Source: Myxococcota bacterium
GTDB lineage: Bacteria; Myxococcota_A; UBA9160; SZUA-336
Assembly (NCBI GenBank): GCA_040902485.1
Contig: JBBDXF010000017.1
Location: 75,216-139,215 of the forward strand
Direction: 5' to 3'
DNA: 64,000 nt
The notes beneath the pieces are model-generated. The model did not search any database. It was not told where the DNA came from and saw nothing but the letters and a program-made list of their open reading frames with translations. Positions 1-64,000 of this stretch are shown in pieces. The position numbers were made by a program, and so were the translations under genes. Numbering within the stretch: position 1 is the stretch's first letter; each line of letters opens with the position of its first letter.

Positions 1-1320
1 GGGCGGGTAGCTGGGGGTGACCTTGGCGAGCAGCGCCTTGTCCTCGCCGCACAGCTCCTCGAGCGAGCTGATCAGGAGCTTGCGCAGCTCCTCGTTGTTG
101 GCGCTGATCGAGAGCCGCTGATCCGGCCAGGCCGGGTCCTTCTTCACGGCCTCGAGGATGCCCTCGGCCATGCGCCAGAACATCGAGAAGCGGTACCACT
201 TCGCGTAGAAGGGCACGTGGTTCAGCAGCCAGTGCATGCCCTCGGGCACGTCCGCGTGGTAGTCGGGCGTGGCGCTGATCCACGGCGGCGTGCGCTGGAA
301 CACCACCACCTGCGAGGCGACCTTCGCGACCTCGGGCGCGAACTGGAACGCGCTCGCGCCCGTGCCGATCACCCCCACGCGCTTGCCGGTCAGGTCGTGC
401 TCGTGCTGCCACTCGGTGGAGTGGAACGAGACGCCGCGGAAGCGCTCGCGCCCCGGGATGTCCGGCCACTTCGGGCGATTGAGCTGGCCGACCGCGCTGA
501 TCACGGCGTTCGCTTCGAGCGTCTCGACGCGACCATCCGCGCGCTCGGTCTCGACGCGCCACACGCCGCGCGCCTCGTCGAAGCTCGCGCTCTTCAGGCT
601 GGTGCCGAAGCGGATGTGCCGGCGCAGCCCGTAGTCCGTCGCGGCGTCGTCGAAGTAGCGTCGCAGCACCTCCTGTTGGGAGTAGAACTGCGGCCAGTCG
701 TTGGGCCGGAAGCTGTAGGAATAGGTGTGGTTTGGGCTGTCAACCCTGCAACCTGGATAGGTATTCTGGTACCAGGTTCCGCCGACGTTCGCGTGACGCT
801 CGAGGATCGTGAAGGGAATCCCCGCCTCTTGCAGGCGAATCGCGGCGAGCAGCCCCGACATTCCGGCCCCGACGATCAGCACGCGGAAGTCCGCGCGCCT
901 CTCCGGCGAGATCTGGTCGAGCCCCGGGGCCGCGTATGGATCGAGCTCGTCGTTCATCGCGAGCTCGGCCTCCAAGAAGGCGGCGTAGTCGGGGCCGACC
1001 TGCTTCCCGATCACGAAGTTCACCATTTCGTGCACGAGCGGCTCACGCGGCTTCGCTGGCAGGCGCTGACCGCCGTCGCGATACGCGCGCAACAGGTCGA
1101 ACGCACGCGCGCGAACCTCGGCTTGTTGCGCCTCCGTGATACCGCCCTGCGCGTCACCGAAGAAGTCGCTCACCGGCCGGATCGGACCGCGAATGAGAGA
1201 GGCGTCACCAGTCACGTGCACCAGCGCGACTATCAGGGACGGGATGTGAGCGTCGGCCAAGGCAGCCTTCAGAGCGGCGTCGTCGGTTGTGATCGGCGAC
1301 ACGTCCGTGCGTGATCTCAG
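1..1320 (-). CDS. Baeyer-Villiger-type flavin-containing monooxygenase (partial; C-terminus lies beyond window start)
   Basis: Minus-strand translation from the ATG at ~1320 gives MLRSRTDVSPITTDD... It contains an FAD GxGxxG motif (VLIVGAGMSGL) and the BVMO fingerprint FRGVSFHSTEWQH (FxGxxxHxxxW). There is no stop inside the window, so it is absent from the ORF track. The + strand ORF 217..1314 is its antisense artefact. Confidence 0.8.
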   Translation of the reverse strand, partial: MRSRTDVSPITTDDAALKAALADAHIPSLIVALVHVTGDASLIRGPIRPVSDFFGDAQGGITEAQQAEVRARAFDLLRAYRDGGQRLPAKPREPLVHEMVNFVIGKQVGPDYAAFLEAELAMNDELDPYAAPGLDQISPERRADFRVLIVGAGMSGLLAAIRLQEAGIPFTILERHANVGGTWYQNTYPGCRVDSPNHTYSYSFRPNDWPQFYSQQEVLRRYFDDAATDYGLRRHIRFGTSLKSASFDEARGVWRVETERADGRVETLEANAVISAVGQLNRPKWPDIPGRERFRGVSFHSTEWQHEHDLTGKRVGVIGTGASAFQFAPEVAKVASQVVVFQRTPPWISATPDYHADVPEGMHWLLNHVPFYAKWYRFSMFWRMAEGILEAVKKDPAWPDQRLSISANNEELRKLLISSLEELCGEDKALLAKVTPSYPP

Positions 1321-1485
1321 CATCGTGGATCTCCTCTCCTGTCTGTCGACGGACTTCTAGAGCGCGCGTCCGGTTGAATCACGCGTTGCCCACGCGTGGA
1401 CCGGATCACAAACAGGCAGCGCGAAGTTTCGGCGAGCGTGTCCCACGTCACGTTGATCTTGGCGAAGCTTGACGAAATTGCGGTC

Positions 1486-2952
1486 ATGACTTCGATTCGC
1501 ACGGCCGACGCTCGCAGAGCCGCTGGGTCTTCGGAAGGCTCCCGCGCAGCACACCGCTTCTCGTGGCGGCGGGTCGCGAAGCTGTTGGTCGTATTGTGCG
1601 CCATGAGCGCGGTCGCGTGCAGTGGGGGCGGCGGGGGAGGCGGAAGCTCCACCCCGGTCGCCTCGCCGAACACGACTCCGCCCCCGCCCACCACGCCTCC
1701 GCCCACGACTCCGCCGCCGACGACCCCGCCGCCGACGACCACCCCCATGCAGACGGTGGAGGTCCGCTTCGAGCCGTCGCCGTCGGCGGGAATCATCGGC
1801 TACAACCTGTCGGTCGCGACCGTGTCCGGCGCCTCCGGCTCGGGCATGCAGGTCGACATCCCCGTGACCGCGGCGCGCGTCGAGGCGGGCGGCGTGCTCG
1901 CGTACGACGTGCAGATGAGCGCGGACCGGCCGCACTACCTGGTGTTGCGCGCTTACTCGGCGCAGACCTTCTCCCCGTACTCGAACGAGATCGTGATCCC
2001 CGCGGTCGCCGCCACGGCCACCACCTCGATCGCGACCTCGAGCACCGTGGCGATCGGCGAAGAGACGAGCGGCATGCCCGCGGGCTCGACCGGCACGACG
2101 GGCTCGGGCGGAACCAGCCTGGCCAGCGCGAGCGGCTCCGGCAGCACGAGCGGCGCGTCCGACGCGAGCGACCCGAACGCCGCCACCAGCACGAGCAGCG
2201 CGAGCGCGGCCGCGATGAGCTCGCTCGACTTCGACGGCGCCGGCGAGTTCCTGGCCAGCAGCGCGGCCTACCCGCTCGGCGCGAGCAGCGAGTTCACGCT
2301 CTCGGTCTGGGCCGTCGCCGATCCGGGCGCGACCGGCCCCCGCGCGCTCGTCTCGGTGCGCGGCGGCAGCGGCCCGACACAGAATCGCGTCGAGCTGACC
2401 TCGAACGGCGGCGACCTCGCGCTGAGCGTCACGAACGACGCCGGCCAGCTCGTCTACAGCGCCGTCTGGGCGGGCGCGCTCGCGCCCGGCAGCTGGCAGC
2501 ACCTGGCGCTCAGCTTCGACGCCGCGATCGACGCCGCCCCGATGCTGGCGGTCGACGGCATGATCCGCGCGCCCTCGAGCGCGAACCTGACCGGCAACCC
2601 GGCCGTGTTCGGCGACAGCGCCGGCCACGTGTTCGTCGGCAGCAGCGGCAGCAGCACCGGAACGACCGGCACCTGGCACGGCGCGATCGGCCACGTCGCG
2701 TTCTTCGGCCTCGCGCTGGGCGACGACGAGGTCGCCGAGATCTTCCTGCGCGGCCACACCCTCGACCTGCGCCTCGACGCCGGCGCCTACCAGTCCGGCG
2801 ATGCGCTGCTGCACTACTGGAGGCTGGGCGAGGACCCGAACGCCGTCGGCTACGACTCCGGCTCCGCGCCCACGCCGATCGACCTCGACGACCCGTCCGG
2901 CCAGATCGACGCCGGCGACATCGTGGCCGACGCGCCGGTGCTCTTGCCGTAG
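1486..2952 (+). CDS. lipoprotein with Pro/Thr-rich linker and LamG/concanavalin-A-like domain
   Basis: The internal Met of ORF 1396..2952 opens a signal peptide with a lipobox-like motif (LLVVLCAMSAVAC-SGGGG). It is followed by a (TTPPP)n linker and a C-terminal region with LamG-like character (SSEFTLSVWAV...GSWQHLALSFDA). Confidence 0.6.
   Translation: MTSIRTADARRAAGSSEGSRAAHRFSWRRVAKLLVVLCAMSAVACSGGGGGGGSSTPVASPNTTPPPPTTPPPTTPPPTTPPPTTTPMQTVEVRFEPSPSAGIIGYNLSVATVSGASGSGMQVDIPVTAARVEAGGVLAYDVQMSADRPHYLVLRAYSAQTFSPYSNEIVIPAVAATATTSIATSSTVAIGEETSGMPAGSTGTTGSGGTSLASASGSGSTSGASDASDPNAATSTSSASAAAMSSLDFDGAGEFLASSAAYPLGASSEFTLSVWAVADPGATGPRALVSVRGGSGPTQNRVELTSNGGDLALSVTNDAGQLVYSAVWAGALAPGSWQHLALSFDAAIDAAPMLAVDGMIRAPSSANLTGNPAVFGDSAGHVFVGSSGSSTGTTGTWHGAIGHVAFFGLALGDDEVAEIFLRGHTLDLRLDAGAYQSGDALLHYWRLGEDPNAVGYDSGSAPTPIDLDDPSGQIDAGDIVADAPVLLP
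1672..1748 (+). repeat. imperfect 12-15 nt tandem repeats (acgac[t/c]ccgcc[c/g]cc) encoding the TTPPP linker
   Basis: Visible directly in the sequence as ...acgactccgcccccgcccaccacgcctccgcccacgactccgccgccgacgaccccgccgccgacgacc... Confidence 0.6.
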
Positions 2953-3313
2953 TCGTGCGCGTCGCGCGCGGCCGGGTTCCGGCCGCCCGTCGGCGTCTCG
3001 TCGCAGCGGCCCGCGCGGAGTCCGCGCCCGTCGCTTCAGGCTCGAGTGTGACGGCGATCGCACTCGCGCGAGCGCAGCTCCGTGTGCCGACGCCGCAGCC
3101 GCGTCGCGCGCGCAGGTCGCGCCGCTTCGCTCCCGAAGTCTGACGCCTTTCGGTGTCAGGGCGAAGCGCGACCGGGCCGCCGCGCCGGACGCGAGGCGAC
3201 GTCTGCGGCCTCCGCACGACACGTGTGACGCCTGGCACGCAGTACGCGTTCGCATCACACCGAAAGGCGTAGTCGGATGGGGAGCCGAGGTCCGGCCTGA
3301 ACGGGAGCGAGCC

Positions 3314-3910
3314 ATGAACCTCCTCGACAGAGTGCAATCGACCGGCACGCTCCGGCGTGCGCCGCGGGCGACCCAGCGGATTTCGAGCCTGGCCTGGCTG
3401 GTGACCTTCGTCCTGCTGGGCTCGAGCGGCAGCGCGCCCGGTGTCGCGTGGGCGGGCTCCAAGGAGCAGCTGCAGAGCCTCGACGAGCAGGTCCAGGAGA
3501 TCAAGTCGGACGTGCTCGGCATCGCCGCGGATCTCACGCGTCTCGAGGAGCGGCTGCTGTATCCGTCGGACACGCAGGTCGCGGTCTTCGTGTCGCTCGC
3601 CGAGGGCGAGACGTTCCTGGTCGACTCCGTGCAGATCCGGATCGACGGTGAGCCCGTCGCGCACCACATCTACAGCTTCAAGGAGCTCGAGGCCCTGAAG
3701 AAGGGCGGCGTGCAGCGGATCTACACCGGCAACGTCCGCACCGGCGAGCACCGGCTCGAGGTCTCCGTGGCCGGCAAGCGGCCGGGCGGCCAGGACGCGA
3801 CGGGCAGCCAGAGCTTCGGCTTCAGCAAGGACGTCGGGCCGAAACTCGTCGGTGTCACCCTGGCCGGAAGCGACTCGGGCGAGGTCGGCATCGAGCTCGG
3901 AGGTTTCTAG
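3314..3910 (+). CDS. DUF3450-like periplasmic coiled-coil protein (TonB-system accessory, TtpB-like)
   Basis: Starts at MNLLDRV inside ORF 2801..3910. It has a signal-like segment (LAWLVTFVLLGSSGSAPGVAWA) and a coiled-coil (KEQLQSLDEQVQEIKSDVLGIAADLTRLEERL). It lies first in an Exb/TonB cluster, which is the usual DUF3450 position in TonB2-type loci. Confidence 0.5.
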   Translation: MNLLDRVQSTGTLRRAPRATQRISSLAWLVTFVLLGSSGSAPGVAWAGSKEQLQSLDEQVQEIKSDVLGIAADLTRLEERLLYPSDTQVAVFVSLAEGETFLVDSVQIRIDGEPVAHHIYSFKELEALKKGGVQRIYTGNVRTGEHRLEVSVAGKRPGGQDATGSQSFGFSKDVGPKLVGVTLAGSDSGEVGIELGGF

Positions 3911-3913
3911 CTC

Positions 3914-5785
3914 TTGACCACGCGCCTGCTCAAACGGCTCGCGATCGTCGCGGCGGCACTCCTGCCGATCGGCTCCGCCAGCGGCGACGAGCTCGGCGAT
4001 CTCCACTTCGGCGAGGCGCTCTACTACGCGTACCAGGAGCACTGGTTCGAAGCCCTGCAGCGCCTCGACGCGGAGATCGCCCAGCACTACGGCGTCGACG
4101 AGCCCGAGCTCGACTCGCTGTACCCGCACATCAAGAGCGCGAACTTCGACGTCGGCGACTTCGAGCTGCGCTACCGCATGCACCATCGCGCGGGCCGCGC
4201 CATCCAGGCGGTGCTCGAGGCCGACGTCGAGGAGCCGGTGCGCAACGAGGCGGCGTTCCGCCTGGCGCGAATCCACTTCCAGAAGGGCCAGCCCGAGGCG
4301 GCCCTGCAGGTCCTGGAGAAGATCCGCGGAGAGGTCCCCGAGGACGTCCGCGACGAGATCGGGTTCCTGCGCGCGAACGTCCTGCTCGCGCTCGGCCGGC
4401 CTTCGGACGCGGTCGGCGTCCTGCAGCGCCTGCAGGACTCGGAAGACCTGCAGGGCTTCTCGGCCTACAACCTCGGCGTCGCGCTGCTGCAGGACGGCCG
4501 CCAGCTCGAGGCCGTCGAGCAGCTCGACCGCGCGGGTCGAGTGGAGAGCCGCGACCCGGCCGCGCTCGCGATCGTCGACAAGTCGAACCTGGTGCTCGGC
4601 ACGATGCTCTTCGAGGCGTCGGCGTTCGAGCCGGCCGAGCGCACGCTGGATCGTGTCCGGCTGGAGGGCCCGTTCTCGAACCAGGCGCTGTTGCGCGCGG
4701 GCTGGGCCGACGCTTCTGCGGAGAAGTTCGAGAGAGCGCTGGTGCCCTGGAGCATCCTCGCCGAGCGCGAAGCCACCGACGCCGCGGTGCAGGAGGCCAT
4801 GCTCGCGCTGCCGTACGCCTACAGCAAGCTGGGCGTGCAGGGCCGCGCGGCGAAGCTGTACGGTCGCGCCGTGGAGGCCTACGGCGAGGAGCTCGAGAAG
4901 CTCGACGCCTCCCTCGCGAGCATCAGCGGCGGCGCGTTCCTCGAAGCGCTCGCGCGCGAGGAGATCCGTCAGGACAAGGACTGGGTGATTCGCCTGCGCA
5001 GCCTGCCCGACGCGCCGGAGACGTTCTACCTGATGACGCTGCTGGCGTCGCACGAGTTCCAGAGCGGACTGCAGAACTACCTCGATCTCGAGGACATGCG
5101 CAAGAAGGTGGTCGCCTGGCGCACGAGCCTCGACGCGTTCGAGGACATCGTGCGCGTGCGCCGCGCGTACTACGAGCCGCTGCTGCCCGAGATCGATCGC
5201 GAGTTCCGCGCGCTCGACTCGCAGATCCGCCTGCGCGTGGAGCAGCGCGACCGCATCGAGCAGCGGCTCCAGCACATGCTGATCGCGCCAAGGCCGGACT
5301 ACCTGGCGACCGCGAACGAGCAGCGAGCGGCGGCGGAGATCGCGGCGCTCGCGGCGCGCCTCTCGGATTCGAGCGAAGCCGAGCGCGCCGCGCACTCGCT
5401 GCGCATCCGCCGCTTGAAGGGCGTGCTGACCTGGAGCCTGGAGCTGCGCTACCACGAGCGACTGACCGACGCGCACAAGCACCTGCGCGAGCTGAACGCG
5501 GACGTCGACAGGATGACGGCGCGCTACGACGCCTTCGTTCGGGCGCGTCAGGCCGCGACGCTCAGCTACACGGGCTACGACGACCCGATCGAGGAGACGC
5601 GCGCGCGCATCGCCGACGCGCTGGAACGGCTCGGCGTCCTGATGACTCGGCAGGGACGTCTGCTCGAGGTCGTGGCGACCCAGGAGCTGAAGCAGCGCCG
5701 GCTGCACCTGGAGGCGCAGCTCAACCAGGCGCGCTTCGCGTTTGCCGACAGCTACGACCGCGCCGCGAAGGCGCAGGTCAAGTGA
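3914..5785 (+). CDS. TPR-like/coiled-coil periplasmic protein (623 aa)
   Basis: Clean ORF with a signal peptide (MTTRLLKRLAIVAAALLPIGSASG) and helical repeat/TPR-like content. It sits 3 nt after the preceding gene. Confidence 0.6.
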   Translation: MTTRLLKRLAIVAAALLPIGSASGDELGDLHFGEALYYAYQEHWFEALQRLDAEIAQHYGVDEPELDSLYPHIKSANFDVGDFELRYRMHHRAGRAIQAVLEADVEEPVRNEAAFRLARIHFQKGQPEAALQVLEKIRGEVPEDVRDEIGFLRANVLLALGRPSDAVGVLQRLQDSEDLQGFSAYNLGVALLQDGRQLEAVEQLDRAGRVESRDPAALAIVDKSNLVLGTMLFEASAFEPAERTLDRVRLEGPFSNQALLRAGWADASAEKFERALVPWSILAEREATDAAVQEAMLALPYAYSKLGVQGRAAKLYGRAVEAYGEELEKLDASLASISGGAFLEALAREEIRQDKDWVIRLRSLPDAPETFYLMTLLASHEFQSGLQNYLDLEDMRKKVVAWRTSLDAFEDIVRVRRAYYEPLLPEIDREFRALDSQIRLRVEQRDRIEQRLQHMLIAPRPDYLATANEQRAAAEIAALAARLSDSSEAERAAHSLRIRRLKGVLTWSLELRYHERLTDAHKHLRELNADVDRMTARYDAFVRARQAATLSYTGYDDPIEETRARIADALERLGVLMTRQGRLLEVVATQELKQRRLHLEAQLNQARFAFADSYDRAAKAQVK

Positions 5786-5798
5786 GGTGCGGTACGCG

Positions 5799-8700
5799 AT
5801 GCTGCGCATTCGCACGGCTCTGCTGCTCGCACCGGCCGTCGCCGCCGCCTGCGCGGGCGATCCCGACCGGCGCACGCTCGCGGAGCTGCGCGCGCTGGAG
5901 CCCGACGTGACGGAGGTGCGGGTCGAGAACAGCCTCGATCAGGCGATGGTCGGGTACAAGAAGTTCCTCGAGCAGGCGCCGGAATCCGCGCTCACGCCCG
6001 AGGCGATGCGGCGGCTCGCCGACCTGAAGCTCGAGAAGGAGTACGGAATCCTCGGCGACGGCGAGATCGCCGAGCTTCCCGCGCCCGAGCCCGCGCCGCG
6101 CCTGGATCCCGCGCGCGAGCGTCCGCGCGCCGAGGCCCGGCACACGAGCGCGGAATCCGATCAGGCGTTCGAGCAGCGCGCTTCGGGCGAGGCGACGCTC
6201 TCGCGCGCGGGCGAAGTCGCCGCGCTCGAGCTGCCCGGCGGGAAGCCCGCGCCGTCCGCCGGCCCGCTCGAGGCGCTCGCGCTCTACGATCAGATCCTCA
6301 CCACCTATCCGGGCTACCCGCACAACGACGAGGTGCTGTACCAGAAGGCGCGCGCGCTCGACGAGCTGGGTCGGGTCGACGAGGCCGTCGTCGTGATCGA
6401 GCGGCTGACCGCCGAGTACCCGGACTCGCTCCACCTCGACGAGGTGCAGTTTCGGCGCGCGGAGTACTTCTTCACGCGGCGGAAGTACCTGCAGGCGGAA
6501 GAGGCCTACGCGGCGGTGCGCGCGGTGGGCGCCGGCTCCGAGTACTACGAGCTCGCCTTGTACAAGCTCGGCTGGACCTTCTACAAGCAGGAGCTGCACG
6601 ACGAGGCGCTGCACGAGTACGTCGCGCTGCTCGACTACAAGGTCTCCACCGGCTACGACTTCGATCAGGCGAAGGACGAGGACGAAGAACGGCGGATCGC
6701 CGACACCTATCGCGTCGTGAGTCTGTGCTTCTCGAACCTCGGCGGACCGGAGCTGGTCGAGAGCTACTTCACGGCGAACGGCACGCGCAGCTACGAAGAC
6801 CGCATCTACAGTCATCTGGCGGAGTTCTATCTCGAGAAGCTCCGCTACCAGGACGCGGCCGCGGCCTACGACGCGTTCGTGCGGCTCCACCCCCTGCACC
6901 GGTCCGCGCCGCGCTTCAGCATGCGCGTGGTCGAGATCTACGAGGCCGGCGGCTTTCCCAAGCTCGTGCTCGAGTCGCGCAAGACCTTCGCGGCCAGCTA
7001 CGGGTTGCAGTCCGAGTACTGGCGCCACTTCGACGTGCGCGAGTCGCCGCAGGTCCTGAGCTATCTGCGGACCAACCTGCAGGATCTGGCCGGTCACTAC
7101 CACGCGCTCTACCAGGATCCGGAGCGCACGGCCGAGAAGCCCGCGAGCTTCGACGAGGCGCTGCGCTGGTACCGCGCGTATCTCGAATCGTTCCCGGCGG
7201 ATCCCGAGACTCCGGCCACGCACTACCGACTCGCCGATCTCCAGCTCGAACATCGCGACTTCGGCGAGGCGGCGCGCGAGTACGAGCGCAGCGCCTACGA
7301 CTACCCCGAGCACGTGCAGGCCGCGGCCGCGGGCTACGCCGCGATCCACGCGCACCGCGAGCACCAGAAGCAGGTGGTCGGCGACGCGCAGACCGCCGTG
7401 ATTCGCGAGGCCGTCGCCAGCACGCTGCGTTTCGTGGACCGCTTCCCGGCCCACGAGCACGCCGCCGCGACGCTGGGCATCGCGGTGAACGACCTGTACG
7501 AGCTGAAGGAGTTCGCCCCGGCGATCGCCACCGCGCGCAAGCTGATCGACGACTATCCGGAGACGGACGTGGCGATCCGTCGCTCGGCCTGGGCGGTGGT
7601 CGCGAACGCCTCGCTCGACAGCGCCGACTTTCCGCAGGCGGAGCAGGCCTACGCGCGCGTGCTGGAGCTGATGCCCGCAGACGACGCGTCGCGCCAGGGG
7701 GTCATCGACAACCTGGCGGCGTCGATCTACAAGCAGGGCGAGCAGGCGAACGTCGCCGGCAACCACCGCGGCGCCGCCGATCACTTCCTGCGCGTCGCGC
7801 AGGCCGCGCCGGACTCGAAGATCCGTCCGCTGGCCGAGTACGATGCTGGCGCGGCGTTGATCGAGTTGCAGGACTGGGCCGGCGCCGCCGGTGTGCTGGA
7901 GTCGTTCCGGCAAGCGCATCCGGAGCACGAGCTACAGCGCGACGCCACCAAGCAGATGGCGTTCGTCCGCACGCAGGAGGGCAATCCGACCGGCGCCGCG
8001 GAGGAGTACGAACGCGTCGCGGCCGAGGCCAAGCAGCCGGAGGCGCGCCGCGAGGCGCTGCTCGTCGCCGGTGAGCTGTACGAGAGCGCGAAGGCGATGG
8101 ACCGCGCGTTGTCCGTCTATCTCGGCTACGTGAGTCAGTTCGCCGAGCCGGTCGAGACCGCCGTCGAGACCCGTTTCAAGATCGCCGAGATCCAGAAGGC
8201 GCGGAACGACGACGCCGGCTACCGGGAGCAGCTGCGCGAGATCGTGAAGATCGACGCGGCCGCGGGCGAGGCGGGCAGCGCGCGCATCCGCTTCCTCGCG
8301 GCCAGGTCCGCGCTGGTGCTGACGGAGGACTTCTACCGCCGCTTCGACGAGATCAAGCTGGTGCAGCCGCTCGAGCAGAACCTGCAGGAGAAGCAGCGGC
8401 GCATGGACGAGGCGCTCGCCGCGTTCGGCCGGCTCGTCGACTACGAGGTTGCCGAGGTGACGTCGGCGGCCACGTTCTACATGGCGGAGATCTACGCCGA
8501 GTTCAGCCGCGCGTTGCTCGGATCCGAGCGTCCGAACGATCTCGACCCCGCGGGTCTCGCGGAGTACGTGTCCGCGCTCGAAGGCGAGGCCTTCCCCTTC
8601 GAGGAGCGCGCGATCGAAGTGCACGAGAAGAACCTCGAGCTGCTGGCCGCGGGAATCTACAACCCGTGGATCGACAAGAGCCTCGGCAAGCTCGCGCTGC

Positions 8701-8945
8701 TGGTGCCGGGGCGCTACGCGAAGTTCGAGGCGAGCAGCGGTCTGATCGCGTCGCTCGACCGCTACGCGTACGAGGGGCCGAGGGCCCGCCCGGCCGCGGC
8801 GCCCGCGCCGGAGCCGATCGATCGCAGCACGTTCGGACCGGAGGACTCCGTTCCGGCCGCGCCCGACGAGTCCGAGTGGAACGAGCTGCCGGCGCTGGAG
8901 CCTCCCCAGGCGGCGAAGGAGGCGAGCGATGTCCAGGCGCCCTGA
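5799..8945 (+). CDS. large secreted TPR-repeat protein (~1049 aa)
   Basis: ORF 5742..8945. The likely start is MLRIRTALLLAPAVAAACAGD, preceded by a gagg RBS. It carries many TPR-like repeats (ALYKLGWTFYKQELHDEALHEY..., GQAEQAYARVLEL...). Confidence 0.65.
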   Translation: MLRIRTALLLAPAVAAACAGDPDRRTLAELRALEPDVTEVRVENSLDQAMVGYKKFLEQAPESALTPEAMRRLADLKLEKEYGILGDGEIAELPAPEPAPRLDPARERPRAEARHTSAESDQAFEQRASGEATLSRAGEVAALELPGGKPAPSAGPLEALALYDQILTTYPGYPHNDEVLYQKARALDELGRVDEAVVVIERLTAEYPDSLHLDEVQFRRAEYFFTRRKYLQAEEAYAAVRAVGAGSEYYELALYKLGWTFYKQELHDEALHEYVALLDYKVSTGYDFDQAKDEDEERRIADTYRVVSLCFSNLGGPELVESYFTANGTRSYEDRIYSHLAEFYLEKLRYQDAAAAYDAFVRLHPLHRSAPRFSMRVVEIYEAGGFPKLVLESRKTFAASYGLQSEYWRHFDVRESPQVLSYLRTNLQDLAGHYHALYQDPERTAEKPASFDEALRWYRAYLESFPADPETPATHYRLADLQLEHRDFGEAAREYERSAYDYPEHVQAAAAGYAAIHAHREHQKQVVGDAQTAVIREAVASTLRFVDRFPAHEHAAATLGIAVNDLYELKEFAPAIATARKLIDDYPETDVAIRRSAWAVVANASLDSADFPQAEQAYARVLELMPADDASRQGVIDNLAASIYKQGEQANVAGNHRGAADHFLRVAQAAPDSKIRPLAEYDAGAALIELQDWAGAAGVLESFRQAHPEHELQRDATKQMAFVRTQEGNPTGAAEEYERVAAEAKQPEARREALLVAGELYESAKAMDRALSVYLGYVSQFAEPVETAVETRFKIAEIQKARNDDAGYREQLREIVKIDAAAGEAGSARIRFLAARSALVLTEDFYRRFDEIKLVQPLEQNLQEKQRRMDEALAAFGRLVDYEVAEVTSAATFYMAEIYAEFSRALLGSERPNDLDPAGLAEYVSALEGEAFPFEERAIEVHEKNLELLAAGIYNPWIDKSLGKLALLVPGRYAKFEASSGLIASLDRYAYEGPRARPAAAPAPEPIDRSTFGPEDSVPAAPDESEWNELPALEPPQAAKEASDVQAP

Positions 8946-9561
8946 GCCTTCGCGTCGGTCGGCGTCGGCACGCGGCGCGTGGCTGCTCGCGGCGGTGCTC
9001 GCGCTGTCGGCTTGCAGCAGCACGGGCTCGACGTCGAAGACCGAGATCCTGGACGAGGGCGGCTTCGCCATCACCGAGAAGGTGCGGGCCGGCGCGGAGG
9101 TGCGCGCAGACTTCGACGGCGCGTTGCGCCTGCTCGAGCAGAAGCGATACGCCGAGGGCATCGCGCTGCTGGTCAAGGTGACGGAAGCGGCGCCCGAGCT
9201 GACCGCGGCGCACATCGACCTCGCGCTCGCCTACGGCGAGCTCGACGATCTGGAGCGCGCGGAGGCCAGCCTGGAGCGCGCGCTCGAGCTCAGCCCGCGC
9301 CATCCCGTGGTGCACAACGAGCTCGGCATCGTGTACCGCAAGACGGGGCGCTTCGAAGAGGCGCGCAAGAGCTACCAGCGCGCGCTCGAGCTGCATCCGG
9401 ACTTCCACTTCGCGCGCAAGAACCTCGCGATCCTCTGCGACGTGTATCTGCGCGACACGACCTGCGCGCTGAATCACTACGCGCTGTACGCGGCCGCGGT
9501 GCCGGACGACGAAGCCGCGGCGATCTGGATCGCCGATCTACGCAACCGGATCGGCCGGTAG
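8929..9561 (+). CDS. TPR-repeat lipoprotein
   Basis: Lipoprotein signal AWLLAAVLALSACSSTG. TPR motifs include ALRLLEQKRYAEGIALLVKV, ELGIVYRKTGRFEEARKSYQRALEL and PDFHFARKNLAIL. It overlaps the upstream gene by ~17 nt. Confidence 0.6.
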   Translation: MSRRPEPSRRSASARGAWLLAAVLALSACSSTGSTSKTEILDEGGFAITEKVRAGAEVRADFDGALRLLEQKRYAEGIALLVKVTEAAPELTAAHIDLALAYGELDDLERAEASLERALELSPRHPVVHNELGIVYRKTGRFEEARKSYQRALELHPDFHFARKNLAILCDVYLRDTTCALNHYALYAAAVPDDEAAAIWIADLRNRIGR

Positions 9562-9569
9562 GAGAGAGC

Positions 9570-9869
9570 ATGAGACCCACACTCGTCTGCTGCACGGTTC
9601 TGCTGCTGGCCTCGGGCGCCGCCCGGAGCGAGGACACCGCCCCCAAGGGCGACAAGCTGCTCTCGGGCATGTCGATCGTCGGCAACGACGAAGCACCCAA
9701 GTCCCTGGTGATCGTGCCCTGGAAGAGCTCGGGGCTCGGCGACACGCTCGACGTGTGGTCGGCCCTCGACGACGGGCGCCAGCCCGTGGACCGGGACGTG
9801 TTCATGAGGGAGCTCGACTACTACCAGATTCGAGCGGCGTCCGGAGCGTCGGGCGCAGGTCAGCGATAG
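9570..9869 (+). CDS. small secreted protein (99 aa), unknown function
   Basis: An aggagag RBS precedes the ATG. Signal peptide MRPTLVCCTVLLLASGAARSE. It is embedded between the TPR lipoprotein gene and exbB. Confidence 0.45.
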   Translation: MRPTLVCCTVLLLASGAARSEDTAPKGDKLLSGMSIVGNDEAPKSLVIVPWKSSGLGDTLDVWSALDDGRQPVDRDVFMRELDYYQIRAASGASGAGQR

Positions 9870-9905
9870 CGCGCGAAGCAACTCACAAGTTCGGGAGGAT
9901 ACGTC

Positions 9906-10586
9906 ATGGAGTTCGTGTACATGGTCGTCCATTTCTTCGAGGCGGGCGGCCCGTTCATGTTTCCGATTCTGTTGGTGGCCGCCGCGGGCGCCGCGATCGC
10001 GATCGAGCGCTACATCACGCTCAGCTTGGTGAAGGCCAAGAACCAGAACGTCTGGAGCCAGGTTCAGCCGGCGCTGGTCAGCGGTGACTTCGACAAGGCG
10101 CGCGAGATGACCCGCGAGGGCGACTCGGCGATCGCTCAGCTGCTGAGCATCGGCCTGGCCCGGCAGGGCGCCGTGCGGCGGCGCGAGGACATCGAGATCG
10201 CGATGGACGAGGGCATGATCGAGATCACGCCTCAGCTCGAGAAGCGCACCCACTACCTGGCGACCTTCGCGAATCTCGCGACGCTGCTCGGTCTGTTGGG
10301 CACGGTCAGCGGTCTGATCCACGCCTTCGCCGCGGTCGCGACGGCGAACCCCGTGGACAAGGCGAACCTGCTCTCGGCGAGCATCTCGGAGGCCATGAAC
10401 TGCACGGCCTTCGGGCTGATGACCGCGGTGCCGATCGTGTTCGCCCACGCGTTCCTGCAGACCAAGACCAGCGAGGTGGTGGCGAGCCTCGAGATGGCCT
10501 TCGTCAAATTCCTGAACGTGCTCACCGACCGTCAGGTGGCGCAGACGCAGAGCCGCCGCGCGCTCGCGCAGTCGGGGCAGGAGTAG
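9906..10586 (+). CDS. exbB: MotA/TolQ/ExbB proton-channel protein
   Basis: Three TM segments and ExbB/TolQ-family sequence (FPILLVAAAGAAIAIERYITL..., TFANLATLLGLLGTVSGLIHAF, GLMTAVPIVFAHAFL). Confidence 0.85.
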   Translation: MEFVYMVVHFFEAGGPFMFPILLVAAAGAAIAIERYITLSLVKAKNQNVWSQVQPALVSGDFDKAREMTREGDSAIAQLLSIGLARQGAVRRREDIEIAMDEGMIEITPQLEKRTHYLATFANLATLLGLLGTVSGLIHAFAAVATANPVDKANLLSASISEAMNCTAFGLMTAVPIVFAHAFLQTKTSEVVASLEMAFVKFLNVLTDRQVAQTQSRRALAQSGQE

Positions 10587-10595
10587 GGCACGCCC

Positions 10596-11138
10596 ATGCG
10601 CCGCAGACACACGCGACCGCAACGCAAGCCGACCGAGCTGATGCTCGTGCCGATGATCGACATCTTCACGGTGCTGGTGACGTTCTTGCTGATGACCGCG
10701 GTGTTCTCGCGCATCACGATCCTCGAGCTCGATCTGCCGAGCTCGGCCAGCCAGGGCGTCTCCTCGCCGGTGTTCCGGCTCGAGGTGATCGTCCGCAAGG
10801 AAGGGCTCGAGCTCACCAACGGGACGCAGCGGATCGCCGTGCTGCCGAACCAGAACGGCGCGTACGCCTTGAAGACGCTGTCCGAGCTTGCGCTGTCGCT
10901 GAAGCGCGACTACCCGAACGCGACCGCCGCGTCCGTTCTGCTGGAGCCCGAGATCGAGTACGACCACCTGATCCAGGTGATGGACGCCATCCGCACGGCG
11001 GAGGTCCCGGCCGCGCAGGAGACGAAGCCGGAGGCTGGGGATGCCAACGCTCCGCCAGCCGAGGTCCAGAAGGCCGAGGACTCGAAGCCCGTCCGACTGG
11101 CGCTGTTCACCGACATCGCCGTGGGAGACGCACCATGA
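10596..11138 (+). CDS. exbD: ExbD/TolR biopolymer transport protein (copy 1, with Pro/Ala-rich C-terminal tail)
   Basis: N-terminus KPTELMLVPMIDIFTVLVTFLLMTAVF is the canonical ExbD/TolR TM segment. The periplasmic domain includes YDHLIQVMDAIRTAEV. Confidence 0.8.
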   Translation: MRRRHTRPQRKPTELMLVPMIDIFTVLVTFLLMTAVFSRITILELDLPSSASQGVSSPVFRLEVIVRKEGLELTNGTQRIAVLPNQNGAYALKTLSELALSLKRDYPNATAASVLLEPEIEYDHLIQVMDAIRTAEVPAAQETKPEAGDANAPPAEVQKAEDSKPVRLALFTDIAVGDAP

Positions 11139-11635
11139 GCATGATGAAGCGCGCGCGCCGCACGGCGACGCACCATCTGCGGCGCTCGACGGAAGTCGAG
11201 CTCAACCTGATTCCGCTGATCGACATCATGTCGGTCATGGTGGCCTTCCTGCTGGTGTACTCCGCGAACGTGGAGGTGATCCAGAACAGCCAGGGCGTCC
11301 AGATTCCGCAGTCGATCGCGCAGGAGCAGCCGAAGCAGTCCGTGGTCGTGATGATCACGAAGGAGCACTTGTTCGTTCAGGGCGAGCTGGTCATGACCGT
11401 CGCGGAGATCCGCGAGGCGAAGTCGCCGCTGATCGATCGACTGAGCGCGGTGCTCGAGCGGCCGCTGCTGGTGACCGACGGCGTCGCGGAGGATCTGGCG
11501 TTGCGCGAGATCACCGTGCTCGCCGACAAGGCCCTGCCGTACGAAGTCGTGAAGCGCGTGATGTCGACCTGCACCCGCGAGGGCTACGGCCGCATCTCCC
11601 TCGCGGTGCTCGAGAAAGAGACCACTCCGATCTAG
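11135..11635 (+). CDS. exbD: ExbD/TolR biopolymer transport protein (copy 2)
   Basis: ELNLIPLIDIMSVMVAFLLVYSA is an ExbD TM segment, and ALPYEVVKRVMSTCTREGYGRISLAV is ExbD-like. The ATGA start/stop overlap with copy 1 indicates translational coupling. Confidence 0.8.
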   Translation: MSMMKRARRTATHHLRRSTEVELNLIPLIDIMSVMVAFLLVYSANVEVIQNSQGVQIPQSIAQEQPKQSVVVMITKEHLFVQGELVMTVAEIREAKSPLIDRLSAVLERPLLVTDGVAEDLALREITVLADKALPYEVVKRVMSTCTREGYGRISLAVLEKETTPI

Positions 11636-11640
11636 GGGAT

Positions 11641-13026
11641 TTGGTGGAAGCTGTCCTCTCCCTCGACGAAAAGAGACTTCATTCGCAGCTCGAGCAGGCT
11701 CACGAGCGGCTGGACGGACTCGTGCGCAAGCTGCGCGCCGTCGACCGCGAGCTCGACAGCCTGTCCGGCGAGCGCGAGCAGCATCGCCTGCTGCACGAGG
11801 TGTGCGAGGGTCTTGCGCGGCTCGGCGAGCTCGGCGGAGCGAGCCTGTTCTGGGGCGAAGGCGCCGTCGACTTCGAAGTCTCCAACCGGATCCTCGGCGC
11901 GCGCGGCCGGATCGATGCCTTCGACAAGCGCATCGGCGCGATCGAGGAGCGGCGCGAAGCGCTCGTCGAGCAGCTCGAGCAGGAGCAGGACGGCGCCGAG
12001 TTCCTCGAGGACGAGCTGCGCGAGGCGGAGGAGGCCGAGGAGCAGCGCAGACACGAATGGACGATCGAGCGCGAGCCCGACGTGCTTCCGGTCCGCGAGC
12101 TCGTCATGCCCTGGACCCGGGGCGGCGAGGAGGACCAGCGTTTCCGCAAGTCGCTGGCCTCGTCGCTGCTGGCCGCGCTTCTGCTCGCCGTGCTGCATCC
12201 GCTGATCGAGCTGCCGCTGCCCGAGCTCGAGCCGCCGATCGAGGTGCCGGAGCGTCTGACGCACCTGATTCCGGAGGCGCCGCGCACGCCACCGCCCGTC
12301 GCGCAGCGGGAGCCAAAGCCGGAGAAGCTGAAGCCGGAGCCGCGCGACAAGTCACTCGTCGCCGAGCAGCCGACAGCGAAGCGCGGACCGGAGAACGCGC
12401 CGGAGCAGGCCCCGGGCGCGAAGGGAATCCTCGCCTTCCGGGAGCGCTTCTCGGGCCTCGCGGCCAACCAGCCGGTCGCCAACCTCGGACTCGAGGCGCG
12501 GATCAACCACGCGGGCGAGGTCGCGAGCGGAGCGCCGGAGCGATCGCTCGTGACGAGGCAGGCGCCGGGCTCGAGCGGCGGCGTGAACCTGTCCGCGCTC
12601 AGTCGTGGCACCGGCGGCGGCGGGCAGCAGCTCGAGGGCGTCGAGGTCGCGCGCGCGACCAGCGCGATCGCGGCCATCGGCGACGGCGCCGGCGGCTCGG
12701 GCCGGCCGGTCGGCGGCGACGGCCCGGGTCTCGCGCGCACGGACGAGGAGATCCAGATCGTCTTCGACCGCCACAAGGCGGCGCTCTACCGCCTCTACAA
12801 CCGCGAGCTGCGCAGCGACCCGACGCTGCAGGGACAGATGGTCCTGCGCCTGCGCATCGAGCCCGACGGCAGCGTCTCGCTGTGCGTGCTGCACGGCAGC
12901 GACATGGACGCGCCGCAGCTCTCCGCGCAGGTCGTCGAGCGCGTGAAGACGTTCGACTTCGGCGCGAAGGATGGAATCCCCGCGATCACGATCCTGTACC
13001 CGATCGATTTCCTGCCGGCGACTTGA
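11641..13026 (+). CDS. tonB: TonB-family energy transducer with long N-terminal coiled-coil extension
   Basis: An in-frame TTG/GTG lies directly after the exbD stop. The first ~155 aa form a coiled-coil (LDEKRLHSQLEQAHERLDGLVRKLRAVDRELDSL...). A TM segment with the S..H motif follows (LASSLLAALLLAVLHPLI). Then come a Pro-rich spacer (PEAPRTPPPVAQREPKPEKLKPEPRDK) and a C-terminal TonB_C-like domain (LRIEPDGSVSLCVLHGSDMDAPQLSAQVVERVKTFDFG...ITILYPIDF). ORF-track entry 11041..13026 is the same frame. Confidence 0.7.
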   Translation: MVEAVLSLDEKRLHSQLEQAHERLDGLVRKLRAVDRELDSLSGEREQHRLLHEVCEGLARLGELGGASLFWGEGAVDFEVSNRILGARGRIDAFDKRIGAIEERREALVEQLEQEQDGAEFLEDELREAEEAEEQRRHEWTIEREPDVLPVRELVMPWTRGGEEDQRFRKSLASSLLAALLLAVLHPLIELPLPELEPPIEVPERLTHLIPEAPRTPPPVAQREPKPEKLKPEPRDKSLVAEQPTAKRGPENAPEQAPGAKGILAFRERFSGLAANQPVANLGLEARINHAGEVASGAPERSLVTRQAPGSSGGVNLSALSRGTGGGGQQLEGVEVARATSAIAAIGDGAGGSGRPVGGDGPGLARTDEEIQIVFDRHKAALYRLYNRELRSDPTLQGQMVLRLRIEPDGSVSLCVLHGSDMDAPQLSAQVVERVKTFDFGAKDGIPAITILYPIDFLPAT

Positions 13027-13257
13027 GCCGGCTGGGGAGTGCTGGAGAGACACGGACCACGAACTAGAAGCGATTCAGACAAAGGCAAACCCACCGAAAG
13101 GTGGCGACGCAAAGTCACCGGTCTACAGGGTCGTCGGGCCCCACGACAGCGGGACCGCCAGAATCGAGCCCGGCCGTCGGGCTGCACGGCTTCCTCTGGC
13201 AAAAGCGTTCGCCGCCATTCGTCGCCACGAGGAAGAGTGAGTCGAAGGTTCCTGAAC

Positions 13258-16200
13258 ATGCAGACCACGCTCGGCAACGCGCTCGGCGCGCTGCTGATCG
13301 GTCTCGCCATGTCGCTGCTTTCCGCGGCGCACGCGTCTGCCCAGTCTCAGATCACGTTCACATCCGCGGCCGCGATCTGGCATGACGCACTGGACAATGT
13401 CCCCGGAAGTCAGCCGGGTGATCCCGTCATCACGAACGGGGTACCGACCTCGAGCATCAGTTGGGGCACGACCACCGGCCCGCAGAGCGGCTACGACGTT
13501 TCCATAGCGATCCCGGATCCGGAGACGTTTCCTGTTGCGACATTCGCGCACAGGAACTTCCCGGTCTCCGATCCTTCCTTGACTTCAGTCCAGCTCGATT
13601 TCGTCCTCGATTTCGAGGTGAATGGCGTCCAAACCGGTCCGTTGACCTTCACCTTCACGTTCACGCACGAGGAAACCCCGAACAACCAAACGCCCTGTCC
13701 CTATCCGACACCGCCCGGAGAAGGATGTACCGACCGGGTGACGTTCATCGACGCACCCGATCCTACGACGTTCACCGTTGGCGGAAAGACTTACACGTTG
13801 GGGTTGAGTTTTCTCGATGACAACGGCGATCCGGTGTCCGAATTCATCACGAGAGAGGGAGGCCTGGTAAACACCGCGAATCTGGACGCGGACTTTACGT
13901 TGGTACCACCGGTGCTCGAGGTCACGAAGTCAGGCCCGGCGACGATGACTGTCGGACAGTGGGGCGTCTTCGCGATCGATACCCGGAACACCGGGCCCAA
14001 CGACGCCTGGAACACATCCATCCGTGACGTGCTGCCGGACGGCCCGACGGGTGGCATGTGCGACACCACACCGGAGGTGCTGAGCGCGCAGGTCTTCGCG
14101 GCCGACGGCGTCACGCCCGTCCCCGGCAAGGGCCCGCTGCTCGCGGGAACCGACTTCGCGCTCTCCTACGCCGGCGCGCCGACCTGTGAGCTCACCCTCG
14201 CAATGCTCACGCCCGCGGCGGCGATCGACACGGACCAGCGTTTGATCATCCGCTATCGGTCCCAGCTCGACGCCGACAGCCAGGACGACGCCACGTTGAC
14301 CAATCTCGCCGGGGCAATCGAGTGGTTCGACGACGAGAGCAGCAACCCGGACCGTGTCACCTTCACGCGAGCGCTGACCGACGGCTCGCCCGGCGTGCTC
14401 GACCACGAGGACGCCCACACCGTCACGGTGGACCTCCTCGACTACCTGTTCGAGAAGACGGTCAGCAACGTCACCGCGGGCGTGAGTCCCGCGACCCAGG
14501 CCACGCCGGGCGACCGCCTCCGCTACCGGCTGCGGCTGGAGAATCGCAGCCCGGCACCGCTCGGCAACCTCGCGATCCGCGACGAGCTCGATCGCCTGAA
14601 TACGCCCGCAGTGTTCCAGCCCGGCACGCTCACGCTCGTGGCGGTGCCCGGGGGCGCGGACACGAGCAACACGAGCGCCACCGGCGGCGCCAGCGGCACT
14701 GGCGTGCTCGACGTGCGCAACCTGAGCGTGGCCGCGGGCGCCAGCGTGGAGGTCGAGTTCGAAGTCGTGCTCGCCGCCGTGATCGCCAACGGCAGCTTTG
14801 CGACCAACCAGGCGCAGCTCGAGATCAGCGGCGCACCGCTCGCCGACAGCGACGATCCCAACGTCAACGGCGCCGCCGATCCGTTCGTTTCCGGCGACGA
14901 GGACCCCACGCGCGTGCAGATCGTCTCGGCGCCGATGTTCCGGGTGGAGAAGCGGTCCGCGGACATCACGGGCGACGCGCTGATCCTGCTGCCCGGCGAG
15001 ACGCTGCGCTACACGATCACGGTCAAGAACGTCGGCAGCGCCGACGCCACCGATGCCGCGCTGCGCGACGCGGTGCCCGCGAACACGAGCTACGTCGCCG
15101 GCAGCACGAGGCGCAACGGTACCCCGGTACCAGACGGGCCGTCCGGCAGCTCGCCGCTCGCGGCCGGCATCGCGATCTACGCCCCCGAGAATCCGACTCC
15201 GGGCGCGCTGCGTGCGGACGCCTCCGCCGCGCCGGACAACGTCGCCACGATCGTCTTCGACGTGGTTGTCGACGCGGCCGCGGTGAACGGGACGATCCTC
15301 TCGAACCAGGGGTTCGTCCGCGCGCCGGACGGCGGAGTGATCGATCAGCCCTCGGACGACCCCGACACGGCGGCTCCGGACGATCCCACGCGCGATGCGG
15401 TGGGCGACCGCCCGCTGATCTTCGCGCCCAAGAGCGCGGCGCTGCTCGTCGACGCAGGGACGACCGGCGTCGTCGATCCGGGCGATGTGCTCCGCTACAC
15501 GATCACGGTCTACAACAGCGGCGGCATCGGGGCGACCGGCGTGGTGCTCCGCGACTCCGTGCCCGCGAACACGACCTACGTCCCGGACTCCACGACCCTC
15601 GACGGTGTGCCCGTGGGCCAGCCGGACGGCGGGGTCTCGCCGCTGGTAGCGGGCGTCGCCGTGGGCACGATCGGCGCCGGCGAGAGCGCAGTTCTCCAGC
15701 TTGCGCTGCGCGTGAACGCGGGCGTCGCCGCGGGCACGATCATCCGCAACCAGGCGCTCGTGGAGAGCAACGAGCTGCCCGACCTGCTGACCGACGGCGA
15801 CGGCGACCCGACCACCGGTCCGGAGCCGACGGAGGTCGTGGTCGGCAACGCGCAGCAGCTCTCGATCACGAAGCAAGTCGCGGTGGTCGACGGCGGTGCG
15901 GCGCTCGCGGGGTCGACGCTCGAGTACGTGGTGCGCGTCGTGAACATCGGCGCAGTGCCGGGCTATCAGGTGGTGATCCGCGACGATCTCGAGGCGGCAA
16001 CGCCGGGCACGCTGACCTACGTCGCAGGCACGGCGCTCATGAACGGCTCGGCGGTCGGAGTCACCGTCGCGGGCTCGCTCATCACCGCCGACTACGGCGC
16101 GACGGTCGGGCCGCTCGCGCCGAACGCGTCGGTCGTCCTGCGTTTCCGCGCGTTGATCAACCAAAGCCTCGCGCTGGGCACGGTGGTCACCAACACGGGC

Positions 16201-18138
16201 ACCCTCTACTGGAACGACCCGACGCAGACCGCGAGCGCGAGCGTCTCGATCGCGGTGGGCGGCATGCCGGGCATCGGCGTGCTGAACGGCGCGGCCTGGC
16301 ACGACGCCGACTTCGACCGCGTGCAGGACGGCGACGAGCGCGCGCTGCAGAACTGGATCGTCGACTTGGTTCGCAACGGCACCCCGCTGCAGTCGGCGGT
16401 CGTCGACGGCGCGGGCGTGTACCGGATCGGGGGCATCGCGCCGAACGTGACGAACGGCGATCGCTACGAGCTGCGCTTCCGGGCTCCCGACGCGGGGGCC
16501 GGCACCGCTTCGCTTGGCACCGCCGACTCGGTGTTCACGAATGGGCCGCAGCGGATCTCGGACATCCTGGTCCCCTCCGGCAGCAACCTACAGAACCTGA
16601 ACCTGCCGATCACACCGAACGGCGTCGTGTACGGCGCGATCGATCGCGCGCCGGTTCCGGGCGCGACGCTGCGCATGCTCGAGGCGGGCGGCGGCACGGC
16701 TCTGCCGTCGGTCTGCTTCGACGACCCCGTGCAGCAGGGACAGATCGCGCGCGGCGACGGCTACTACAAGTTCGACCTGAACTTCTCGGATGCGGCCTGC
16801 CCGAGCGGCGGCAGCTACCGGATCGAGGTCGTGGCGCCTGGCTCGGGCTTCGGCGCCGGCTACTCGCAGCTGATTCCGCCGATCTCCGGACCCGCGACGC
16901 CTCCGCTCTCGGTCCCGACCTGTCCGGGCGGTCCCGACGACGCGGTGCCGTTCACCACGGACTTCTGCGAGGCCACAGCGTCCGAGCTCGCGCCACCGCC
17001 GTCCGTGCGCGCGCGCAGCGCGGGCACGAACTACCACGTGCACCTCTTGCTCGATGCGACGCGGATCGCGGGCACGAGCCAGATCTTCAACAACCACATC
17101 CCGCTCGATCCCGTGCTCGACGGCATCGTGGGCATCACCAAGACCACGCCGTCGATGAACGTGACGCGCGGCCAGCTCGTGCCGTACGAGATCACACTCG
17201 ACAACGCGCTCGGCGCGGAGCTGCAGGACGTCGCGATCGTGGATCGGTTCCCGGCCGGCTTCCGCTACGTGGAGGGCTCTGCCCGGATCGACGGCGTGCC
17301 GACCGAGCCGACCCTCAACGGCCAGCAGCTCTCGTGGACCGACCTCGGCGTCGCCGCGTCGGGTCAGCGGACCCTGCAGCTCCTGCTCGCGGTCAGCGCG
17401 GGCGTGACAGAGGGCGAGTTCGTGAACCGCGCTCAGGCGATCAGCGCGCTGACCGGTGCGCCGCTGTCGGGCGAGGCCCAGGCCACGGTGCGCGTGATTC
17501 CGGACACGACCTTCGACTGCACCGACGTGATCGGCAAGGTCTTCGCCGACACCAACCGCAACGGCGACCAGGATCCGGAGGAGCCGGGCCTGCACGGCGT
17601 TCGGGTGGTCACCACGCGCGGTCTGGCCGCGCGCACGGATCAGTTCGGGCGCTTCCACATCACCTGCGCGGTCACGCCGCGCGAGGGACGTGGCAGCAAC
17701 TTCGTGCTGAAGCTCGACGACCGCACGCTGCCCAGCGGCTACCGGCTGTCCACCGATCAGGTGCAGGTGCAGCGCGCGACGCGCGGCAAGGCGCTGCGCT
17801 TCCGCTTCGGCGCGTCGATCCACCGCGTGGTCGGCCTGGACATGGCGGACGACGTGTTCGAGCCGGGCTCGATCGAGATGCGCCCGCAGTGGAAGCCGCG
17901 CATCGCCAAGCTGATCGAGGAGCTCAAGAAGGGCCCCTCGACGCTGCGGCTGTCGTACATCGGCGACGTCGAGGAAGAGGCGCTCGTCGACGACCGCCTC
18001 GAAGCGGTGAAGGAAGAGATCGACCAGGCGTGGGAGGCGCTGAACTGGAGCTACCGGCTCACGATCGAGCCGGAAGTGTTCTGGCGTCGCGGCGGTCCGC
18101 TCGAGCGCGACACGCCTGCGTCGCCGGAGGACAGGTGA
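13258..18138 (+). CDS. giant secreted surface protein with multiple DUF11 (conserved repeat domain) repeats and a C-terminal Cna-B/SdrD-B-like domain
   Basis: ATG at 13258 lies within ORF 13039..18138, followed by signal peptide MQTTLGNALGALLIGLAMSLLSAAHASAQ. DUF11-type units are repeated (e.g. LLPGETLRYTITVKNVGSADATDAALRDAVPANTSYVAGST, VDPGDVLRYTITVYNSGGIGATGVVLRDSVPANTTYVPDST, GSTLEYVVRVVNIGAVPGYQVVIRDDL, VPYEITLDNALGAELQDVAIVDRFPAGFRYVEGS). C-terminal segment GKVFADTNRNGDQDPEEPGLHGVRVV is typical of Cna-B/SdrD-B folds. Confidence 0.75.
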   Translation: MQTTLGNALGALLIGLAMSLLSAAHASAQSQITFTSAAAIWHDALDNVPGSQPGDPVITNGVPTSSISWGTTTGPQSGYDVSIAIPDPETFPVATFAHRNFPVSDPSLTSVQLDFVLDFEVNGVQTGPLTFTFTFTHEETPNNQTPCPYPTPPGEGCTDRVTFIDAPDPTTFTVGGKTYTLGLSFLDDNGDPVSEFITREGGLVNTANLDADFTLVPPVLEVTKSGPATMTVGQWGVFAIDTRNTGPNDAWNTSIRDVLPDGPTGGMCDTTPEVLSAQVFAADGVTPVPGKGPLLAGTDFALSYAGAPTCELTLAMLTPAAAIDTDQRLIIRYRSQLDADSQDDATLTNLAGAIEWFDDESSNPDRVTFTRALTDGSPGVLDHEDAHTVTVDLLDYLFEKTVSNVTAGVSPATQATPGDRLRYRLRLENRSPAPLGNLAIRDELDRLNTPAVFQPGTLTLVAVPGGADTSNTSATGGASGTGVLDVRNLSVAAGASVEVEFEVVLAAVIANGSFATNQAQLEISGAPLADSDDPNVNGAADPFVSGDEDPTRVQIVSAPMFRVEKRSADITGDALILLPGETLRYTITVKNVGSADATDAALRDAVPANTSYVAGSTRRNGTPVPDGPSGSSPLAAGIAIYAPENPTPGALRADASAAPDNVATIVFDVVVDAAAVNGTILSNQGFVRAPDGGVIDQPSDDPDTAAPDDPTRDAVGDRPLIFAPKSAALLVDAGTTGVVDPGDVLRYTITVYNSGGIGATGVVLRDSVPANTTYVPDSTTLDGVPVGQPDGGVSPLVAGVAVGTIGAGESAVLQLALRVNAGVAAGTIIRNQALVESNELPDLLTDGDGDPTTGPEPTEVVVGNAQQLSITKQVAVVDGGAALAGSTLEYVVRVVNIGAVPGYQVVIRDDLEAATPGTLTYVAGTALMNGSAVGVTVAGSLITADYGATVGPLAPNASVVLRFRALINQSLALGTVVTNTGTLYWNDPTQTASASVSIAVGGMPGIGVLNGAAWHDADFDRVQDGDERALQNWIVDLVRNGTPLQSAVVDGAGVYRIGGIAPNVTNGDRYELRFRAPDAGAGTASLGTADSVFTNGPQRISDILVPSGSNLQNLNLPITPNGVVYGAIDRAPVPGATLRMLEAGGGTALPSVCFDDPVQQGQIARGDGYYKFDLNFSDAACPSGGSYRIEVVAPGSGFGAGYSQLIPPISGPATPPLSVPTCPGGPDDAVPFTTDFCEATASELAPPPSVRARSAGTNYHVHLLLDATRIAGTSQIFNNHIPLDPVLDGIVGITKTTPSMNVTRGQLVPYEITLDNALGAELQDVAIVDRFPAGFRYVEGSARIDGVPTEPTLNGQQLSWTDLGVAASGQRTLQLLLAVSAGVTEGEFVNRAQAISALTGAPLSGEAQATVRVIPDTTFDCTDVIGKVFADTNRNGDQDPEEPGLHGVRVVTTRGLAARTDQFGRFHITCAVTPREGRGSNFVLKLDDRTLPSGYRLSTDQVQVQRATRGKALRFRFGASIHRVVGLDMADDVFEPGSIEMRPQWKPRIAKLIEELKKGPSTLRLSYIGDVEEEALVDDRLEAVKEEIDQAWEALNWSYRLTIEPEVFWRRGGPLERDTPASPEDR

Positions 18139-18142
18139 GCCG

Positions 18143-21100
18143 ATGCTGAAGCACAGCCGTCTCTCGCTCGTGTGCGCGCTGCTCGTGGCGCCGGCCGTTC
18201 AGGCCCAAGTCAGTCAGGTCGCGTCACCCAGCGAGTCGGCCGAGAAGCATCTCTCGACCGAGGATCCGTTCATGTTCTGGGGCATCGATCCGACGCTGCT
18301 CGAGCGCGAGGCCGGCGACCGCCTGGTGCAGCGCGAGGTCGTGGGCGAGCAGGCCAAGACCGTCAAGCTCAAGAACGTGATCCCGCCGATTCACTTCGAG
18401 TCCGGCGTGGCGAACATCCCCACCAGCTACATCGAGCGACTGCGCCGGTTGCTCGACGGCATGCGCCAGCTCGAGAACGTGCGCCTGCACCTGATCGGCC
18501 ACGCCGACGACCAGCCGCTGTCGGACCGGCTCAGCGGGGTGTACGGCGACAACGCCGGGCTCTCGCGCGAGCGGGCCGGCGAGGTCGGCGAGTTCATCCA
18601 GACCGCGCTCGCGCTTCCGCCCGACGCGATCTCGTTCGAGTGGGCGGGCGAGCGCCAGCCGATCGCGACCAACACCACCGCCGAGGGCCGCGCCCGGAAC
18701 CGTCGCGTCGAGGTCGAGGTCTGGTACGACGAGAGCGAGAGCAAGCTCGGCCTCGAAGAGGTCGTCGTGCCCGCGGACATCAAGCGCGTGAAGGTGTGTC
18801 GCACGGAGACGGTCTGCAAGCTGCGCTACCTGGACGGGCACGCGCGCCGCGCGCGGGTCAGGAACCTGATCGCGCCGCTCCACTACAGCGACGAGACGGT
18901 GGGCGTTCCGCCCGAGTTCGTGCGCCAGATCGGGCAGGCGCTGCACAACCTCGCCGGCAAGCAGAACGTCACGGTGAAGTTCATCGGCTACAGCGACGAC
19001 CTGCCGCTGACGGGTCGCTCCGGAAAGATCTACGGCACGCACCTCGCGCTGTCGAAGGCCCGGGCGCACCGCGTCGCGCTCGCGATCCAGGACGCGCTCG
19101 ATTTGCCGAGCTCGGCGCTCGCCAGCGACGGGCGCGGCGCGACCCAGCCGCTCGCCTCCAACGAGACCGCGCGCGGCCGCACGCTGAACCGGCGCGTCGA
19201 GGTCGAGTTCTGGCACGACGACCCGCTGCAGGAGCTGCCGGACGAGCCGCAGCCGTGTCCGGAGGCGCCCGCCGCCGAGGTGGTGACGAAGGTCTACGAT
19301 CCGACTTTCGGCGCGCTGCCGGCGCTGCAGATCGAGGCCGGCCAGGTCGTGATCCCGCCGGGCTACAGCGACGCGCTGCGCCGCGCCTTGGACGAGGTCC
19401 ACGACAAGGCGCGCGTGCGGCTGCGCTTCACCGGCCATACCCGCAACGAGCGCCTCGATCGGCGAACCGCGCTGGTGTACGGCGACGACATCGGCCTGTC
19501 CGCCGCCCGCGCGCGCCGCGCGATGGAGAAGATCAAGACGGAGCTCGGGCTCAGCGACGCGCAGGCCGAGCACGAGGGACGCGGCTACGTGCACTCGAAC
19601 GACGTCGTGAACACCGGCTTCCTGCCGGGCGAGACCTCGGACGTGGCGGTCGAGGTCGTTTACGACGAGCTCGCGGTGCTCGACGAGAACGAGGGCGTGG
19701 ACGTCACGCCGCTCACGCGCGAGCTCCGGCCCAAGAACCCGCTGGGCTTGAACCTGATGCGCATCACCGTCGACGGCGAGCCGATCGACGACCCGGGGCG
19801 CAGCTCCGCCGACGTCCAGCGCTGCACGGACGTGGCGCTCGAGCGGGCCAACATCCGCTTCGGGTTCGACAACCTCGAGTCCGAGCGCCGGCTCAGCGTG
19901 AGCTCGAGCCCGAGCTCGATCCGGGTTCCGCTGGCGGCCGCGGACGACGACCCGGTGCCGCCGGTCCGCTTCCGCATGTACAGCAACTACGCGGCCTACA
20001 TCGAGCGCTCGGAGGTGCGGATCTTCGCGCCCGAGCAGTCGCTCGAGGCCGAGCCGCTGGTCGTGATCGGCGTCGAGCCCGACGGCTTCGCGGAGTGGCA
20101 GCCGGCGCTGGAGCTGTTCGCGGCGCCGCAGCGCGAGCTTCGCTACCTGCTGCGCGCCTACGGCGTCGAGGGCCAGTTCGACGAGACCGAGCCGCGGCCG
20201 CTCTGGATGCTCCACGAGGACGCGCCCCGGGCCCAGCCGAGCGGCCCGCCGCAGCCCGACGAGTCACTCGCCGGCTACGGCGAGAGCGCGCTGGCGGTGA
20301 AGAACATTCCGCTCGGCAGCGGCACGGTGAAGATCGAAGGCGAGGGCGTTCCGCGGGAGCACACCGTGTGGCTGGCCGGCGAGCAGGTGCCCGTGGACGC
20401 GAACGGCAACTTCGTCGCCGAGACGATCCTGCCCTCGGGCACGCACACGGTCGAGGTGGCGGTGCTGGACGCGGAGGGCAACGGCGACCTGTTCCTGCGC
20501 GACCTCGAGTTCGAGGGCCGCGACTGGTTCTACGTGGCGATGTCGGATCTGACGCTCTCGACCAACAGCCCGAGCTCGGAGGAGAAGGCGCTCGCCGGCG
20601 AGAACGCGCCCTACGAGATCGACTCCAACGCGGACGGCCGGTTCGCGTTCTTCGTCGACGGCAAGCTCACCGAGACCTGGGGTTTGACCGCGAGCGCGGA
20701 CACGCGCGAGGGCCCGGTGGACCAGCTCTTCAGCAACTTCATGGACAAGTCGCCGGAGTCGCTGTTCCGGCGCATCGACCCCGACTACTTCTACCCGACC
20801 TACGGCGACGACGGCACCGTGGAGGAGATGGCGCCCACGCAGGGCAAGTTCTTCGCCAAGCTCTCGAACCACGACAACCACGCGCTGTGGGGCAACTTCA
20901 AGGTCGGCTACGTGGCGAACGAGCTCGCGCCGGTCGACCGCGCGCTGTACGGCGGCAATCTGCACTACCAGTCCGACACGACCACGAGCTTCGGCGAGCA
21001 GCGCATGCAGCTCGACGGCTTCGCGGCCGAGCCGGGCACCGTGCCGAGCCGCGAGGAGTTCCGCGCGACCGGCGGCTCGGTCTACTTCCTGCGGCGCCAG

Positions 21101-23209
21101 GACATCCTGACCGGATCCGATCGTGTCCGGATCGAGACACGCGACCCGGACTCGGGCCTGGTGACGGGCGTGGTGCACCTGCGCCCGGGACTGGACTACG
21201 ACTTCGACTACTTCCAGGGCCGCGTGCTGCTCTCGGAGCCGCTCACCTCGACCGCCGGCGGCAGCGGCCTGTTGGTGCGCAGCGGCGGCGTGGCCGGCGA
21301 CGAGGCCTGGCTGGTGGTGCAGTACGAGTTCACGCCCGGCTTCGAGGAGATGAGCACGGTGGCCGCGGGCGGTCAGGGTCACTACTGGCTCGCCGACTTC
21401 GCGAAGCTCGGGCTGACCGCGAACAAGGACACCGAGGGCGACGGCGACAGCAACCTGTACGGCGTGGACCTCACGCTGCGGCAGAGCGCCGAGTCGTGGC
21501 TCAAGGTCCAGACCGGCAAGCGCGACGGCATGCTGTCCACCTGGCTGAGCTCCGACGACGGCGGCTTCGATTTCGCGGGCAGCGGCGGGCTCGGCCTGGT
21601 CGACGCCAACGCCGACGCGTACCGCGCCGACCTCAGCATCGGCATGGGGGATCTGTTCTCGGGCTCGAGCGGGCGAGTGACTCTGTACGCGCAGAACCTC
21701 GACGCGGGCTACTCGACGGCCAGCCTGCTCACGCTCACCGATACCCAGCAGTTCGGCGGCGCGCTGATGCTGCCGCTGACGGACCGGCTGCGCCTGGCCG
21801 CGAAGGCGGACTCGCGCACCCAGACCGACGGGCTCGACACGCAGGCCGGCGAGATCGACCTCGGCTATCAGCTCACCGACCGCTGGAGCTTGGGCGCAGG
21901 CGTCCGCCACGACAACCGCGAGGACAACTCGCTGATCGTGCCGGTGACACAGGAAGAGGGCGGGCGCACCGACGCCGCGCTGCAGCTGGGCTACGACTCG
22001 ACGGCCGCCTGGCGCAGCTACGGTTTCGTGCAGAGTACTTTGGCGGCGGACGGCAACCGCGAGGAGAACGGCCGCGTCGGCGTCGGCGGCGCCTATCGTG
22101 TGACCGATCGGCTGGTCGTCGACGCCGAAGCCTCGGCCGGCCAGCTCGGCCCCGGCGGCAAGCTCGGCACGAGCTACCAGGCCACCGACCGCACCACCGT
22201 GTACGTGAACTACGGGCTCGAGGACGAGCGCGGAATCGACGGCCTGTACGGCCGCCGCAGCAACCTGATCGCCGGCGCCCGCACGCGCCTGTCGCAGAGC
22301 TCGAGCATCTACCTCGAGAACCGCTACCAGACGACCGACACGCGCAGCGGTCTGACCCACGCCACGGGCGTGAACCTGACGCCCACCGACCGCTGGAACC
22401 TCGGCAGCACCGTCGACGTGGGCACGCTCGTCGACCGCGAGACCGGCGCCGAGACCAGGCGCAAGGCGGGCGGCCTGCGCATCGGCTACGGCTTCGAGAA
22501 GGTCCAGCTCGCGAGCGGCTTCGAGTACCGCCTCGACGACACCGAGCAGCTCGACGGCAGCTGGGCGGACCGCACGACCTACCTGTTCCGGAACAACGGC
22601 AAGTACCAGGTGACTCCGGACTGGCGCTTCGTGCTGAAGCTGAACCACGCCCTCAGCGACAGCTCACTCGGCGAGTTCTACGACGGCGGCTACACCGAGG
22701 GCGTGCTCGGCTGGGCGTACCGCCCGGTCGCGCACGACCGCCTCAACGTGCTGGCCAAGTACACCTACTTCTACAACGTGCCGACGCTCGACCAGTTCAA
22801 CCTGCGCGAGGTCGCGGATCAGTTCCTGCAACGCAGCCACATCGCGTCGCTCGACCTGACCTACGACCTGACTTCGAGGCTGACGATCGGCGGAAAGTAC
22901 GCCTACCGCATGGGCTCGGTGAGCCTCGATCGCGTCGACACCGACTTCTTCGACAACGACGCCCACCTGTACGTGTTGCACACGGACTGGCGCTTCATGG
23001 CGGACTGGGAGGCGACGATGGAGCTGCGCCTGCTCGACCTGCCGAGCCTCTCGGACAGCCGCAGCGGCGCGCTGCTCGGCGTCTACCGCCATGTGGGCGA
23101 CCACATGAAGGTGGGAGTCGGCTACAACTTCACCGACTTCTCCGACGACCTCACTGACCTCTCCTACGACCACCACGGGTTCTTCATCAACTTCAACATC
23201 CGGATGTAG
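18143..23209 (+). CDS. 1688-aa outer-membrane protein with three N-terminal OmpA-like peptidoglycan-binding domains and a large C-terminal putative beta-barrel
   Basis: Signal peptide MLKHSRLSLVCALLVAPAVQAQ. Three OmpA_C-like units are present (NVRLHLIGHADDQPLS...ARNRRVEVEVW; VTVKFIGYSDDLPLTG...TLNRRVEVEFW; RVRLRFTGHTRNERLD...). The C-terminal ~1100 aa show an alternating hydrophobic beta-strand pattern, ending ...GVGYNFTDFSDDLTDLSYDHHGFFINFNIRM. It begins 4 nt after the DUF11 gene. Confidence 0.75.
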   Translation: MLKHSRLSLVCALLVAPAVQAQVSQVASPSESAEKHLSTEDPFMFWGIDPTLLEREAGDRLVQREVVGEQAKTVKLKNVIPPIHFESGVANIPTSYIERLRRLLDGMRQLENVRLHLIGHADDQPLSDRLSGVYGDNAGLSRERAGEVGEFIQTALALPPDAISFEWAGERQPIATNTTAEGRARNRRVEVEVWYDESESKLGLEEVVVPADIKRVKVCRTETVCKLRYLDGHARRARVRNLIAPLHYSDETVGVPPEFVRQIGQALHNLAGKQNVTVKFIGYSDDLPLTGRSGKIYGTHLALSKARAHRVALAIQDALDLPSSALASDGRGATQPLASNETARGRTLNRRVEVEFWHDDPLQELPDEPQPCPEAPAAEVVTKVYDPTFGALPALQIEAGQVVIPPGYSDALRRALDEVHDKARVRLRFTGHTRNERLDRRTALVYGDDIGLSAARARRAMEKIKTELGLSDAQAEHEGRGYVHSNDVVNTGFLPGETSDVAVEVVYDELAVLDENEGVDVTPLTRELRPKNPLGLNLMRITVDGEPIDDPGRSSADVQRCTDVALERANIRFGFDNLESERRLSVSSSPSSIRVPLAAADDDPVPPVRFRMYSNYAAYIERSEVRIFAPEQSLEAEPLVVIGVEPDGFAEWQPALELFAAPQRELRYLLRAYGVEGQFDETEPRPLWMLHEDAPRAQPSGPPQPDESLAGYGESALAVKNIPLGSGTVKIEGEGVPREHTVWLAGEQVPVDANGNFVAETILPSGTHTVEVAVLDAEGNGDLFLRDLEFEGRDWFYVAMSDLTLSTNSPSSEEKALAGENAPYEIDSNADGRFAFFVDGKLTETWGLTASADTREGPVDQLFSNFMDKSPESLFRRIDPDYFYPTYGDDGTVEEMAPTQGKFFAKLSNHDNHALWGNFKVGYVANELAPVDRALYGGNLHYQSDTTTSFGEQRMQLDGFAAEPGTVPSREEFRATGGSVYFLRRQDILTGSDRVRIETRDPDSGLVTGVVHLRPGLDYDFDYFQGRVLLSEPLTSTAGGSGLLVRSGGVAGDEAWLVVQYEFTPGFEEMSTVAAGGQGHYWLADFAKLGLTANKDTEGDGDSNLYGVDLTLRQSAESWLKVQTGKRDGMLSTWLSSDDGGFDFAGSGGLGLVDANADAYRADLSIGMGDLFSGSSGRVTLYAQNLDAGYSTASLLTLTDTQQFGGALMLPLTDRLRLAAKADSRTQTDGLDTQAGEIDLGYQLTDRWSLGAGVRHDNREDNSLIVPVTQEEGGRTDAALQLGYDSTAAWRSYGFVQSTLAADGNREENGRVGVGGAYRVTDRLVVDAEASAGQLGPGGKLGTSYQATDRTTVYVNYGLEDERGIDGLYGRRSNLIAGARTRLSQSSSIYLENRYQTTDTRSGLTHATGVNLTPTDRWNLGSTVDVGTLVDRETGAETRRKAGGLRIGYGFEKVQLASGFEYRLDDTEQLDGSWADRTTYLFRNNGKYQVTPDWRFVLKLNHALSDSSLGEFYDGGYTEGVLGWAYRPVAHDRLNVLAKYTYFYNVPTLDQFNLREVADQFLQRSHIASLDLTYDLTSRLTIGGKYAYRMGSVSLDRVDTDFFDNDAHLYVLHTDWRFMADWEATMELRLLDLPSLSDSRSGALLGVYRHVGDHMKVGVGYNFTDFSDDLTDLSYDHHGFFINFNIRM

Positions 23210-23270
23210 GGCCGATCGGAACAATTCCAGCGCGCGCGTCAGAATGGGCGCAGGCACTGGAGGGCAAGCC

Positions 23271-24131
23271 ATGAAGCAGTTCCGGGATCGGGTCGCGGTC
23301 GTCACCGGAGGAGCCAGCGGCATCGGCTTCGCGACGGCGGAGCGACTCGCCGCCGAGGGCATGAAGATCGTGATCGCCGACATCGAGCCGGGCGCGCTCG
23401 AGGCCGCGGTGAAGAAGCTCGAGACCGGCGGCGCGGCGGTGCTCGGCGTACGCACGGACGTGTCGAAGGCCGAAGAGGTCGAGCGGCTCGCGCAGAAGAC
23501 GCTCGAGCGCTTCGGCGGCGTCCACGTGCTGTTCAACAACGCGGGCGTCGCCGTCACGGGCGAGGCCTGGGAGAACTCGCTCGGCGACTGGGAGTGGGTG
23601 CTCGGCGTGAACCTGTGGGGCGTGATCCACGGCATCCGCACGTTCGTGCCGATCCTGCTGCGCCAGAACGAGCCCGCGCACGTGGTCAGCACCGCATCGA
23701 TGGCCGGGCTCACCTCGAATCCCGGCATGGCCGTCTACAACGTGACCAAGCACGCCGTGGTGACGCTCTCGGAGACGCTCCACCACGACCTGGCGCTGCG
23801 CGGCTCGCCCGTGAAAGCGTCGGTGCTGTGCCCCGGCTTCATCAACACGCGCATCATGGACTCCGCGCGAAACCGGCAGAGCGACGCCCGGCACGATCCT
23901 CCGACGCCCGAAGCCAGCGCGCTCGGCGCGTCGATCGAGCTCGCGCTGCGCGAAGGCATCAGCCAGGGCTACGCGCCGAGCCAAGTCGCGGAGCGCGTGT
24001 TCGAAGCCATCCGCGACGAGAAGTTCTACGTCTTCGCCGCCCAGCCCGAGATCCTGGACGCGGTGAAGCTACGCCTCGACGAGGTCGGCACGCAGAAGAA
24101 CCCGGTCACGCCGACGGTGCTGATCGAGTAG
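23271..24131 (+). CDS. SDR-family short-chain dehydrogenase/reductase
   Basis: Contains VAVVTGGASGIGFATAERLA (TGxxxGxG), NNAG, and the YxxxK region (MAVYNVTKHAV). Confidence 0.85.
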   Translation: MKQFRDRVAVVTGGASGIGFATAERLAAEGMKIVIADIEPGALEAAVKKLETGGAAVLGVRTDVSKAEEVERLAQKTLERFGGVHVLFNNAGVAVTGEAWENSLGDWEWVLGVNLWGVIHGIRTFVPILLRQNEPAHVVSTASMAGLTSNPGMAVYNVTKHAVVTLSETLHHDLALRGSPVKASVLCPGFINTRIMDSARNRQSDARHDPPTPEASALGASIELALREGISQGYAPSQVAERVFEAIRDEKFYVFAAQPEILDAVKLRLDEVGTQKNPVTPTVLIE

Positions 24132-24134
24132 GAA

Positions 24135-24940
24135 CTACGGGTCGGGCTGCGCGAACGAGTTGTCGGTGTCGATCGTGCCTGTCGCGCCACGGCGACGAGC
24201 ACCTGCGTGTGGGGTGTTGCTCCACGTCCAGTTGCCGGTGACCGATGCGTCCACGGCGTCGGCATACACGTAGACGCCGATGTCGTTGTCCCAGGAACGA
24301 TTGCCGCGCGGCTCGTTCCTCGTCCCGCTCGCGAGCAGGATTCCGGCGCCGACGCCCGCCTTGCCGTTGCCGTGAGTTCAACCGTGCCCGCCGTTGTCCT
24401 GCACGTTCACGCCGATGAACTCGTTGAACGTGCTGAACGGACCCGTGACCAGGATGCCGTTCGAGGGCGCGTGGTGGACCTGGCAGTCGCGCAGGCGACT
24501 GGGGTGCGAGGCGTTCCCGATCGAGTGGGTGTAGTGGATCTTGACCGCTTGCAGGGCGACGCTCGCCCCGTCGAGGTCCAGGCCCCGCAGCTCTACGTAA
24601 CGCGCGCTCGACGCCGCGAAGTTGACGACGTGCTCGCTGCTGGCGGGCCGCGCGCTCACGACCCCGCGCCCGGCCACGCCGAGATGGTGAGCTGCGTCTC
24701 CGAGCTCGAGCCTCCGCTGATCGTCGAGACATCGGTGTCGATCGGTTCGACGTACGTGCCCGCGTGGATCCACAGCGTGTCGCCCCCGCCAGCGACCGCG
24801 AGCCCGGCCGCGATCGCGGGGCATGGCGACTCGAGCGTGCAGGCCGAGCCGCTACCCGTCTTCGCGACGTGGTACTCCGCTGCGCGCGCCACCGGCGCGA
24901 GCACGAGCAGGAACGCGAGGAGTAGCAGCGGGCGCATCAT
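24135..24940 (-). pseudogene. secreted right-handed beta-helix (pectate-lyase/NosD-like) protein, disrupted by two frameshifts
   Basis: Protein-like minus-strand translation is split across three frames. Frame 1 gives signal peptide MMRPLLLLAFLLVLAPVARAAEYHVAKTGSGS...ISAWPGAGS. Frame 2 gives ...IHYTHSIGNASHPSRLRDCQVHHAPSNGILVTGPFSTFNEFIGVNVQDNGGHG. Frame 3 gives GNGKAGVGAGILLASGTRNEPRGNRSWDNDIGVYVYADAVDASVTGNWTWSN... Confidence 0.45.
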
Positions 24941-25309
24941 CTTGCGAGCCGCTCGACCGTCGTCACGGTTTCCATGGGCTGGGGCGACGGACCCGGCGGC
25001 CGGTAGCATGGCAGCATTTCGCAGCATTCCATCTGTATTCATCTCTTCATCTCTTCTTGGAGTCGCCATACGGCATCCGAACGCGACGGCGATCAGCGCT
25101 CGCCGCGAGGGCATGAGCTCTATGAGAGCGCCCACCGCAGGTTGAAACGGCCTCTCGGCTCGAACGCCTGCGCGTATGCGGCCGGATCGAGCGGCCCGAG
25201 TCAGAGCCGGGATCAAAAGCCGCCTGAGCTTCAGGCTGAGTTCGCGAGAAGACGTCCGTGATGAACGCCAGCACGCGCAACAGCCCCGCCGCGATCTCCT
25301 TGCGGTGCT

Positions 25310-28300
25310 TCATTGCCGGCCCAGGCGCAGCTCGACGGCGTGCGTCGCGCCGTCGCTGGGGAGCGCGATCTCGACGTCCTGCGCCCGCTTTCCATCGATG
25401 TAGAGGTCGCGCGCGCGGCGAGGCAAGCTCTCGTCCACGCGCACGCGAATCGAGAGCTGACCATCGGGGCCGCGCAGCTCTGCCTCGAAGCCGTCCCATG
25501 CGCGCGGCAGGCACGGATGGAGGGCGAGCCGGCCCTCGCGAAGCTGCAGGCCGAGAATCGCCTCTACGACGAGCCGCCAGGTCCAGGCCGCGGAGCCCGT
25601 GTACCAGGTCCAGCCGCCGCGCCCGAGGTGTGGAGCCACCGAGCCGATGTCACCGGCGATGACGTAGGGCTCGACGCGGTAGCGGGCGACACCCTCCTGT
25701 GTCGACGCGTGTCGGATGGGATGGATCAGCTCGAAGATCCGATGCGCGGCGTCGCCATCGCCGACCTGCGCGAAGGCCCAAGCGAGCCACGCGGCGGCGT
25801 GCGTGTACTGGCCACCGTTCTCGCGGATGCCGGGCGGGTAGGCCTTGATGTAGCCTGGATCGCGAGGCGTCGCGTCGAAGGGCGGCCACAAGAGCCGCAC
25901 CACGGAGTCGTCCTCGCGCACGAGTTCGCGCCACGCGGACGCCAGCGACTGCCGGGCACGCGCGTCGGCGCGCGTCCCGGACAGCACCGACCACGACTGC
26001 GCAATCGAGTCGACGCGGCACTCGTCGCACGACCGCGAGCCCCAGGGACGTCCGTCGTCGTCGAAGGCGCGGATCCACCACTCTCCGTCCCACGCGCAGT
26101 GCTCGAGCGCATCCTCCAGCGCGCCGGCGCGGTCGAGCCAGCGCCGAGCGAGCGGCGCCTCGCCGCGGCGTTCGCACAGCTTCGCGAAGCCGCGCATCGC
26201 GGACGATGCGAACCATCCCAGCCACACGCTCTCGCCGGCCCCGCGCGCGCCCACCCGGTCGAAGCCGTCATTCCAATCCCCCGCGCCGATGCGCGGCAGG
26301 CCATGGCGTCCGCTGGTCACGCCGCGCTCGAGGGCACGTTCACAGTGCTCGAACAGGGTCGCCCGCTCCGCCCGGGTCTCGAAGCGCGCGAAGCGATCGT
26401 GCTCCTGTGGCGAGAGCTCGGGCGCGTGCAGGAACGGCACCCGCTCGTCCAGGACTGCGAGGTCCCCGGTCGCCTCGACGTAGCGGGAGACCACCCAGGG
26501 CAGCCAGAGCAGGTCGTCGGAGCAGCGCGTGCGCACGCCGCGATCCGCCGGCGGGTGCCACCAGTGCATCACGTCGCCCTCCTCGAACTGGTGCGCAGCG
26601 CAGGCGAGCAGGTGCGCGCGAGCTCGTGTCGGCTCCGCGTGGAGCAGCGCGAGCACGTCCTGGAGCTGGTCGCGGTATCCGAATGCGCCGCCGGCCTGGT
26701 AGAAGCCGGCGCGCGCCAGCACGCGGGAGCTCATCGTCTGATAGAGCAGCCAGCGATTCGTCAGCAGGTCGAGGGCCCGGTCGGGTGTGCGCACTCGCAG
26801 CGCACCCAGCAGCCGGTCCCAGCGGTGCTCGAGCTCTGCGCGAGCGCGCTCGATGCGGCAGAGGTCGCGCCACTCCTTCACCAGCTCGAGCGCGTGGGCC
26901 TTGTTTCGCCCCTGGCCGAGCACGAAGGCGACCTCGACGGTCCCCGAGGCGGGCAGGTCGAGGTGCACCTGGTAGACGGCGCAGGCATCCGCGCCCGCTC
27001 GTACACGACCGCTGAGCCCCCAGCGGCGCAGCGCGGCGGGCCGGGCAGGATCGCCCTCCGGGCCGAGGAATTCGCGCCGATCCGCCGTGACGCCATGGGG
27101 CGCGTGCGTTGCGGCCAGGAAGGCGACGCGCTCGGCGAAATCCGGGCTCCAGGGATTTCGCGCGAACAGGGCCGGACCCTCCGGCTCCCAGCTGCAAACG
27201 ACGTGGGGGTGGGAGACACTCGGGAGTGCACCCAGCAGCCACTCCGCAAAGTAGGTGGCCGTGATGCGGCGCGGGCGCGGCGAGAGGTTCTCGAGACGCA
27301 GCCTCACGACCTTCAGCGGCGCGCTCGGCGGCACGAACACGAGTAGCTCCTGTGCGAGGCCGTACTGATTGCGCCGCCACGAGCTGTAGCCTGCGCCATG
27401 GCGGACCTGGCACGCGCTGCCCTCGCCCGCGGGCTCGGGCGTGACCGTCCAGACCTCGCCGCCCTGCTCGTCGCGCAGATACAGCGTCTCGCTGGGTGGG
27501 TCCATGACCGGGTCATTCGTCCAGGGCGTGAGTCGGTTCTCGCCGCTGTTCTCGCACCAGCTGAAGCCGCCGCCGGCCTCCGTGACGACGCAGCCGAACG
27601 CGTCGTTCGCGAGTACGTTCGCCCAGGGCGCGGGCGTCGCCGCACCCGGCTCGAGATGGATCACGTACTCCCGGCCGTCGGGCGTGAAGCCGCCGAGGCC
27701 GTTGTCGAACACGAGATCGGCGGGCCTCGCCAGGGCCGTCGTGGCTTCCGAGGCACCGGGCGGGCCCGGGGGCTGGAACGGCGGAGGGTCCGCTGGAGGT
27801 GTCGGCGCCGCGGCGAGCTGCTCGCCGAGGGAGCGCGAGTCGTCGAGCACGACACGCGCGACACACTCGAGCAGACGCAGCTCCTCCGGCTGCACCTGAT
27901 CGGCGAACACGACGTGGATGCCGCCGTGCTGGCCGAGGCTCGCGGCGCCCTCGGTGCTCGCGAGCATGACGACGAGACGCTCGCGCAGCTCTTCGACGTA
28001 GCCCGAGAGGCCCGTGCGGATCACGACGAGATCGACGACGAGCCCGCGCCTGCGCCAGGCGGCATGCGCGAGGACGAGCAGCTCGAGCAGCTCTGTACGC
28101 GTCGGATCGCGGCTGCGCAGCAGCAGGATCGGGTGATCTCCCGAGATCCCGAGGCCCCACAGGCGCGGCTGGCCGAGGCGGTTCGCTGCGCGCACTGCCG
28201 GAGCCGCGCCCAGCACAGACACGGGCGCGATCAAGAGCGAGCCCAGGGCCTGGAGCTCGCTGAGCCGCGCCGGCTCGAGCCCGAGCCGCTGTGCTTCGTG

Positions 28301-31300
28301 CGCCGATGCGTGCGCCGCATCCGCCATGGCCCATTCCAGCGCGGCGAACGTGGTGTATCGCTCTGCGGTGTCGAGCACCGATTCGCGCGAGCCGCCCACG
28401 AAGGTGAGGAACGCCAGCTCGCAGCGCTCGTAGGGTTCGAGCGCGACGGACACTTGCAGCGACATGATGGGGTCGAGCGTATGGCCGCTGGATCCGGAGA
28501 GGCCTTCGAGCACGCCACGAGGGCGCCGGATGTCTCCGGCGCGGCCGAGGAAGGCCTCGCGATCGGCCTCGAAGGCGGTGCAGCGAGCTCCTTCGTCCGC
28601 GGTCACGACGCGGTGGAGCACGACGGCCGGCTGCTCGAGCGGTCGGCGGGGACGGCGGCTCAGCAGCAGTCCGTCGAGCCGCGGAATCCACTCGGCGCCC
28701 ACGAACAGCTTGCTGAACGCCGGATGACGCTCGTCTTCGAGCGGCTGCGCGAGCACCACCTCGGCGTAGCTGGTGAGCGTGAGCTGGCGGCTTCGCTCAC
28801 TCTCGTTGGTGAGGCTGAGCCGTCGGATCTCGAGGTCGTCTCCCGCCGCCACCGCGACCTCCATGAGGATCGCGATGCCCTCGTCGCGGCGCTGGAACTC
28901 GGCCTTGTACGTGTGGAAGAGGGTTCCCTTCTCGTCGGACTGGCGGCCGCTCGGCTGGCGCCCGACCGACCACAGGTGACCGTCCTCGACGTCGTGCACG
29001 TAGATCCAGAGTCCGCAGTCGTCGCGCGTCGCGTCGGGCCGCCAGCGAGTCAACGCCTGATCGTGCCAGCGCAGCGTGCCGGCGCCCGCGGAGGAGATCC
29101 ACGAGGAGAGCCGACCGTTGCCGAGCACGTGGATGCGCGGCGCTCCCGGGACGCCGGCGGGCGCCCACGGCCCGGGCACTGGCCACGCCGGGGCGGACGG
29201 CTTTGCGGCCGGCTCGCGCTCCTCGCGTGCGAACCCGGGCGGCAGCTCGTGCGGGATGCGCTCGTGCAGCAGCAGCTCGGTCGAGCGCATGCGCAGATCC
29301 GTGTGGAAGCGACGCACCAACACATCCTCGTGTAGAACGTTGTTGATGGCCGCGAGAATCATGCCCTGGTGGTGCGCCATGTAGGAACGGACCGGCGTGC
29401 AGCGCTGTCCCGGAGCCTGGCGCTCGGTCGAGAAATCCGCAGCTTCGAAGAGACCGAAGGCACCGCCCAACGAGAGGGCTTCGAGCGCGCGCAGGTTCTC
29501 CACCGCGGCGCGCGGTCGGATGGGCAGCGCGAGCGCCGACGCATAGGGCGTCACGACCCGGTCCCGCGCCAGACCGCGCCGCAGCCCGAGACCGGAGACG
29601 CCGAAGCTCTGATAGCGATAGCTCCCGCTCGCGTCGACGGCGGCGAACCCCGACTCGGACACGCCCCATGGAATGCCGAGCTGCCGTGCCCTGCGTCGCT
29701 GTGTGTCCACCGCGGCGCGCTCGCTCTGGGCGAGCAGCGTTCCGGGATGACTGCGCAAGAGCAGCGGCGGCATCATGTACTCGAACATCGAGCCGCCCCA
29801 CGAGACGAGCGTGAGGCCGCCGCTGGCGCGTGTGATGGGTCGCCCAAGGTGAAACCAGTGTTCGAGGGGAGCGTCGCCCTTCGCGATCGCGAAGAAGCTG
29901 GCGAGGCGCGCCTCGCTCGCGAGCAGATCGTAGTGGTTGGCGTCGTGACGATCGGCGCTGACGTTGTAGCCGATGCGGAAGCGCCGCGTGTCCGCATCGT
30001 AGAGCAGGCGGAAATCCATCTCCCAGGCGAAGGTCTCGGCGCGCGAGGCCATCTCGTGCAACGACTCGCGCAGCTCGAGGCTGGCGGCGGCGCCCTTCTC
30101 GAGCGCAGCACGAAGCGCCTCGTCCCAGCCAAGAGCAGCGGCGTCCTCGGGAGGCGCAGGCGCGCTCGAGGCCAGGAGCTCTGAGGCGCGAGCGCACCGC
30201 GCCGGAACGTCTGCGAGGCTCGAGTCGGGCAGCAGGAGCGGACGCAGCGCTCCCGCGAGCTCCTCGCGAGCGCAGGGTGGCGACTCGAGCAACGTCAGCC
30301 ACGGCGTGAGTTGCTCGATGTCTCTTTGCATCGCGCGGAGCTGGTGGTGGGTACGCTCGAGCCAGGTGCGAAGCTCGCGCCATGACTCCGCGGAGACCTC
30401 TTTGACGTCGAGTGCCTGCGTGAGCGCGCGGTCGAGCGCCTCGCAGTCCTCCTGACAGAGCTTCGTCAAGATGGAGCCGGCGCGAGCCGCGTCTCGGCGT
30501 GCGATCGAGGCCTGCTCGGCGATGCGGCGCACGCGGTCGCCGAGCTCGCCGTTCGCCGCACCCGGGGCGCGCGGGAGCGAGTCACCGAGCAGCGCGAGCA
30601 CGTCCTCCAGCCCGTCCCAGAGCCGGGGGGGGAGCGCCGGCCCCGCCGCGAGTTCGCGGCAGCCCTCCTCGAGTGCGATCAGGCTCACCGCCAGGTTGCC
30701 ACTGTCGACGGTCGAGACGTAGCGCGGCTCGAGCGGTGCGAGTGAGCGTGTGTCGTACCAGTTGAACAGATGCCCCCGATGCCGTGGCAGGCGCGCGAGC
30801 GTGTCGAAGCCATAGCGAAGCCGGACGACGAGCTCGGGCAGGCCGAGATAGCCGAGGTCCACGGCGGAGAGCGTCGAGAGCAGCGCCATGCCGACGTTGG
30901 TCGGCGAGGTGCGATGCGCCACGGTGCGGCGCGGATGCTCCTGGAGATTGTCGGGCGGCAGCCAGTGGTCCTCGGGCCCGACGAGCATCTCGAAGTACAG
31001 CCACGTGCGTCGCGCCAGATTGCGCAGGAAGAGGCGTTCCTCCTCTCTGAGCACCTCCACCGTCCCCCGCCGCTCGCGCCCGATGAAGAGCGCGATCTCG
31101 GGCGAGAGCAGCCATAGCGCGACGACCGGGACGGCCGAGTAGAGCGCCTCGGGCCGGATCAACGCGATCGCGATCCCCAGAGCCGACGCAGTCACCGGAG
31201 CAGCAGCCAGATGCTGCCAGACCTGAGCGCGAGAGCTGCGTGTCTCGAGCTGGCTGCCCTCCTCCGCGGCGGGAGTCCACTGCAGCAGATGGCGTCGACT

Positions 31301-33760
31301 CACGTTCAGCCGCCAGAGCGTCCGGCCGATCGCATCCAGCGATACCGCGGCGTCCTGGGCGAGGAACACCACCGCGAGCAACCAACGGCCGGCCTGGTCT
31401 GCGCCGGAACGGAGCGTGCCGCGCACGGCCCCGCGACGGCGCCCGCGCGCGAGACCCGTCACGAGGTCCATCCCTATATAGGCGGCGGGTGCGGCCAGCC
31501 CGAGGGCGGTCCACGCCCAGGGATTGCCCGGCAGACCGAGCCAACCGGCCGCGAGCAGTGCGACCAGCGCCGGCGGCAGCAGGCTTCGGCGCAGGTTGTC
31601 CAGGATCTTCCAGCGGCTGAGAAGGGAGAGTCGGGTCGGGAGCCGGGTGCCGCCCGAGCCGGGCACGCTTTTGCCCAGCCACGGCAGGAGCTGCCAGTCG
31701 CCGCGCACCCAGCGGTGCCAACGGCGCGTGAACGACTCATAGCGGCTCGGAAACGACTCGTAGAGCACGATGTCGCTCGCCAGTGCGGCTCGGCCGTGCA
31801 CGCCCTCGAAGAGATCGTGACTCGCGAGCGCGTCGTCGGGAACACGGCCGGCCAGGCTCCGCCGGAAGGTCGCAACGTCGTAGATGCCCTTGCCGACGAA
31901 GATCCCGGAGCCGAACAGATCCTGATAGACGTCGGAGACCGCGCGCGTGTAGAGGTCGATGGCGGTGTCACCGGAGTAGAGCCGAGCGAACCAGGAGCGA
32001 TTGCCCACCTCGGGAGCGATCTCGATGCGCGGCTGGATCACGGTGTAGCCGCGGCGCACGGCGCCAGTGAGTGCGTCGAAGCGCGCGTGGTTCAGCGGGT
32101 GCGCGAAGGTCCCGACCAGTCGCTGCGCGGTGCCGATGGGGAGCCGCGTATCCGCGTCCAGTGTGATCACGAACTGGATCCCGGCCAGACGCGATGCATC
32201 GCCCTCGTGCACGCTGAAGGCGTCGCTGGGCTCGCCCGCGAGCAGATGGCTCAGCTCCTCGAGCTTGCCGCGCTTGCGCTCCCGGCCCATCCAGTAGCCT
32301 TCGCTCGGGTTGAACAGGCGCGGCCGGTGGAGCAGGTGGAAGGGCCCGACGCCGTCCCGGCCGTAGCGGGCATTGAGCGCGGCGATTCCGGCGCGGAGCG
32401 CCGCGATGACTGCCTCATCTCCCGGCATCTGCTCGGCCGGGGCGTCTACGCCGTCGGTCAGCAGCACGAGTTCGAGTGCCGGGTCGCTGTTCGTGAGATG
32501 GTGCGCCTCGAGCTGATCGACGAGCTCGCGCGAGTCCCGCTCGCTCGACACCAGAGCAGGCACTGCCACGACGCTGCGGCAGTCGTCCGGGATCCCCTTC
32601 GAGAAGTCGAGCTTCGGCAACGTGCTCGGAGACACGAGCCGGGTGATGACATGGTGCACCAGCGCGAAGCTCACCACCGACGCCGGCAACATCGACACCA
32701 GGATTCCGATGACCATCGCGATCGGGCCGGCGCCCGCCCACCAGAGGACGAACCAGGGCGCGCCGATCGCCGCCGCCGTAGCGAACGAGACGGCCAGCCC
32801 GTAGACCAGCCCCGCGTGGCGGCGCAGCCGCCGCCGGGCGCGCGTCCCAAACCGCGGCCGGCCGCCCAGCGACCGGGCGAAGGCCTCCCGCCCCTCGTCG
32901 ATCAGCCAATGGCCCACGTGATCGAGGTCGTCTCCGTGCGCTGCCATGCGCCGCGCGTGTTCGACGACTTTCTCCGCGGCGTGCACCTCCGCGCAGCCGG
33001 CGTCGCTGGCGAAGGCCTCGATCGCGCGGCGGTAGCGGTCGCAGGTCTCGAAGTCCATGCGCGCATACACGCCGGCGGGATCACCGCAGAGGATCGCCTC
33101 GACGTGACTCGCGCGCGTGAAGAAGTCCTTCCAGGAGATCGCATCGATCACGCCCAGGTTGGCCAGCGCGCGCGCCACCGAGTCGGTGTCGTCGAGGCCC
33201 GCGGACGCGAGGGCGGGCAGCGTCGTCGGCGCCGGCGCGCGGAGCTGCGGCGCGAGTCGTGACAGAGCGGTGACCAGCAGCTCGAGACATGCGGTGCGCA
33301 GCAGCGTCGGGAAGGCCCAGAGCTCCGCGATGGTGAGCGCGCCCGCGACCTCCTGGTATGCGCGGACGAAGCGCGTCGCATTCTCGAGCGAGAGCTGGAG
33401 CCGCGACGCGTGCAGCAGCTCGTGTGCGACCGACAAGACGCGCGGCAACCCGTTCTCTTCGCCGCCTTCGAGACTCGGCAAGCGCGCGTAGAAGCCGTCG
33501 GGCAGGTCCTCCCGGATCTGCGCGACCGCGCGCTCGACGAGATAGTCGTTGTCGAGCAGCCAGTCGGAGGCCTTGGCGAGCTCCGCTTCCGGCTCGGAGA
33601 GCCGCACCCGCGCCCGGGCCAACCAATCCGGCAGCGCGTCCAGGCTCGCCAGCAACGGCACGCGGCGCGGGCGGTCCAGGCTCAGCTGGTGCCGCCGAGC
33701 GAGATCGGCCGCGGCGGCCTCCAGCGGAGACGCCGCGCCGTCGGGTGCTTCCGCGCTCAT
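25310..33760 (-). CDS. ndvB: cyclic beta-1,2-glucan synthase (NdvB/ChvB/Cgs family; GT84 glycosyltransferase plus GH94 phosphorylase-like domains), ~2817 aa
   Basis: ORF 25310..33901 (-), with likely start at MSAEAPDG. Size and architecture match Cgs/ChvB. The N-terminal region has a multi-TM GT domain (DADT...QxxRW-like RWHRWVRGDWQLLPW). The C-terminal region is GH94-like with GAGDWNDG. Confidence 0.85.
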   Translation of the reverse strand: MSAEAPDGAASPLEAAAADLARRHQLSLDRPRRVPLLASLDALPDWLARARVRLSEPEAELAKASDWLLDNDYLVERAVAQIREDLPDGFYARLPSLEGGEENGLPRVLSVAHELLHASRLQLSLENATRFVRAYQEVAGALTIAELWAFPTLLRTACLELLVTALSRLAPQLRAPAPTTLPALASAGLDDTDSVARALANLGVIDAISWKDFFTRASHVEAILCGDPAGVYARMDFETCDRYRRAIEAFASDAGCAEVHAAEKVVEHARRMAAHGDDLDHVGHWLIDEGREAFARSLGGRPRFGTRARRRLRRHAGLVYGLAVSFATAAAIGAPWFVLWWAGAGPIAMVIGILVSMLPASVVSFALVHHVITRLVSPSTLPKLDFSKGIPDDCRSVVAVPALVSSERDSRELVDQLEAHHLTNSDPALELVLLTDGVDAPAEQMPGDEAVIAALRAGIAALNARYGRDGVGPFHLLHRPRLFNPSEGYWMGRERKRGKLEELSHLLAGEPSDAFSVHEGDASRLAGIQFVITLDADTRLPIGTAQRLVGTFAHPLNHARFDALTGAVRRGYTVIQPRIEIAPEVGNRSWFARLYSGDTAIDLYTRAVSDVYQDLFGSGIFVGKGIYDVATFRRSLAGRVPDDALASHDLFEGVHGRAALASDIVLYESFPSRYESFTRRWHRWVRGDWQLLPWLGKSVPGSGGTRLPTRLSLLSRWKILDNLRRSLLPPALVALLAAGWLGLPGNPWAWTALGLAAPAAYIGMDLVTGLARGRRRGAVRGTLRSGADQAGRWLLAVVFLAQDAAVSLDAIGRTLWRLNVSRRHLLQWTPAAEEGSQLETRSSRAQVWQHLAAAPVTASALGIAIALIRPEALYSAVPVVALWLLSPEIALFIGRERRGTVEVLREEERLFLRNLARRTWLYFEMLVGPEDHWLPPDNLQEHPRRTVAHRTSPTNVGMALLSTLSAVDLGYLGLPELVVRLRYGFDTLARLPRHRGHLFNWYDTRSLAPLEPRYVSTVDSGNLAVSLIALEEGCRELAAGPALPPRLWDGLEDVLALLGDSLPRAPGAANGELGDRVRRIAEQASIARRDAARAGSILTKLCQEDCEALDRALTQALDVKEVSAESWRELRTWLERTHHQLRAMQRDIEQLTPWLTLLESPPCAREELAGALRPLLLPDSSLADVPARCARASELLASSAPAPPEDAAALGWDEALRAALEKGAAASLELRESLHEMASRAETFAWEMDFRLLYDADTRRFRIGYNVSADRHDANHYDLLASEARLASFFAIAKGDAPLEHWFHLGRPITRASGGLTLVSWGGSMFEYMMPPLLLRSHPGTLLAQSERAAVDTQRRRARQLGIPWGVSESGFAAVDASGSYRYQSFGVSGLGLRRGLARDRVVTPYASALALPIRPRAAVENLRALEALSLGGAFGLFEAADFSTERQAPGQRCTPVRSYMAHHQGMILAAINNVLHEDVLVRRFHTDLRMRSTELLLHERIPHELPPGFAREEREPAAKPSAPAWPVPGPWAPAGVPGAPRIHVLGNGRLSSWISSAGAGTLRWHDQALTRWRPDATRDDCGLWIYVHDVEDGHLWSVGRQPSGRQSDEKGTLFHTYKAEFQRRDEGIAILMEVAVAAGDDLEIRRLSLTNESERSRQLTLTSYAEVVLAQPLEDERHPAFSKLFVGAEWIPRLDGLLLSRRPRRPLEQPAVVLHRVVTADEGARCTAFEADREAFLGRAGDIRRPRGVLEGLSGSSGHTLDPIMSLQVSVALEPYERCELAFLTFVGGSRESVLDTAERYTTFAALEWAMADAAHASAHEAQRLGLEPARLSELQALGSLLIAPVSVLGAAPAVRAANRLGQPRLWGLGISGDHPILLLRSRDPTRTELLELLVLAHAAWRRRGLVVDLVVIRTGLSGYVEELRERLVVMLASTEGAASLGQHGGIHVVFADQVQPEELRLLECVARVVLDDSRSLGEQLAAAPTPPADPPPFQPPGPPGASEATTALARPADLVFDNGLGGFTPDGREYVIHLEPGAATPAPWANVLANDAFGCVVTEAGGGFSWCENSGENRLTPWTNDPVMDPPSETLYLRDEQGGEVWTVTPEPAGEGSACQVRHGAGYSSWRRNQYGLAQELLVFVPPSAPLKVVRLRLENLSPRPRRITATYFAEWLLGALPSVSHPHVVCSWEPEGPALFARNPWSPDFAERVAFLAATHAPHGVTADRREFLGPEGDPARPAALRRWGLSGRVRAGADACAVYQVHLDLPASGTVEVAFVLGQGRNKAHALELVKEWRDLCRIERARAELEHRWDRLLGALRVRTPDRALDLLTNRWLLYQTMSSRVLARAGFYQAGGAFGYRDQLQDVLALLHAEPTRARAHLLACAAHQFEEGDVMHWWHPPADRGVRTRCSDDLLWLPWVVSRYVEATGDLAVLDERVPFLHAPELSPQEHDRFARFETRAERATLFEHCERALERGVTSGRHGLPRIGAGDWNDGFDRVGARGAGESVWLGWFASSAMRGFAKLCERRGEAPLARRWLDRAGALEDALEHCAWDGEWWIRAFDDDGRPWGSRSCDECRVDSIAQSWSVLSGTRADARARQSLASAWRELVREDDSVVRLLWPPFDATPRDPGYIKAYPPGIRENGGQYTHAAAWLAWAFAQVGDGDAAHRIFELIHPIRHASTQEGVARYRVEPYVIAGDIGSVAPHLGRGGWTWYTGSAAWTWRLVVEAILGLQLREGRLALHPCLPRAWDGFEAELRGPDGQLSIRVRVDESLPRRARDLYIDGKRAQDVEIALPSDGATHAVELRLGRQ

Positions 33761-34767
33761 GAAATGGCGTGTCGCGGCAGCCGCGCCGGCGGCGACTCGG
33801 ATCGCCCGGCAATGCGTTGCGTCGCGCGTGCGGAGCGGGAGCGCACGACCAGGACGGGCACGCGGGAGCGCGCGATCAGCTCGGCGGTGATACCGCCGCA
33901 TGGCATATGAAGGTGGCCACTCCGGCCGTGCGCCGCGACCGCCACCAGGTCCACGCGCTCCCGATCCGCGACTCCGGCGAGCAGGCCGGCGACGTCGCCC
34001 CCCTGGAGCAGGGTCACGCGCAAGCGGGAGTGGGCGTCCGCGAGCTGGGCGCGCAGGCGATCGAGGTATGCGCGCGCGACGCGCTCGTTGCGGCGCCGCA
34101 GCCGATCGCTCAGCTCGATGGCCTCCGCTTCGAGCGGGCCGATCTGTGTGAGCTCAGGGACCGGCACGACGTGTGCGACGATCAGCTCGCCCTCGTCAGC
34201 CGCCGCGATCTGCGCCGCGATCGGCAGCGCGATCTCCGCCTGCGGCGACCCGTCCAGAGGCACGAGCACGCGCTCGTAGCGCACCGGGCGCGCCACCGGC
34301 GGCCCCGCCGCGGGCACGATCAAGAACGATCCCGGCGCGCGTTCGAGCAGCTTTCGCGCAGTGCTCGCCAGCACCCAGGGCGATCGCCCACCGGCTCCGT
34401 GGGTGGTGACGACGGTGACGCCTACCTGATGGCCCGCGCTCCAGCGACAGATCTCCTCCGCCGGCTTGCCCTCGATCAACTCCGCGTCGACGATCGTCTT
34501 CCCGTCGTCGAACTGCGCGATGAGGCGGTCCATGTACTCGCGCGCTTCCCTCCGGTGGATTTCCCACTGCAAGGGATCCGCAGGAGTGTGGTGTTCGTTC
34601 GTGGCGTGATCGAGCACCTGGAGCAGCGTGACCGGGGCACCGAGCGCGCGAGCGATGGCCAACGCGTGCGGCAGTGCTCGCTCGCCGAGGCTGGAGCCGT
34701 CGAGGCAGGCCAGAACCCGCATCGGCGGGCTCTTGAATTCGGAGCGGTCGATGCAGCTCGTCGCCAT
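33757..34767 (-). CDS. tandem universal stress protein (2x UspA domains)
   Basis: The start MATSCIDRS... is preceded by a gaggagg RBS. Two Usp units are present (RVLACLDGSSLGERALPHALAIARALGAPVTLLQV...; ERVLVPLDGSPQAEIALPIAAQIA...VAAHGRSG). The stop overlaps the ndvB start in an ATGA arrangement. Confidence 0.8.
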   Translation of the reverse strand: MATSCIDRSEFKSPPMRVLACLDGSSLGERALPHALAIARALGAPVTLLQVLDHATNEHHTPADPLQWEIHRREAREYMDRLIAQFDDGKTIVDAELIEGKPAEEICRWSAGHQVGVTVVTTHGAGGRSPWVLASTARKLLERAPGSFLIVPAAGPPVARPVRYERVLVPLDGSPQAEIALPIAAQIAAADEGELIVAHVVPVPELTQIGPLEAEAIELSDRLRRRNERVARAYLDRLRAQLADAHSRLRVTLLQGGDVAGLLAGVADRERVDLVAVAAHGRSGHLHMPCGGITAELIARSRVPVLVVRSRSARATQRIAGRSESPPARLPRHAIS

Positions 34768-34819
34768 GCCACGCCTCCTCGTAACTGAGCGCCTCCGCAG
34801 AACTTGAGGCATCGATGCA

Positions 34820-35600
34820 ATGGCCGTGCCCCTTTCAGCGCGCACGGAGTACCGCGCTAGTTTGCGGCGCCGCGGCCGACGTGCCAATGGGTCTCGTTCT
34901 GTGGCGCTTCGCCCGATGCAGTGCGCGCCCGCGCTCGGTCTTCGTGTAGACCACCCCATCTGCGTGTTCGGCAGCAACGGGTCGGCGCGGCGCTGCGTCG
35001 CGGGCGTGGCCGGACGCCGGGCCGACGTGATCGCGGCGCAGAGTCGCGCGCTGAAGAAGTGCGCCGCGGACATCAACAAGGGCCGCGAAGTCGCACCCCG
35101 TGCAGGACGTCCGCGCCAAGCTCGCCGCTCGCTTCGACTCGCCGACCTGCACCGCCCCACCGCCGCCACCCTTGCTCGCGCTCCCCGATCCCGGCATCGC
35201 GGTCGACGGTGCGCACTCGGCGTCGCTCGAGGCGGTGACCGAGATCTTCAGCGGAAATGCCAGGTCCTCGTTCGGCCCGGCGAACGCGTCGTCGAAGCGC
35301 TGCGTGGATTCCTGGGAAGACCGATCTCCGAGCGGCTCCAGGTTGGCGCAGCCTGGCGAGGCTGGAGACGGAGTTGCGCTCCTTTCGAAGTCGCGGCGGG
35401 CCGATCACGTTCCTGGGTGGCAACCTGTACGCCCTCTCATCCATCGATCCTCTACTCGGCCCACTCGCGAAAAACGGCGGCCCGACAGAACGGTTTCACG
35501 CAGAGTGACCTGCCCCTCTCCCGAGCCTGGCGACAACGGACGCACGCAGGTGACGTCGACCCCTTTAGGAGGACAGTACGAGGGCACAGATGAGTTTCTA
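34820..35600 (+). pseudogene. decayed coding remnant(s): protein-like segments spread over three + frames
   Basis: Frame a gives ...ICVFGSNGSARRCVAGVAGRRADVIAAQSRALKKCAADINKGREV. Frame b gives VQDVRAKLAARFDSPTCTAPPPPPLLALPDPGIAVDGAHSASLEAVTEIFSGNA. Frame c gives ETELRSFRSRGGPITFLGGNLYALSSIDPLLGPLAKNGGPTERFHAE. No single intact frame exists. Confidence 0.25.
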
Positions 35601-36019
35601 AGCCGCGAGAGCCCGCTGCTCTCGCATCTCCGCGGGACGGAGAGCGAGCCTCGATCGGTGTTGGTGCAGAGTCCTCGACTTGCGCCAGCATTCGAAACCA
35701 AGCCAGAACGCCGCGAAGAGAACACCGCGATCGCGACCTCACCGACGGTGTGCACCGACGCTGCCGGACGGACGATCTCCATCACTTGACGCCACCGGGT
35801 CTGATAGGTGTTGGACGGCGCGTCGGAGTCCACTGCGCGCCGATCCGCATGAACTCGAGGTCGAAGGCGCCTTGGCGTCGCTGTGCCGCAAAACAAGGAT
35901 ATGCGCGCCACCAGACTCTGCGGGTCTGCTTCCCGATTTCTGGTCAGGGTCGACTCTCGTTTTGACGTAGTCTGAGTTCCGGCCAAAGGCCGTTTGGAAG
36001 CGGTTGGAGGACGGAACCG

Positions 36020-36286
36020 ATGCGAAAGAGTCGGTTCAGCGAAGAGCAGATCGCGATGGCGCTGCGACAGGCCGAGGGCGGCACGACGGTCGACGAGATC
36101 TGCCGCAAACTCGGTGTCAGCCAAGGCACGTTCTTCCGTTGGAAGAAGCACTTCGGGAGCCTCGGCGTTCCGGAGCTCCGCGAGCTGCGGCAGCTGCGCG
36201 AAGAGAACAAGAAGCTGAATCAGCTGGTCGCGGACTTGTCGCTCGACAAGACGATCCTACAAGAGGCCATGAAGCGAAAATGGTGA
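36020..36286 (+). CDS. IS3-family transposase OrfA (HTH)
   Basis: 88-aa ORF in the track (36020..36286), as described for the IS3 element. Confidence 0.8.
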   Translation: MRKSRFSEEQIAMALRQAEGGTTVDEICRKLGVSQGTFFRWKKHFGSLGVPELRELRQLREENKKLNQLVADLSLDKTILQEAMKRKW

Positions 36287-36600
36287 AGCCCGCACAGCGC
36301 CGTGCGCTCGCAGTGTGGGCGAAGGAATCGTATGCGCTGTCGGAGGTCCGCGCGTGCCGAGCCGTCGGCGTGCAGCGCTCGAGCGTTCGGTACAAGCGCC
36401 GTCGCGCGCACCAGGACGTGCTGAGACGACAGATCCGAGAGCTTGCGAGCGTACGCGTTCGAGCAGGCTACCGACAGCTCCACGTGCTGCTTCGGCGCGA
36501 AGGTTGGCCGGTGAACCGCAAGCGGGTCTACCGGCTGTACACCGAGGAGAACCTGACGCTGCGGCAGCGCCGGCCGAAGCGACACGCTGCGGGCGGTGAC
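36283..36600 (+). pseudogene. IS3-family transposase OrfB, N-terminal fragment only
   Basis: Homology to IS3 OrfB ends after ...LTLRQRRPKRHAAG. No DDE integrase core is present. Confidence 0.6.
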
Positions 36601-36715
36601 TTTGGATCGGGCCACGATGAGTCCTTTCAAGGCGACGCCAGAAATCAGGGCGTCCGAGGAGATGCGACAAGCGGGAAGTGGCGAGCAGGGTGACGCGCGA
36701 GTCGGCGCGGTACAG

Positions 36716-38029
36716 TCATGGGGCCGCGAGGGCGCGCCTCGAGGGCCGCGTACGAGAGCTCACCGCCGCGATGGCCTGCGAAAGGACCACGAGGCAAGTC
36801 CGCCCGGCGGGGAACGTGGGGCGCGCGCCGCGCTGGTTACCGCGCGCAGAAAGCACGTGGGATATCCGGTCGGGTGTGCCGAGATCGCTCCAGCCGCAGG
36901 GCGGAACGGCGATGACTCCGAGCCGCTGCGGGACGCGTTCGAGCACAGCGCGCGAGAAGTCCGTCGGCTCGAGCGTGGCGTACGCCGTCGCCAGAGCTGC
37001 ATCGCGGACAGCGCTGCGCCGCGACGCATCCTCGAGAGCCCGCAGGAGATGCGGCTGCGAGAACTCGAACGCCTCCAGCAAGCTCGACACTCGACATGCA
37101 AAGATGAAGCTCGACCAGAGCGCACCGCGCGCAAAGAGCTGCGACGCCCGCTCCTCCGGCGGCTTCTCGACGAAGCACTCGATCCCCCGGGTGTCGCCGG
37201 GCTGCCCGGCGCCTGGCACGATCCATCCGTACTGTGAATCTGCCGCGTCCGGGGTGATGCCGAGGAGCACGATCCGCGCCGGGTCCGCGCGCAGGCCGCG
37301 TAGCGCCGCGCGGAGCGACTCTCGCAACGTCGCCTCGTCTTCGACGTGGTGATCCGAGGGCAGCACGAGCACCCGAGCCTCGGGGTCGTCTCGACGAATG
37401 CGCAGCGCTGGGAGGAGGATGCCCGGGCCGGTGCCGCGACCCTCCGGCTGGACGATCACGTTCTTACGCGGTAGGTCGTCGAGCTCGTCGCGCCAGAACG
37501 CGCGATGCGCCTCGGAGACGACTACGACGATCCGATCACGGGGCACCAGCGCCGCGGCGCGCTCGATCGTCTGCCGCAGCAGCGACGGCCCACCCGATAG
37601 CGAGCAGAATTGCTTGGGTACGCTGACGCCCGCTGGCGTCGTGGTCAGGTGGCGCAACCGGCTTCCCTCTCCCCCGGCGAGCACGATCGCCCAGGTCCCG
37701 TTGGGGGGCGCCACCTCGAGCAGGCGATTCGTCGTGCCGAAGGCGTTGGGCACGCAGTGCGTGTCCAGGGCGCACGCGGATTCGCATCGCCACTCGCCGT
37801 CGACCACGAGCTTGTATTCGTACCGCCCCGGACGGAGGCGGAGCGAGAGCGACCAGTTGCCTCTCGCGTCCCTGCGCATCGGGGTCGCGTTCGAGCTCCA
37901 GTCGTTGAAGGTCCCGGAGAGGCATACGGCCCGCGCGTTCGGCGCTCGATAGCCGAAGGCCACGGCGCGAGCGCGCGTCGATCCAGTAGTAGACGTTGTC
38001 CCAGCTCGCATGCTGAGTAGCCGGAGCAA
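36716..38029 (-). CDS. CBM48 (glycogen-binding, AMPK-beta-like) domain fused to a sugar-phosphate nucleotidyltransferase (mannose-1-P guanylyltransferase-like)
   Basis: N-terminus VAFGYRAPNARAVCLSGTFNDWSSNATPMRRDARGNWSLSLRLRPGRYEYKLVVDGEW is CBM48-like. It is followed by WAIVLAGGEGSRLRHLTT...VPKQF and C-terminal ...CGWSDLGTPDRISHVL, which are GMP/NTP-transferase motifs. The C-terminal ~40 aa look like read-through into the IS-adjacent sequence. Confidence 0.65.
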   Translation of the reverse strand: MLRLLSMRAGTTSTTGSTRARAVAFGYRAPNARAVCLSGTFNDWSSNATPMRRDARGNWSLSLRLRPGRYEYKLVVDGEWRCESACALDTHCVPNAFGTTNRLLEVAPPNGTWAIVLAGGEGSRLRHLTTTPAGVSVPKQFCSLSGGPSLLRQTIERAAALVPRDRIVVVVSEAHRAFWRDELDDLPRKNVIVQPEGRGTGPGILLPALRIRRDDPEARVLVLPSDHHVEDEATLRESLRAALRGLRADPARIVLLGITPDAADSQYGWIVPGAGQPGDTRGIECFVEKPPEERASQLFARGALWSSFIFACRVSSLLEAFEFSQPHLLRALEDASRRSAVRDAALATAYATLEPTDFSRAVLERVPQRLGVIAVPPCGWSDLGTPDRISHVLSARGNQRGARPTFPAGRTCLVVLSQAIAAVSSRTRPSRRALAAP

Positions 38030-38302
38030 GTTGCATGCCCTTGCGCGGCAAGCTAGCGAGCGGACAAGTGCAACGAGGTGTGGCGCAGTGATGCGCGCAG
38101 CGGGGCGCTGTGATCAGTACTGCCGCACACCGACGAGCCGGAATCGCAGACGACCGGTGCGTATCGAACCATTTCCGCAAGCGCCGTCTCGACAGGATCG
38201 CGGCCCCGAGGTGCATCACGATTTCGGTCCCCTTCTTGCGACCGGCCTCGGGCGGCGCCCAAAGCGGCTGGCCGAATAGGACTGGCCGGCGCGCGCACGG
38301 CC

Positions 38303-39676
38303 CTAGGGTTCTTCGCCGGACAGGCGGCGTGCGCAGCGGCGAACGAGCGCGCGCAACGCGCCGGGAATCTGGGTGCTGGCCGCAGCGGCGCCCACAAGGG
38401 CCATTGCAGCGGCCGAAACGAGAATCTGCGTCGGGGATAGCCCCATGCGAGATAGGGCATCGGCCGCGAACGAACCTCCCAACACGCCCGCGAACACGAA
38501 CGTGTTCGAGAGTGCGATCACGGCACCGCGCCGCGCACTCGGCGAGCGCCACTGGACGATGACGTTCAACGGAATGGCAAGCATCCCGCTCGCTACGCCC
38601 AGCGGGATCATGAGCGCGAGCGTGCCAACGAACCCCGGTCCGACGAAGCCGAGGAGCGAACAGGTGACGGCGATTCCCACCGCCCCTGCCGGAATGAGGC
38701 CGTACTCGACCGGGTCGAGCGAAGCATCGCCCGCGAGCCGGCCCGCGACGAAACTGCCAGCGCCGATGCCGATCCCCAGGACAGCAAGCGGAACTGTGGC
38801 CGCTCCCTCCGACAACCCGAGCACGAACCTCGAGTAGACGAGGATGTCTTGGCTCACCAAGCTCGCCAGCGCCCAGAAGCCGACGGTTCCCAACACGGCG
38901 AATCGCAACAGCCGGTCCGAGCGGACGGTGGACCAGGCGATTCCCCAAGTCGCGCCGATCCCACCCCGCGCCGTGCTGGAGACGACGCGAGGGACGCGCA
39001 CAGCGGCGGCAACGCCCGCGACCGAGAGCAGCGCGAATGTGACGCCGATCAGTGCCGTGTTCTCGCCCACGACCCAGACGATTGCACCCCCCGCATACGT
39101 TCCAGCGATGATCGCGAGGAAGGTCCACATCTCGAGCAGACCGTTGCCCGCGGAGAGCTCTCGCTCCGAGAGGATCTCCGGGAGGATTCCGTATTTGGCT
39201 GGGCTGAAGAGTGCGCTCTGAGCCCCCATGCTCGCCAAGAGGCACAGGGAGAAGAAGCCACCCGAGGGATCGCTGTGGAGGACGGGGATCGCGATCAGCA
39301 TGAGCACGAGTTCCAGCACCTTGGTAGCGATGATGACGGAGCGCTTGTTCAGCCGATCAGCCAGAATCCCTGCGGGAATCGACACGAGCACCATGGGGAG
39401 CGTGAAGACAGCGAAGGCGATCGTCATGCCTGTCTGCGCTGCAGCGACTCGATCCTCGGGCGGCAAGCCTGTCGTGACGCTCGCAACGCCCAAGAGTGCG
39501 ATCGCGAATCGCAGGGCGTTGGCATTGAAGGCTCCGAGGAACTGCGCGACGAGAAGCGCACCCAGTCGCCCTTGCAGTCGCTCACGGTCGCGAGCGCCTC
39601 TCGGATTCGATGTCAGATCGACTCGCACGCGTCCTCGCGGGTTCACGCGGCGGCGACGCTGGCGACGCCCGCGCAC
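38303..39676 (-). CDS. lplT: MFS transporter, lysophospholipid transporter LplT-like (start uncertain; GTG candidates near 39628-39676)
   Basis: LGALLVAQFLGAFNANALRFAIALLG resembles the LplT N-terminal signature. About 12 TM segments follow. Confidence 0.7.
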   Translation of the reverse strand: MRGRRQRRRRVNPRGRVRVDLTSNPRGARDRERLQGRLGALLVAQFLGAFNANALRFAIALLGVASVTTGLPPEDRVAAAQTGMTIAFAVFTLPMVLVSIPAGILADRLNKRSVIIATKVLELVLMLIAIPVLHSDPSGGFFSLCLLASMGAQSALFSPAKYGILPEILSERELSAGNGLLEMWTFLAIIAGTYAGGAIVWVVGENTALIGVTFALLSVAGVAAAVRVPRVVSSTARGGIGATWGIAWSTVRSDRLLRFAVLGTVGFWALASLVSQDILVYSRFVLGLSEGAATVPLAVLGIGIGAGSFVAGRLAGDASLDPVEYGLIPAGAVGIAVTCSLLGFVGPGFVGTLALMIPLGVASGMLAIPLNVIVQWRSPSARRGAVIALSNTFVFAGVLGGSFAADALSRMGLSPTQILVSAAAMALVGAAAASTQIPGALRALVRRCARRLSGEEP

Positions 39677-40082
39677 ACGATCTCTGTGGTCCGCCGCGTT
39701 CGTGGTCCAGCTGATTCAGCGCACCTCCGCGTCGGCGTGCCTCGTCCGCCCAGCGACCGGGACAATTTTGCGCAAACAGGTCGAGCCTCGGGGCCCGTCG
39801 CCATACTTCGGAGAGATCGATGCCCGATCGCGAGCCGCGCCTGGGCATGCAGCATGCACTTCTTCGCCGCCGCGGATTCGTTGCTGCAGTCCCTTCCGCC
39901 GAGAATGGTGCAATGCAACTTGACCTCCTGAGCCCTTTTGCCCGCGGCCGCTGTGCCGGCGCCGGTGCGTCGTCGGGCCGCTTCGCCGGTCCGAGCGGAG
40001 ACTCTCACCGCGCCACGCAGACGCGCAACGATGCCGTGCCTCAGATCCGTGCAAGGCGCGCTGCTGCGGAGCTGCCAGGGCC
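39677..40082. promoter_or_regulatory. divergent intergenic region between lplT-like and acyl-ligase/acyltransferase genes
   Basis: A ~400-bp gap separates the two divergently oriented genes. An AT-rich patch (cacTATAGATttgtc, ~40180-40200) lies just inside the nominal + gene start. Confidence 0.3.
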
Positions 40083-42959
40083 TTGGCGCGCGAAGCGCGG
40101 AGGGGCGTGAGGGTGCAGCCGTCGGACGCAAAGAGCGATAGCACCGCTCGGGATGAAGCAGCTAGCGCACGCCAGCTACTTCAAGTCACTATAGATTTGT
40201 CTCGCGAGCTCCATCCGCGACGGCGAAGAACCGCGGGAATGACCCTCGATGGGTCGCTCGATCGGAATTTCGGCCTCGACAGCCTTGCGCGCGTGGAGCT
40301 CTGGGGCCGGCTTGAGCGAGTCTTCGGAGTTCGGCTCCCCGAGCAGCTGTTGGGCACAGCGGAGTCCCCTCGCGAACTCCTGGTCGCGATCCTCTCGGGG
40401 GAACAGCCGGGGCGCCGGGATCTCGCGACCCTGGTTGGGCACGAGCGCTTGGAGCCCGTCCACGAGACGCCCGACCTGGCGACGACCCTTCTCGAGGCCT
40501 TCGATTGGCACGTCCGATCGCATCCAGATCGTCTCCACCTCTCACTGCCGCACTCGGACGGGCGTGAAGAGCCGATCTCCTACGCGCAGCTCCACCAGGC
40601 GGCCAGGCGAGTGGCCTCCGGCATTGCATCCCGTGGCTTGGAGCGCGGCGACACCGTCGCTCTCATGCTCCCGACGGGTCGAGACTTCTTCGCGAGCTTT
40701 CTTGGAATTCTCTACGCGGGAGGTGTGCCTGTCCCGATCTACCCGCCGATGCGTGCGACTCAGATCGAGGAACACGTGCGTCGTCAAGCGCGCATCCTCT
40801 CGAATGCCCGCGCGACATCCCTCATCACCGTCGCGGAGGTGGGTCCGGTCGGGGGTCTGATTCGGTCCCTCGTCGAGAGCATGCGCATCATCGACACCGT
40901 CGATGCTCTGGCGGCAGATGGACGCGGTGGTTCCAGCGGGGTGAGGCCCCAAGCGCATGAGACGGCATTTCTTCAGTACACGTCGGGCAGCACCGGCGAT
41001 CCGAAGGGAGTGATCGTCAGCCATGCCAACCTACTCGCCAATATCCGCGCCATGGGCGAGGCCGCAGAAGTGACCTCCAGCGACGTCTTCGTGAGTTGGC
41101 TTCCTCTGTATCATGACATGGGCTTGATCGGCGCTTGGCTCGCCAGTCTCTACTACGCAGTACCGTCGGTCATTCTCTCGCCTCTTCAGTTCCTCGCTCG
41201 CCCCGAGAGCTGGCTCTGGGCGATCCATCGGCATCGCGGAACGATCACGGCCTCTCCGAATTTCGGCTACGAGCTGTGCGTGCGACGAATCAGCGACGAG
41301 CTCATCGAAGGACTCGATCTCGGCTCGCTGCGGTTTGCCGCCAACGGAGCCGAGCCCGTCAGTTCCTCTACGACTCGTCGCTTCTGTGACCGCTTCCGGC
41401 GATACGGCTTCCGACCGGAGGCGATGGCTCCTGTCTACGGATTGGCTGAGTCCGCTGTCGGACTCACCTTTCCACCTCCCGGCCGGGGTCCGGTGATCGA
41501 TCGGGTCGACCGCAAGGCTCTGAGCCACAGGGGCGAGGCGCGGCCGGTGACCGGGGGCCACGCGGATGCGGTCGAGTTGGTCGCTTGCGGTCGCCCGTTA
41601 CCCCACCATGACGTGCGCATCATCGACGAGACCGGCCACGAGGCGGGCGAACGCAAAGTGGGGCGCCTCCAGTTCCGAGGCCCCTCTGTGACTGCTGGCT
41701 ACTTCCGCAACGAAGCCAAGACGCGTGAGGCATTCGCCGGGGACTGGATGGAGTCGGGCGACCTCGCCTACATTGCGGGCGGAGACGTCTATCTCACCGG
41801 TCGGACCAAAGACCTGATCATCCGCGCAGGGCGGAATATCTACGCACACGAGGTCGAGGAAGTCGTCGGCGACATCCCGGGCGTGCGCAAGGGCTGTGTC
41901 GCGGTTTTCGGGAGCCTCGAGGTCTCCTCGCAGACGGAACGCGTCGTCGTGCTCGCCGAGACCCGCGAGACGAGTTCGGAGCGACTCGATGAGCTGCGCC
42001 GGCGAATCGAGTACGAGACCGCGGCCCTCCTCGAGGGCCCACCGGACGACGTCGTGCTAGCGCCTCCCCACACCGTTCTCAAGACGCCGAGCGGGAAGAT
42101 CCGTCGTAGCGCGTGTCGCGATCTCTACGAGCGGGGCGGGCTCGAGAGGGGCCGACGCGCTCTCTGGTGGCAGGTGGTGCGGTTGGCCGCGGCGAGTGCG
42201 CTTCCGAGGCTGCGCCGGACCTACCAAGCCGGGATGGCGCTCGCCTACGCCGTCCGCTGGTGGTGTGCGATCGTTCTCACGTCGCTCGTGAGCTGGCCCC
42301 TCGTCGTGATCTTGCCGAGCGAGGCGGCGCGCTGGATGGTGCTCCGAGCTGCGGCGCGGACCTTCCTCCGATTGTCGGGCACACCGCTCCAGGTCCTGGG
42401 TCTCGAGAATCTCCCGAGAGGCCCGATGGCTCTGGTCGCGAACCACACTAGCTACGTCGACGGCCTGGTGCTGGTCGCGGCCCTTCCCGTCGTTTTGAGA
42501 TTTGTCGCGAAGAGCCAGCTCGGGCAGCAGCTCGTCGCCGGAACGCTGCTTCGCAGACTCGGCGCCGTGTTCGTCGAGCGTATGGATCCACGGAGGGGAA
42601 CAGAGGACACCGCTCATGTCGTCGATGCGCTTCGGGCCGGGCAGAGCGTGATGTTCTTCCCGGAGGGGACGTTCTTTCGCACGCCGGGAGTTCTGCCCTT
42701 CAAGCTCGGGGCGTTCCTTGCGGCCGCGCAGGCCGGAGTTCCCGTCGTCCCAGCCGCGCTTCGGGGAACGCGATCCATTCTTCGCGGCGAGCAGTGGTTC
42801 CCGCGCCGAGGAAGCGTGAGCTTGACGGTTTCCGTGGCGCTTTCGCCCAAAGGGTCGGATTGGGCTGAAGCGATCAGGCTCCGAGACGAGTCGCGCGCGG
42901 CGATTCTCGCGATGAGCGGCGAGCCCGACCTCGCCGAGCAGCACGTCGAGCTACAGTGA
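40083..42959 (+). CDS. tri-domain acyl-carrier (PP-binding)-fatty-acyl-AMP ligase-PlsC acyltransferase protein (reverse-order Aas-like)
   Basis: PP-binding motif LDRNFGLDSLARVEL. AMP-binding signature FLQYTSGSTGDPKGVIVSHANLLAN. C-terminal LPLAT motifs HxxxxD (VANHTSYVDG) and FPEGT (FFPEGTFF). An alternative start at ATG 40236 is possible. Confidence 0.75.
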   Translation: MAREARRGVRVQPSDAKSDSTARDEAASARQLLQVTIDLSRELHPRRRRTAGMTLDGSLDRNFGLDSLARVELWGRLERVFGVRLPEQLLGTAESPRELLVAILSGEQPGRRDLATLVGHERLEPVHETPDLATTLLEAFDWHVRSHPDRLHLSLPHSDGREEPISYAQLHQAARRVASGIASRGLERGDTVALMLPTGRDFFASFLGILYAGGVPVPIYPPMRATQIEEHVRRQARILSNARATSLITVAEVGPVGGLIRSLVESMRIIDTVDALAADGRGGSSGVRPQAHETAFLQYTSGSTGDPKGVIVSHANLLANIRAMGEAAEVTSSDVFVSWLPLYHDMGLIGAWLASLYYAVPSVILSPLQFLARPESWLWAIHRHRGTITASPNFGYELCVRRISDELIEGLDLGSLRFAANGAEPVSSSTTRRFCDRFRRYGFRPEAMAPVYGLAESAVGLTFPPPGRGPVIDRVDRKALSHRGEARPVTGGHADAVELVACGRPLPHHDVRIIDETGHEAGERKVGRLQFRGPSVTAGYFRNEAKTREAFAGDWMESGDLAYIAGGDVYLTGRTKDLIIRAGRNIYAHEVEEVVGDIPGVRKGCVAVFGSLEVSSQTERVVVLAETRETSSERLDELRRRIEYETAALLEGPPDDVVLAPPHTVLKTPSGKIRRSACRDLYERGGLERGRRALWWQVVRLAAASALPRLRRTYQAGMALAYAVRWWCAIVLTSLVSWPLVVILPSEAARWMVLRAAARTFLRLSGTPLQVLGLENLPRGPMALVANHTSYVDGLVLVAALPVVLRFVAKSQLGQQLVAGTLLRRLGAVFVERMDPRRGTEDTAHVVDALRAGQSVMFFPEGTFFRTPGVLPFKLGAFLAAAQAGVPVVPAALRGTRSILRGEQWFPRRGSVSLTVSVALSPKGSDWAEAIRLRDESRAAILAMSGEPDLAEQHVELQ

Positions 42960-43044
42960 CGAGCGGTTTTCTCGCGCTCGTGCAGACGCCATGCCGCAAC
43001 GCTGCGATCTCGAGCGGCGGCGTTCTCCAGCTGAGGATGGGCGT

Positions 43045-44466
43045 ATGGGTTCTTGTCTAGCGCGTTCCCTTCCGTGCGCGCGCCTGGTGCGTCGCTGGCC
43101 CTTCATCCTTTTTATCGTGGTCGCGTTCCTCGGAGGAGGGAATCTCCTGCTTGCGCAGGCCGGTCGACCCATCGTCTACGTGGTGCCGATTACAGGCGTC
43201 GTCGATCTCGGTCTGGCTCCGTTCGTCGAGCGAGTCCTCGGCGAAGCGACCGATGCGGGCGCCGCAGCGGTCATCCTCGAGATCGATACCTTCGGCGGAC
43301 GCGTGGATGGCGCGGTACTGATCCGGGACGATCTGCTGCAAGCGCGCGTGCCCACCGTAGCCTTCGTGAACAAGCGCGCGATCTCTGCCGGCGCGCTCAT
43401 CACGCTCGCAGCGGAGAAGATTGCCATGGCGGGCGGCAGCACCGTGGGTGCGGCGACTCCGGTGGAGATCGGAATGCCGGGTAGCCCGGCCCAGCCGGTA
43501 GCCGAGAAGACGCTCTCGTACATGCGCAAGGAGTTTCGCGCCACCGCCGAGAGCCGCGGGCGTCCGCCGCTGCTCGCCGAGGCGATGGTGGATGCGGATG
43601 TGGAGATCCCGGATGTCATCGAAAAGGGCAAGCTGCTCACGCTCACGACGGAGGAGGCGCTGCAGCACAAGTTTGCCGATTTCCGCGCGGACAGCATCGA
43701 CGAAGTGCTGTCCTCGCTGGGTTGTCCGGATGCAGAGGTGCGCCGTAGCACGGAGACATGGGCGGAGACACTGGTTCGGCTCCTGACTCACCCCGTCATG
43801 AGCTCGGTGCTGATGATGATTGGCTTGCTGGGAATCATGGTAGAGATACGAACCCCGGGGTTCGGCGTGCCCGGCGTCCTTGGGATCGCGAGCCTCGCGC
43901 TCTTCTTCTGGGGGCACTGGCTCGTGCGTCTGGCGGGCTGGGAAGAGCTGCTGCTCGTTGGGTTCGGAATCGTCCTCCTGGCATTCGAGGTATTCGTCAC
44001 CCCCGGGTTCGGAATCGCCGGCGTGCTCGGGATCGGCGCGCTGCTCGGCGGTCTCGGCCTCAGCCTGGTGGGTACCGGTGCCACGTGGCGGGTGATGGTA
44101 GAAGCGCTCGGACAAGTCGCCGTGTCGCTGCTGCTCGCGATCGGAGTTGCGCTCGCCGTGCTTCGCGTGCTGCCGCGCCTGCCATTCGGGCGACGCCTCG
44201 TCCTCGAGACCGGGCTGTCTGCGGTCGCCGGATACGAGTCGGCGCCCGAGGGCGACCGGCGCTGGCTCGGTAAGCGCGGGGTCGCGGCGTCGCCGCTGCG
44301 GCCCGCTGGCATCGCCCACCTCGACGGCGAGCGCGTGGACGTCGTGTCGGATGGCGAGTTGATCGAGGCGGAGGAGCCCATCGAGGTGATCCGGGTCGAT
44401 GGCAACCGCATCGTTGTGCGGAGGCCGCGCGTGGAGTCGTCAGAGGGAGGGATCGATGGGAACTGA
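43045..44466 (+). CDS. NfeD-family membrane-bound serine protease (ClpP-class)
   Basis: Signal/TM segment, then a ClpP-like domain ([22 protein letters not shown]...[21 protein letters not shown]). Multiple TM helices follow, then a C-terminal OB-fold beta domain. Confidence 0.75.
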
Positions 44467-45433
44467 ACTCGGGGTCTTCGGTGCAGTCGCGCTACTGGTC
44501 CTGCTGCTCGCGGTCATTGGCTTCGTCCTCTACCTGGTCCCGATTCCCCTTTGGATCGCCGCCTGGGCTTCGGGCGCGTACGCGGGACTCTTGACGCTGA
44601 TAGGAATGCGCCTTCGCCGAGTCCCGCCGCACACCGTTGTCACGGCGCGTATCAGCGCGGTGAAGGCGGGGCTGAACATCCCCTTGAATGACCTCGAAGC
44701 CCACTACCTGGCGGGTGGCAACGTCGCACGCGTGGTCAACGCCATGATCTCGGCGGACAAGGCCAACATCCCGCTGCCCTTCAAGCGCGCTGCGGCCATC
44801 GATCTGGCTGGGCGCGACGTGCTGGCGGCTGTGCAGATGTCCGTCATCCCGAAGGTGCTCGAGACGCCCCGAATCGCGGCGGTGGCGAAGGACGGCATCC
44901 AGCTCCACGCCATCTGCCGCGTGACCGTTCGTACCAACATCGATCGGCTGGTGGGCGGCGCGGGCGAAGAAACGGTCCTCGCGCGCGTGGGCGAGGGGAT
45001 GGTCAGCACGATCGGTTCCGCGATCACGCACAAGGACGTGCTGGAGAACCCAGACCACATCTCGAAGCACGTGCTCTCGAAAGGACTCGATGCAGGGACT
45101 GCCTACGAGATCCTGTCGATCGACATCGCCGATGTCGACGTAGGCGAGAACATCGGCGCGAAGCTTCAGATCGATCAGGCCAACGCTGACAAACAAATTG
45201 CCCAGGCGAAGGCAGAGGAGCGCCGTGCCATGGCGGTTGCCCTGGAGCAGGAGATGCGCGCGCGCGTCGTCGAGGCCGAGGCGGAGGTTCCCCGCGCGAT
45301 GGCCGAGGCGTTCCGCCAGGGGCATCTCGGAATCATGGACTACTACCGGATGAAGAACGTCCAAGCGGACACGACCATGCGAGACGCGATCGCCCGAAGC
45401 GGCGAGGACGCGCCCGCGGGCGAGAAGAAATAG
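44456..45433 (+). CDS. floA: flotillin-like protein FloA (SPFH/band-7, UPF0365/YqfA family)
   Basis: [36 protein letters not shown]...[18 protein letters not shown] is a typical FloA N-terminus, and its position after nfeD fits. Its start overlaps the nfeD stop. Confidence 0.8.
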
Positions 45434-45985
45434 AGTCGTTCGATGAGGCGCGAACAGCTCCTACTCGTTCTCGTTCTGTTGTTGGTCCCGCTGTTGCAGT
45501 TCATCGCGCCCGTGCTCAGGAGACGTCTCGAAGAGCTGGCGAGGCGAACGAGCGACTCCTCGACTCCGGCGCCTGTGGTAGCAGCGAGCCGCCCTGACAT
45601 CCGTAAGCTGATACCCGAAACCCCTCTGCCCATCGTGCTCCAGCCCGCAGCGCCGCGGCGAGTCCGCTCGCCGCTTCGGAGTCTCCGGGAGGTTCGTAGC
45701 GGGATCATCCTCATGACGGTCCTCGGGCCCTGCCGCGGCTTGGAGTCCGAGGAGCCGCGCTGAACGGAACGCGTTGGGGAGGGAGCAGCGAATTGCATAC
45801 TCGGTCGCCTCAGTGGACGGCGCGCGCATGGACATACAAGAGCCCAATGCTATGAAGGACCTCGCTCCCCCGTCACCTCGAGCCGATGGACGAGAAACAG
45901 CGCGTGACGCCCGATACGCCGCTCCTGGAGGCGCTTCGCCGGATGGGGAGCTTTGGCGCGCAGCGGCTGCTGGTGATGCGTCCTC

Positions 45986-48634
45986 GTGAGCGCGTCGGGA
46001 GCCCATGAACGCCCGTGGCACGCCCTCGGCATCGACGAGGCGTGCGCTGCGCTCGCTACCAGTGATGCCGGCCTGTCGCCCGAGAGCGTGGCGCAGCGGC
46101 GCGCCGAATACGGGGCGAACCGGCTCGAGGAGGCACCGCCCACGACGGCGTGGGCGCTCCTGCTCCACCAGTTCCATAGCCCGCTCATCTACATCCTGCT
46201 GGTCGCTGCTGCCGTCACCGTGGCCATCGGTGAGTACATCGACGCTGCGGTGATCGCGGCGGTGCTCGCGATCAACGCGGCAATCGGATTCTTCCAGGAG
46301 CAGCGCGCCGAGCAATCGGTGCGTGCGCTGATGCGCCTGGTCAGCCCGAAGGCGCACGTGAGCCGGGGCGGGCAAGAAGCCGAGATCGACAGCGCGGAAC
46401 TCGTACCAGGCGACGTCGTGCTGCTCGAATCCGGAGCGCGTGTGCCCGCCGACCTGCGCCTGTTCCGGTGCAACGACCTCGCGATCGATGAATCGCTGCT
46501 CACTGGCGAGTCCCTGCCCGTGCGCAAGTCGGAGGTGGCGGTTCCGGAGGAGACCGCCGTCGCGGATCGGCTCAGCATGACGCATGCGGGCAGCATCGTG
46601 ACCGCTGGGCGCGGGCGCGGTTGGGTCGTGGCGATCGGGCGCAACACGGAGCTCGGCTCGATCGCGCAGAGCATGCGCAGTGCAGAGATCGTCGCCACAC
46701 CGATGCAGGAACGCATGCGGCGCTTCGCGCAGGTGGTCGCGGCCGTGGTGATTGCCGCCTCGGCGCTGGCGATCGCTGTGGGGTTGCTGCACGGACTCCG
46801 CCTCTCGGAGCTGTTCCTGGTCGCGGTGACGCTGGCCGTCTCTGCGATTCCCGAGGGCTTGCCAGTGGTCGTCACGATCACCCTCGCCATCGGCGTGCGC
46901 CGCATGGCGGGCCGGAATGCGGTGATCCGGCGGCTCCCCGCGGTCGAGACGCTCGGCTCCACGACGGTGGTTGGCTCCGACAAGACCGGCACGTTGACCG
47001 AGAACCGCATGACGGTCATGGAGGCGGTTACCCCGGTCGGAGGTGTGACCCTCCACGATGGCTTCGAGTCGCCGCCGCTCTCCGAGCCGCTTCGCTCGCT
47101 CGCGCTCGCCGGCGTGCTGGCGAACGAAGCCGATATCGCGCCGGGACAGGGCGATCAGGAGAAGGTGCGAGGCGACCCGACCGAGGGGGCGCTCCTCGTC
47201 GCCGCGAGACGGCTCGGCCTCGACTTTCGCGCGGAGCGTACGGCGCACGAGTCGCTGTACGAGATCCCGTTCGAGCCGGAGAGAGCCTACTCCGCCAGCG
47301 TGCGCGCCAAGGACGCTCGGCGCTGGATCTTCGTGAAGGGTGCGCCGGAGCGGATCCTCGACATGTGTGTGAACGCAGCGGGGGAGGGCCGCGGCACGCT
47401 GCCGCTCGATCCGCTGGAGGTGCAGCGCCACGGCTCGGTACTCGCCGGCCGCGGTCTGCGCTTGCTGGCCTTCGCCCGCCGAGAGCTCGAACCCGAAGAG
47501 GATGCGGCCCGCACCCGGCTCGCAGGGCTCACCTTCCTCGGCCTCACCGGGATGATGGACCCGCCGCGCGAGGGTGTGCGCGAATCGATCACGGCATGTC
47601 GGGACGCGGGCATCCGGGTGCTGATGATTACCGGAGACCACGCGCAGACTGCGCGCGCCATCGGTCGTGACCTCGGGCTCGGTGATGGCGCCGATCCCGT
47701 GGTGATGACGGGCGCTGAGTTTGCCCTGCTGGACGACGCGGCGCGTGAGCGCGCGGCTGCTGAAACCCAGGTGTTCGCGCGCGTGGCTCCAGAGCAGAAG
47801 CTGGCGGTTGTGCATGCGCTCCAGCGTCGCGGCGAGGTGGTGGCCGTCACCGGCGACGGCGTCAACGACGCGCCGGCAATCAGGGCCGCCGACATCGGCG
47901 TGGCGATGGGCCGAAGCGGAACGGACGTCGCCCGCGAAGCCGCCGACATGGTGCTCACAGACGACAATTTCGTCAGCATCGTCGCGGCTGTCGAAGAGGG
48001 GCGCATCACCTTCGACAACCTTCGCAAGGTCACCTTCTTCCTGATCTCCACCGGCGCAGCAGAGATCGTCACCATCCTGACCGCGCTCGCGCTGGACTGG
48101 CCGCTGCCGTTCCTGCCGGCGCAGATCCTCTGGCTGAATCTCGTCACCAACGGAGTTCAGGATGTGGCGCTGGCGTTCGAGCCCGGCGACCCGGACGTGC
48201 TGAAGCATGCGCCGCGCTCCCGCAGCGAGGGCATCGTGTCGCGGCTGCTGTGGGAGCGCACGCTGGTGGCGGGCTTCACGATGGCGGCCGGCACGCTGTG
48301 CGTCTTCCACTGGGAGCTGGGCGAAGCGGGCTCGGTCGCGCGCGCGCAGACCGTCGCACTCACCACGATGGTCTTGTTCCAGGTCTTCCACGTGGGAAAC
48401 TCACGCTCGGAGCACCAGTCGGTCTTCACGCGCAGCCCGTTTTCGAATCGCTTTCTCCTGCTGGCGACCGTCGCCGCGCTGAGCGTTCACGTCGCGGCGC
48501 TATTCCTGGTTCCGATCCAGCTCGTGCTGCGCGTCGAGGCGATCGCCGAACCGGCAACCTGGCTGCGAATGATCGCCGTCGCGTCGACGATCCTCCTGAC
48601 CATGGAGCTCCACAAGTGGCTGCGCCGGCCGTGA
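45986..48634 (+). CDS. cation-transporting P-type ATPase (type II)
   Basis: Contains [17 protein letters not shown] (LTGESLPV), GDGVNDAPA and TGDH ([10 protein letters not shown]). Confidence 0.85.
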
Positions 48635-48663
48635 TCGCGGCGCGCGCAAGGAGTTCCCACTCG

Positions 48664-48879
48664 CTACCAGGCGGAGTTCCAACGCCGCTCGTGCTCGATG
48701 CGCAGCGGCTCGCGAAGCAGCACGCTGTCAAGCAGATAGATCTGCGCAACCGAGAGGTAGCTCGCGGCACTCCAACAGGCGTCGAGCCTCTCGACCAGCG
48801 GACAGGACCGTAGGCGGGCCACGGCGACATCACGGCCACCTCGAGCTCGGGGGTCCCCACCGAACAGGAGTTGCCCCAC
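48664..48879 (-). pseudogene. phosphoketolase (Xfp) N-terminal fragment
   Basis: ORF translation ...PLVERLDACWSAASYLSVAQIYLLDSVLLREPLRIEHERR matches the conserved phosphoketolase N-terminus (YWRxANYLSxGQIYL...EPL). Only ~70 codons remain. Confidence 0.55.
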
Positions 48880-49208
48880 GATCTGTTGCGTCCATTCTTG
48901 ACGAGCCCGACGATCGCTGCCGCAGGGGAGGCGATCGCCGTCATGCAGCGCAGTGGCATCTTCCTGCGCATAGCCAACGCATGTGCCGGTCTGAGCGCCT
49001 GTTCAGATGAGCGCGCATGGTGCTCGCGGATCATCTGCCGAGTGACGAAGCGGAGTTCCCCGACCCGTACTACGCCTCCCGCCGCGGTTCTCTGTTCCTG
49101 GTCGCGGTTCAGCTGTACGCGCTCTGTCTCGACCTGCTTCTGCACCTCGATGGGAACAGGCCCAGCGGCCAGTTTGGGGTACGATCTCGCGCTGTGCGAG
49201 CTGGGCAG

Positions 49209-49448
<240 letters not shown>

Positions 49449-49543
49449 ATCTGCGCCGCGAGAAGGCGCAGACCGAGCTCGAGCTCTCCGGCCGCGTCGT
49501 ACGGGCGCTCCGCGATCTGCGCGCGCAGAGGCTTCGCTCTGCG

Positions 49544-49771
49544 ATGCACGAGGGCAACCGGGAGGGTGCGCTGGAGGGTCAGGTGTTTAGGGCCCCGAAT
49601 GGAGGGCCGCTTCGCGAAGAGAGCTTTCGGCGCAGCGTGTGGGGTCCGACGGTGGTCGCCGCCCTCGGGAGCGACCGCAGGGTGACACCCCATGCGCTGC
49701 GGCACACTTGGACTTCGCTACACGTCGGCGCAAGCACCCCGCTTCCCTGGATTCGCGAGCAGGGCGGGTGA
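49544..49771 (+). pseudogene. tyrosine recombinase (phage-type integrase) C-terminal fragment
   Basis: ...FRRSVWGPTVVAALGSDRRVTPHALRHTWTSLHVGASTPLPWIREQGG matches the catalytic C-terminus (hxLRHT..S.l...G). The N-terminal ~300 aa are absent. Confidence 0.65.
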
Positions 49772-49937
49772 GCGTCCGCCAAGATGCTGCTCGACCCGTA
49801 CGGCGCGTTCCTGCCGCGAGAACAAGAATCGTCGCGAAGACGCGCAGAGGCTGTCGCGGTCGCGGACCCTGACGGACCCGATGCGGTCCAAGGGCTCGCA
49901 GAAGTAGACGCATCTCGGTGTAAGCAGCTGAACGTGT

Positions 49938-50014
49938 TGGCGTCCCCGATGCGATTCGAACGCATGACCTGCTGCTTAGGAGGCAGCCGCTCTATCCATC
50001 TGAGCTACGGGGAC
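49938..50014 (-). tRNA. tRNA-Arg (anticodon CCT), 77 nt with encoded CCA
   Basis: Reverse complement is GTCCCCGTAGCTCAGATGGATAGAGCGGCTGCCTCCTAAGCAGCAGGTCATGCGTTCGAATCGCATCGGGGACGCCA. It folds as a cloverleaf with a 7-bp acceptor stem, D-arm GCTC/GAGC, anticodon stem GCTGC/GCAGC with loop CTCCTAA, and T-arm ATGCG/TTCGAAT/CGCAT. Confidence 0.85.
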
Positions 50015-50082
50015 GGAAGGACCTGACCTCTCTGTATGAAGAAGGCCAGAGGCGCGGTCGCGGACGGAGTGTCGCGCGCGCG

Positions 50083-50796
50083 CTAGAGGCCCGCCAGATG
50101 GGCGGCGAGGGCTTCGGGGGTGGAGTAGAACGGCGAGTGGTCGGTGTCGAGCGTGAGCACCTTCGCGCAGGGGCGGGCGGCGGCCATGCGGCGCTGCACG
50201 GGCAGGCCGATCGCGCGGTCGCGCGTGCACTCGATGTAGACGCGCGGGATGCGGCCGGCACGCTCGGGCGTGTAGCGGACGGGCGCGGTGAAGATCGACG
50301 TCGCCTGGGGCGCGAGCCGCGCGCGGGCGCGCTCGGCGTCGGTGTCGGAGCACTGGGCGTAGAAGGCGGGCTTCACGAAGTCGGGCTTCACCTCGATCGA
50401 GAGTCCGTCCGGGGCGAGGGCGAGGTTCCCGGCGAGCAGGCTGTCGGGGTCGTTGCCGGCGGCGCTGGACAGCGACTCGCCCGGGCCGACCAGGAACGCG
50501 GTCAGGTACACGAGCGTGCGTATGCGCTCGGGGATCCGCTCGGCGCCGGCGGTGATCACGACGCCGCCCATGCTGTGGCCGACCAGCACGACGGGCTCGG
50601 GCTGCGCGGCGACCGTCGCGCGCACGCGCTCCGCGTAGGCGTCGAGCGTGATCTGCGCGAGCGGCGTGCGGTCCGCGCCGTGGCCGGGCAGGTCGGGTGC
50701 GACCACGCGGTGGCCGCGCGCCTCGAGCAGCGGCGCGAGCTTCTCCCAGCACCAGCCACCGTGCCAGGCGCCGTGGATCAGTACGAACGTCGTCAT
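50083..50796 (-). CDS. alpha/beta-hydrolase (methylesterase/MES-SABP2-like)
   Basis: MTTFVLIHGAWHGGWCWEKL...GHSMGG (nucleophile elbow GxSxG). Confidence 0.75.
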   Translation of the reverse strand: MTTFVLIHGAWHGGWCWEKLAPLLEARGHRVVAPDLPGHGADRTPLAQITLDAYAERVRATVAAQPEPVVLVGHSMGGVVITAGAERIPERIRTLVYLTAFLVGPGESLSSAAGNDPDSLLAGNLALAPDGLSIEVKPDFVKPAFYAQCSDTDAERARARLAPQATSIFTAPVRYTPERAGRIPRVYIECTRDRAIGLPVQRRMAAARPCAKVLTLDTDHSPFYSTPEALAAHLAGL

Positions 50797-51452
50797 CGCA
50801 TCTCCTCGAGGTCGGTCCCGTCGACCAGGCGCAGCGTGCGAGCGCCGAGCATACGCGTGTCGGCGGGGTCGTGCGTGACGAGCAGGCACGGGCCGCGGAG
50901 CTCGGCCAGGTGGCGGCGCAGCGTCTCGCGCATGTCGATCACCGCGTCCTCGTCGAGCGAGGCAAAGGGCTCGTCGAGCAAGAGCGCGCGCGGCGCGATC
51001 GCGAGCGCGCGGGCCAGCGCGACCTTGCGTGCCTCGCCGCCGGAGAGCGTCGACGCGCGCGCGTCGGCGAGCGCGCCGAGCCCCACGCGCTCGAGCCAGT
51101 CGCGCGCGCGGCTGCGGCGCTCGGCGCGCTTCACGCCGCGCGAGCGCAGGCCGAAGGCGACGTTCTCGAGCGCGGAGAGGTGCGGGAAGAGCCGGCCGTC
51201 CTGGAACACGACGCCGATGTCGCGCGCCTCGGGCGCGACGAACACGCCCGCCTCGGGATCGTCGAGCAGCACGCCGCCGAGCTCGATGCGGCCGCGCTCG
51301 AGCGGGATGAGTCCGGCCAGCGCGAACAGCACGGTGGTCTTGCCCGCGCCGTTCGGGCCGACCAGCGCGACCCGCTCGCCGTCGTCGACGCGGAACGCGA
51401 CATCGAGCCCGAAGCGGCCGAGCTGCACGGCGAGCGCCGCGTCGAGACTCAT
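50793..51452 (-). CDS. modC: ABC transporter ATP-binding protein (molybdate ModC-like)
   Basis: Walker A GPNGAGKT and ABC signature LSGGE. Lies in an operon with ModB and ModA. Confidence 0.75.
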   Translation of the reverse strand: MSLDAALAVQLGRFGLDVAFRVDDGERVALVGPNGAGKTTVLFALAGLIPLERGRIELGGVLLDDPEAGVFVAPEARDIGVVFQDGRLFPHLSALENVAFGLRSRGVKRAERRSRARDWLERVGLGALADARASTLSGGEARKVALARALAIAPRALLLDEPFASLDEDAVIDMRETLRRHLAELRGPCLLVTHDPADTRMLGARTLRLVDGTDLEEMR

Positions 51453-51465
51453 CGCGCGCGCCCGC

Positions 51466-52266
51466 TCATCGCCCGGTCCAGGTCTCGCGCAGCGCGACCA
51501 GCACCGCGAGCGCGACCGCGAGCAGCACCAGGCTCATCGCGAACGCGGCCTCGGGTCGGGTTTCGAGGGCGATGTACACGGCGAGCGGCAGGGTCTGCGT
51601 GCGCCCCGGCAGGTTGCCCGCGAAGGTGATCGTGGCGCCGAACTCGCCGAGCGCGCGCGCCCAGCACAGCGCCGCGCCGGCGCCGAGCGCGGGCGCCGCG
51701 AGCGGCAGGGTGATGCGCGCGAACACGCGCAGGCGCGAGGCGCCGAGCGTGGCGGCGGCCTGCTCGAGCCGGCGATCGACCTGGCGGAAGCCGCCCTCGG
51801 CCGCGATCACCAGGAAGGGCATGGCGACGAAGGTCTCGGCGAGCACCGCGCCCGCGAGCGTGAACGGGAGCTGGATGCCGAAGGCCTGATCGAGCCAGGC
51901 GCCGACCAGGCCGCGGCGGCCGAACGCGAGCAGCAGCGCCACGCCGCCGACGACGGGCGGCAGGATCATCGGCAGCATCACCAGCGCGCGCAGCAGGCGC
52001 CGGCCGCGGAACTCGCCGCGCGCGAGCAGCCAGGCGAGCGGAACACCCAGAAGTGTCGACAGGGCCGTGGCCGAGACCGAGCAGTACAGCGAGAGCTGCA
52101 GGGCGGTCAGCACCTCGGGGCTCGCGAGCTCGGTGGCGAGCCGGCCCCACGGCGCGCGCGCGACCAGCGCGAAGAGCGGAACACCGAGCAGCGCCGCGCC
52201 GCACAGGACCGGAAGCAGAACGGGAAGGGGAAGCGCGCGAGCGCCCCGCGAGCGGCGCGCCTTCAC
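51466..52266 (-). CDS. modB: molybdate ABC transporter permease
   Basis: TM permease with the EAA-like loop (FAMSLVLLAV... / TLGASRLRVFARITLPLAAPAL). GTG start at ~52266. The upstream part of ORF 51466..52881 is GC artefact. Confidence 0.75.
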   Translation of the reverse strand: MKARRSRGARALPLPVLLPVLCGAALLGVPLFALVARAPWGRLATELASPEVLTALQLSLYCSVSATALSTLLGVPLAWLLARGEFRGRRLLRALVMLPMILPPVVGGVALLLAFGRRGLVGAWLDQAFGIQLPFTLAGAVLAETFVAMPFLVIAAEGGFRQVDRRLEQAAATLGASRLRVFARITLPLAAPALGAGAALCWARALGEFGATITFAGNLPGRTQTLPLAVYIALETRPEAAFAMSLVLLAVALAVLVALRETWTGR

Positions 52267-53027
52267 GACGGCAGGAAGCCGAAGCGCGCGAGGATCGCGC
52301 GCCCTGCGTCGGAGAGCACGAACGCGACGAAAGCCCGCGCCTCGGGGCGGAGCTCGGCCTGCTTCACCAGCGCGATCGGATAGCTCGCGCTCACGTTCTG
52401 CCCGTCCGCGATCGCGACGCCCGCGACGCGCTCGCCGGCCGCGCGCACGTCCGTCGCGTACACGATGCCTGCGTCGGCCTCGCCGAGCGCCACCCTGTTC
52501 AGCACCGCCTTCACGTTCGGCTCGAACGAGCGGGGCGCGAGCGTCACGCCCGCGGAGTTCAGCGCCTCGCGCGCGTAGCGGCCGACCGGCACCGACTCGG
52601 CGGCGAGGATCACGATCAGGTCCGAGCGCGCGAGATCGGCGAGCCCCGTCACGCCCTTCGGGTTGCCGCGCTCGACCACGATCTCGAGCCGGTTGCGCGC
52701 GAACAGCGCGGGCGCGCTCGCCAGCCGGCCCGCAGCCTCGAGCCTGGCCATGCTCTCGGTGTCGGCGGTGACGATCACCTCGGCCGGCGCGCCCGACTCG
52801 ATCTGCGCGACCAGCGCGGGCGAGCCCGCGAAGCTGTGCTCGACCGAGGCCGGCGCGTGCGCGCTCGCGAACGCGTCGCAAAGCGCCGTGAACGCCTCTG
52901 CGAGCGAGGCCGCGGCGAACACGAGCACGGGCTTGGGGGCCGCAGCCGCGGCTTGCGCGGAGAGCGAGAGCCCGAGGCCCGCGAGCAGCGCGGCGAGCGA
53001 GCGAGCGGCGCGCCTCAAGTCCTCGCG
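52263..53027 (-). CDS. modA: molybdate-binding periplasmic protein
   Basis: Signal peptide RRAARSLAALLAGLGLSLSAQA, then PKPVLVFAAASLAEAF...IVTADTES...GIVYATDV (ModA family). Start approximate (TTG). Confidence 0.7.
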   Translation of the reverse strand, partial: REDLRRAARSLAALLAGLGLSLSAQAAAAAPKPVLVFAAASLAEAFTALCDAFASAHAPASVEHSFAGSPALVAQIESGAPAEVIVTADTESMARLEAAGRLASAPALFARNRLEIVVERGNPKGVTGLADLARSDLIVILAAESVPVGRYAREALNSAGVTLAPRSFEPNVKAVLNRVALGEADAGIVYATDVRAAGERVAGVAIADGQNVSASYPIALVKQAELRPEARAFVAFVLSDAGRAILARFGFLPS

Positions 53028-53461
53028 CTCCGCGCCCGCGCCTGCCGCCCCGACTTCGGGGGCAGCTCGATCACGACGTTGGTCGCTTTCACCACCGCGC
53101 TCGCGAGCTGTCCCGGCGCGAGCGCGAGCTCGTCCGCGGCCTCGCGCGTCATCAGCGAGACCAGCCGGTGCGGGCCGGCCTGGATCTCGACCTGCGCGGC
53201 CACGCGGTCCTTGGTGACCCTGGTGACGATGCCCGCGAAGCGATTGCGCGCGGACTGGCGCGCGACCGGGCCGGCTCCGCCCGCGGCTCCATGCGCCGCG
53301 GCGAAGCGCGCGAGCGCGGCCGCGTCGACGCGCCGCTCGCCGGCACGGGTGCGGCGGCTCGTGAGCCGGCCCGCGTCGACCCAACGCCGTACGGTGTCGG
53401 CGCTCACACCGAGCAGCGTGGCGACCTCGCCGAGCCGGAACGTGCGCGCAGGCTTCGCCAT
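53015..53461 (-). CDS. HTH (MerR/excisionase-type) plus TOBE-domain regulator (molybdate-responsive candidate)
   Basis: MAKPARTFRLGEVATLLGVSADTVRRWVDAGRL is the HTH. NRFAGIVTRVTKDRVAAQVEIQAGPHRLVSLMTREAADELALAPGQLASAVVKATNVVI is a TOBE/Mop domain. Confidence 0.65.
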   Translation of the reverse strand: MAKPARTFRLGEVATLLGVSADTVRRWVDAGRLTSRRTRAGERRVDAAALARFAAAHGAAGGAGPVARQSARNRFAGIVTRVTKDRVAAQVEIQAGPHRLVSLMTREAADELALAPGQLASAVVKATNVVIELPPKSGRQARARSART

Positions 53462-53595
53462 GCCGCCACGATCATGAACCACGACCCGTGCGCTTGCAAA
53501 CTCACGGACCGGATTCCCGGGCGGATGCCAGGAACGGGAGCAGCCGCTCCGGCTCAGCCGGTCCGGACCAACCGGTCCGGGCCAACCCGTCCGGA

Positions 53596-53934
53596 TCAAC
53601 CTGTCAGGATGCCCTCGAAGAACTCGTTGAATTCAGCGTTGCCGGGCTCGACGTACAGGCCGAAGCCAGGCTTGGCCTTCTCTTCGGGCGGGAGCTGCGC
53701 GGTGGTCCAGCGGGTCGTGCCGCGCACCTCCACCTTGCTGCCTTGCCGGTCGTGGAAGACGACGCGCACCGACGTGCCTGCCGTGGGCAGCACGCTCGTG
53801 CGCACGAACAGGCCTTCCTTCGAGATGTTCTTGATGTGCCCCTTGCCGCGCAGCTTGCCGGCCTCGAACGCGCAGGGGATGCGCTTCATCACGCGGCGCA
53901 GGCGACGTCGCTCGATCCCGGTCGGTGTCGGCAT
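53596..53934 (-). CDS. PilZ-domain protein (putative c-di-GMP receptor)
   Basis: ERRRLRRVMKRIPCAFEAGKLRGKGHIKNISKEGLFVRT...GTSVRVVF contains the RxxxR and D/NxSxxG PilZ motifs. Confidence 0.6.
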   Translation of the reverse strand: MPTPTGIERRRLRRVMKRIPCAFEAGKLRGKGHIKNISKEGLFVRTSVLPTAGTSVRVVFHDRQGSKVEVRGTTRWTTAQLPPEEKAKPGFGLYVEPGNAEFNEFFEGILTG

Positions 53935-54061
53935 GCAGGCAGGGCTCCCGGTCGCGCTATCGGTCCCCCTGCAAGGTCGCTTTACGGGCTGAATCACCCG
54001 CGCCGCTGCGCGAAAGCTGCGCCAGGCCCTTGGGTCCATACGCGCGCATCTGCGGCGCGCG

Positions 54062-54748
54062 TCAGCGCCGGCGGCCGCTGTCCTCGATCGCGTAGAACAC
54101 GAACTCGCTGGCGTCCTTGGCGATGACGCGGAACTTGAACACGCGCGGGACGCGGCCTGCCTCGGGCGGGTGCGCTTCGAGGTAGCGGTTGACGAGCTTG
54201 GCGCCGTCGGTGCCGCCGGGAATGCCCTCGACCACGATCCGGCTGTCGCCGCCCTCGAACGAGACCACGCGCGGGGGCTCGGCGCCGGCCTCGGCGCCGA
54301 TCGCGCGCACCTCCAGCTCGCCGCGGTGCGAGTTGAAGGTGAGCGGGCCCGCGGACGCCATGCGCCGGAAGTCTGCGATGCCGTACTCGGGGCGATTGCG
54401 CGTGCGGAAGTGCAGGTACAGGACCCCGCGCCGGTTCACCAGCCGCCGCTCGATGCTCGAGTAGCAGTACTCCGCGCTCTCGACCTGGATGCCGTAGAAC
54501 GTCGCCTTGAGCTGCTTGCCGCCGCCCTGTTCGGGGGCGGCCTTCACGACGACCGAGTCCTCGACCTCGATCTGGCTGCCGTCCGCGAGCTTGCAGGTGA
54601 CGGGCGTGATGTAGCGCCCGGACAGGAACAGGATCGCGACCTCGTCCGCGTTCATGTGCGCGGGCCGCTGGTACTCGCTCTCGCCTTGGGCGAGCGCGGC
54701 TGCGGGCAGCGCCGCGAGGATCAGGGCCAGGAGCGCTGCGAGTCGCAT
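54062..54748 (-). CDS. secreted hypothetical protein
   Basis: Signal peptide MRLAALLALILAALPAAALAQGE. ORF with coding-like composition and no recognisable motifs. Confidence 0.45.
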   Translation of the reverse strand: MRLAALLALILAALPAAALAQGESEYQRPAHMNADEVAILFLSGRYITPVTCKLADGSQIEVEDSVVVKAAPEQGGGKQLKATFYGIQVESAEYCYSSIERRLVNRRGVLYLHFRTRNRPEYGIADFRRMASAGPLTFNSHRGELEVRAIGAEAGAEPPRVVSFEGGDSRIVVEGIPGGTDGAKLVNRYLEAHPPEAGRVPRVFKFRVIAKDASEFVFYAIEDSGRRR

Positions 54749-54806
54749 CGCTGGCAGTGCTAGCCTGCCGCAGGCTCGGCTGCAACCGAGCGCGGAGGTC
54801 GTGCGT

Positions 54807-55493
54807 ATGGCGTGTTGCATGCTCGCGACGTGGCTGCTCGCGACCGGAATCACCGCCCAGACCTACGTCCTTCCGCCGCCGGGCGGCGAGGGCTGGCGGC
54901 CGCTCGTCTTCCCGCGCGTCGAGAAGCAGACCCAGTACGAGCGGGTCGAATTCGAAGGCGCGTCGGCGCTGCGCGCGCGGGCGCGCTGCTCGGCGTCGGG
55001 TCTCGTCCACGCCGCGCCCGGGCTCGAGCTTTCGAAGACGCCCTGGCTTCACTGGCGCTGGCGGGTCGATCGCGACCTGCCGGAGCGCGATCCGCGCACG
55101 AAGGCGGGCGACGACTACGCCGCGCGCGTGTACGTGGCGTTCCGCTTCGAGCCGGAGCGGGCCTCGGGCTACGAGCGGGTGAAGCGCGCGGCGCTGCGCC
55201 TGATCTACGGCGAGGAGCTGCCGGGCAGCGCGCTCAACTACGTGTGGTCCGCGAGCGAGCCCGTGGGCTCGACCTGGCAGAGCCCGTACGCGGAACGGTC
55301 GCGCGTGCTCTCGCTTGGTGCGGGACCGGCGGGCGCGTGGCGCGCGGCGCGGGTCGACCTGCGCGCGGACTACCGGCGCGTGTTCGACGCGGAGCCGCCG
55401 CCGGTCGAGTTCGTGGCCTTGATGTCGGATGCGGACGACGGCTGTGGCGAGACCCTGGCGTGGTTCGCGGATCTTCGCTTCGCTTCGCAGTGA
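54807..55493 (+). CDS. secreted hypothetical protein, possibly DUF3047 family
   Basis: Signal peptide MACCMLATWLLATGITAQ. Conserved-looking segments WLHWRWRV...KAGDDYAARVYVAF. Family assignment is from memory only. Confidence 0.45.
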   Translation: MACCMLATWLLATGITAQTYVLPPPGGEGWRPLVFPRVEKQTQYERVEFEGASALRARARCSASGLVHAAPGLELSKTPWLHWRWRVDRDLPERDPRTKAGDDYAARVYVAFRFEPERASGYERVKRAALRLIYGEELPGSALNYVWSASEPVGSTWQSPYAERSRVLSLGAGPAGAWRAARVDLRADYRRVFDAEPPPVEFVALMSDADDGCGETLAWFADLRFASQ

Positions 55494-55528
55494 CCCCTTC
55501 GCTTCGAGGCAATCAGTAGGGAGAGTCG

Positions 55529-56484
<956 letters not shown>

Positions 56485-56488
<4 letters not shown>

Positions 56489-58005
56489 CGCGTCCCGGGA
56501 CGATCCTGCCGCACGACGCGTGGAACCAAGCGCTCGTCGCAAACGTCCACCCGCCGGATTGGTGCAACCCGACGCCGGCGCAGCGCTACGACCTGGTGGT
56601 GCTCGGCGCCGGCACGGCGGGGCTCGTGACCGCGGTCGTGTCGGCGGGTCTGGGCGCGCGCGTCGCGCTGGTGGAGCGGCACTTGATGGGCGGCGACTGC
56701 CTGAACGTGGGCTGCGTGCCGTCGAAGACGCTGATCCGCTCCGCGCGCGCCGCCGCCGACGTGCGCGATGCGACGCGCTTCGGTGTAGCTGTGCCGGCCG
56801 GCGTCCACGTCGACTTCGCGCAGGTCATGGAGCGCGTGCGGCGCGTGCGCGCGGAGATCTCGCCGCACGACTCCGCGAAGCGCTACACGGAGCTCGGCGT
56901 CGACGTGTTCCTGGGCGAGGGGCGCTTCACCAGCCCCGAGACGCTCGAGGTCGGCGGCGCGCGGCTCCGCTTCAAGCGCGCGGTCGTCGCCACCGGCGCA
57001 CGCGCGGTCGCGCTGCCGATTCCGGGTCTCGTCGAGGCGGGCTTCCTCACCAACGAGACCGTGTTCGAGCTGGAGCGGCTGCCCGCGCGGCTGGCCGTGA
57101 TCGGCGCGGGCCCGATCGGCTGCGAGATCGCGCAGGCCTTCGCGCGGCTCGGCTCGCGCGTGACGCTGGTCGAGGTCGCGAAGCAAGTGCTGATCCGCGA
57201 GGACCCCGACGCCGCCGCGCTCGTGCAGGCCGCGCTCGTGCAGGACGGCGTCGAGCTCGTGCTCGATGCGAACGTCGCGCGCGTCGAGCGCCGCGGGGCC
57301 ATGCGCGTGCTGCAGGTCGCGGTGGCGGGCACCACGCGGGAGTTGGAGGTCGACGAGATCCTGGTCGGCATCGGCCGCGCGCCCAACGTGGAGGGTATCG
57401 GTCTCGAAGCGGCGGGCATCGCGTTCGATCCCAAGCTCGGCGTGAAGGTCGACGACCGGCTGCGCACGACCAGCCCGCGCATCTTCGCGGCGGGCGACGT
57501 GTGCATGGCCGCGAAGTTCACGCACGCGGCCGACGCCGCCGCGAAGCTCGTGGTGCGCAACGCGTTCTTCTTCGGCCGCGGCAAGGTCTCGGCGCTGCGC
57601 GTCCCCTGGTGCACCTACACCGATCCGGAAGTCGCGCACGTCGGCCTGTACGCGCGCGACGCCGAGGCGCAGGGCATCGCGATCGACACCTACACTACGC
57701 CGCTCGCCTCGAACGACCGCTCGCGCGCGGAAGGCGAGGCCCACGGCTTCGTGAAGATTCACGTGAAGAAGGGCTCGGACTCGGTGGTCGGCGCGACGAT
57801 CGTGGCGCGTCACGCCGGAGACCTGATCGCCACGCTCGCGCTCGCCATGTCCGCGGGCTACGGCCTGGGCCGCTTCGTCGAGCTGATCCTGCCGTACCCG
57901 ACGCAGGCCGAAGCCATCAAGGCCACCTCGGGCGCCTACACACGAACGCGTCTCACCCCGACCGTCGCGCGCCTGCTGAAGGGACTGATCCGTCTCGCGC
58001 GCTAG
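56485..58005 (+). CDS. FAD-dependent pyridine nucleotide-disulfide oxidoreductase (class I, Lpd/MerA-like; no MerA C-terminal Cys pair)
   Basis: YDLVVLGAGTAGLVTA (FAD GxGxxG). GGDCLNVGCVPSK is the redox-active disulfide. VIGAGPIGCEIAQ is the NAD site, and HPTQAEA is in the dimerisation domain. The GTG start overlaps the upstream stop (GTGA). Confidence 0.8.
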
Positions 58006-58008
58006 CGC

Positions 58009-58238
58009 TCAGCTGGAACGCGCGGCGAGGATCGCCTTGACCAGGGCTTCGGGCAGGGGCTCGGCGTTCTCCTCGCAGACGAGCTTCCCGAGCGCGAGCG
58101 TCTTGCGGTAGCTCTCCAAGAACGTGAGGCAGGGTGGGCACAGCTCGAGGTGCCCCTCGAACACGCGCTGTTGAGTGGCCGGCAGATCGCCCGCCAGGTA
58201 GTCGTGCAGGAAGTCGGTGCATTCGCGGCAGTTCACGT
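58009..58238 (-). CDS. zinc-binding anti-sigma factor (ZAS-type)
   Basis: VNCRECTDFLHDYLAGDLPATQQRVFEGHLELCPPCLTFLESYRKT carries the HxxxCxxC motif. The GTG start overlaps the sigma gene stop. Confidence 0.65.
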
Positions 58239-58853
58239 CGCTCCTCGTTCGCGCATGTGCGGGTCGAGCAGGGTGCGCAGCGCCAGTCGCGCACGGTGTA
58301 GACGGATCTTCGCGGCGTTCGGTGTCACACCGAGCAGCTCGGCGGTCTCCTTGGTGTCGAGGCCTTCGATGTCGCGCAGCAGCAGGACCGTGCGGTAGTC
58401 GCCGGGGAGCTCGTCGATCAGACCGCGCACCAGCTCGCGCGTCTCGCGGCGCTCGAGCGCGTCGAGCGGCGCGGGGCTGCGCCACTCGCGCGGCTCGTCG
58501 ATGTGCTCGCCGCCGTCCACGAACTTGGGCAGCAGCTCGTCGATCGAGACCTCGGGCCGGCGCGTGCGGTTGCGCAGGCGCATGAGCGACGCGTTCACGA
58601 CGATGCGGTGCAGCCAGGTGGAGAGCTTCGCGCCGCCCTCGAAGTTGCCGATCGCGCGGAACGCGGAGATGAACGCCTCCTGGACCGCGTCGGCCGCGTC
58701 GTCGTCGCTGCGCAAGAGCCGGCGCGCGACCGCGAGCATGCGCGGACCCTGCGCGCGCACGAGCTCGGCAAAAGCGGAGGCCTCGCGCGCCTGCAGCCGC
58801 GCGACGAGCTCGCTCTCGCCGTAGTCGTGGCTCGCGCCGTCTTGCTCCGCCAT
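58233..58853 (-). CDS. ECF (sigma-70 family) RNA polymerase sigma factor
   Basis: Region 2 (DAADAVQEAFISAFRAIGNF) and region 4 (DYRTVLLLRDIEGLDTKETAELLGVTPNAAKIRLHRAR). Confidence 0.85.
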   Translation of the reverse strand: MAEQDGASHDYGESELVARLQAREASAFAELVRAQGPRMLAVARRLLRSDDDAADAVQEAFISAFRAIGNFEGGAKLSTWLHRIVVNASLMRLRNRTRRPEVSIDELLPKFVDGGEHIDEPREWRSPAPLDALERRETRELVRGLIDELPGDYRTVLLLRDIEGLDTKETAELLGVTPNAAKIRLHRARLALRTLLDPHMRERGAT

Positions 58854-58935
58854 CGCTCTCCAAACCTAACACAGCGCCGACAGCGCCGCGCTTCGCCTTG
58901 AAACGCGTGCGAGCCAGGGCGAGACTCGCCCGCCG

Positions 58936-59886
58936 ATGCGTCGCGCGCTTCTCCTGGCCGTGTGTTTTTTCGCCTGCTCGAAGTCCGGGGCGCCGCCCTA
59001 CGGCTTCGCCACGTCGCCCGAACAGCGCTGGCGTTTCGAGGCGGAGGAGACCTACGACGTTTCGGGCACGCCCGCGCAGAGCGTGCGGCTGGCCAACGTG
59101 ATCCTGCGCGCCAAGCCCGAGCCGGACGGTACGACCGAGGTCGAGCTCTTCATCGATCGCTACGCCGCGCGCACCGAGGGCACGCCCGACGGCGGCAGCG
59201 AGCTGTCGATCTCGGAGCAGGGCTTCTGGGTGCAGACCAAGGAGACCGGCCGCGTCGGCTTCGGTCCCGACGAGAAGACACTGGCCGGTGACACCCCGCT
59301 CGAGATGCGCAAGCGGGCGGTGGCCTCGGCGAGCCTCGACACGAACGGGGACGTGCTCGCGCCGATCTGGCAGAGCCCGAGCCCGGTGTTGATCGACGTG
59401 GCGCTGCTCGACTGGCTGATCTTCGCGCTGCCCACGCGCGCGCCGCTCGGCGAGCGCGCCTGGGTCGCGCGGCGCACGATCCCGCAGACCGGGCGCTTCA
59501 ATCTGGGCGTCGACCTGCCGGTGCGCTGGGAGTTGGATCCGGACAAGCCCGACACGGTCCGCGCCAGCGGCTCGGTGACGCGCGAGTCCATGCGTGTCGC
59601 GGATGACCTCGAAGGTCGCCTCGTGCTCGACGTGCGGGGCGAGGCCGAGGTCGAGCCCGACGGCCGCGTGCGCCGGGCGACATTCGAGCTGCGTCTCGAG
59701 CTCGTGTCGCCCGATGGCACGCGCGTCTCGTCCCGACATCGGGTCCGCGCGACCTGCACGAGCTGCGACCCGAGCATCAACTCGCCCGCAGGAAGCTCCG
59801 ATAGCGCGAAAGACCGTGAAGGAATTCCGCAGCAAGGACACTTGGACGATCTTCCGGATCATGGCGGAGTTCGTCGAGGGTTTTGA
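58936..59886 (+). CDS. lipoprotein, unknown function (C-terminal end uncertain)
   Basis: Lipobox LLAVCFFACSKSG. The last ~30 codons overlap the LOG gene in another frame and look low-complexity. Confidence 0.5.
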   Translation: MRRALLLAVCFFACSKSGAPPYGFATSPEQRWRFEAEETYDVSGTPAQSVRLANVILRAKPEPDGTTEVELFIDRYAARTEGTPDGGSELSISEQGFWVQTKETGRVGFGPDEKTLAGDTPLEMRKRAVASASLDTNGDVLAPIWQSPSPVLIDVALLDWLIFALPTRAPLGERAWVARRTIPQTGRFNLGVDLPVRWELDPDKPDTVRASGSVTRESMRVADDLEGRLVLDVRGEAEVEPDGRVRRATFELRLELVSPDGTRVSSRHRVRATCTSCDPSINSPAGSSDSAKDREGIPQQGHLDDLPDHGGVRRGF

Positions 59887-60490
59887 GACGCTCGGGCCGA
59901 TCTGGCCGGCCGTCTCCGTGTTCGGTGGCGCGCGCGCGAAGCCGGACAGCGAGACCTATCGGCTCGGCCGCGAGATCGGCCGCTGCTTGGGCCGCGAGGG
60001 CTTCGCCGTGATCACCGGCGGCGGACCCGGCGCGATGGAAGCCGCCAACCGCGGCGCGCGCGAGGTCGAGGCGCCGTCGATCGGCCTCAACATCAAGCTG
60101 CCCTTCGAGCAGCACGACAACGGCTACGCCGACATCGCCATCCACTTCGACTACTTCTTCGTGCGCAAGGTCATGTTCGTGAAGTACGCCTGTGCGTTCG
60201 TGATGCTGCCCGGCGGCTTCGGCACGCTGGACGAGATGTTCGAGTGCCTGACGCTGAAGCAGACCGGCAAGTGCCGCGACATTCCCGTCATCTTGGTCGG
60301 CAGTGACTACTGGTCGGGCCTGATCCAATGGCTCGAGACGCGTGTGCTCGAGATGGGACTGATCGCGAAGAAGGACATGAAGCTGTTCTCGCTCGTCGAC
60401 TCGAGCGAGGAGGTCTGCCGGCTGGTGAAGGAGGGCTGGCAGACGCTGCAGCAGTCGCCGCCCGAGAGCGCGAGCGGGGTCTCGGGCTAG
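59816..60490 (+). CDS. LOG-family protein (cytokinin riboside 5'-monophosphate phosphoribohydrolase-like, TIGR00730)
   Basis: ...TWTIFRIMAEFVEGFETLGPIWPAVSVFGGAR... and PGGFGTLDE (PGGxGTxxE). Start uncertain: GTG ~59816 or ATG 59861. Confidence 0.75.
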   Translation: MKEFRSKDTWTIFRIMAEFVEGFETLGPIWPAVSVFGGARAKPDSETYRLGREIGRCLGREGFAVITGGGPGAMEAANRGAREVEAPSIGLNIKLPFEQHDNGYADIAIHFDYFFVRKVMFVKYACAFVMLPGGFGTLDEMFECLTLKQTGKCRDIPVILVGSDYWSGLIQWLETRVLEMGLIAKKDMKLFSLVDSSEEVCRLVKEGWQTLQQSPPESASGVSG

Positions 60491-60762
60491 ATCTTCGCGT
60501 ACTCGCGCCCGCAGCTGCGGCAGTGGGCGCGATTGCCGTGCGACGAGAGCAGGGCGCCGCACTCGCACAGGCCCTCGAGCCGGCGCGCGCGGGCCTCGAG
60601 CTCGCTCCAAACGTCCTCGCCGCTCTCGATCCGGTAGTGCTCGCCCTCGCGCACGACCACGGCGCCGGCCACGAGCAGCCGCTCGAGCTCGGGCTCGCCC
60701 TCCTGCGCGACCGTCTGGGAGACGATCTCGCGCGCGCGCCGGGACAGCCATTGGAACTTCAC
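60487..60762 (-). CDS. small protein with C-terminal zinc-ribbon (CxC...CxxC)
   Basis: ...EGEHYRIESGEDVWSELEARARRLEGLCECGALLSSHGNRAHCRSCGREYAKI. The frame is shared with artefact ORF 60487..61188. A GTG start is proposed. Confidence 0.35.
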   Translation of the reverse strand: MKFQWLSRRAREIVSQTVAQEGEPELERLLVAGAVVVREGEHYRIESGEDVWSELEARARRLEGLCECGALLSSHGNRAHCRSCGREYAKI

Positions 60763-60884
60763 GGCGGCGAGCAGAGCAAACGCCGTGCCCGCGGGAGCGC
60801 CCCCGACCCGCGGCGGGGCAGGCCAGGGCAGGGCAGCCGGGCACCTTCGGGCGCCAAACTGGGAAAACTCGTTCCGCCGGCCCG

Positions 60885-61178
60885 CTACTTCAGCGTGAAG
60901 ACCAGGCGGGTCTGGCCGATCTCGATCTCGTCGCCGTGGCCGAGCTCGACCGAGCGCACGCGCTTGCCGTTCACCTTGATGCCGTTGGTGCTCTGCAGGT
61001 CCTCGAGCATGTAGGTCTCGCCGTCGGCCAGGACCACGGAGTGCTCGCGGCTGATGCTCTCGTCGGGCAGCTGCAGGTCGCAGGTCGGCGCCCGTCCGAT
61101 CAGCGTCTCGGCCGAGACGATCTCGAACACCTCGTCCGGCTGTCCGGCCAAACGCACGATGAGCGTTGCTCGCGGCAT
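60885..61178 (-). CDS. FHA-domain protein
   Basis: MPRATLIVRLAGQPDEVFEI...IGRAPTCDLQLPDESISREHSVVLADGETYMLEDLQSTNGIKVNGKRV is a canonical FHA domain. Confidence 0.65.
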   Translation of the reverse strand: MPRATLIVRLAGQPDEVFEIVSAETLIGRAPTCDLQLPDESISREHSVVLADGETYMLEDLQSTNGIKVNGKRVRSVELGHGDEIEIGQTRLVFTLK

Positions 61179-61239
61179 CGCAGCGCAAATCGGCAGCCCC
61201 GCTGGGGCGCTTGAGCGCGCAGCAGGGCGCGCGTCGCGC

Positions 61240-62055
61240 CTACAGGCGGCGGTGTCGCAGCGACGGCAGCCGGCGGCGCACGTCCTCGAGCCGGGCGAAG
61301 TCGAGCTCGGCCACGGCGACACCCTCGCCGTCGGGCACCGTACACAGAACCGTGCCCCACGGATCGGCGATCAGCGCGCGGCCGAACGAGCAGCGCGTGG
61401 CGCTGTGCTCGCCCCACTGCGCCGCGGCGATCACGAAGCACTGGCTCTCGATCGCGCGCGCGCGCAGCAGCACTTCCCAGTGGTCGCGCCCCGTGGGCAC
61501 GGTGAACGCCGCGGGCACGAGCAGCACCGTGGCGCCGCGATCGACCAGCGCGCGGTAGAGCTCGGGGAAGCGCACGTCGTAGCAGACCGAGAGCCCGAGC
61601 GTGCAGTGCGGGAGCTTTGCGACCACCACGTCGCCGCCGGCTGCGACGGTCGCCGACTCGCGCAGCACCGCGCCGGGCAGGTCGACGTCGAACAGGTGGA
61701 TCTTGCGGTACAGCGCGATCAGCTGACCACTGCGGTCGACCACGATCGAGGTGTTGAAGACGCGGGCGTCGCCGGCGATGCGCTCGGGGAAGGTGCCGCC
61801 TGCGAGCACGATCCCGTGCGCCGTCGCCTGCTCGCGCAGGAAGCGCACGACCTCGCCGTTCGGCACGTCCTGCGCGTCGGGGTTCGGGCCGGACGCGGGA
61901 TCGCGGCCCAGCAGCGGGAAGTTCTCGGGCAGCGCCACCAGCTCCGCGCCCAGACCCGCCGCGTGCGCGATCAGCTCGGCCGCGCGCGCCAGGTTGCGCG
62001 CGAGCTCGGGGCCCGACGTCATCTGCACGACCGCGGCGATCATCGGGGTCAGCAT
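61240..62055 (-). CDS. carbon-nitrogen hydrolase family (Nit/omega-amidase-like)
   Basis: Catalytic triad context: LPENF (E), RKIHLF (K), GLSVCYDVRFPE (C). Confidence 0.8.
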   Translation of the reverse strand: MLTPMIAAVVQMTSGPELARNLARAAELIAHAAGLGAELVALPENFPLLGRDPASGPNPDAQDVPNGEVVRFLREQATAHGIVLAGGTFPERIAGDARVFNTSIVVDRSGQLIALYRKIHLFDVDLPGAVLRESATVAAGGDVVVAKLPHCTLGLSVCYDVRFPELYRALVDRGATVLLVPAAFTVPTGRDHWEVLLRARAIESQCFVIAAAQWGEHSATRCSFGRALIADPWGTVLCTVPDGEGVAVAELDFARLEDVRRRLPSLRHRRL

Positions 62056-62085
62056 AGCGCGGGGCTCGCGCGGCGGGCGCTTCGC

Positions 62086-63129
62086 CTAGCGGTAGTCGTC
62101 CGGGTTGATCTGGTTGCGGCGCAGCACGTCGTAGAAGTCCTTGCGGTCCTTCTTGGCGATGCGCGCCGCGCGGCTGATGTTGCCGGCGCAGAGCCGCAGC
62201 ACGCGCGCGACGTAGTCGCGCTCGAACGCGCGCTTGGCGTCCCGGAAGGACGGCAGCTCGTCGCTCGCGGCAGAGCCGAGCGCCAGGTCCTCCGCGTCGA
62301 TCTCCTCGCCGCGCGTGAGCCGCAGCGCCGCGCGCACGCGCTCGAGCAGCTCGCGCTCGTTGCCCGGCCAGTTGTACGCGCGCAGTCGTTCGAGCGCCTC
62401 GCGCGTGAAGCCGCGCGCCTTCGGCGAGCGGCCGAGCTCGCGCTCGATCTCGTCGCTGGCGAGCACGAGCGCGCGCGCGGCCAGCGGCAGGATGTCGTCG
62501 CGTCGATCGCGCAGCGCGGGGATGCGGATCTCGAGCAGGCGCAGCCGCTCGCCGAGCTCGGGATCGAGCTCTCCGCTCTGCACCAGCGCCTCGAGGCTCT
62601 CCGAGCTCGAGCCGATCACGCGGCACTCGAGCGGCAGCGCCGCGCCGCCGCCCACGCGGTGATAGCGCGCGTCGCCGAGCCCGAGCGCCAGTCCGTGCTG
62701 CAGATCCTTGGGCAGCGTCTCGATGCGATCGATCAGCACCGTTCCGCCGGCGGTGCGCGCGAACGCGCCGACCGATTCCGAGGGCAACGAGGGCAGCGCG
62801 CCGCGCTCCGAGCCGAGCAGCTCGCGCGCGAGCAGTGTCTCGGGCACGAGTGAGGCGTCGACCGCGAAGAAGCCGCCCGTCTTCCAGTCACTGGCTTCGT
62901 GCACGAGTCGCGCGATCAGCTCCTTCTCCGAGCCTTCCTCGCCCGAGATGAACACGTGGAAGCGACCGCGCCCGGCCACGGCCACTTGCTCGAGCACCCG
63001 CTGCACGGCGCGGCTCGAGCCGACCAGCCGATCTCCGCGCCGACGTGCAGCGCTGGCGCCACCCACAGCAACCGGACTCGAACTCACGATCGGAGACGTA
63101 GCCTCACCTGCCGGCGCCAAGCCTGACAT
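62086..63129 (-). CDS. sigma-54 activator-like (bEBP AAA+) transcriptional regulator with degenerate ATPase/GAFTGA motifs and C-terminal Fis-type HTH; no receiver domain
   Basis: The central domain aligns to NtrC-type activators, but several motifs are altered. Walker A reads GEEGSEKE (versus GESGTGKE). The GAFTGA position reads GALPSL. Walker B reads VLIDRI (versus FLDEI). YNWPGNEREL is retained. HTH is ISRAARIAKKDRKDFYDVLRR. Confidence 0.7.
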   Translation of the reverse strand: MSGLAPAGEATSPIVSSSPVAVGGASAARRRGDRLVGSSRAVQRVLEQVAVAGRGRFHVFISGEEGSEKELIARLVHEASDWKTGGFFAVDASLVPETLLARELLGSERGALPSLPSESVGAFARTAGGTVLIDRIETLPKDLQHGLALGLGDARYHRVGGGAALPLECRVIGSSSESLEALVQSGELDPELGERLRLLEIRIPALRDRRDDILPLAARALVLASDEIERELGRSPKARGFTREALERLRAYNWPGNERELLERVRAALRLTRGEEIDAEDLALGSAASDELPSFRDAKRAFERDYVARVLRLCAGNISRAARIAKKDRKDFYDVLRRNQINPDDYR

Positions 63130-63239
63130 CGCACCCCCCTTAGCGGCAAGAAGTTCTCCTAGGCTGGCCTGCTGTCAAGGAATTTTTCCGTCGCGGGCAA
63201 GGCTTTGGGCGGCGGAACCCGCGTGGTACGTTGGTCCTC

Positions 63240-64000
63240 GTGGGGAAAGTCCGCGTCCTGCCGTCCGAGCTCGTCAATCAGATCGCCGCCGGCGAGGTGG
63301 TCGAGCGCCCCGCGTCGATCGTGAAGGAGCTGGTCGAGAACGCCCTGGACGCCCAGGCGACACAGATCCGCGTCGCGATTCGGGAGGGCGGGATCGCCTC
63401 GATCGCGGTCAGCGACGACGGCATCGGGCTGAGCCGCGAGGACGCCTTGCTCGCATTTGAACGCCATGCAACGAGCAAGCTCGAGACGGCCGAGGATCTG
63501 GCCCGGGTGACGTCGCTCGGCTTTCGCGGCGAGGCGCTGCCGAGCATCGCCTCGGTTGCGGCGGTGCGCATGCGCACGCGGCGCGCCGGCGACGCGCTCG
63601 GCACCGAGCTCGAGGGCAGCGGCTCCGGCATCGAGCGCAGCGCCCCGGTCGCCTGCGCCGAGGGCACGAGCATGGAGGTGCTCGAGCTGTTCGGGCGCGT
63701 GCCGGCGCGCCGCAAGTTCCTGAAGAGCGCGATCACCGAGGCCTCGCACGTGGTGCGCTGGCTGGAACGGATCGCGCTGGCGCGCCCCGACGTGCGCTTC
63801 GAGCTCGAGCGCGATGGCCGCCAAGCGCTGCTCTGGCTGCCGACGCGCGACGCGCGCGAGCGGGTGATCGCAGTGCTACCGCCGGGCGCGGGCGAGGGGT
63901 TGCTAGCGCTGGACGGCGAGGTCGCCGGCCTGCGCGTGACCGGCTACGTGAGCCCGACCCACGTGCTGCGCAGCGGCCCGTCCGACCTTCACGTGTACGT
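63240..64000 (+). CDS. mutL: DNA mismatch repair protein MutL (N-terminal ATPase domain; partial, continues past window end)
   Basis: VGKVRVLPSELVNQIAAGEVVERPASIVKELVENALDAQAT...SDDGIGLSREDALLAFERHATSKL are GHKL ATPase motifs. No stop occurs before the window end. Confidence 0.85.
   Translation, partial: MGKVRVLPSELVNQIAAGEVVERPASIVKELVENALDAQATQIRVAIREGGIASIAVSDDGIGLSREDALLAFERHATSKLETAEDLARVTSLGFRGEALPSIASVAAVRMRTRRAGDALGTELEGSGSGIERSAPVACAEGTSMEVLELFGRVPARRKFLKSAITEASHVVRWLERIALARPDVRFELERDGRQALLWLPTRDARERVIAVLPPGAGEGLLALDGEVAGLRVTGYVSPTHVLRSGPSDLHVY

Follow-up and report, generated by a model that had tools for sequence, protein, structure and literature searches.

A conserved eleven-gene module joins an apparent Agl/Glt-type core complex to a c-di-GMP-I riboswitch, a candidate adhesin and a predicted outer-membrane barrel protein

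In contig JBBDXF010000017.1 of a Myxococcota bacterium, motor genes of the ExbB/ExbD type are followed by genes for two giant proteins, one with DUF11 repeats and one with OmpA-like domains, which raises the question whether they encode one envelope-spanning machine or an energizer with unrelated neighbours. We analysed this cluster (positions 3314-23209) within a window of 64,000 nucleotides, i.e. the whole stretch of DNA under study. All genes of the cluster are co-directional on the + strand, and GC3 frame analysis puts the junctions between them at -17 to +36 nt, in line with the tiny or overlapping junctions described in an earlier note made from the letters alone. That note is partly confirmed: the cluster itself stands, whereas the count of twelve genes (we count 11; Table 1) and a DUF3450-like protein do not. 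As it had stated, no TonB-dependent receptor is encoded within the window.

Table 1. Features of the cluster (window coordinates)
Feature	Position	Strand	Description	Support
g1	3314..3910	+	198 aa, exported or anchored; coiled coil and beta-rich domain	
g2	3914..5785	+	623 aa, periplasmic TPR and long helix; GltC position	
g3	5799..8945	+	1048 aa TPR protein; GltD position	
g4	8929..9561	+	210 aa TPR lipoprotein, lipobox LSAC; GltE position	
g5	9570..9869	+	99 aa exported protein; 'additional gene' position of non-myxobacterial core complexes	
g6	9906..10586	+	TolQ/ExbB-type proton channel; AglR position	PF01618, 88.7 bits
g7	10596..11138	+	TolR/ExbD paralogue 1; AglQ position	PF02472, 54.7 bits
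g8	11135..11635	+	TolR/ExbD paralogue 2; AglS position	PF02472, 67.7 bits
g9	11641..13026	+	Predicted GltG-like force transducer	NF033768, AlphaFold2, Foldseek
Riboswitch	13074..13162	+	c-di-GMP-I (GEMM-I) aptamer, g9-g10 intergenic leader	RF01051
Expression platform	13163..13236	+	Hairpin, anti-Shine-Dalgarno, Shine-Dalgarno, then GTG 13237	
g10	13237..18138	+	Candidate fibrillar adhesin, Sec signal peptide	Pfam, NCBIfam
g11	18143..23209	+	1688 aa outer-membrane protein, signal peptide	PF00691, AlphaFold2, Foldseek

Our comparison covered 80 loci related to this one, in Myxococcota, Gammaproteobacteria and Acidobacteriota (taxon labels of the metagenome-assembled genomes being unreliable in part), which were selected by similarity to g9, without the classical clusters of Cellvibrio, Marinobacter and Shewanella, and which therefore represent one core-complex subfamily. 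The order g1 to g11 is kept across loci of Myxococcota, Steroidobacteraceae, Woeseiaceae and Acidobacteriota at protein identities of 45-60%, while the genes flanking the module vary. Wherever the DNA suffices (80 loci, at least three phyla), the GltG-like gene is followed by a DUF11/CLIPPER giant and a protein of about 1700 aa with three OmpA domains and a barrel of about 30 strands. Judged by its sequence, the cluster is a conserved module of 11 genes, predicted to span the envelope, and the DUF11 and barrel genes do not adjoin the core block by chance.

The earlier note had also pointed to a resemblance to the Agl-Glt gliding machinery. Judged by gene order, sizes and domains, this appears to reflect homology to the ancestral core of the Myxococcus gliding machinery, a core complex with the gene order GltC-GltD-GltE-extra gene-AglR-AglQ-AglS-GltG that was described in Gammaproteobacteria, Betaproteobacteria, Geobacter and Fibrobacter by Luciano et al. 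2011 (PMC3169522). g2-g9 match these eight genes in order, size and domain types (Table S3, PMC3169522): both sets contain one TolQ-like and two TolR-like proteins, a TonB-like protein anchored by a transmembrane helix, and a small extra gene that separates the GltE position from the AglR position. The upstream gene g1 is conserved in this subfamily as the first gene of the module, in contrast to the published core complex. The GltG-like protein also differs, with 460 aa and a cytoplasmic coiled coil compared to 321-371 aa in core complexes (535 aa in Thioalkalivibrio). The scores stay below the NCBIfam equivalog cut-offs for GltE, GltG and GltJ.

Within the first block, the three TPR proteins of the earlier note are borne out by Pfam TPR matches in g2, g3 and g4; a DUF3450 domain, in contrast, was matched by none of the cluster proteins in profile searches even at E<=10. 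g1 has no match in Pfam or NCBIfam, and tblastn places a homologue in the equivalent position in all loci with sufficient upstream DNA. g2 is conserved among the loci and agrees in size and position with the homologues of MXAN_2541 (GltC), which have 550-692 aa; g3 fits the GltD homologues of 933-1016 aa, and the size and position of g4 accord with the same list (Table S3, PMC3169522). g3 combines a lipoprotein-like signal peptide with YbgF/BamD-like repeats (Pfam TPR_6, TPR_16 and YfiO; NCBIfam tol_pal_ybgF, 97 bits) and has more than 4200 homologues. One genome carries a stand-alone GltD-like gene, which we counted against the reading as one machine. g4 shows strong TPR matches and a weak one to the GltE family NF033758 (32 bits). 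g5 has no family match in Pfam or NCBIfam, and is present in all loci; at this point, in every gammaproteobacterial cluster listed in Table S3 (PMC3169522), the locus tags of the GltE and AglR homologues leave a gap.

The proposed ExbB and two ExbD proteins are recovered by Pfam as MotA_ExbB in g6 and ExbD in g7 and g8, the closest solved structures to g6 being those of TolQ. The transmembrane Asp of g8 is invariant (76/76 loci); that of g7, present here, is Asn in most relatives (57 loci, against 13 loci that have Asp). g9 runs from a cytoplasmic three-helix coiled coil through one transmembrane helix and a disordered Pro-rich linker to a C-terminal domain that is TonB/TolA-like and of the AgmX/PglI type. 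Its long cytoplasmic N-terminus, noticed in the earlier note, is modelled as a coiled coil with pLDDT >90 (AlphaFold2); the TonB_C domain claimed there stays below the Pfam threshold (15.2 vs 24.6 bits), but the protein passes NF033768 for the AgmX/PglI C-terminal domain (55.9 vs a cutoff of 40 bits), and the best Foldseek matches of the model are the C-terminal domains of HasB, TonB, TolA and FusB. Moreover, g9 is 100% identical to a protein named AgmX/PglI C-terminal domain protein by NCBI. A TonB-box-like partner for g9 was not identified.

The gap that the earlier note put at 232 bp (13027-13257) exists, but it is not empty, since it contains a c-di-GMP-I riboswitch (71.6 bits, gathering score 35, E 3.7e-14), the fold of which is backed by covariation. 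This riboswitch lies between g9 and g10 in 71/79 loci, and 16 of 58 loci carry a second copy ahead of g1, i.e. of the whole operon. Neither a terminator-like site on the + strand nor a sigma-70-like promoter was found in the gap, so that a terminator/promoter pair separating the two blocks is not seen there; in three loci without the riboswitch the DUF11 gene directly abuts the GltG-like gene. A start of g10 at GTG 13237 is more likely than at ATG 13258, and aptamer-to-start-codon spacing across loci clusters at 72-76 nt. Ahead of this GTG, the leader has an anti-Shine-Dalgarno CUUCCUC (~13190-13196) and a Shine-Dalgarno GAGGAAG (13229-13235). With the aptamer enforced, the Shine-Dalgarno is masked in 27/31 minimum-free-energy folds; the modelled folding thus leans towards an OFF switch. 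In response to c-di-GMP, the riboswitch would gate the translation of g10 and g11, and since a second copy precedes the operon in some genomes, how much adhesin and anchor is made would track the cellular c-di-GMP level.

g10 has, by its domains, the features of a fibrillar adhesin. The giant DUF11 protein of the earlier note is confirmed by 141 bits over five stretches (Pfam), and NF038131 (67.2 vs 30) and TIGR04226 (46.3 vs 30) are likewise passed. A variable N-terminal head (choice-of-anchor K) precedes a stalk of CLIPPER/DUF11, DUF7507, DUF7619, DUF7927, DUF7933 and SdrD_B domains, CLIPPER domains being known building blocks of adhesin stalks (PMC12617251), and a highly conserved C-terminal domain of ~110 aa. 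Only 22-42% of loci share the first ~200 aa, while the remainder is conserved. g11, the start codon of which lies 4 nt past the g10 stop codon, has homologues at least 58% identical. It carries the three OmpA-like peptidoglycan-binding domains anticipated by the earlier note (about aa 75-510; PF00691, the third by hhalign at 99% probability) and a beta-sandwich middle, and the models indicate a large C-terminal beta-barrel of ~30-32 strands (about aa 1075-1688; strand pLDDT 70-85). The structure models, that of g9 included, are of moderate confidence, with mean pLDDT 55-60. Foldseek matches of the barrel to LptD, TonB-dependent transporters, MtrB and FimD have low TM-scores and are generic for large barrels. 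In 5/39 loci a single ORF encodes both g10 and g11 (e.g. the fusion P0363, 3297 aa), with a linker replacing the g11 signal peptide. The barrel module is also found C-terminally in other giant adhesin-like proteins. P0404, a distant adhesin-barrel fusion, stands alone, without a core complex within 10 kb and without a riboswitch, so that the barrel module may display its passenger without the motor.

Taken together, the eleven genes and the riboswitch probably form one c-di-GMP-regulated, envelope-spanning system that, coupled to a proton-driven TolQR-type motor, displays an adhesin and anchors it. By homology, the TolQ-like channel g6, together with a TolR-like g7/g8 heterodimer in the inner membrane, would use proton flow to move g9, whose periplasmic arm would end in the TonB/TolA-like domain. 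Following the Myxococcus model, g3 (GltD-like), g4 (GltE-like) and g2 (GltC-like), together with g1 and g5, would form a periplasmic scaffold reaching the outer membrane, where g11 would be tied to the peptidoglycan by its OmpA-like domains and carry the barrel. The isopeptide-type stalk of g10 would cross the outer membrane and present the variable head on the outside; on the periplasmic side, the conserved C-terminal domain of g10 would lie by g11, because both are one polypeptide in some species. In the least certain step, the motor may load or tension the adhesin-anchor complex, aid its maturation, or move it.

How much of this would be needed if the genes belonged to a more familiar system? 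An ordinary Exb/TonB energizer of the TonB2/Ttp type beside unrelated surface-protein genes, the null hypothesis of the earlier note, agrees with the generic Pfam names ExbB and ExbD, but we reject it as scarcely credible: both a TtpC-like second channel protein and a DUF3450 protein are absent, gene order and sizes match the core complex, synteny is kept across phyla at identities that speak against one recently transferred island, g10 and g11 are fused in five loci, and the two blocks share riboswitches and tight junctions, with the DUF11 and GltG-like genes directly abutting in three loci. In none of the loci examined does the block adjoin a TonB-dependent receptor. TonB-type uptake, with g11 as an outsize energised transporter and g10 as a catcher of polymeric nutrients, is very improbable; the TonB-like domain of g9, the transporters among the g11 Foldseek matches and a head that differs between loci as substrate-binding domains do would fit, but g11 lacks a plug and a TonB_dep_Rec domain (Pfam), those matches are generic, inner-membrane or periplasmic uptake and catabolic genes are not conserved with the module, and c-di-GMP control with an isopeptide stalk is typical of adhesins. 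With Tol-Pal the locus shares a TolQ-/TolR-like stator with TolQ nearest to g6, a TolA/TonB-like C-terminal domain, YbgF/CpoB-like TPR and BamD-like repeats in g3, and Pal-like OmpA domains on the outer-membrane partner. It might accordingly serve envelope maintenance or assembly, inserting or stabilising the barrel and its peptidoglycan links or holding the outer membrane at adhesin sites, with no force on the adhesin and no export, as the solitary adhesin-barrel fusion would allow. We consider this unlikely: a general maintenance role would leave unexplained why the core genes keep strictly, one to one, to a single adhesin/barrel pair in their synteny, why riboswitch control is shared, and why the transducer is of the GltG type with a cytoplasmic domain. 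In comparison with Tol-Pal, TolB and a Pal lipoprotein are missing, two TolR paralogues, three large TPR proteins and an adhesin partner are present, and all scores lie far below the NCBIfam Tol equivalog cut-offs.

A gliding machine, in which the motor drives the adhesin-barrel along the cell body, has known counterparts. In the Bacteroidota T9SS/gliding system, the proton-driven 5:2-type motor GldLM acts with the very large SprA barrel, the giant SprB adhesin and PorE, a TPR/OmpA-type peptidoglycan binder; the likeness is one of analogy only, with homology limited to generic TPR and OmpA domains, weak TPR-level NCBIfam matches to PorW and PorE, and no T9SS C-terminal sorting domain in g10. 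The Agl-Glt and Nfs spore-coat machines of Myxococcus xanthus follow the same logic as our locus (proton-driven TolQR-type motor, TonB-like transducer, TPR scaffold, outer-membrane barrels and surface adhesin), and the GltC protein of Myxococcus is predicted to link the periplasmic complex with the adhesin-holding outer-membrane barrels (PMC11761067). However, GltA/B/H/K, GltF/I/J, CglB, AglZ and MglA are lacking; the locus has instead one giant peptidoglycan-binding barrel, and its candidate adhesin is a fibrillar protein of 1600 to >3300 aa rather than a VWA lipoprotein. Homology of the block to the Agl/Glt core, the mechanically stabilised stalk, a conserved g9 coiled coil that could connect to the cytoskeleton, and leader folds fitting expression at low c-di-GMP would all suit gliding. 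We nevertheless regard it as improbable, since gltA, B, F, H, I, J, K and cglB, which are needed for gliding according to Luciano et al. (PMC3169522), are all absent from the locus, MglA, AglZ and MreB are not nearby, and three peptidoglycan-binding domains favour a fixed over a travelling anchor.

Adhesin display also invites comparison with other surface systems. As in type V (autotransporter-like) adhesins, a single polypeptide of the fused relatives has its passenger at the N-terminus and an outer-membrane barrel at the C-terminus, but this barrel has ~30 strands, rather than 12-16, and follows periplasmic domains, and no autotransporter domain was found by Pfam search. LapA is likewise a giant adhesin retained at an outer-membrane pore under c-di-GMP control; our locus differs by riboswitch control in place of LapD/LapG proteolysis and by having no type I secretion system.

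A literature search found no paper that describes the linkage of core complex, riboswitch, adhesin and barrel, and a c-di-GMP riboswitch, CLIPPER adhesin and triple-OmpA barrel are unreported as constant core-complex partners in the literature searched. The earlier note's interpretation as an energised envelope system is supported, its role in display, secretion or motility being a matter of inference. The best reading is that the module may be a simple relative or minimal form of the Myxococcus Agl-Glt focal-adhesion machine. Its linkage to riboswitch, adhesin and barrel suggests a testable function for the core complex.

Between 3314 and 23209 we found eleven genes on the + strand (g1 to g11), one fewer than the twelve counted in the earlier note; at a G+C content of ~70% for the window, the coding frames are unambiguous from third-position G+C. 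As claimed in that note, the junctions are small or overlapping (-17 to +36 nt), apart from the 232-bp gap between g9 and g10 (13027-13257).

Genes of the module, with their positions in the window, strand, product lengths and matches
Gene	Position	Strand	Product and matches
g1	3314-3910	+	
g2	3914-5785	+	623 aa, TPR (Pfam)
g3	5799-8945	+	1048 aa, TPR (Pfam)
g4	8929-9561	+	210 aa, TPR (Pfam)
g5	9570-9869	+	99 aa, small extra gene
g6	9906-10586	+	226 aa, MotA_ExbB PF01618
g7	10596-11138	+	180 aa, ExbD PF02472
g8	11135-11635	+	166 aa, ExbD PF02472
g9	11641-13026	+	460 aa, NCBIfam NF033768
g10	13237 (or 13258)-18138	+	DUF11 stretches and related Ig-like domains (Pfam)
g11	18143-23209	+	OmpA PF00691

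The first block of the module resembles a gene set that has been described before. The core complex of Luciano et al. 2011 consists of gltC, gltD, gltE, aglR, aglQ, aglS, gltG and one extra gene. In Gamma- and Betaproteobacteria, Geobacter and Fibrobacter these genes lie together in one cluster, from which the Glt (gliding) and Nfs (spore-coat) machines of Myxococcus were proposed to descend; the function of the complex was given as unknown (PMC3169522). Later papers also describe the function as unknown and speculate about transport or secretion. In Methylibium the cluster encodes GltC (634 aa), GltD (941 aa), GltE (243 aa) and, past a gap in the locus tags, AglR (217 aa), AglQ, AglS (163 aa) and GltG (371 aa), and the same order is listed for the clusters of Cellvibrio, Marinobacter, Saccharophagus, Shewanella and Teredinibacter (TERTU_1849-1856) (Table S3, PMC3169522). 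The products of g2 to g9 (623, 1048, 210, 99, 226, 180, 166 and 460 aa) match the core complex one for one, the small extra gene included, and the eight genes lie together, all pointing the same way, as gltC-gltD-gltE-(extra gene)-aglR-aglQ-aglS-gltG. In its structural model g9 shares the GltG-type features of a single TM helix, a Pro-rich region and a TonB-like C-terminal domain. Taken together, synteny, sizes and domains indicate that the Agl-Glt likeness, which the earlier note had pointed out, appears to be real homology to the Agl-Glt core. A lone GltD-like TPR protein with 69% identity to g3 is also encoded in a 3.67-Mb genome (CP070734.1), where two-component regulators adjoin its gene and no motor or other core genes lie beside it.

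The motor consists of one TolQ/ExbB-type channel (g6) and two TolR/ExbD paralogues (g7 and g8). The g8-type paralogue carries a transmembrane Asp in 76/76 loci, whereas the g7-type has Asp in 13 loci, including the window, and Asn in 57. This difference suggests an asymmetric heterodimeric stator plug and, for most species, a stator with one functional Asp. In one 3-Mb long-read contig (L083, 1461-4795) the gene calls for the motor and the GltG-like protein are fused or split, which probably reflects frameshift errors of the assembly and not biology. For the transducer g9, AlphaFold2 predicts a cytoplasmic three-helix coiled coil (aa 2-139, pLDDT >90), in line with the long cytoplasmic N-terminus expected from the sequence, followed by a transmembrane helix (aa 163-185), a long disordered Pro-rich linker and a C-terminal domain of the order alpha-beta-beta-alpha-beta. 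A sequence search of the PDB with g9 gave no match; the best structural matches of the C-terminal domain are the C-terminal domains of HasB, TonB, TolA and FusB. The protein scores 55.9 bits against a cut-off of 40 for NF033768, the AgmX/PglI C-terminal domain, with which this model describes the gliding proteins GltJ and GltG. It stays below the gathering score of Pfam TonB_C (PF03544, 15.2 vs 24.6 bits) and below the TIGR01352 cut-off (15.6 vs 27.1). Of the TonB_C protein proposed earlier, the TonB-like fold thus holds and the Pfam assignment does not. We dropped the sub-threshold TonB_C label, and with it the DUF3450 label, since no module protein has a DUF3450 match in Pfam even at E<=10.

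Several other identities of the locus were considered. A gliding machine would account for the homology to the Agl-Glt core, but searches of the locus with Pfam and NCBIfam revealed none of gltA, B, F, H, I, J and K and no gene for the adhesin CglB; the only GltJ match at the locus is to the common C-terminal domain (E 0.014). Nor are the equivalog cut-offs of NCBIfam reached for GltE (32 vs 225) and GltG (26 vs 650). Given the absence of gliding-specific genes and the missed cut-offs, the locus is not, judging by gene content, the gliding machine itself. A TonB-type uptake system would agree with the fold of the g9 C-terminal domain, and an energizer of the TonB2/Ttp type had been set as the null hypothesis. 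Such an energizer needs a TtpB-like protein with DUF3450 and, as TtpC, a second and longer member of the MotA/ExbB family, and comes with TonB-dependent receptors. The module has a single MotA_ExbB protein and lacks DUF3450, and neither the window, as the earlier note had stated, nor the related loci inspected encode a TonB-dependent receptor; we therefore rejected the null hypothesis. A Tol-Pal-like maintenance system was also weighed; the nearest solved structures to g6 are those of TolQ.

The remaining rival, that g10 and g11 are chance neighbors of the block, is excluded by the comparison of genomes. We aligned g9 homologues and then scanned one genome per species, which yielded at least 575 stretches encoding a g9 relative. 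The best 80 loci, by similarity to g9, were kept; they come from Myxococcota MAGs, Steroidobacteraceae (with the cultured Povalibacter uvarum), Woeseiaceae (with the cultured Lentisalinibacter) and Acidobacteriota. By tblastn of the window proteins, the order g1 to g9 is present in every kept locus with enough upstream DNA, and a g10 homologue followed by a g11 homologue lies directly downstream of g9 wherever the DNA suffices. The co-occurrence of a DUF11/OmpA-barrel pair with the motor and TPR genes, which the earlier note had put forward for checking, thus held across phyla. Inspection of ORFs in 12 loci revealed no inserted genes, with DUF11 proteins of 1358 to >3300 aa and OmpA proteins of ~1600-1850 aa. 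In 5/39 loci g10 and g11 form one ORF, in which a Pro/Gly linker takes the place of the g11 signal peptide, indicating genuine fusion; in the other 34 loci the g10-g11 gap is mostly -16 to +30 nt. The same fused architecture is found in a 3297-aa database protein. Neither the LamG gene upstream nor the dehydrogenase gene downstream is conserved, and the genes past g11 vary between genomes, so that the module extends from g1 through g11.

The upstream neighbor (1396-2952, +) encodes a Laminin_G_3 protein with a long Pro/Thr-rich linker, and is found at the same position in the contig of the closest relative but not in the 80 more distant loci. Elsewhere in the window, 25310-33901 (-) encodes a 2863-aa protein whose GT2 domain, glucoamylase-like domain and two GH94 domains give it the make-up of a cyclic beta-1,2-glucan synthase; its gene is not conserved beside the module in other loci. 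A 958-aa PP-binding/AMP-binding/acyltransferase fusion resembling acyl-ACP synthetase/lysophospholipid acyltransferase is encoded at 40083-42959 (+). An NfeD-FloA (flotillin-like) gene pair is present at 42916-45433 (+), and after it a P-type cation ATPase at 45977-48634.

The giant DUF11-repeat surface protein anticipated by the earlier note is g10, with 141 bits for PF01345 over 5 stretches. DUF11 has lately been renamed CLIPPER, a CnaA-like fold that is stabilised by an isopeptide bond and forms the stalks of fibrillar adhesins (PMC12617251). The protein starts with a Sec signal peptide, followed by an N-terminal head of the "choice-of-anchor K" type (NF038131, 67.2 vs 30 bits); this head is common to only 22-42% of the loci, among which there are at least three head types. 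The stalk comprises DUF11, DUF7507, DUF7619, DUF7927, DUF7933 and SdrD_B domains and includes an isopeptide-type domain (TIGR04226, 46.3 vs 30). With its predicted signal peptide, N-terminal head and tandem CLIPPER/isopeptide-type Ig-like repeats, g10 has the hallmarks by which fibrillar adhesins are recognized. Its C-terminal domain of ~110 aa is very conserved, without a relative detected, and gave no match in a profile search of the PDB; an OmpA-like identity is not supported, with a non-significant hhalign comparison to the OmpA domains of g11 (probability 5.9%).

For g11, two of the three OmpA-like domains claimed earlier were recovered with Pfam (PF00691, 79.3 bits vs 27.2, 2 stretches) and the third by an hhalign comparison of domains 1 and 3 (probability 99%, E 7e-18); all are predicted to bind peptidoglycan. 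A beta-sandwich forms the middle region. In agreement with the barrel protein of the earlier note, the C-terminal ~600 aa are modelled by AlphaFold2 as ~30-32 long antiparallel strands (pLDDT 70-85). The fold matches generic large barrels only (LptD, TonB-dependent transporters, MtrB, FimD), with low TM-scores, so that no specific family can be assigned, and no Pfam or NCBIfam model covers the region. A classical type Va autotransporter has a 12-strand barrel (Pfam Autotransporter domain) straight after the passenger; g11, in contrast, lacks this domain, and OmpA and beta-sandwich domains precede its larger modelled barrel.

Among the relatives listed, g11 homologues are at least 58% identical. 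The module of middle region plus barrel is much more widespread, with 1014 representatives at 50% identity (E<=1e-30), and often lies C-terminally in proteins of 3000-6889 aa with passengers of up to ~5,700 aa. One of these, P0404 (L085, 10001-24025), is a 4674-aa protein with an SdrD_B/SpaA/DUF11 stalk and a g11-type barrel module; it has no OmpA match at E<=1e-5, its gene has no core complex closer than 10 kb, and a riboswitch is lacking. Together with its relatives it seems to form a class of giant adhesins that is autotransporter-like and undescribed. As P0404 stands alone, the barrel module serves giant adhesins in general as an anchor, and its tie to the core complex is confined to one branch of the family.

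The gap between g9 and g10 contains the full-length aptamer of a predicted c-di-GMP-I riboswitch (RF01051) at 13074-13162 (+), which scores 71.6 bits against a gathering threshold of 35 and covers the whole model (1-87 of 87). An aptamer (66-83 bits) sits at the same place in each of seven other, diverse loci that were scanned with Rfam, one of them assigned to RF03167. With a covariance model built from ten aptamer copies and applied to the kept loci, we detected the aptamer between the g9 and g10 homologues in 71/79 loci with enough downstream DNA, and a second one upstream of g1, where it precedes the entire core-complex operon, in 16/58 loci, mostly Gammaproteobacteria among those informatively labelled. 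Examples of second copies are L026 at 894-990 and L032 at 1397-1483; in the window a sensitive Rfam scan of 2700-3500 found no second riboswitch ahead of g1. Two further loci, reached via g11 homologues, also have the riboswitch. Covariation supports the fold: in an alignment of 88 copies, paired cells make up 97.7% and both sides change in 11 pairs, values attained by 0/500 shuffles and lost in slid controls, which collapse. In three loci without the riboswitch the DUF11 gene overlaps g9 or starts within 31 nt of it; one of the three, L043, keeps a riboswitch ahead of g1. Rfam assigns L054 11497-11584 and L026 895-991 to the c-di-GMP-I-GGC variant RF03167 instead of RF01051, and copies so assigned may differ in ligand specificity. 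A c-di-GMP-II-GAG match on the minus strand (13287-13331, 22 bits vs 40) was taken as chance; the sole other match in the window at the gathering threshold is a tRNA gene at 49941-50014 (-). A strong terminator/promoter pair in the gap, which according to the earlier note would decouple the two blocks, was scanned for and not found: 12700-13500 has no terminator-like site on the + strand and no sigma-70-like promoter site, in a scan that is weak at ~70% G+C.

The distance from aptamer to start codon clusters at 72-76 nt across loci, pointing to GTG 13237 as the start of g10; this start gives the signal peptide a positively charged N-region. In 27/31 folds with the aptamer enforced, a conserved anti-SD pairs with the SD (GGAACGAGG-like), and in 13/31 unconstrained MFE folds its partner is the aptamer's 3' strand, although the SD is largely paired in unconstrained folds too. 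With this modest computed difference, the predicted leader layout leans toward a translational OFF switch.

We tentatively propose, with rather less than even confidence, that the module is the complete form, so far overlooked, of the ancestral Agl/Glt core machine: a proton-driven TolQR-type motor would have as its natural output a giant adhesin, split and autotransporter-like, which sits in a barrel of ~30 strands anchored to peptidoglycan and on which the motor would act by force or export gating, the amount being set by a c-di-GMP riboswitch that possibly switches OFF. From such an energised adhesion organelle, widespread in Gammaproteobacteria, Myxococcota and Acidobacteriota of sediment and soil, the focal-adhesion gliding machine of Myxococcus would then have arisen. 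For the general mechanism we infer, with somewhat better than even confidence, that a TolQ-like pentamer with a TolR-like heterodimer drives g9 and that the GltD-, GltE- and GltC-like TPR proteins make the connection with the outer membrane, where in Myxococcus GltC is modelled as docking the barrels to which the adhesin is bound (PMC11761067). Fixed to peptidoglycan, g11 would serve as platform and pore. The C-terminal domain of g10 would be periplasmic beside the OmpA domains of g11, a placement suggested by their contiguity in the fusions, while the stalk would pass the outer membrane and expose the head. The level of c-di-GMP would set the amounts of g10 and g11. The weakest step is the action of the motor on the adhesin, which might be help in export, tensioning or movement; as the stand-alone fusion P0404 illustrates, the barrel may achieve display without a motor, which is perhaps not needed for it.

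The core complex as such is already known; in the freely accessible literature searched we found no link of it to DUF11, OmpA or a riboswitch, and thus no report of its constant tie to a c-di-GMP riboswitch, a CLIPPER adhesin and a giant barrel protein with three OmpA domains. Thought to be ancestral to the gliding and spore-coat machines of Myxococcus, this complex has had no known function or cargo since 2011. Here it has constant partners, namely a fibrillar adhesin, a giant barrel anchored to the cell wall and a c-di-GMP riboswitch. Its carriers include lineages abundant in marine sediment and soil, and with such partners and cultured carriers (Povalibacter uvarum, Lentisalinibacter) the question of its function is open to direct experiment. 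Beyond this complex, the giant outer-membrane barrels that anchor adhesins are defined as a large family (~1000 representatives at 50% identity), and the c-di-GMP-I riboswitch regulon gains a conserved target that crosses phyla.
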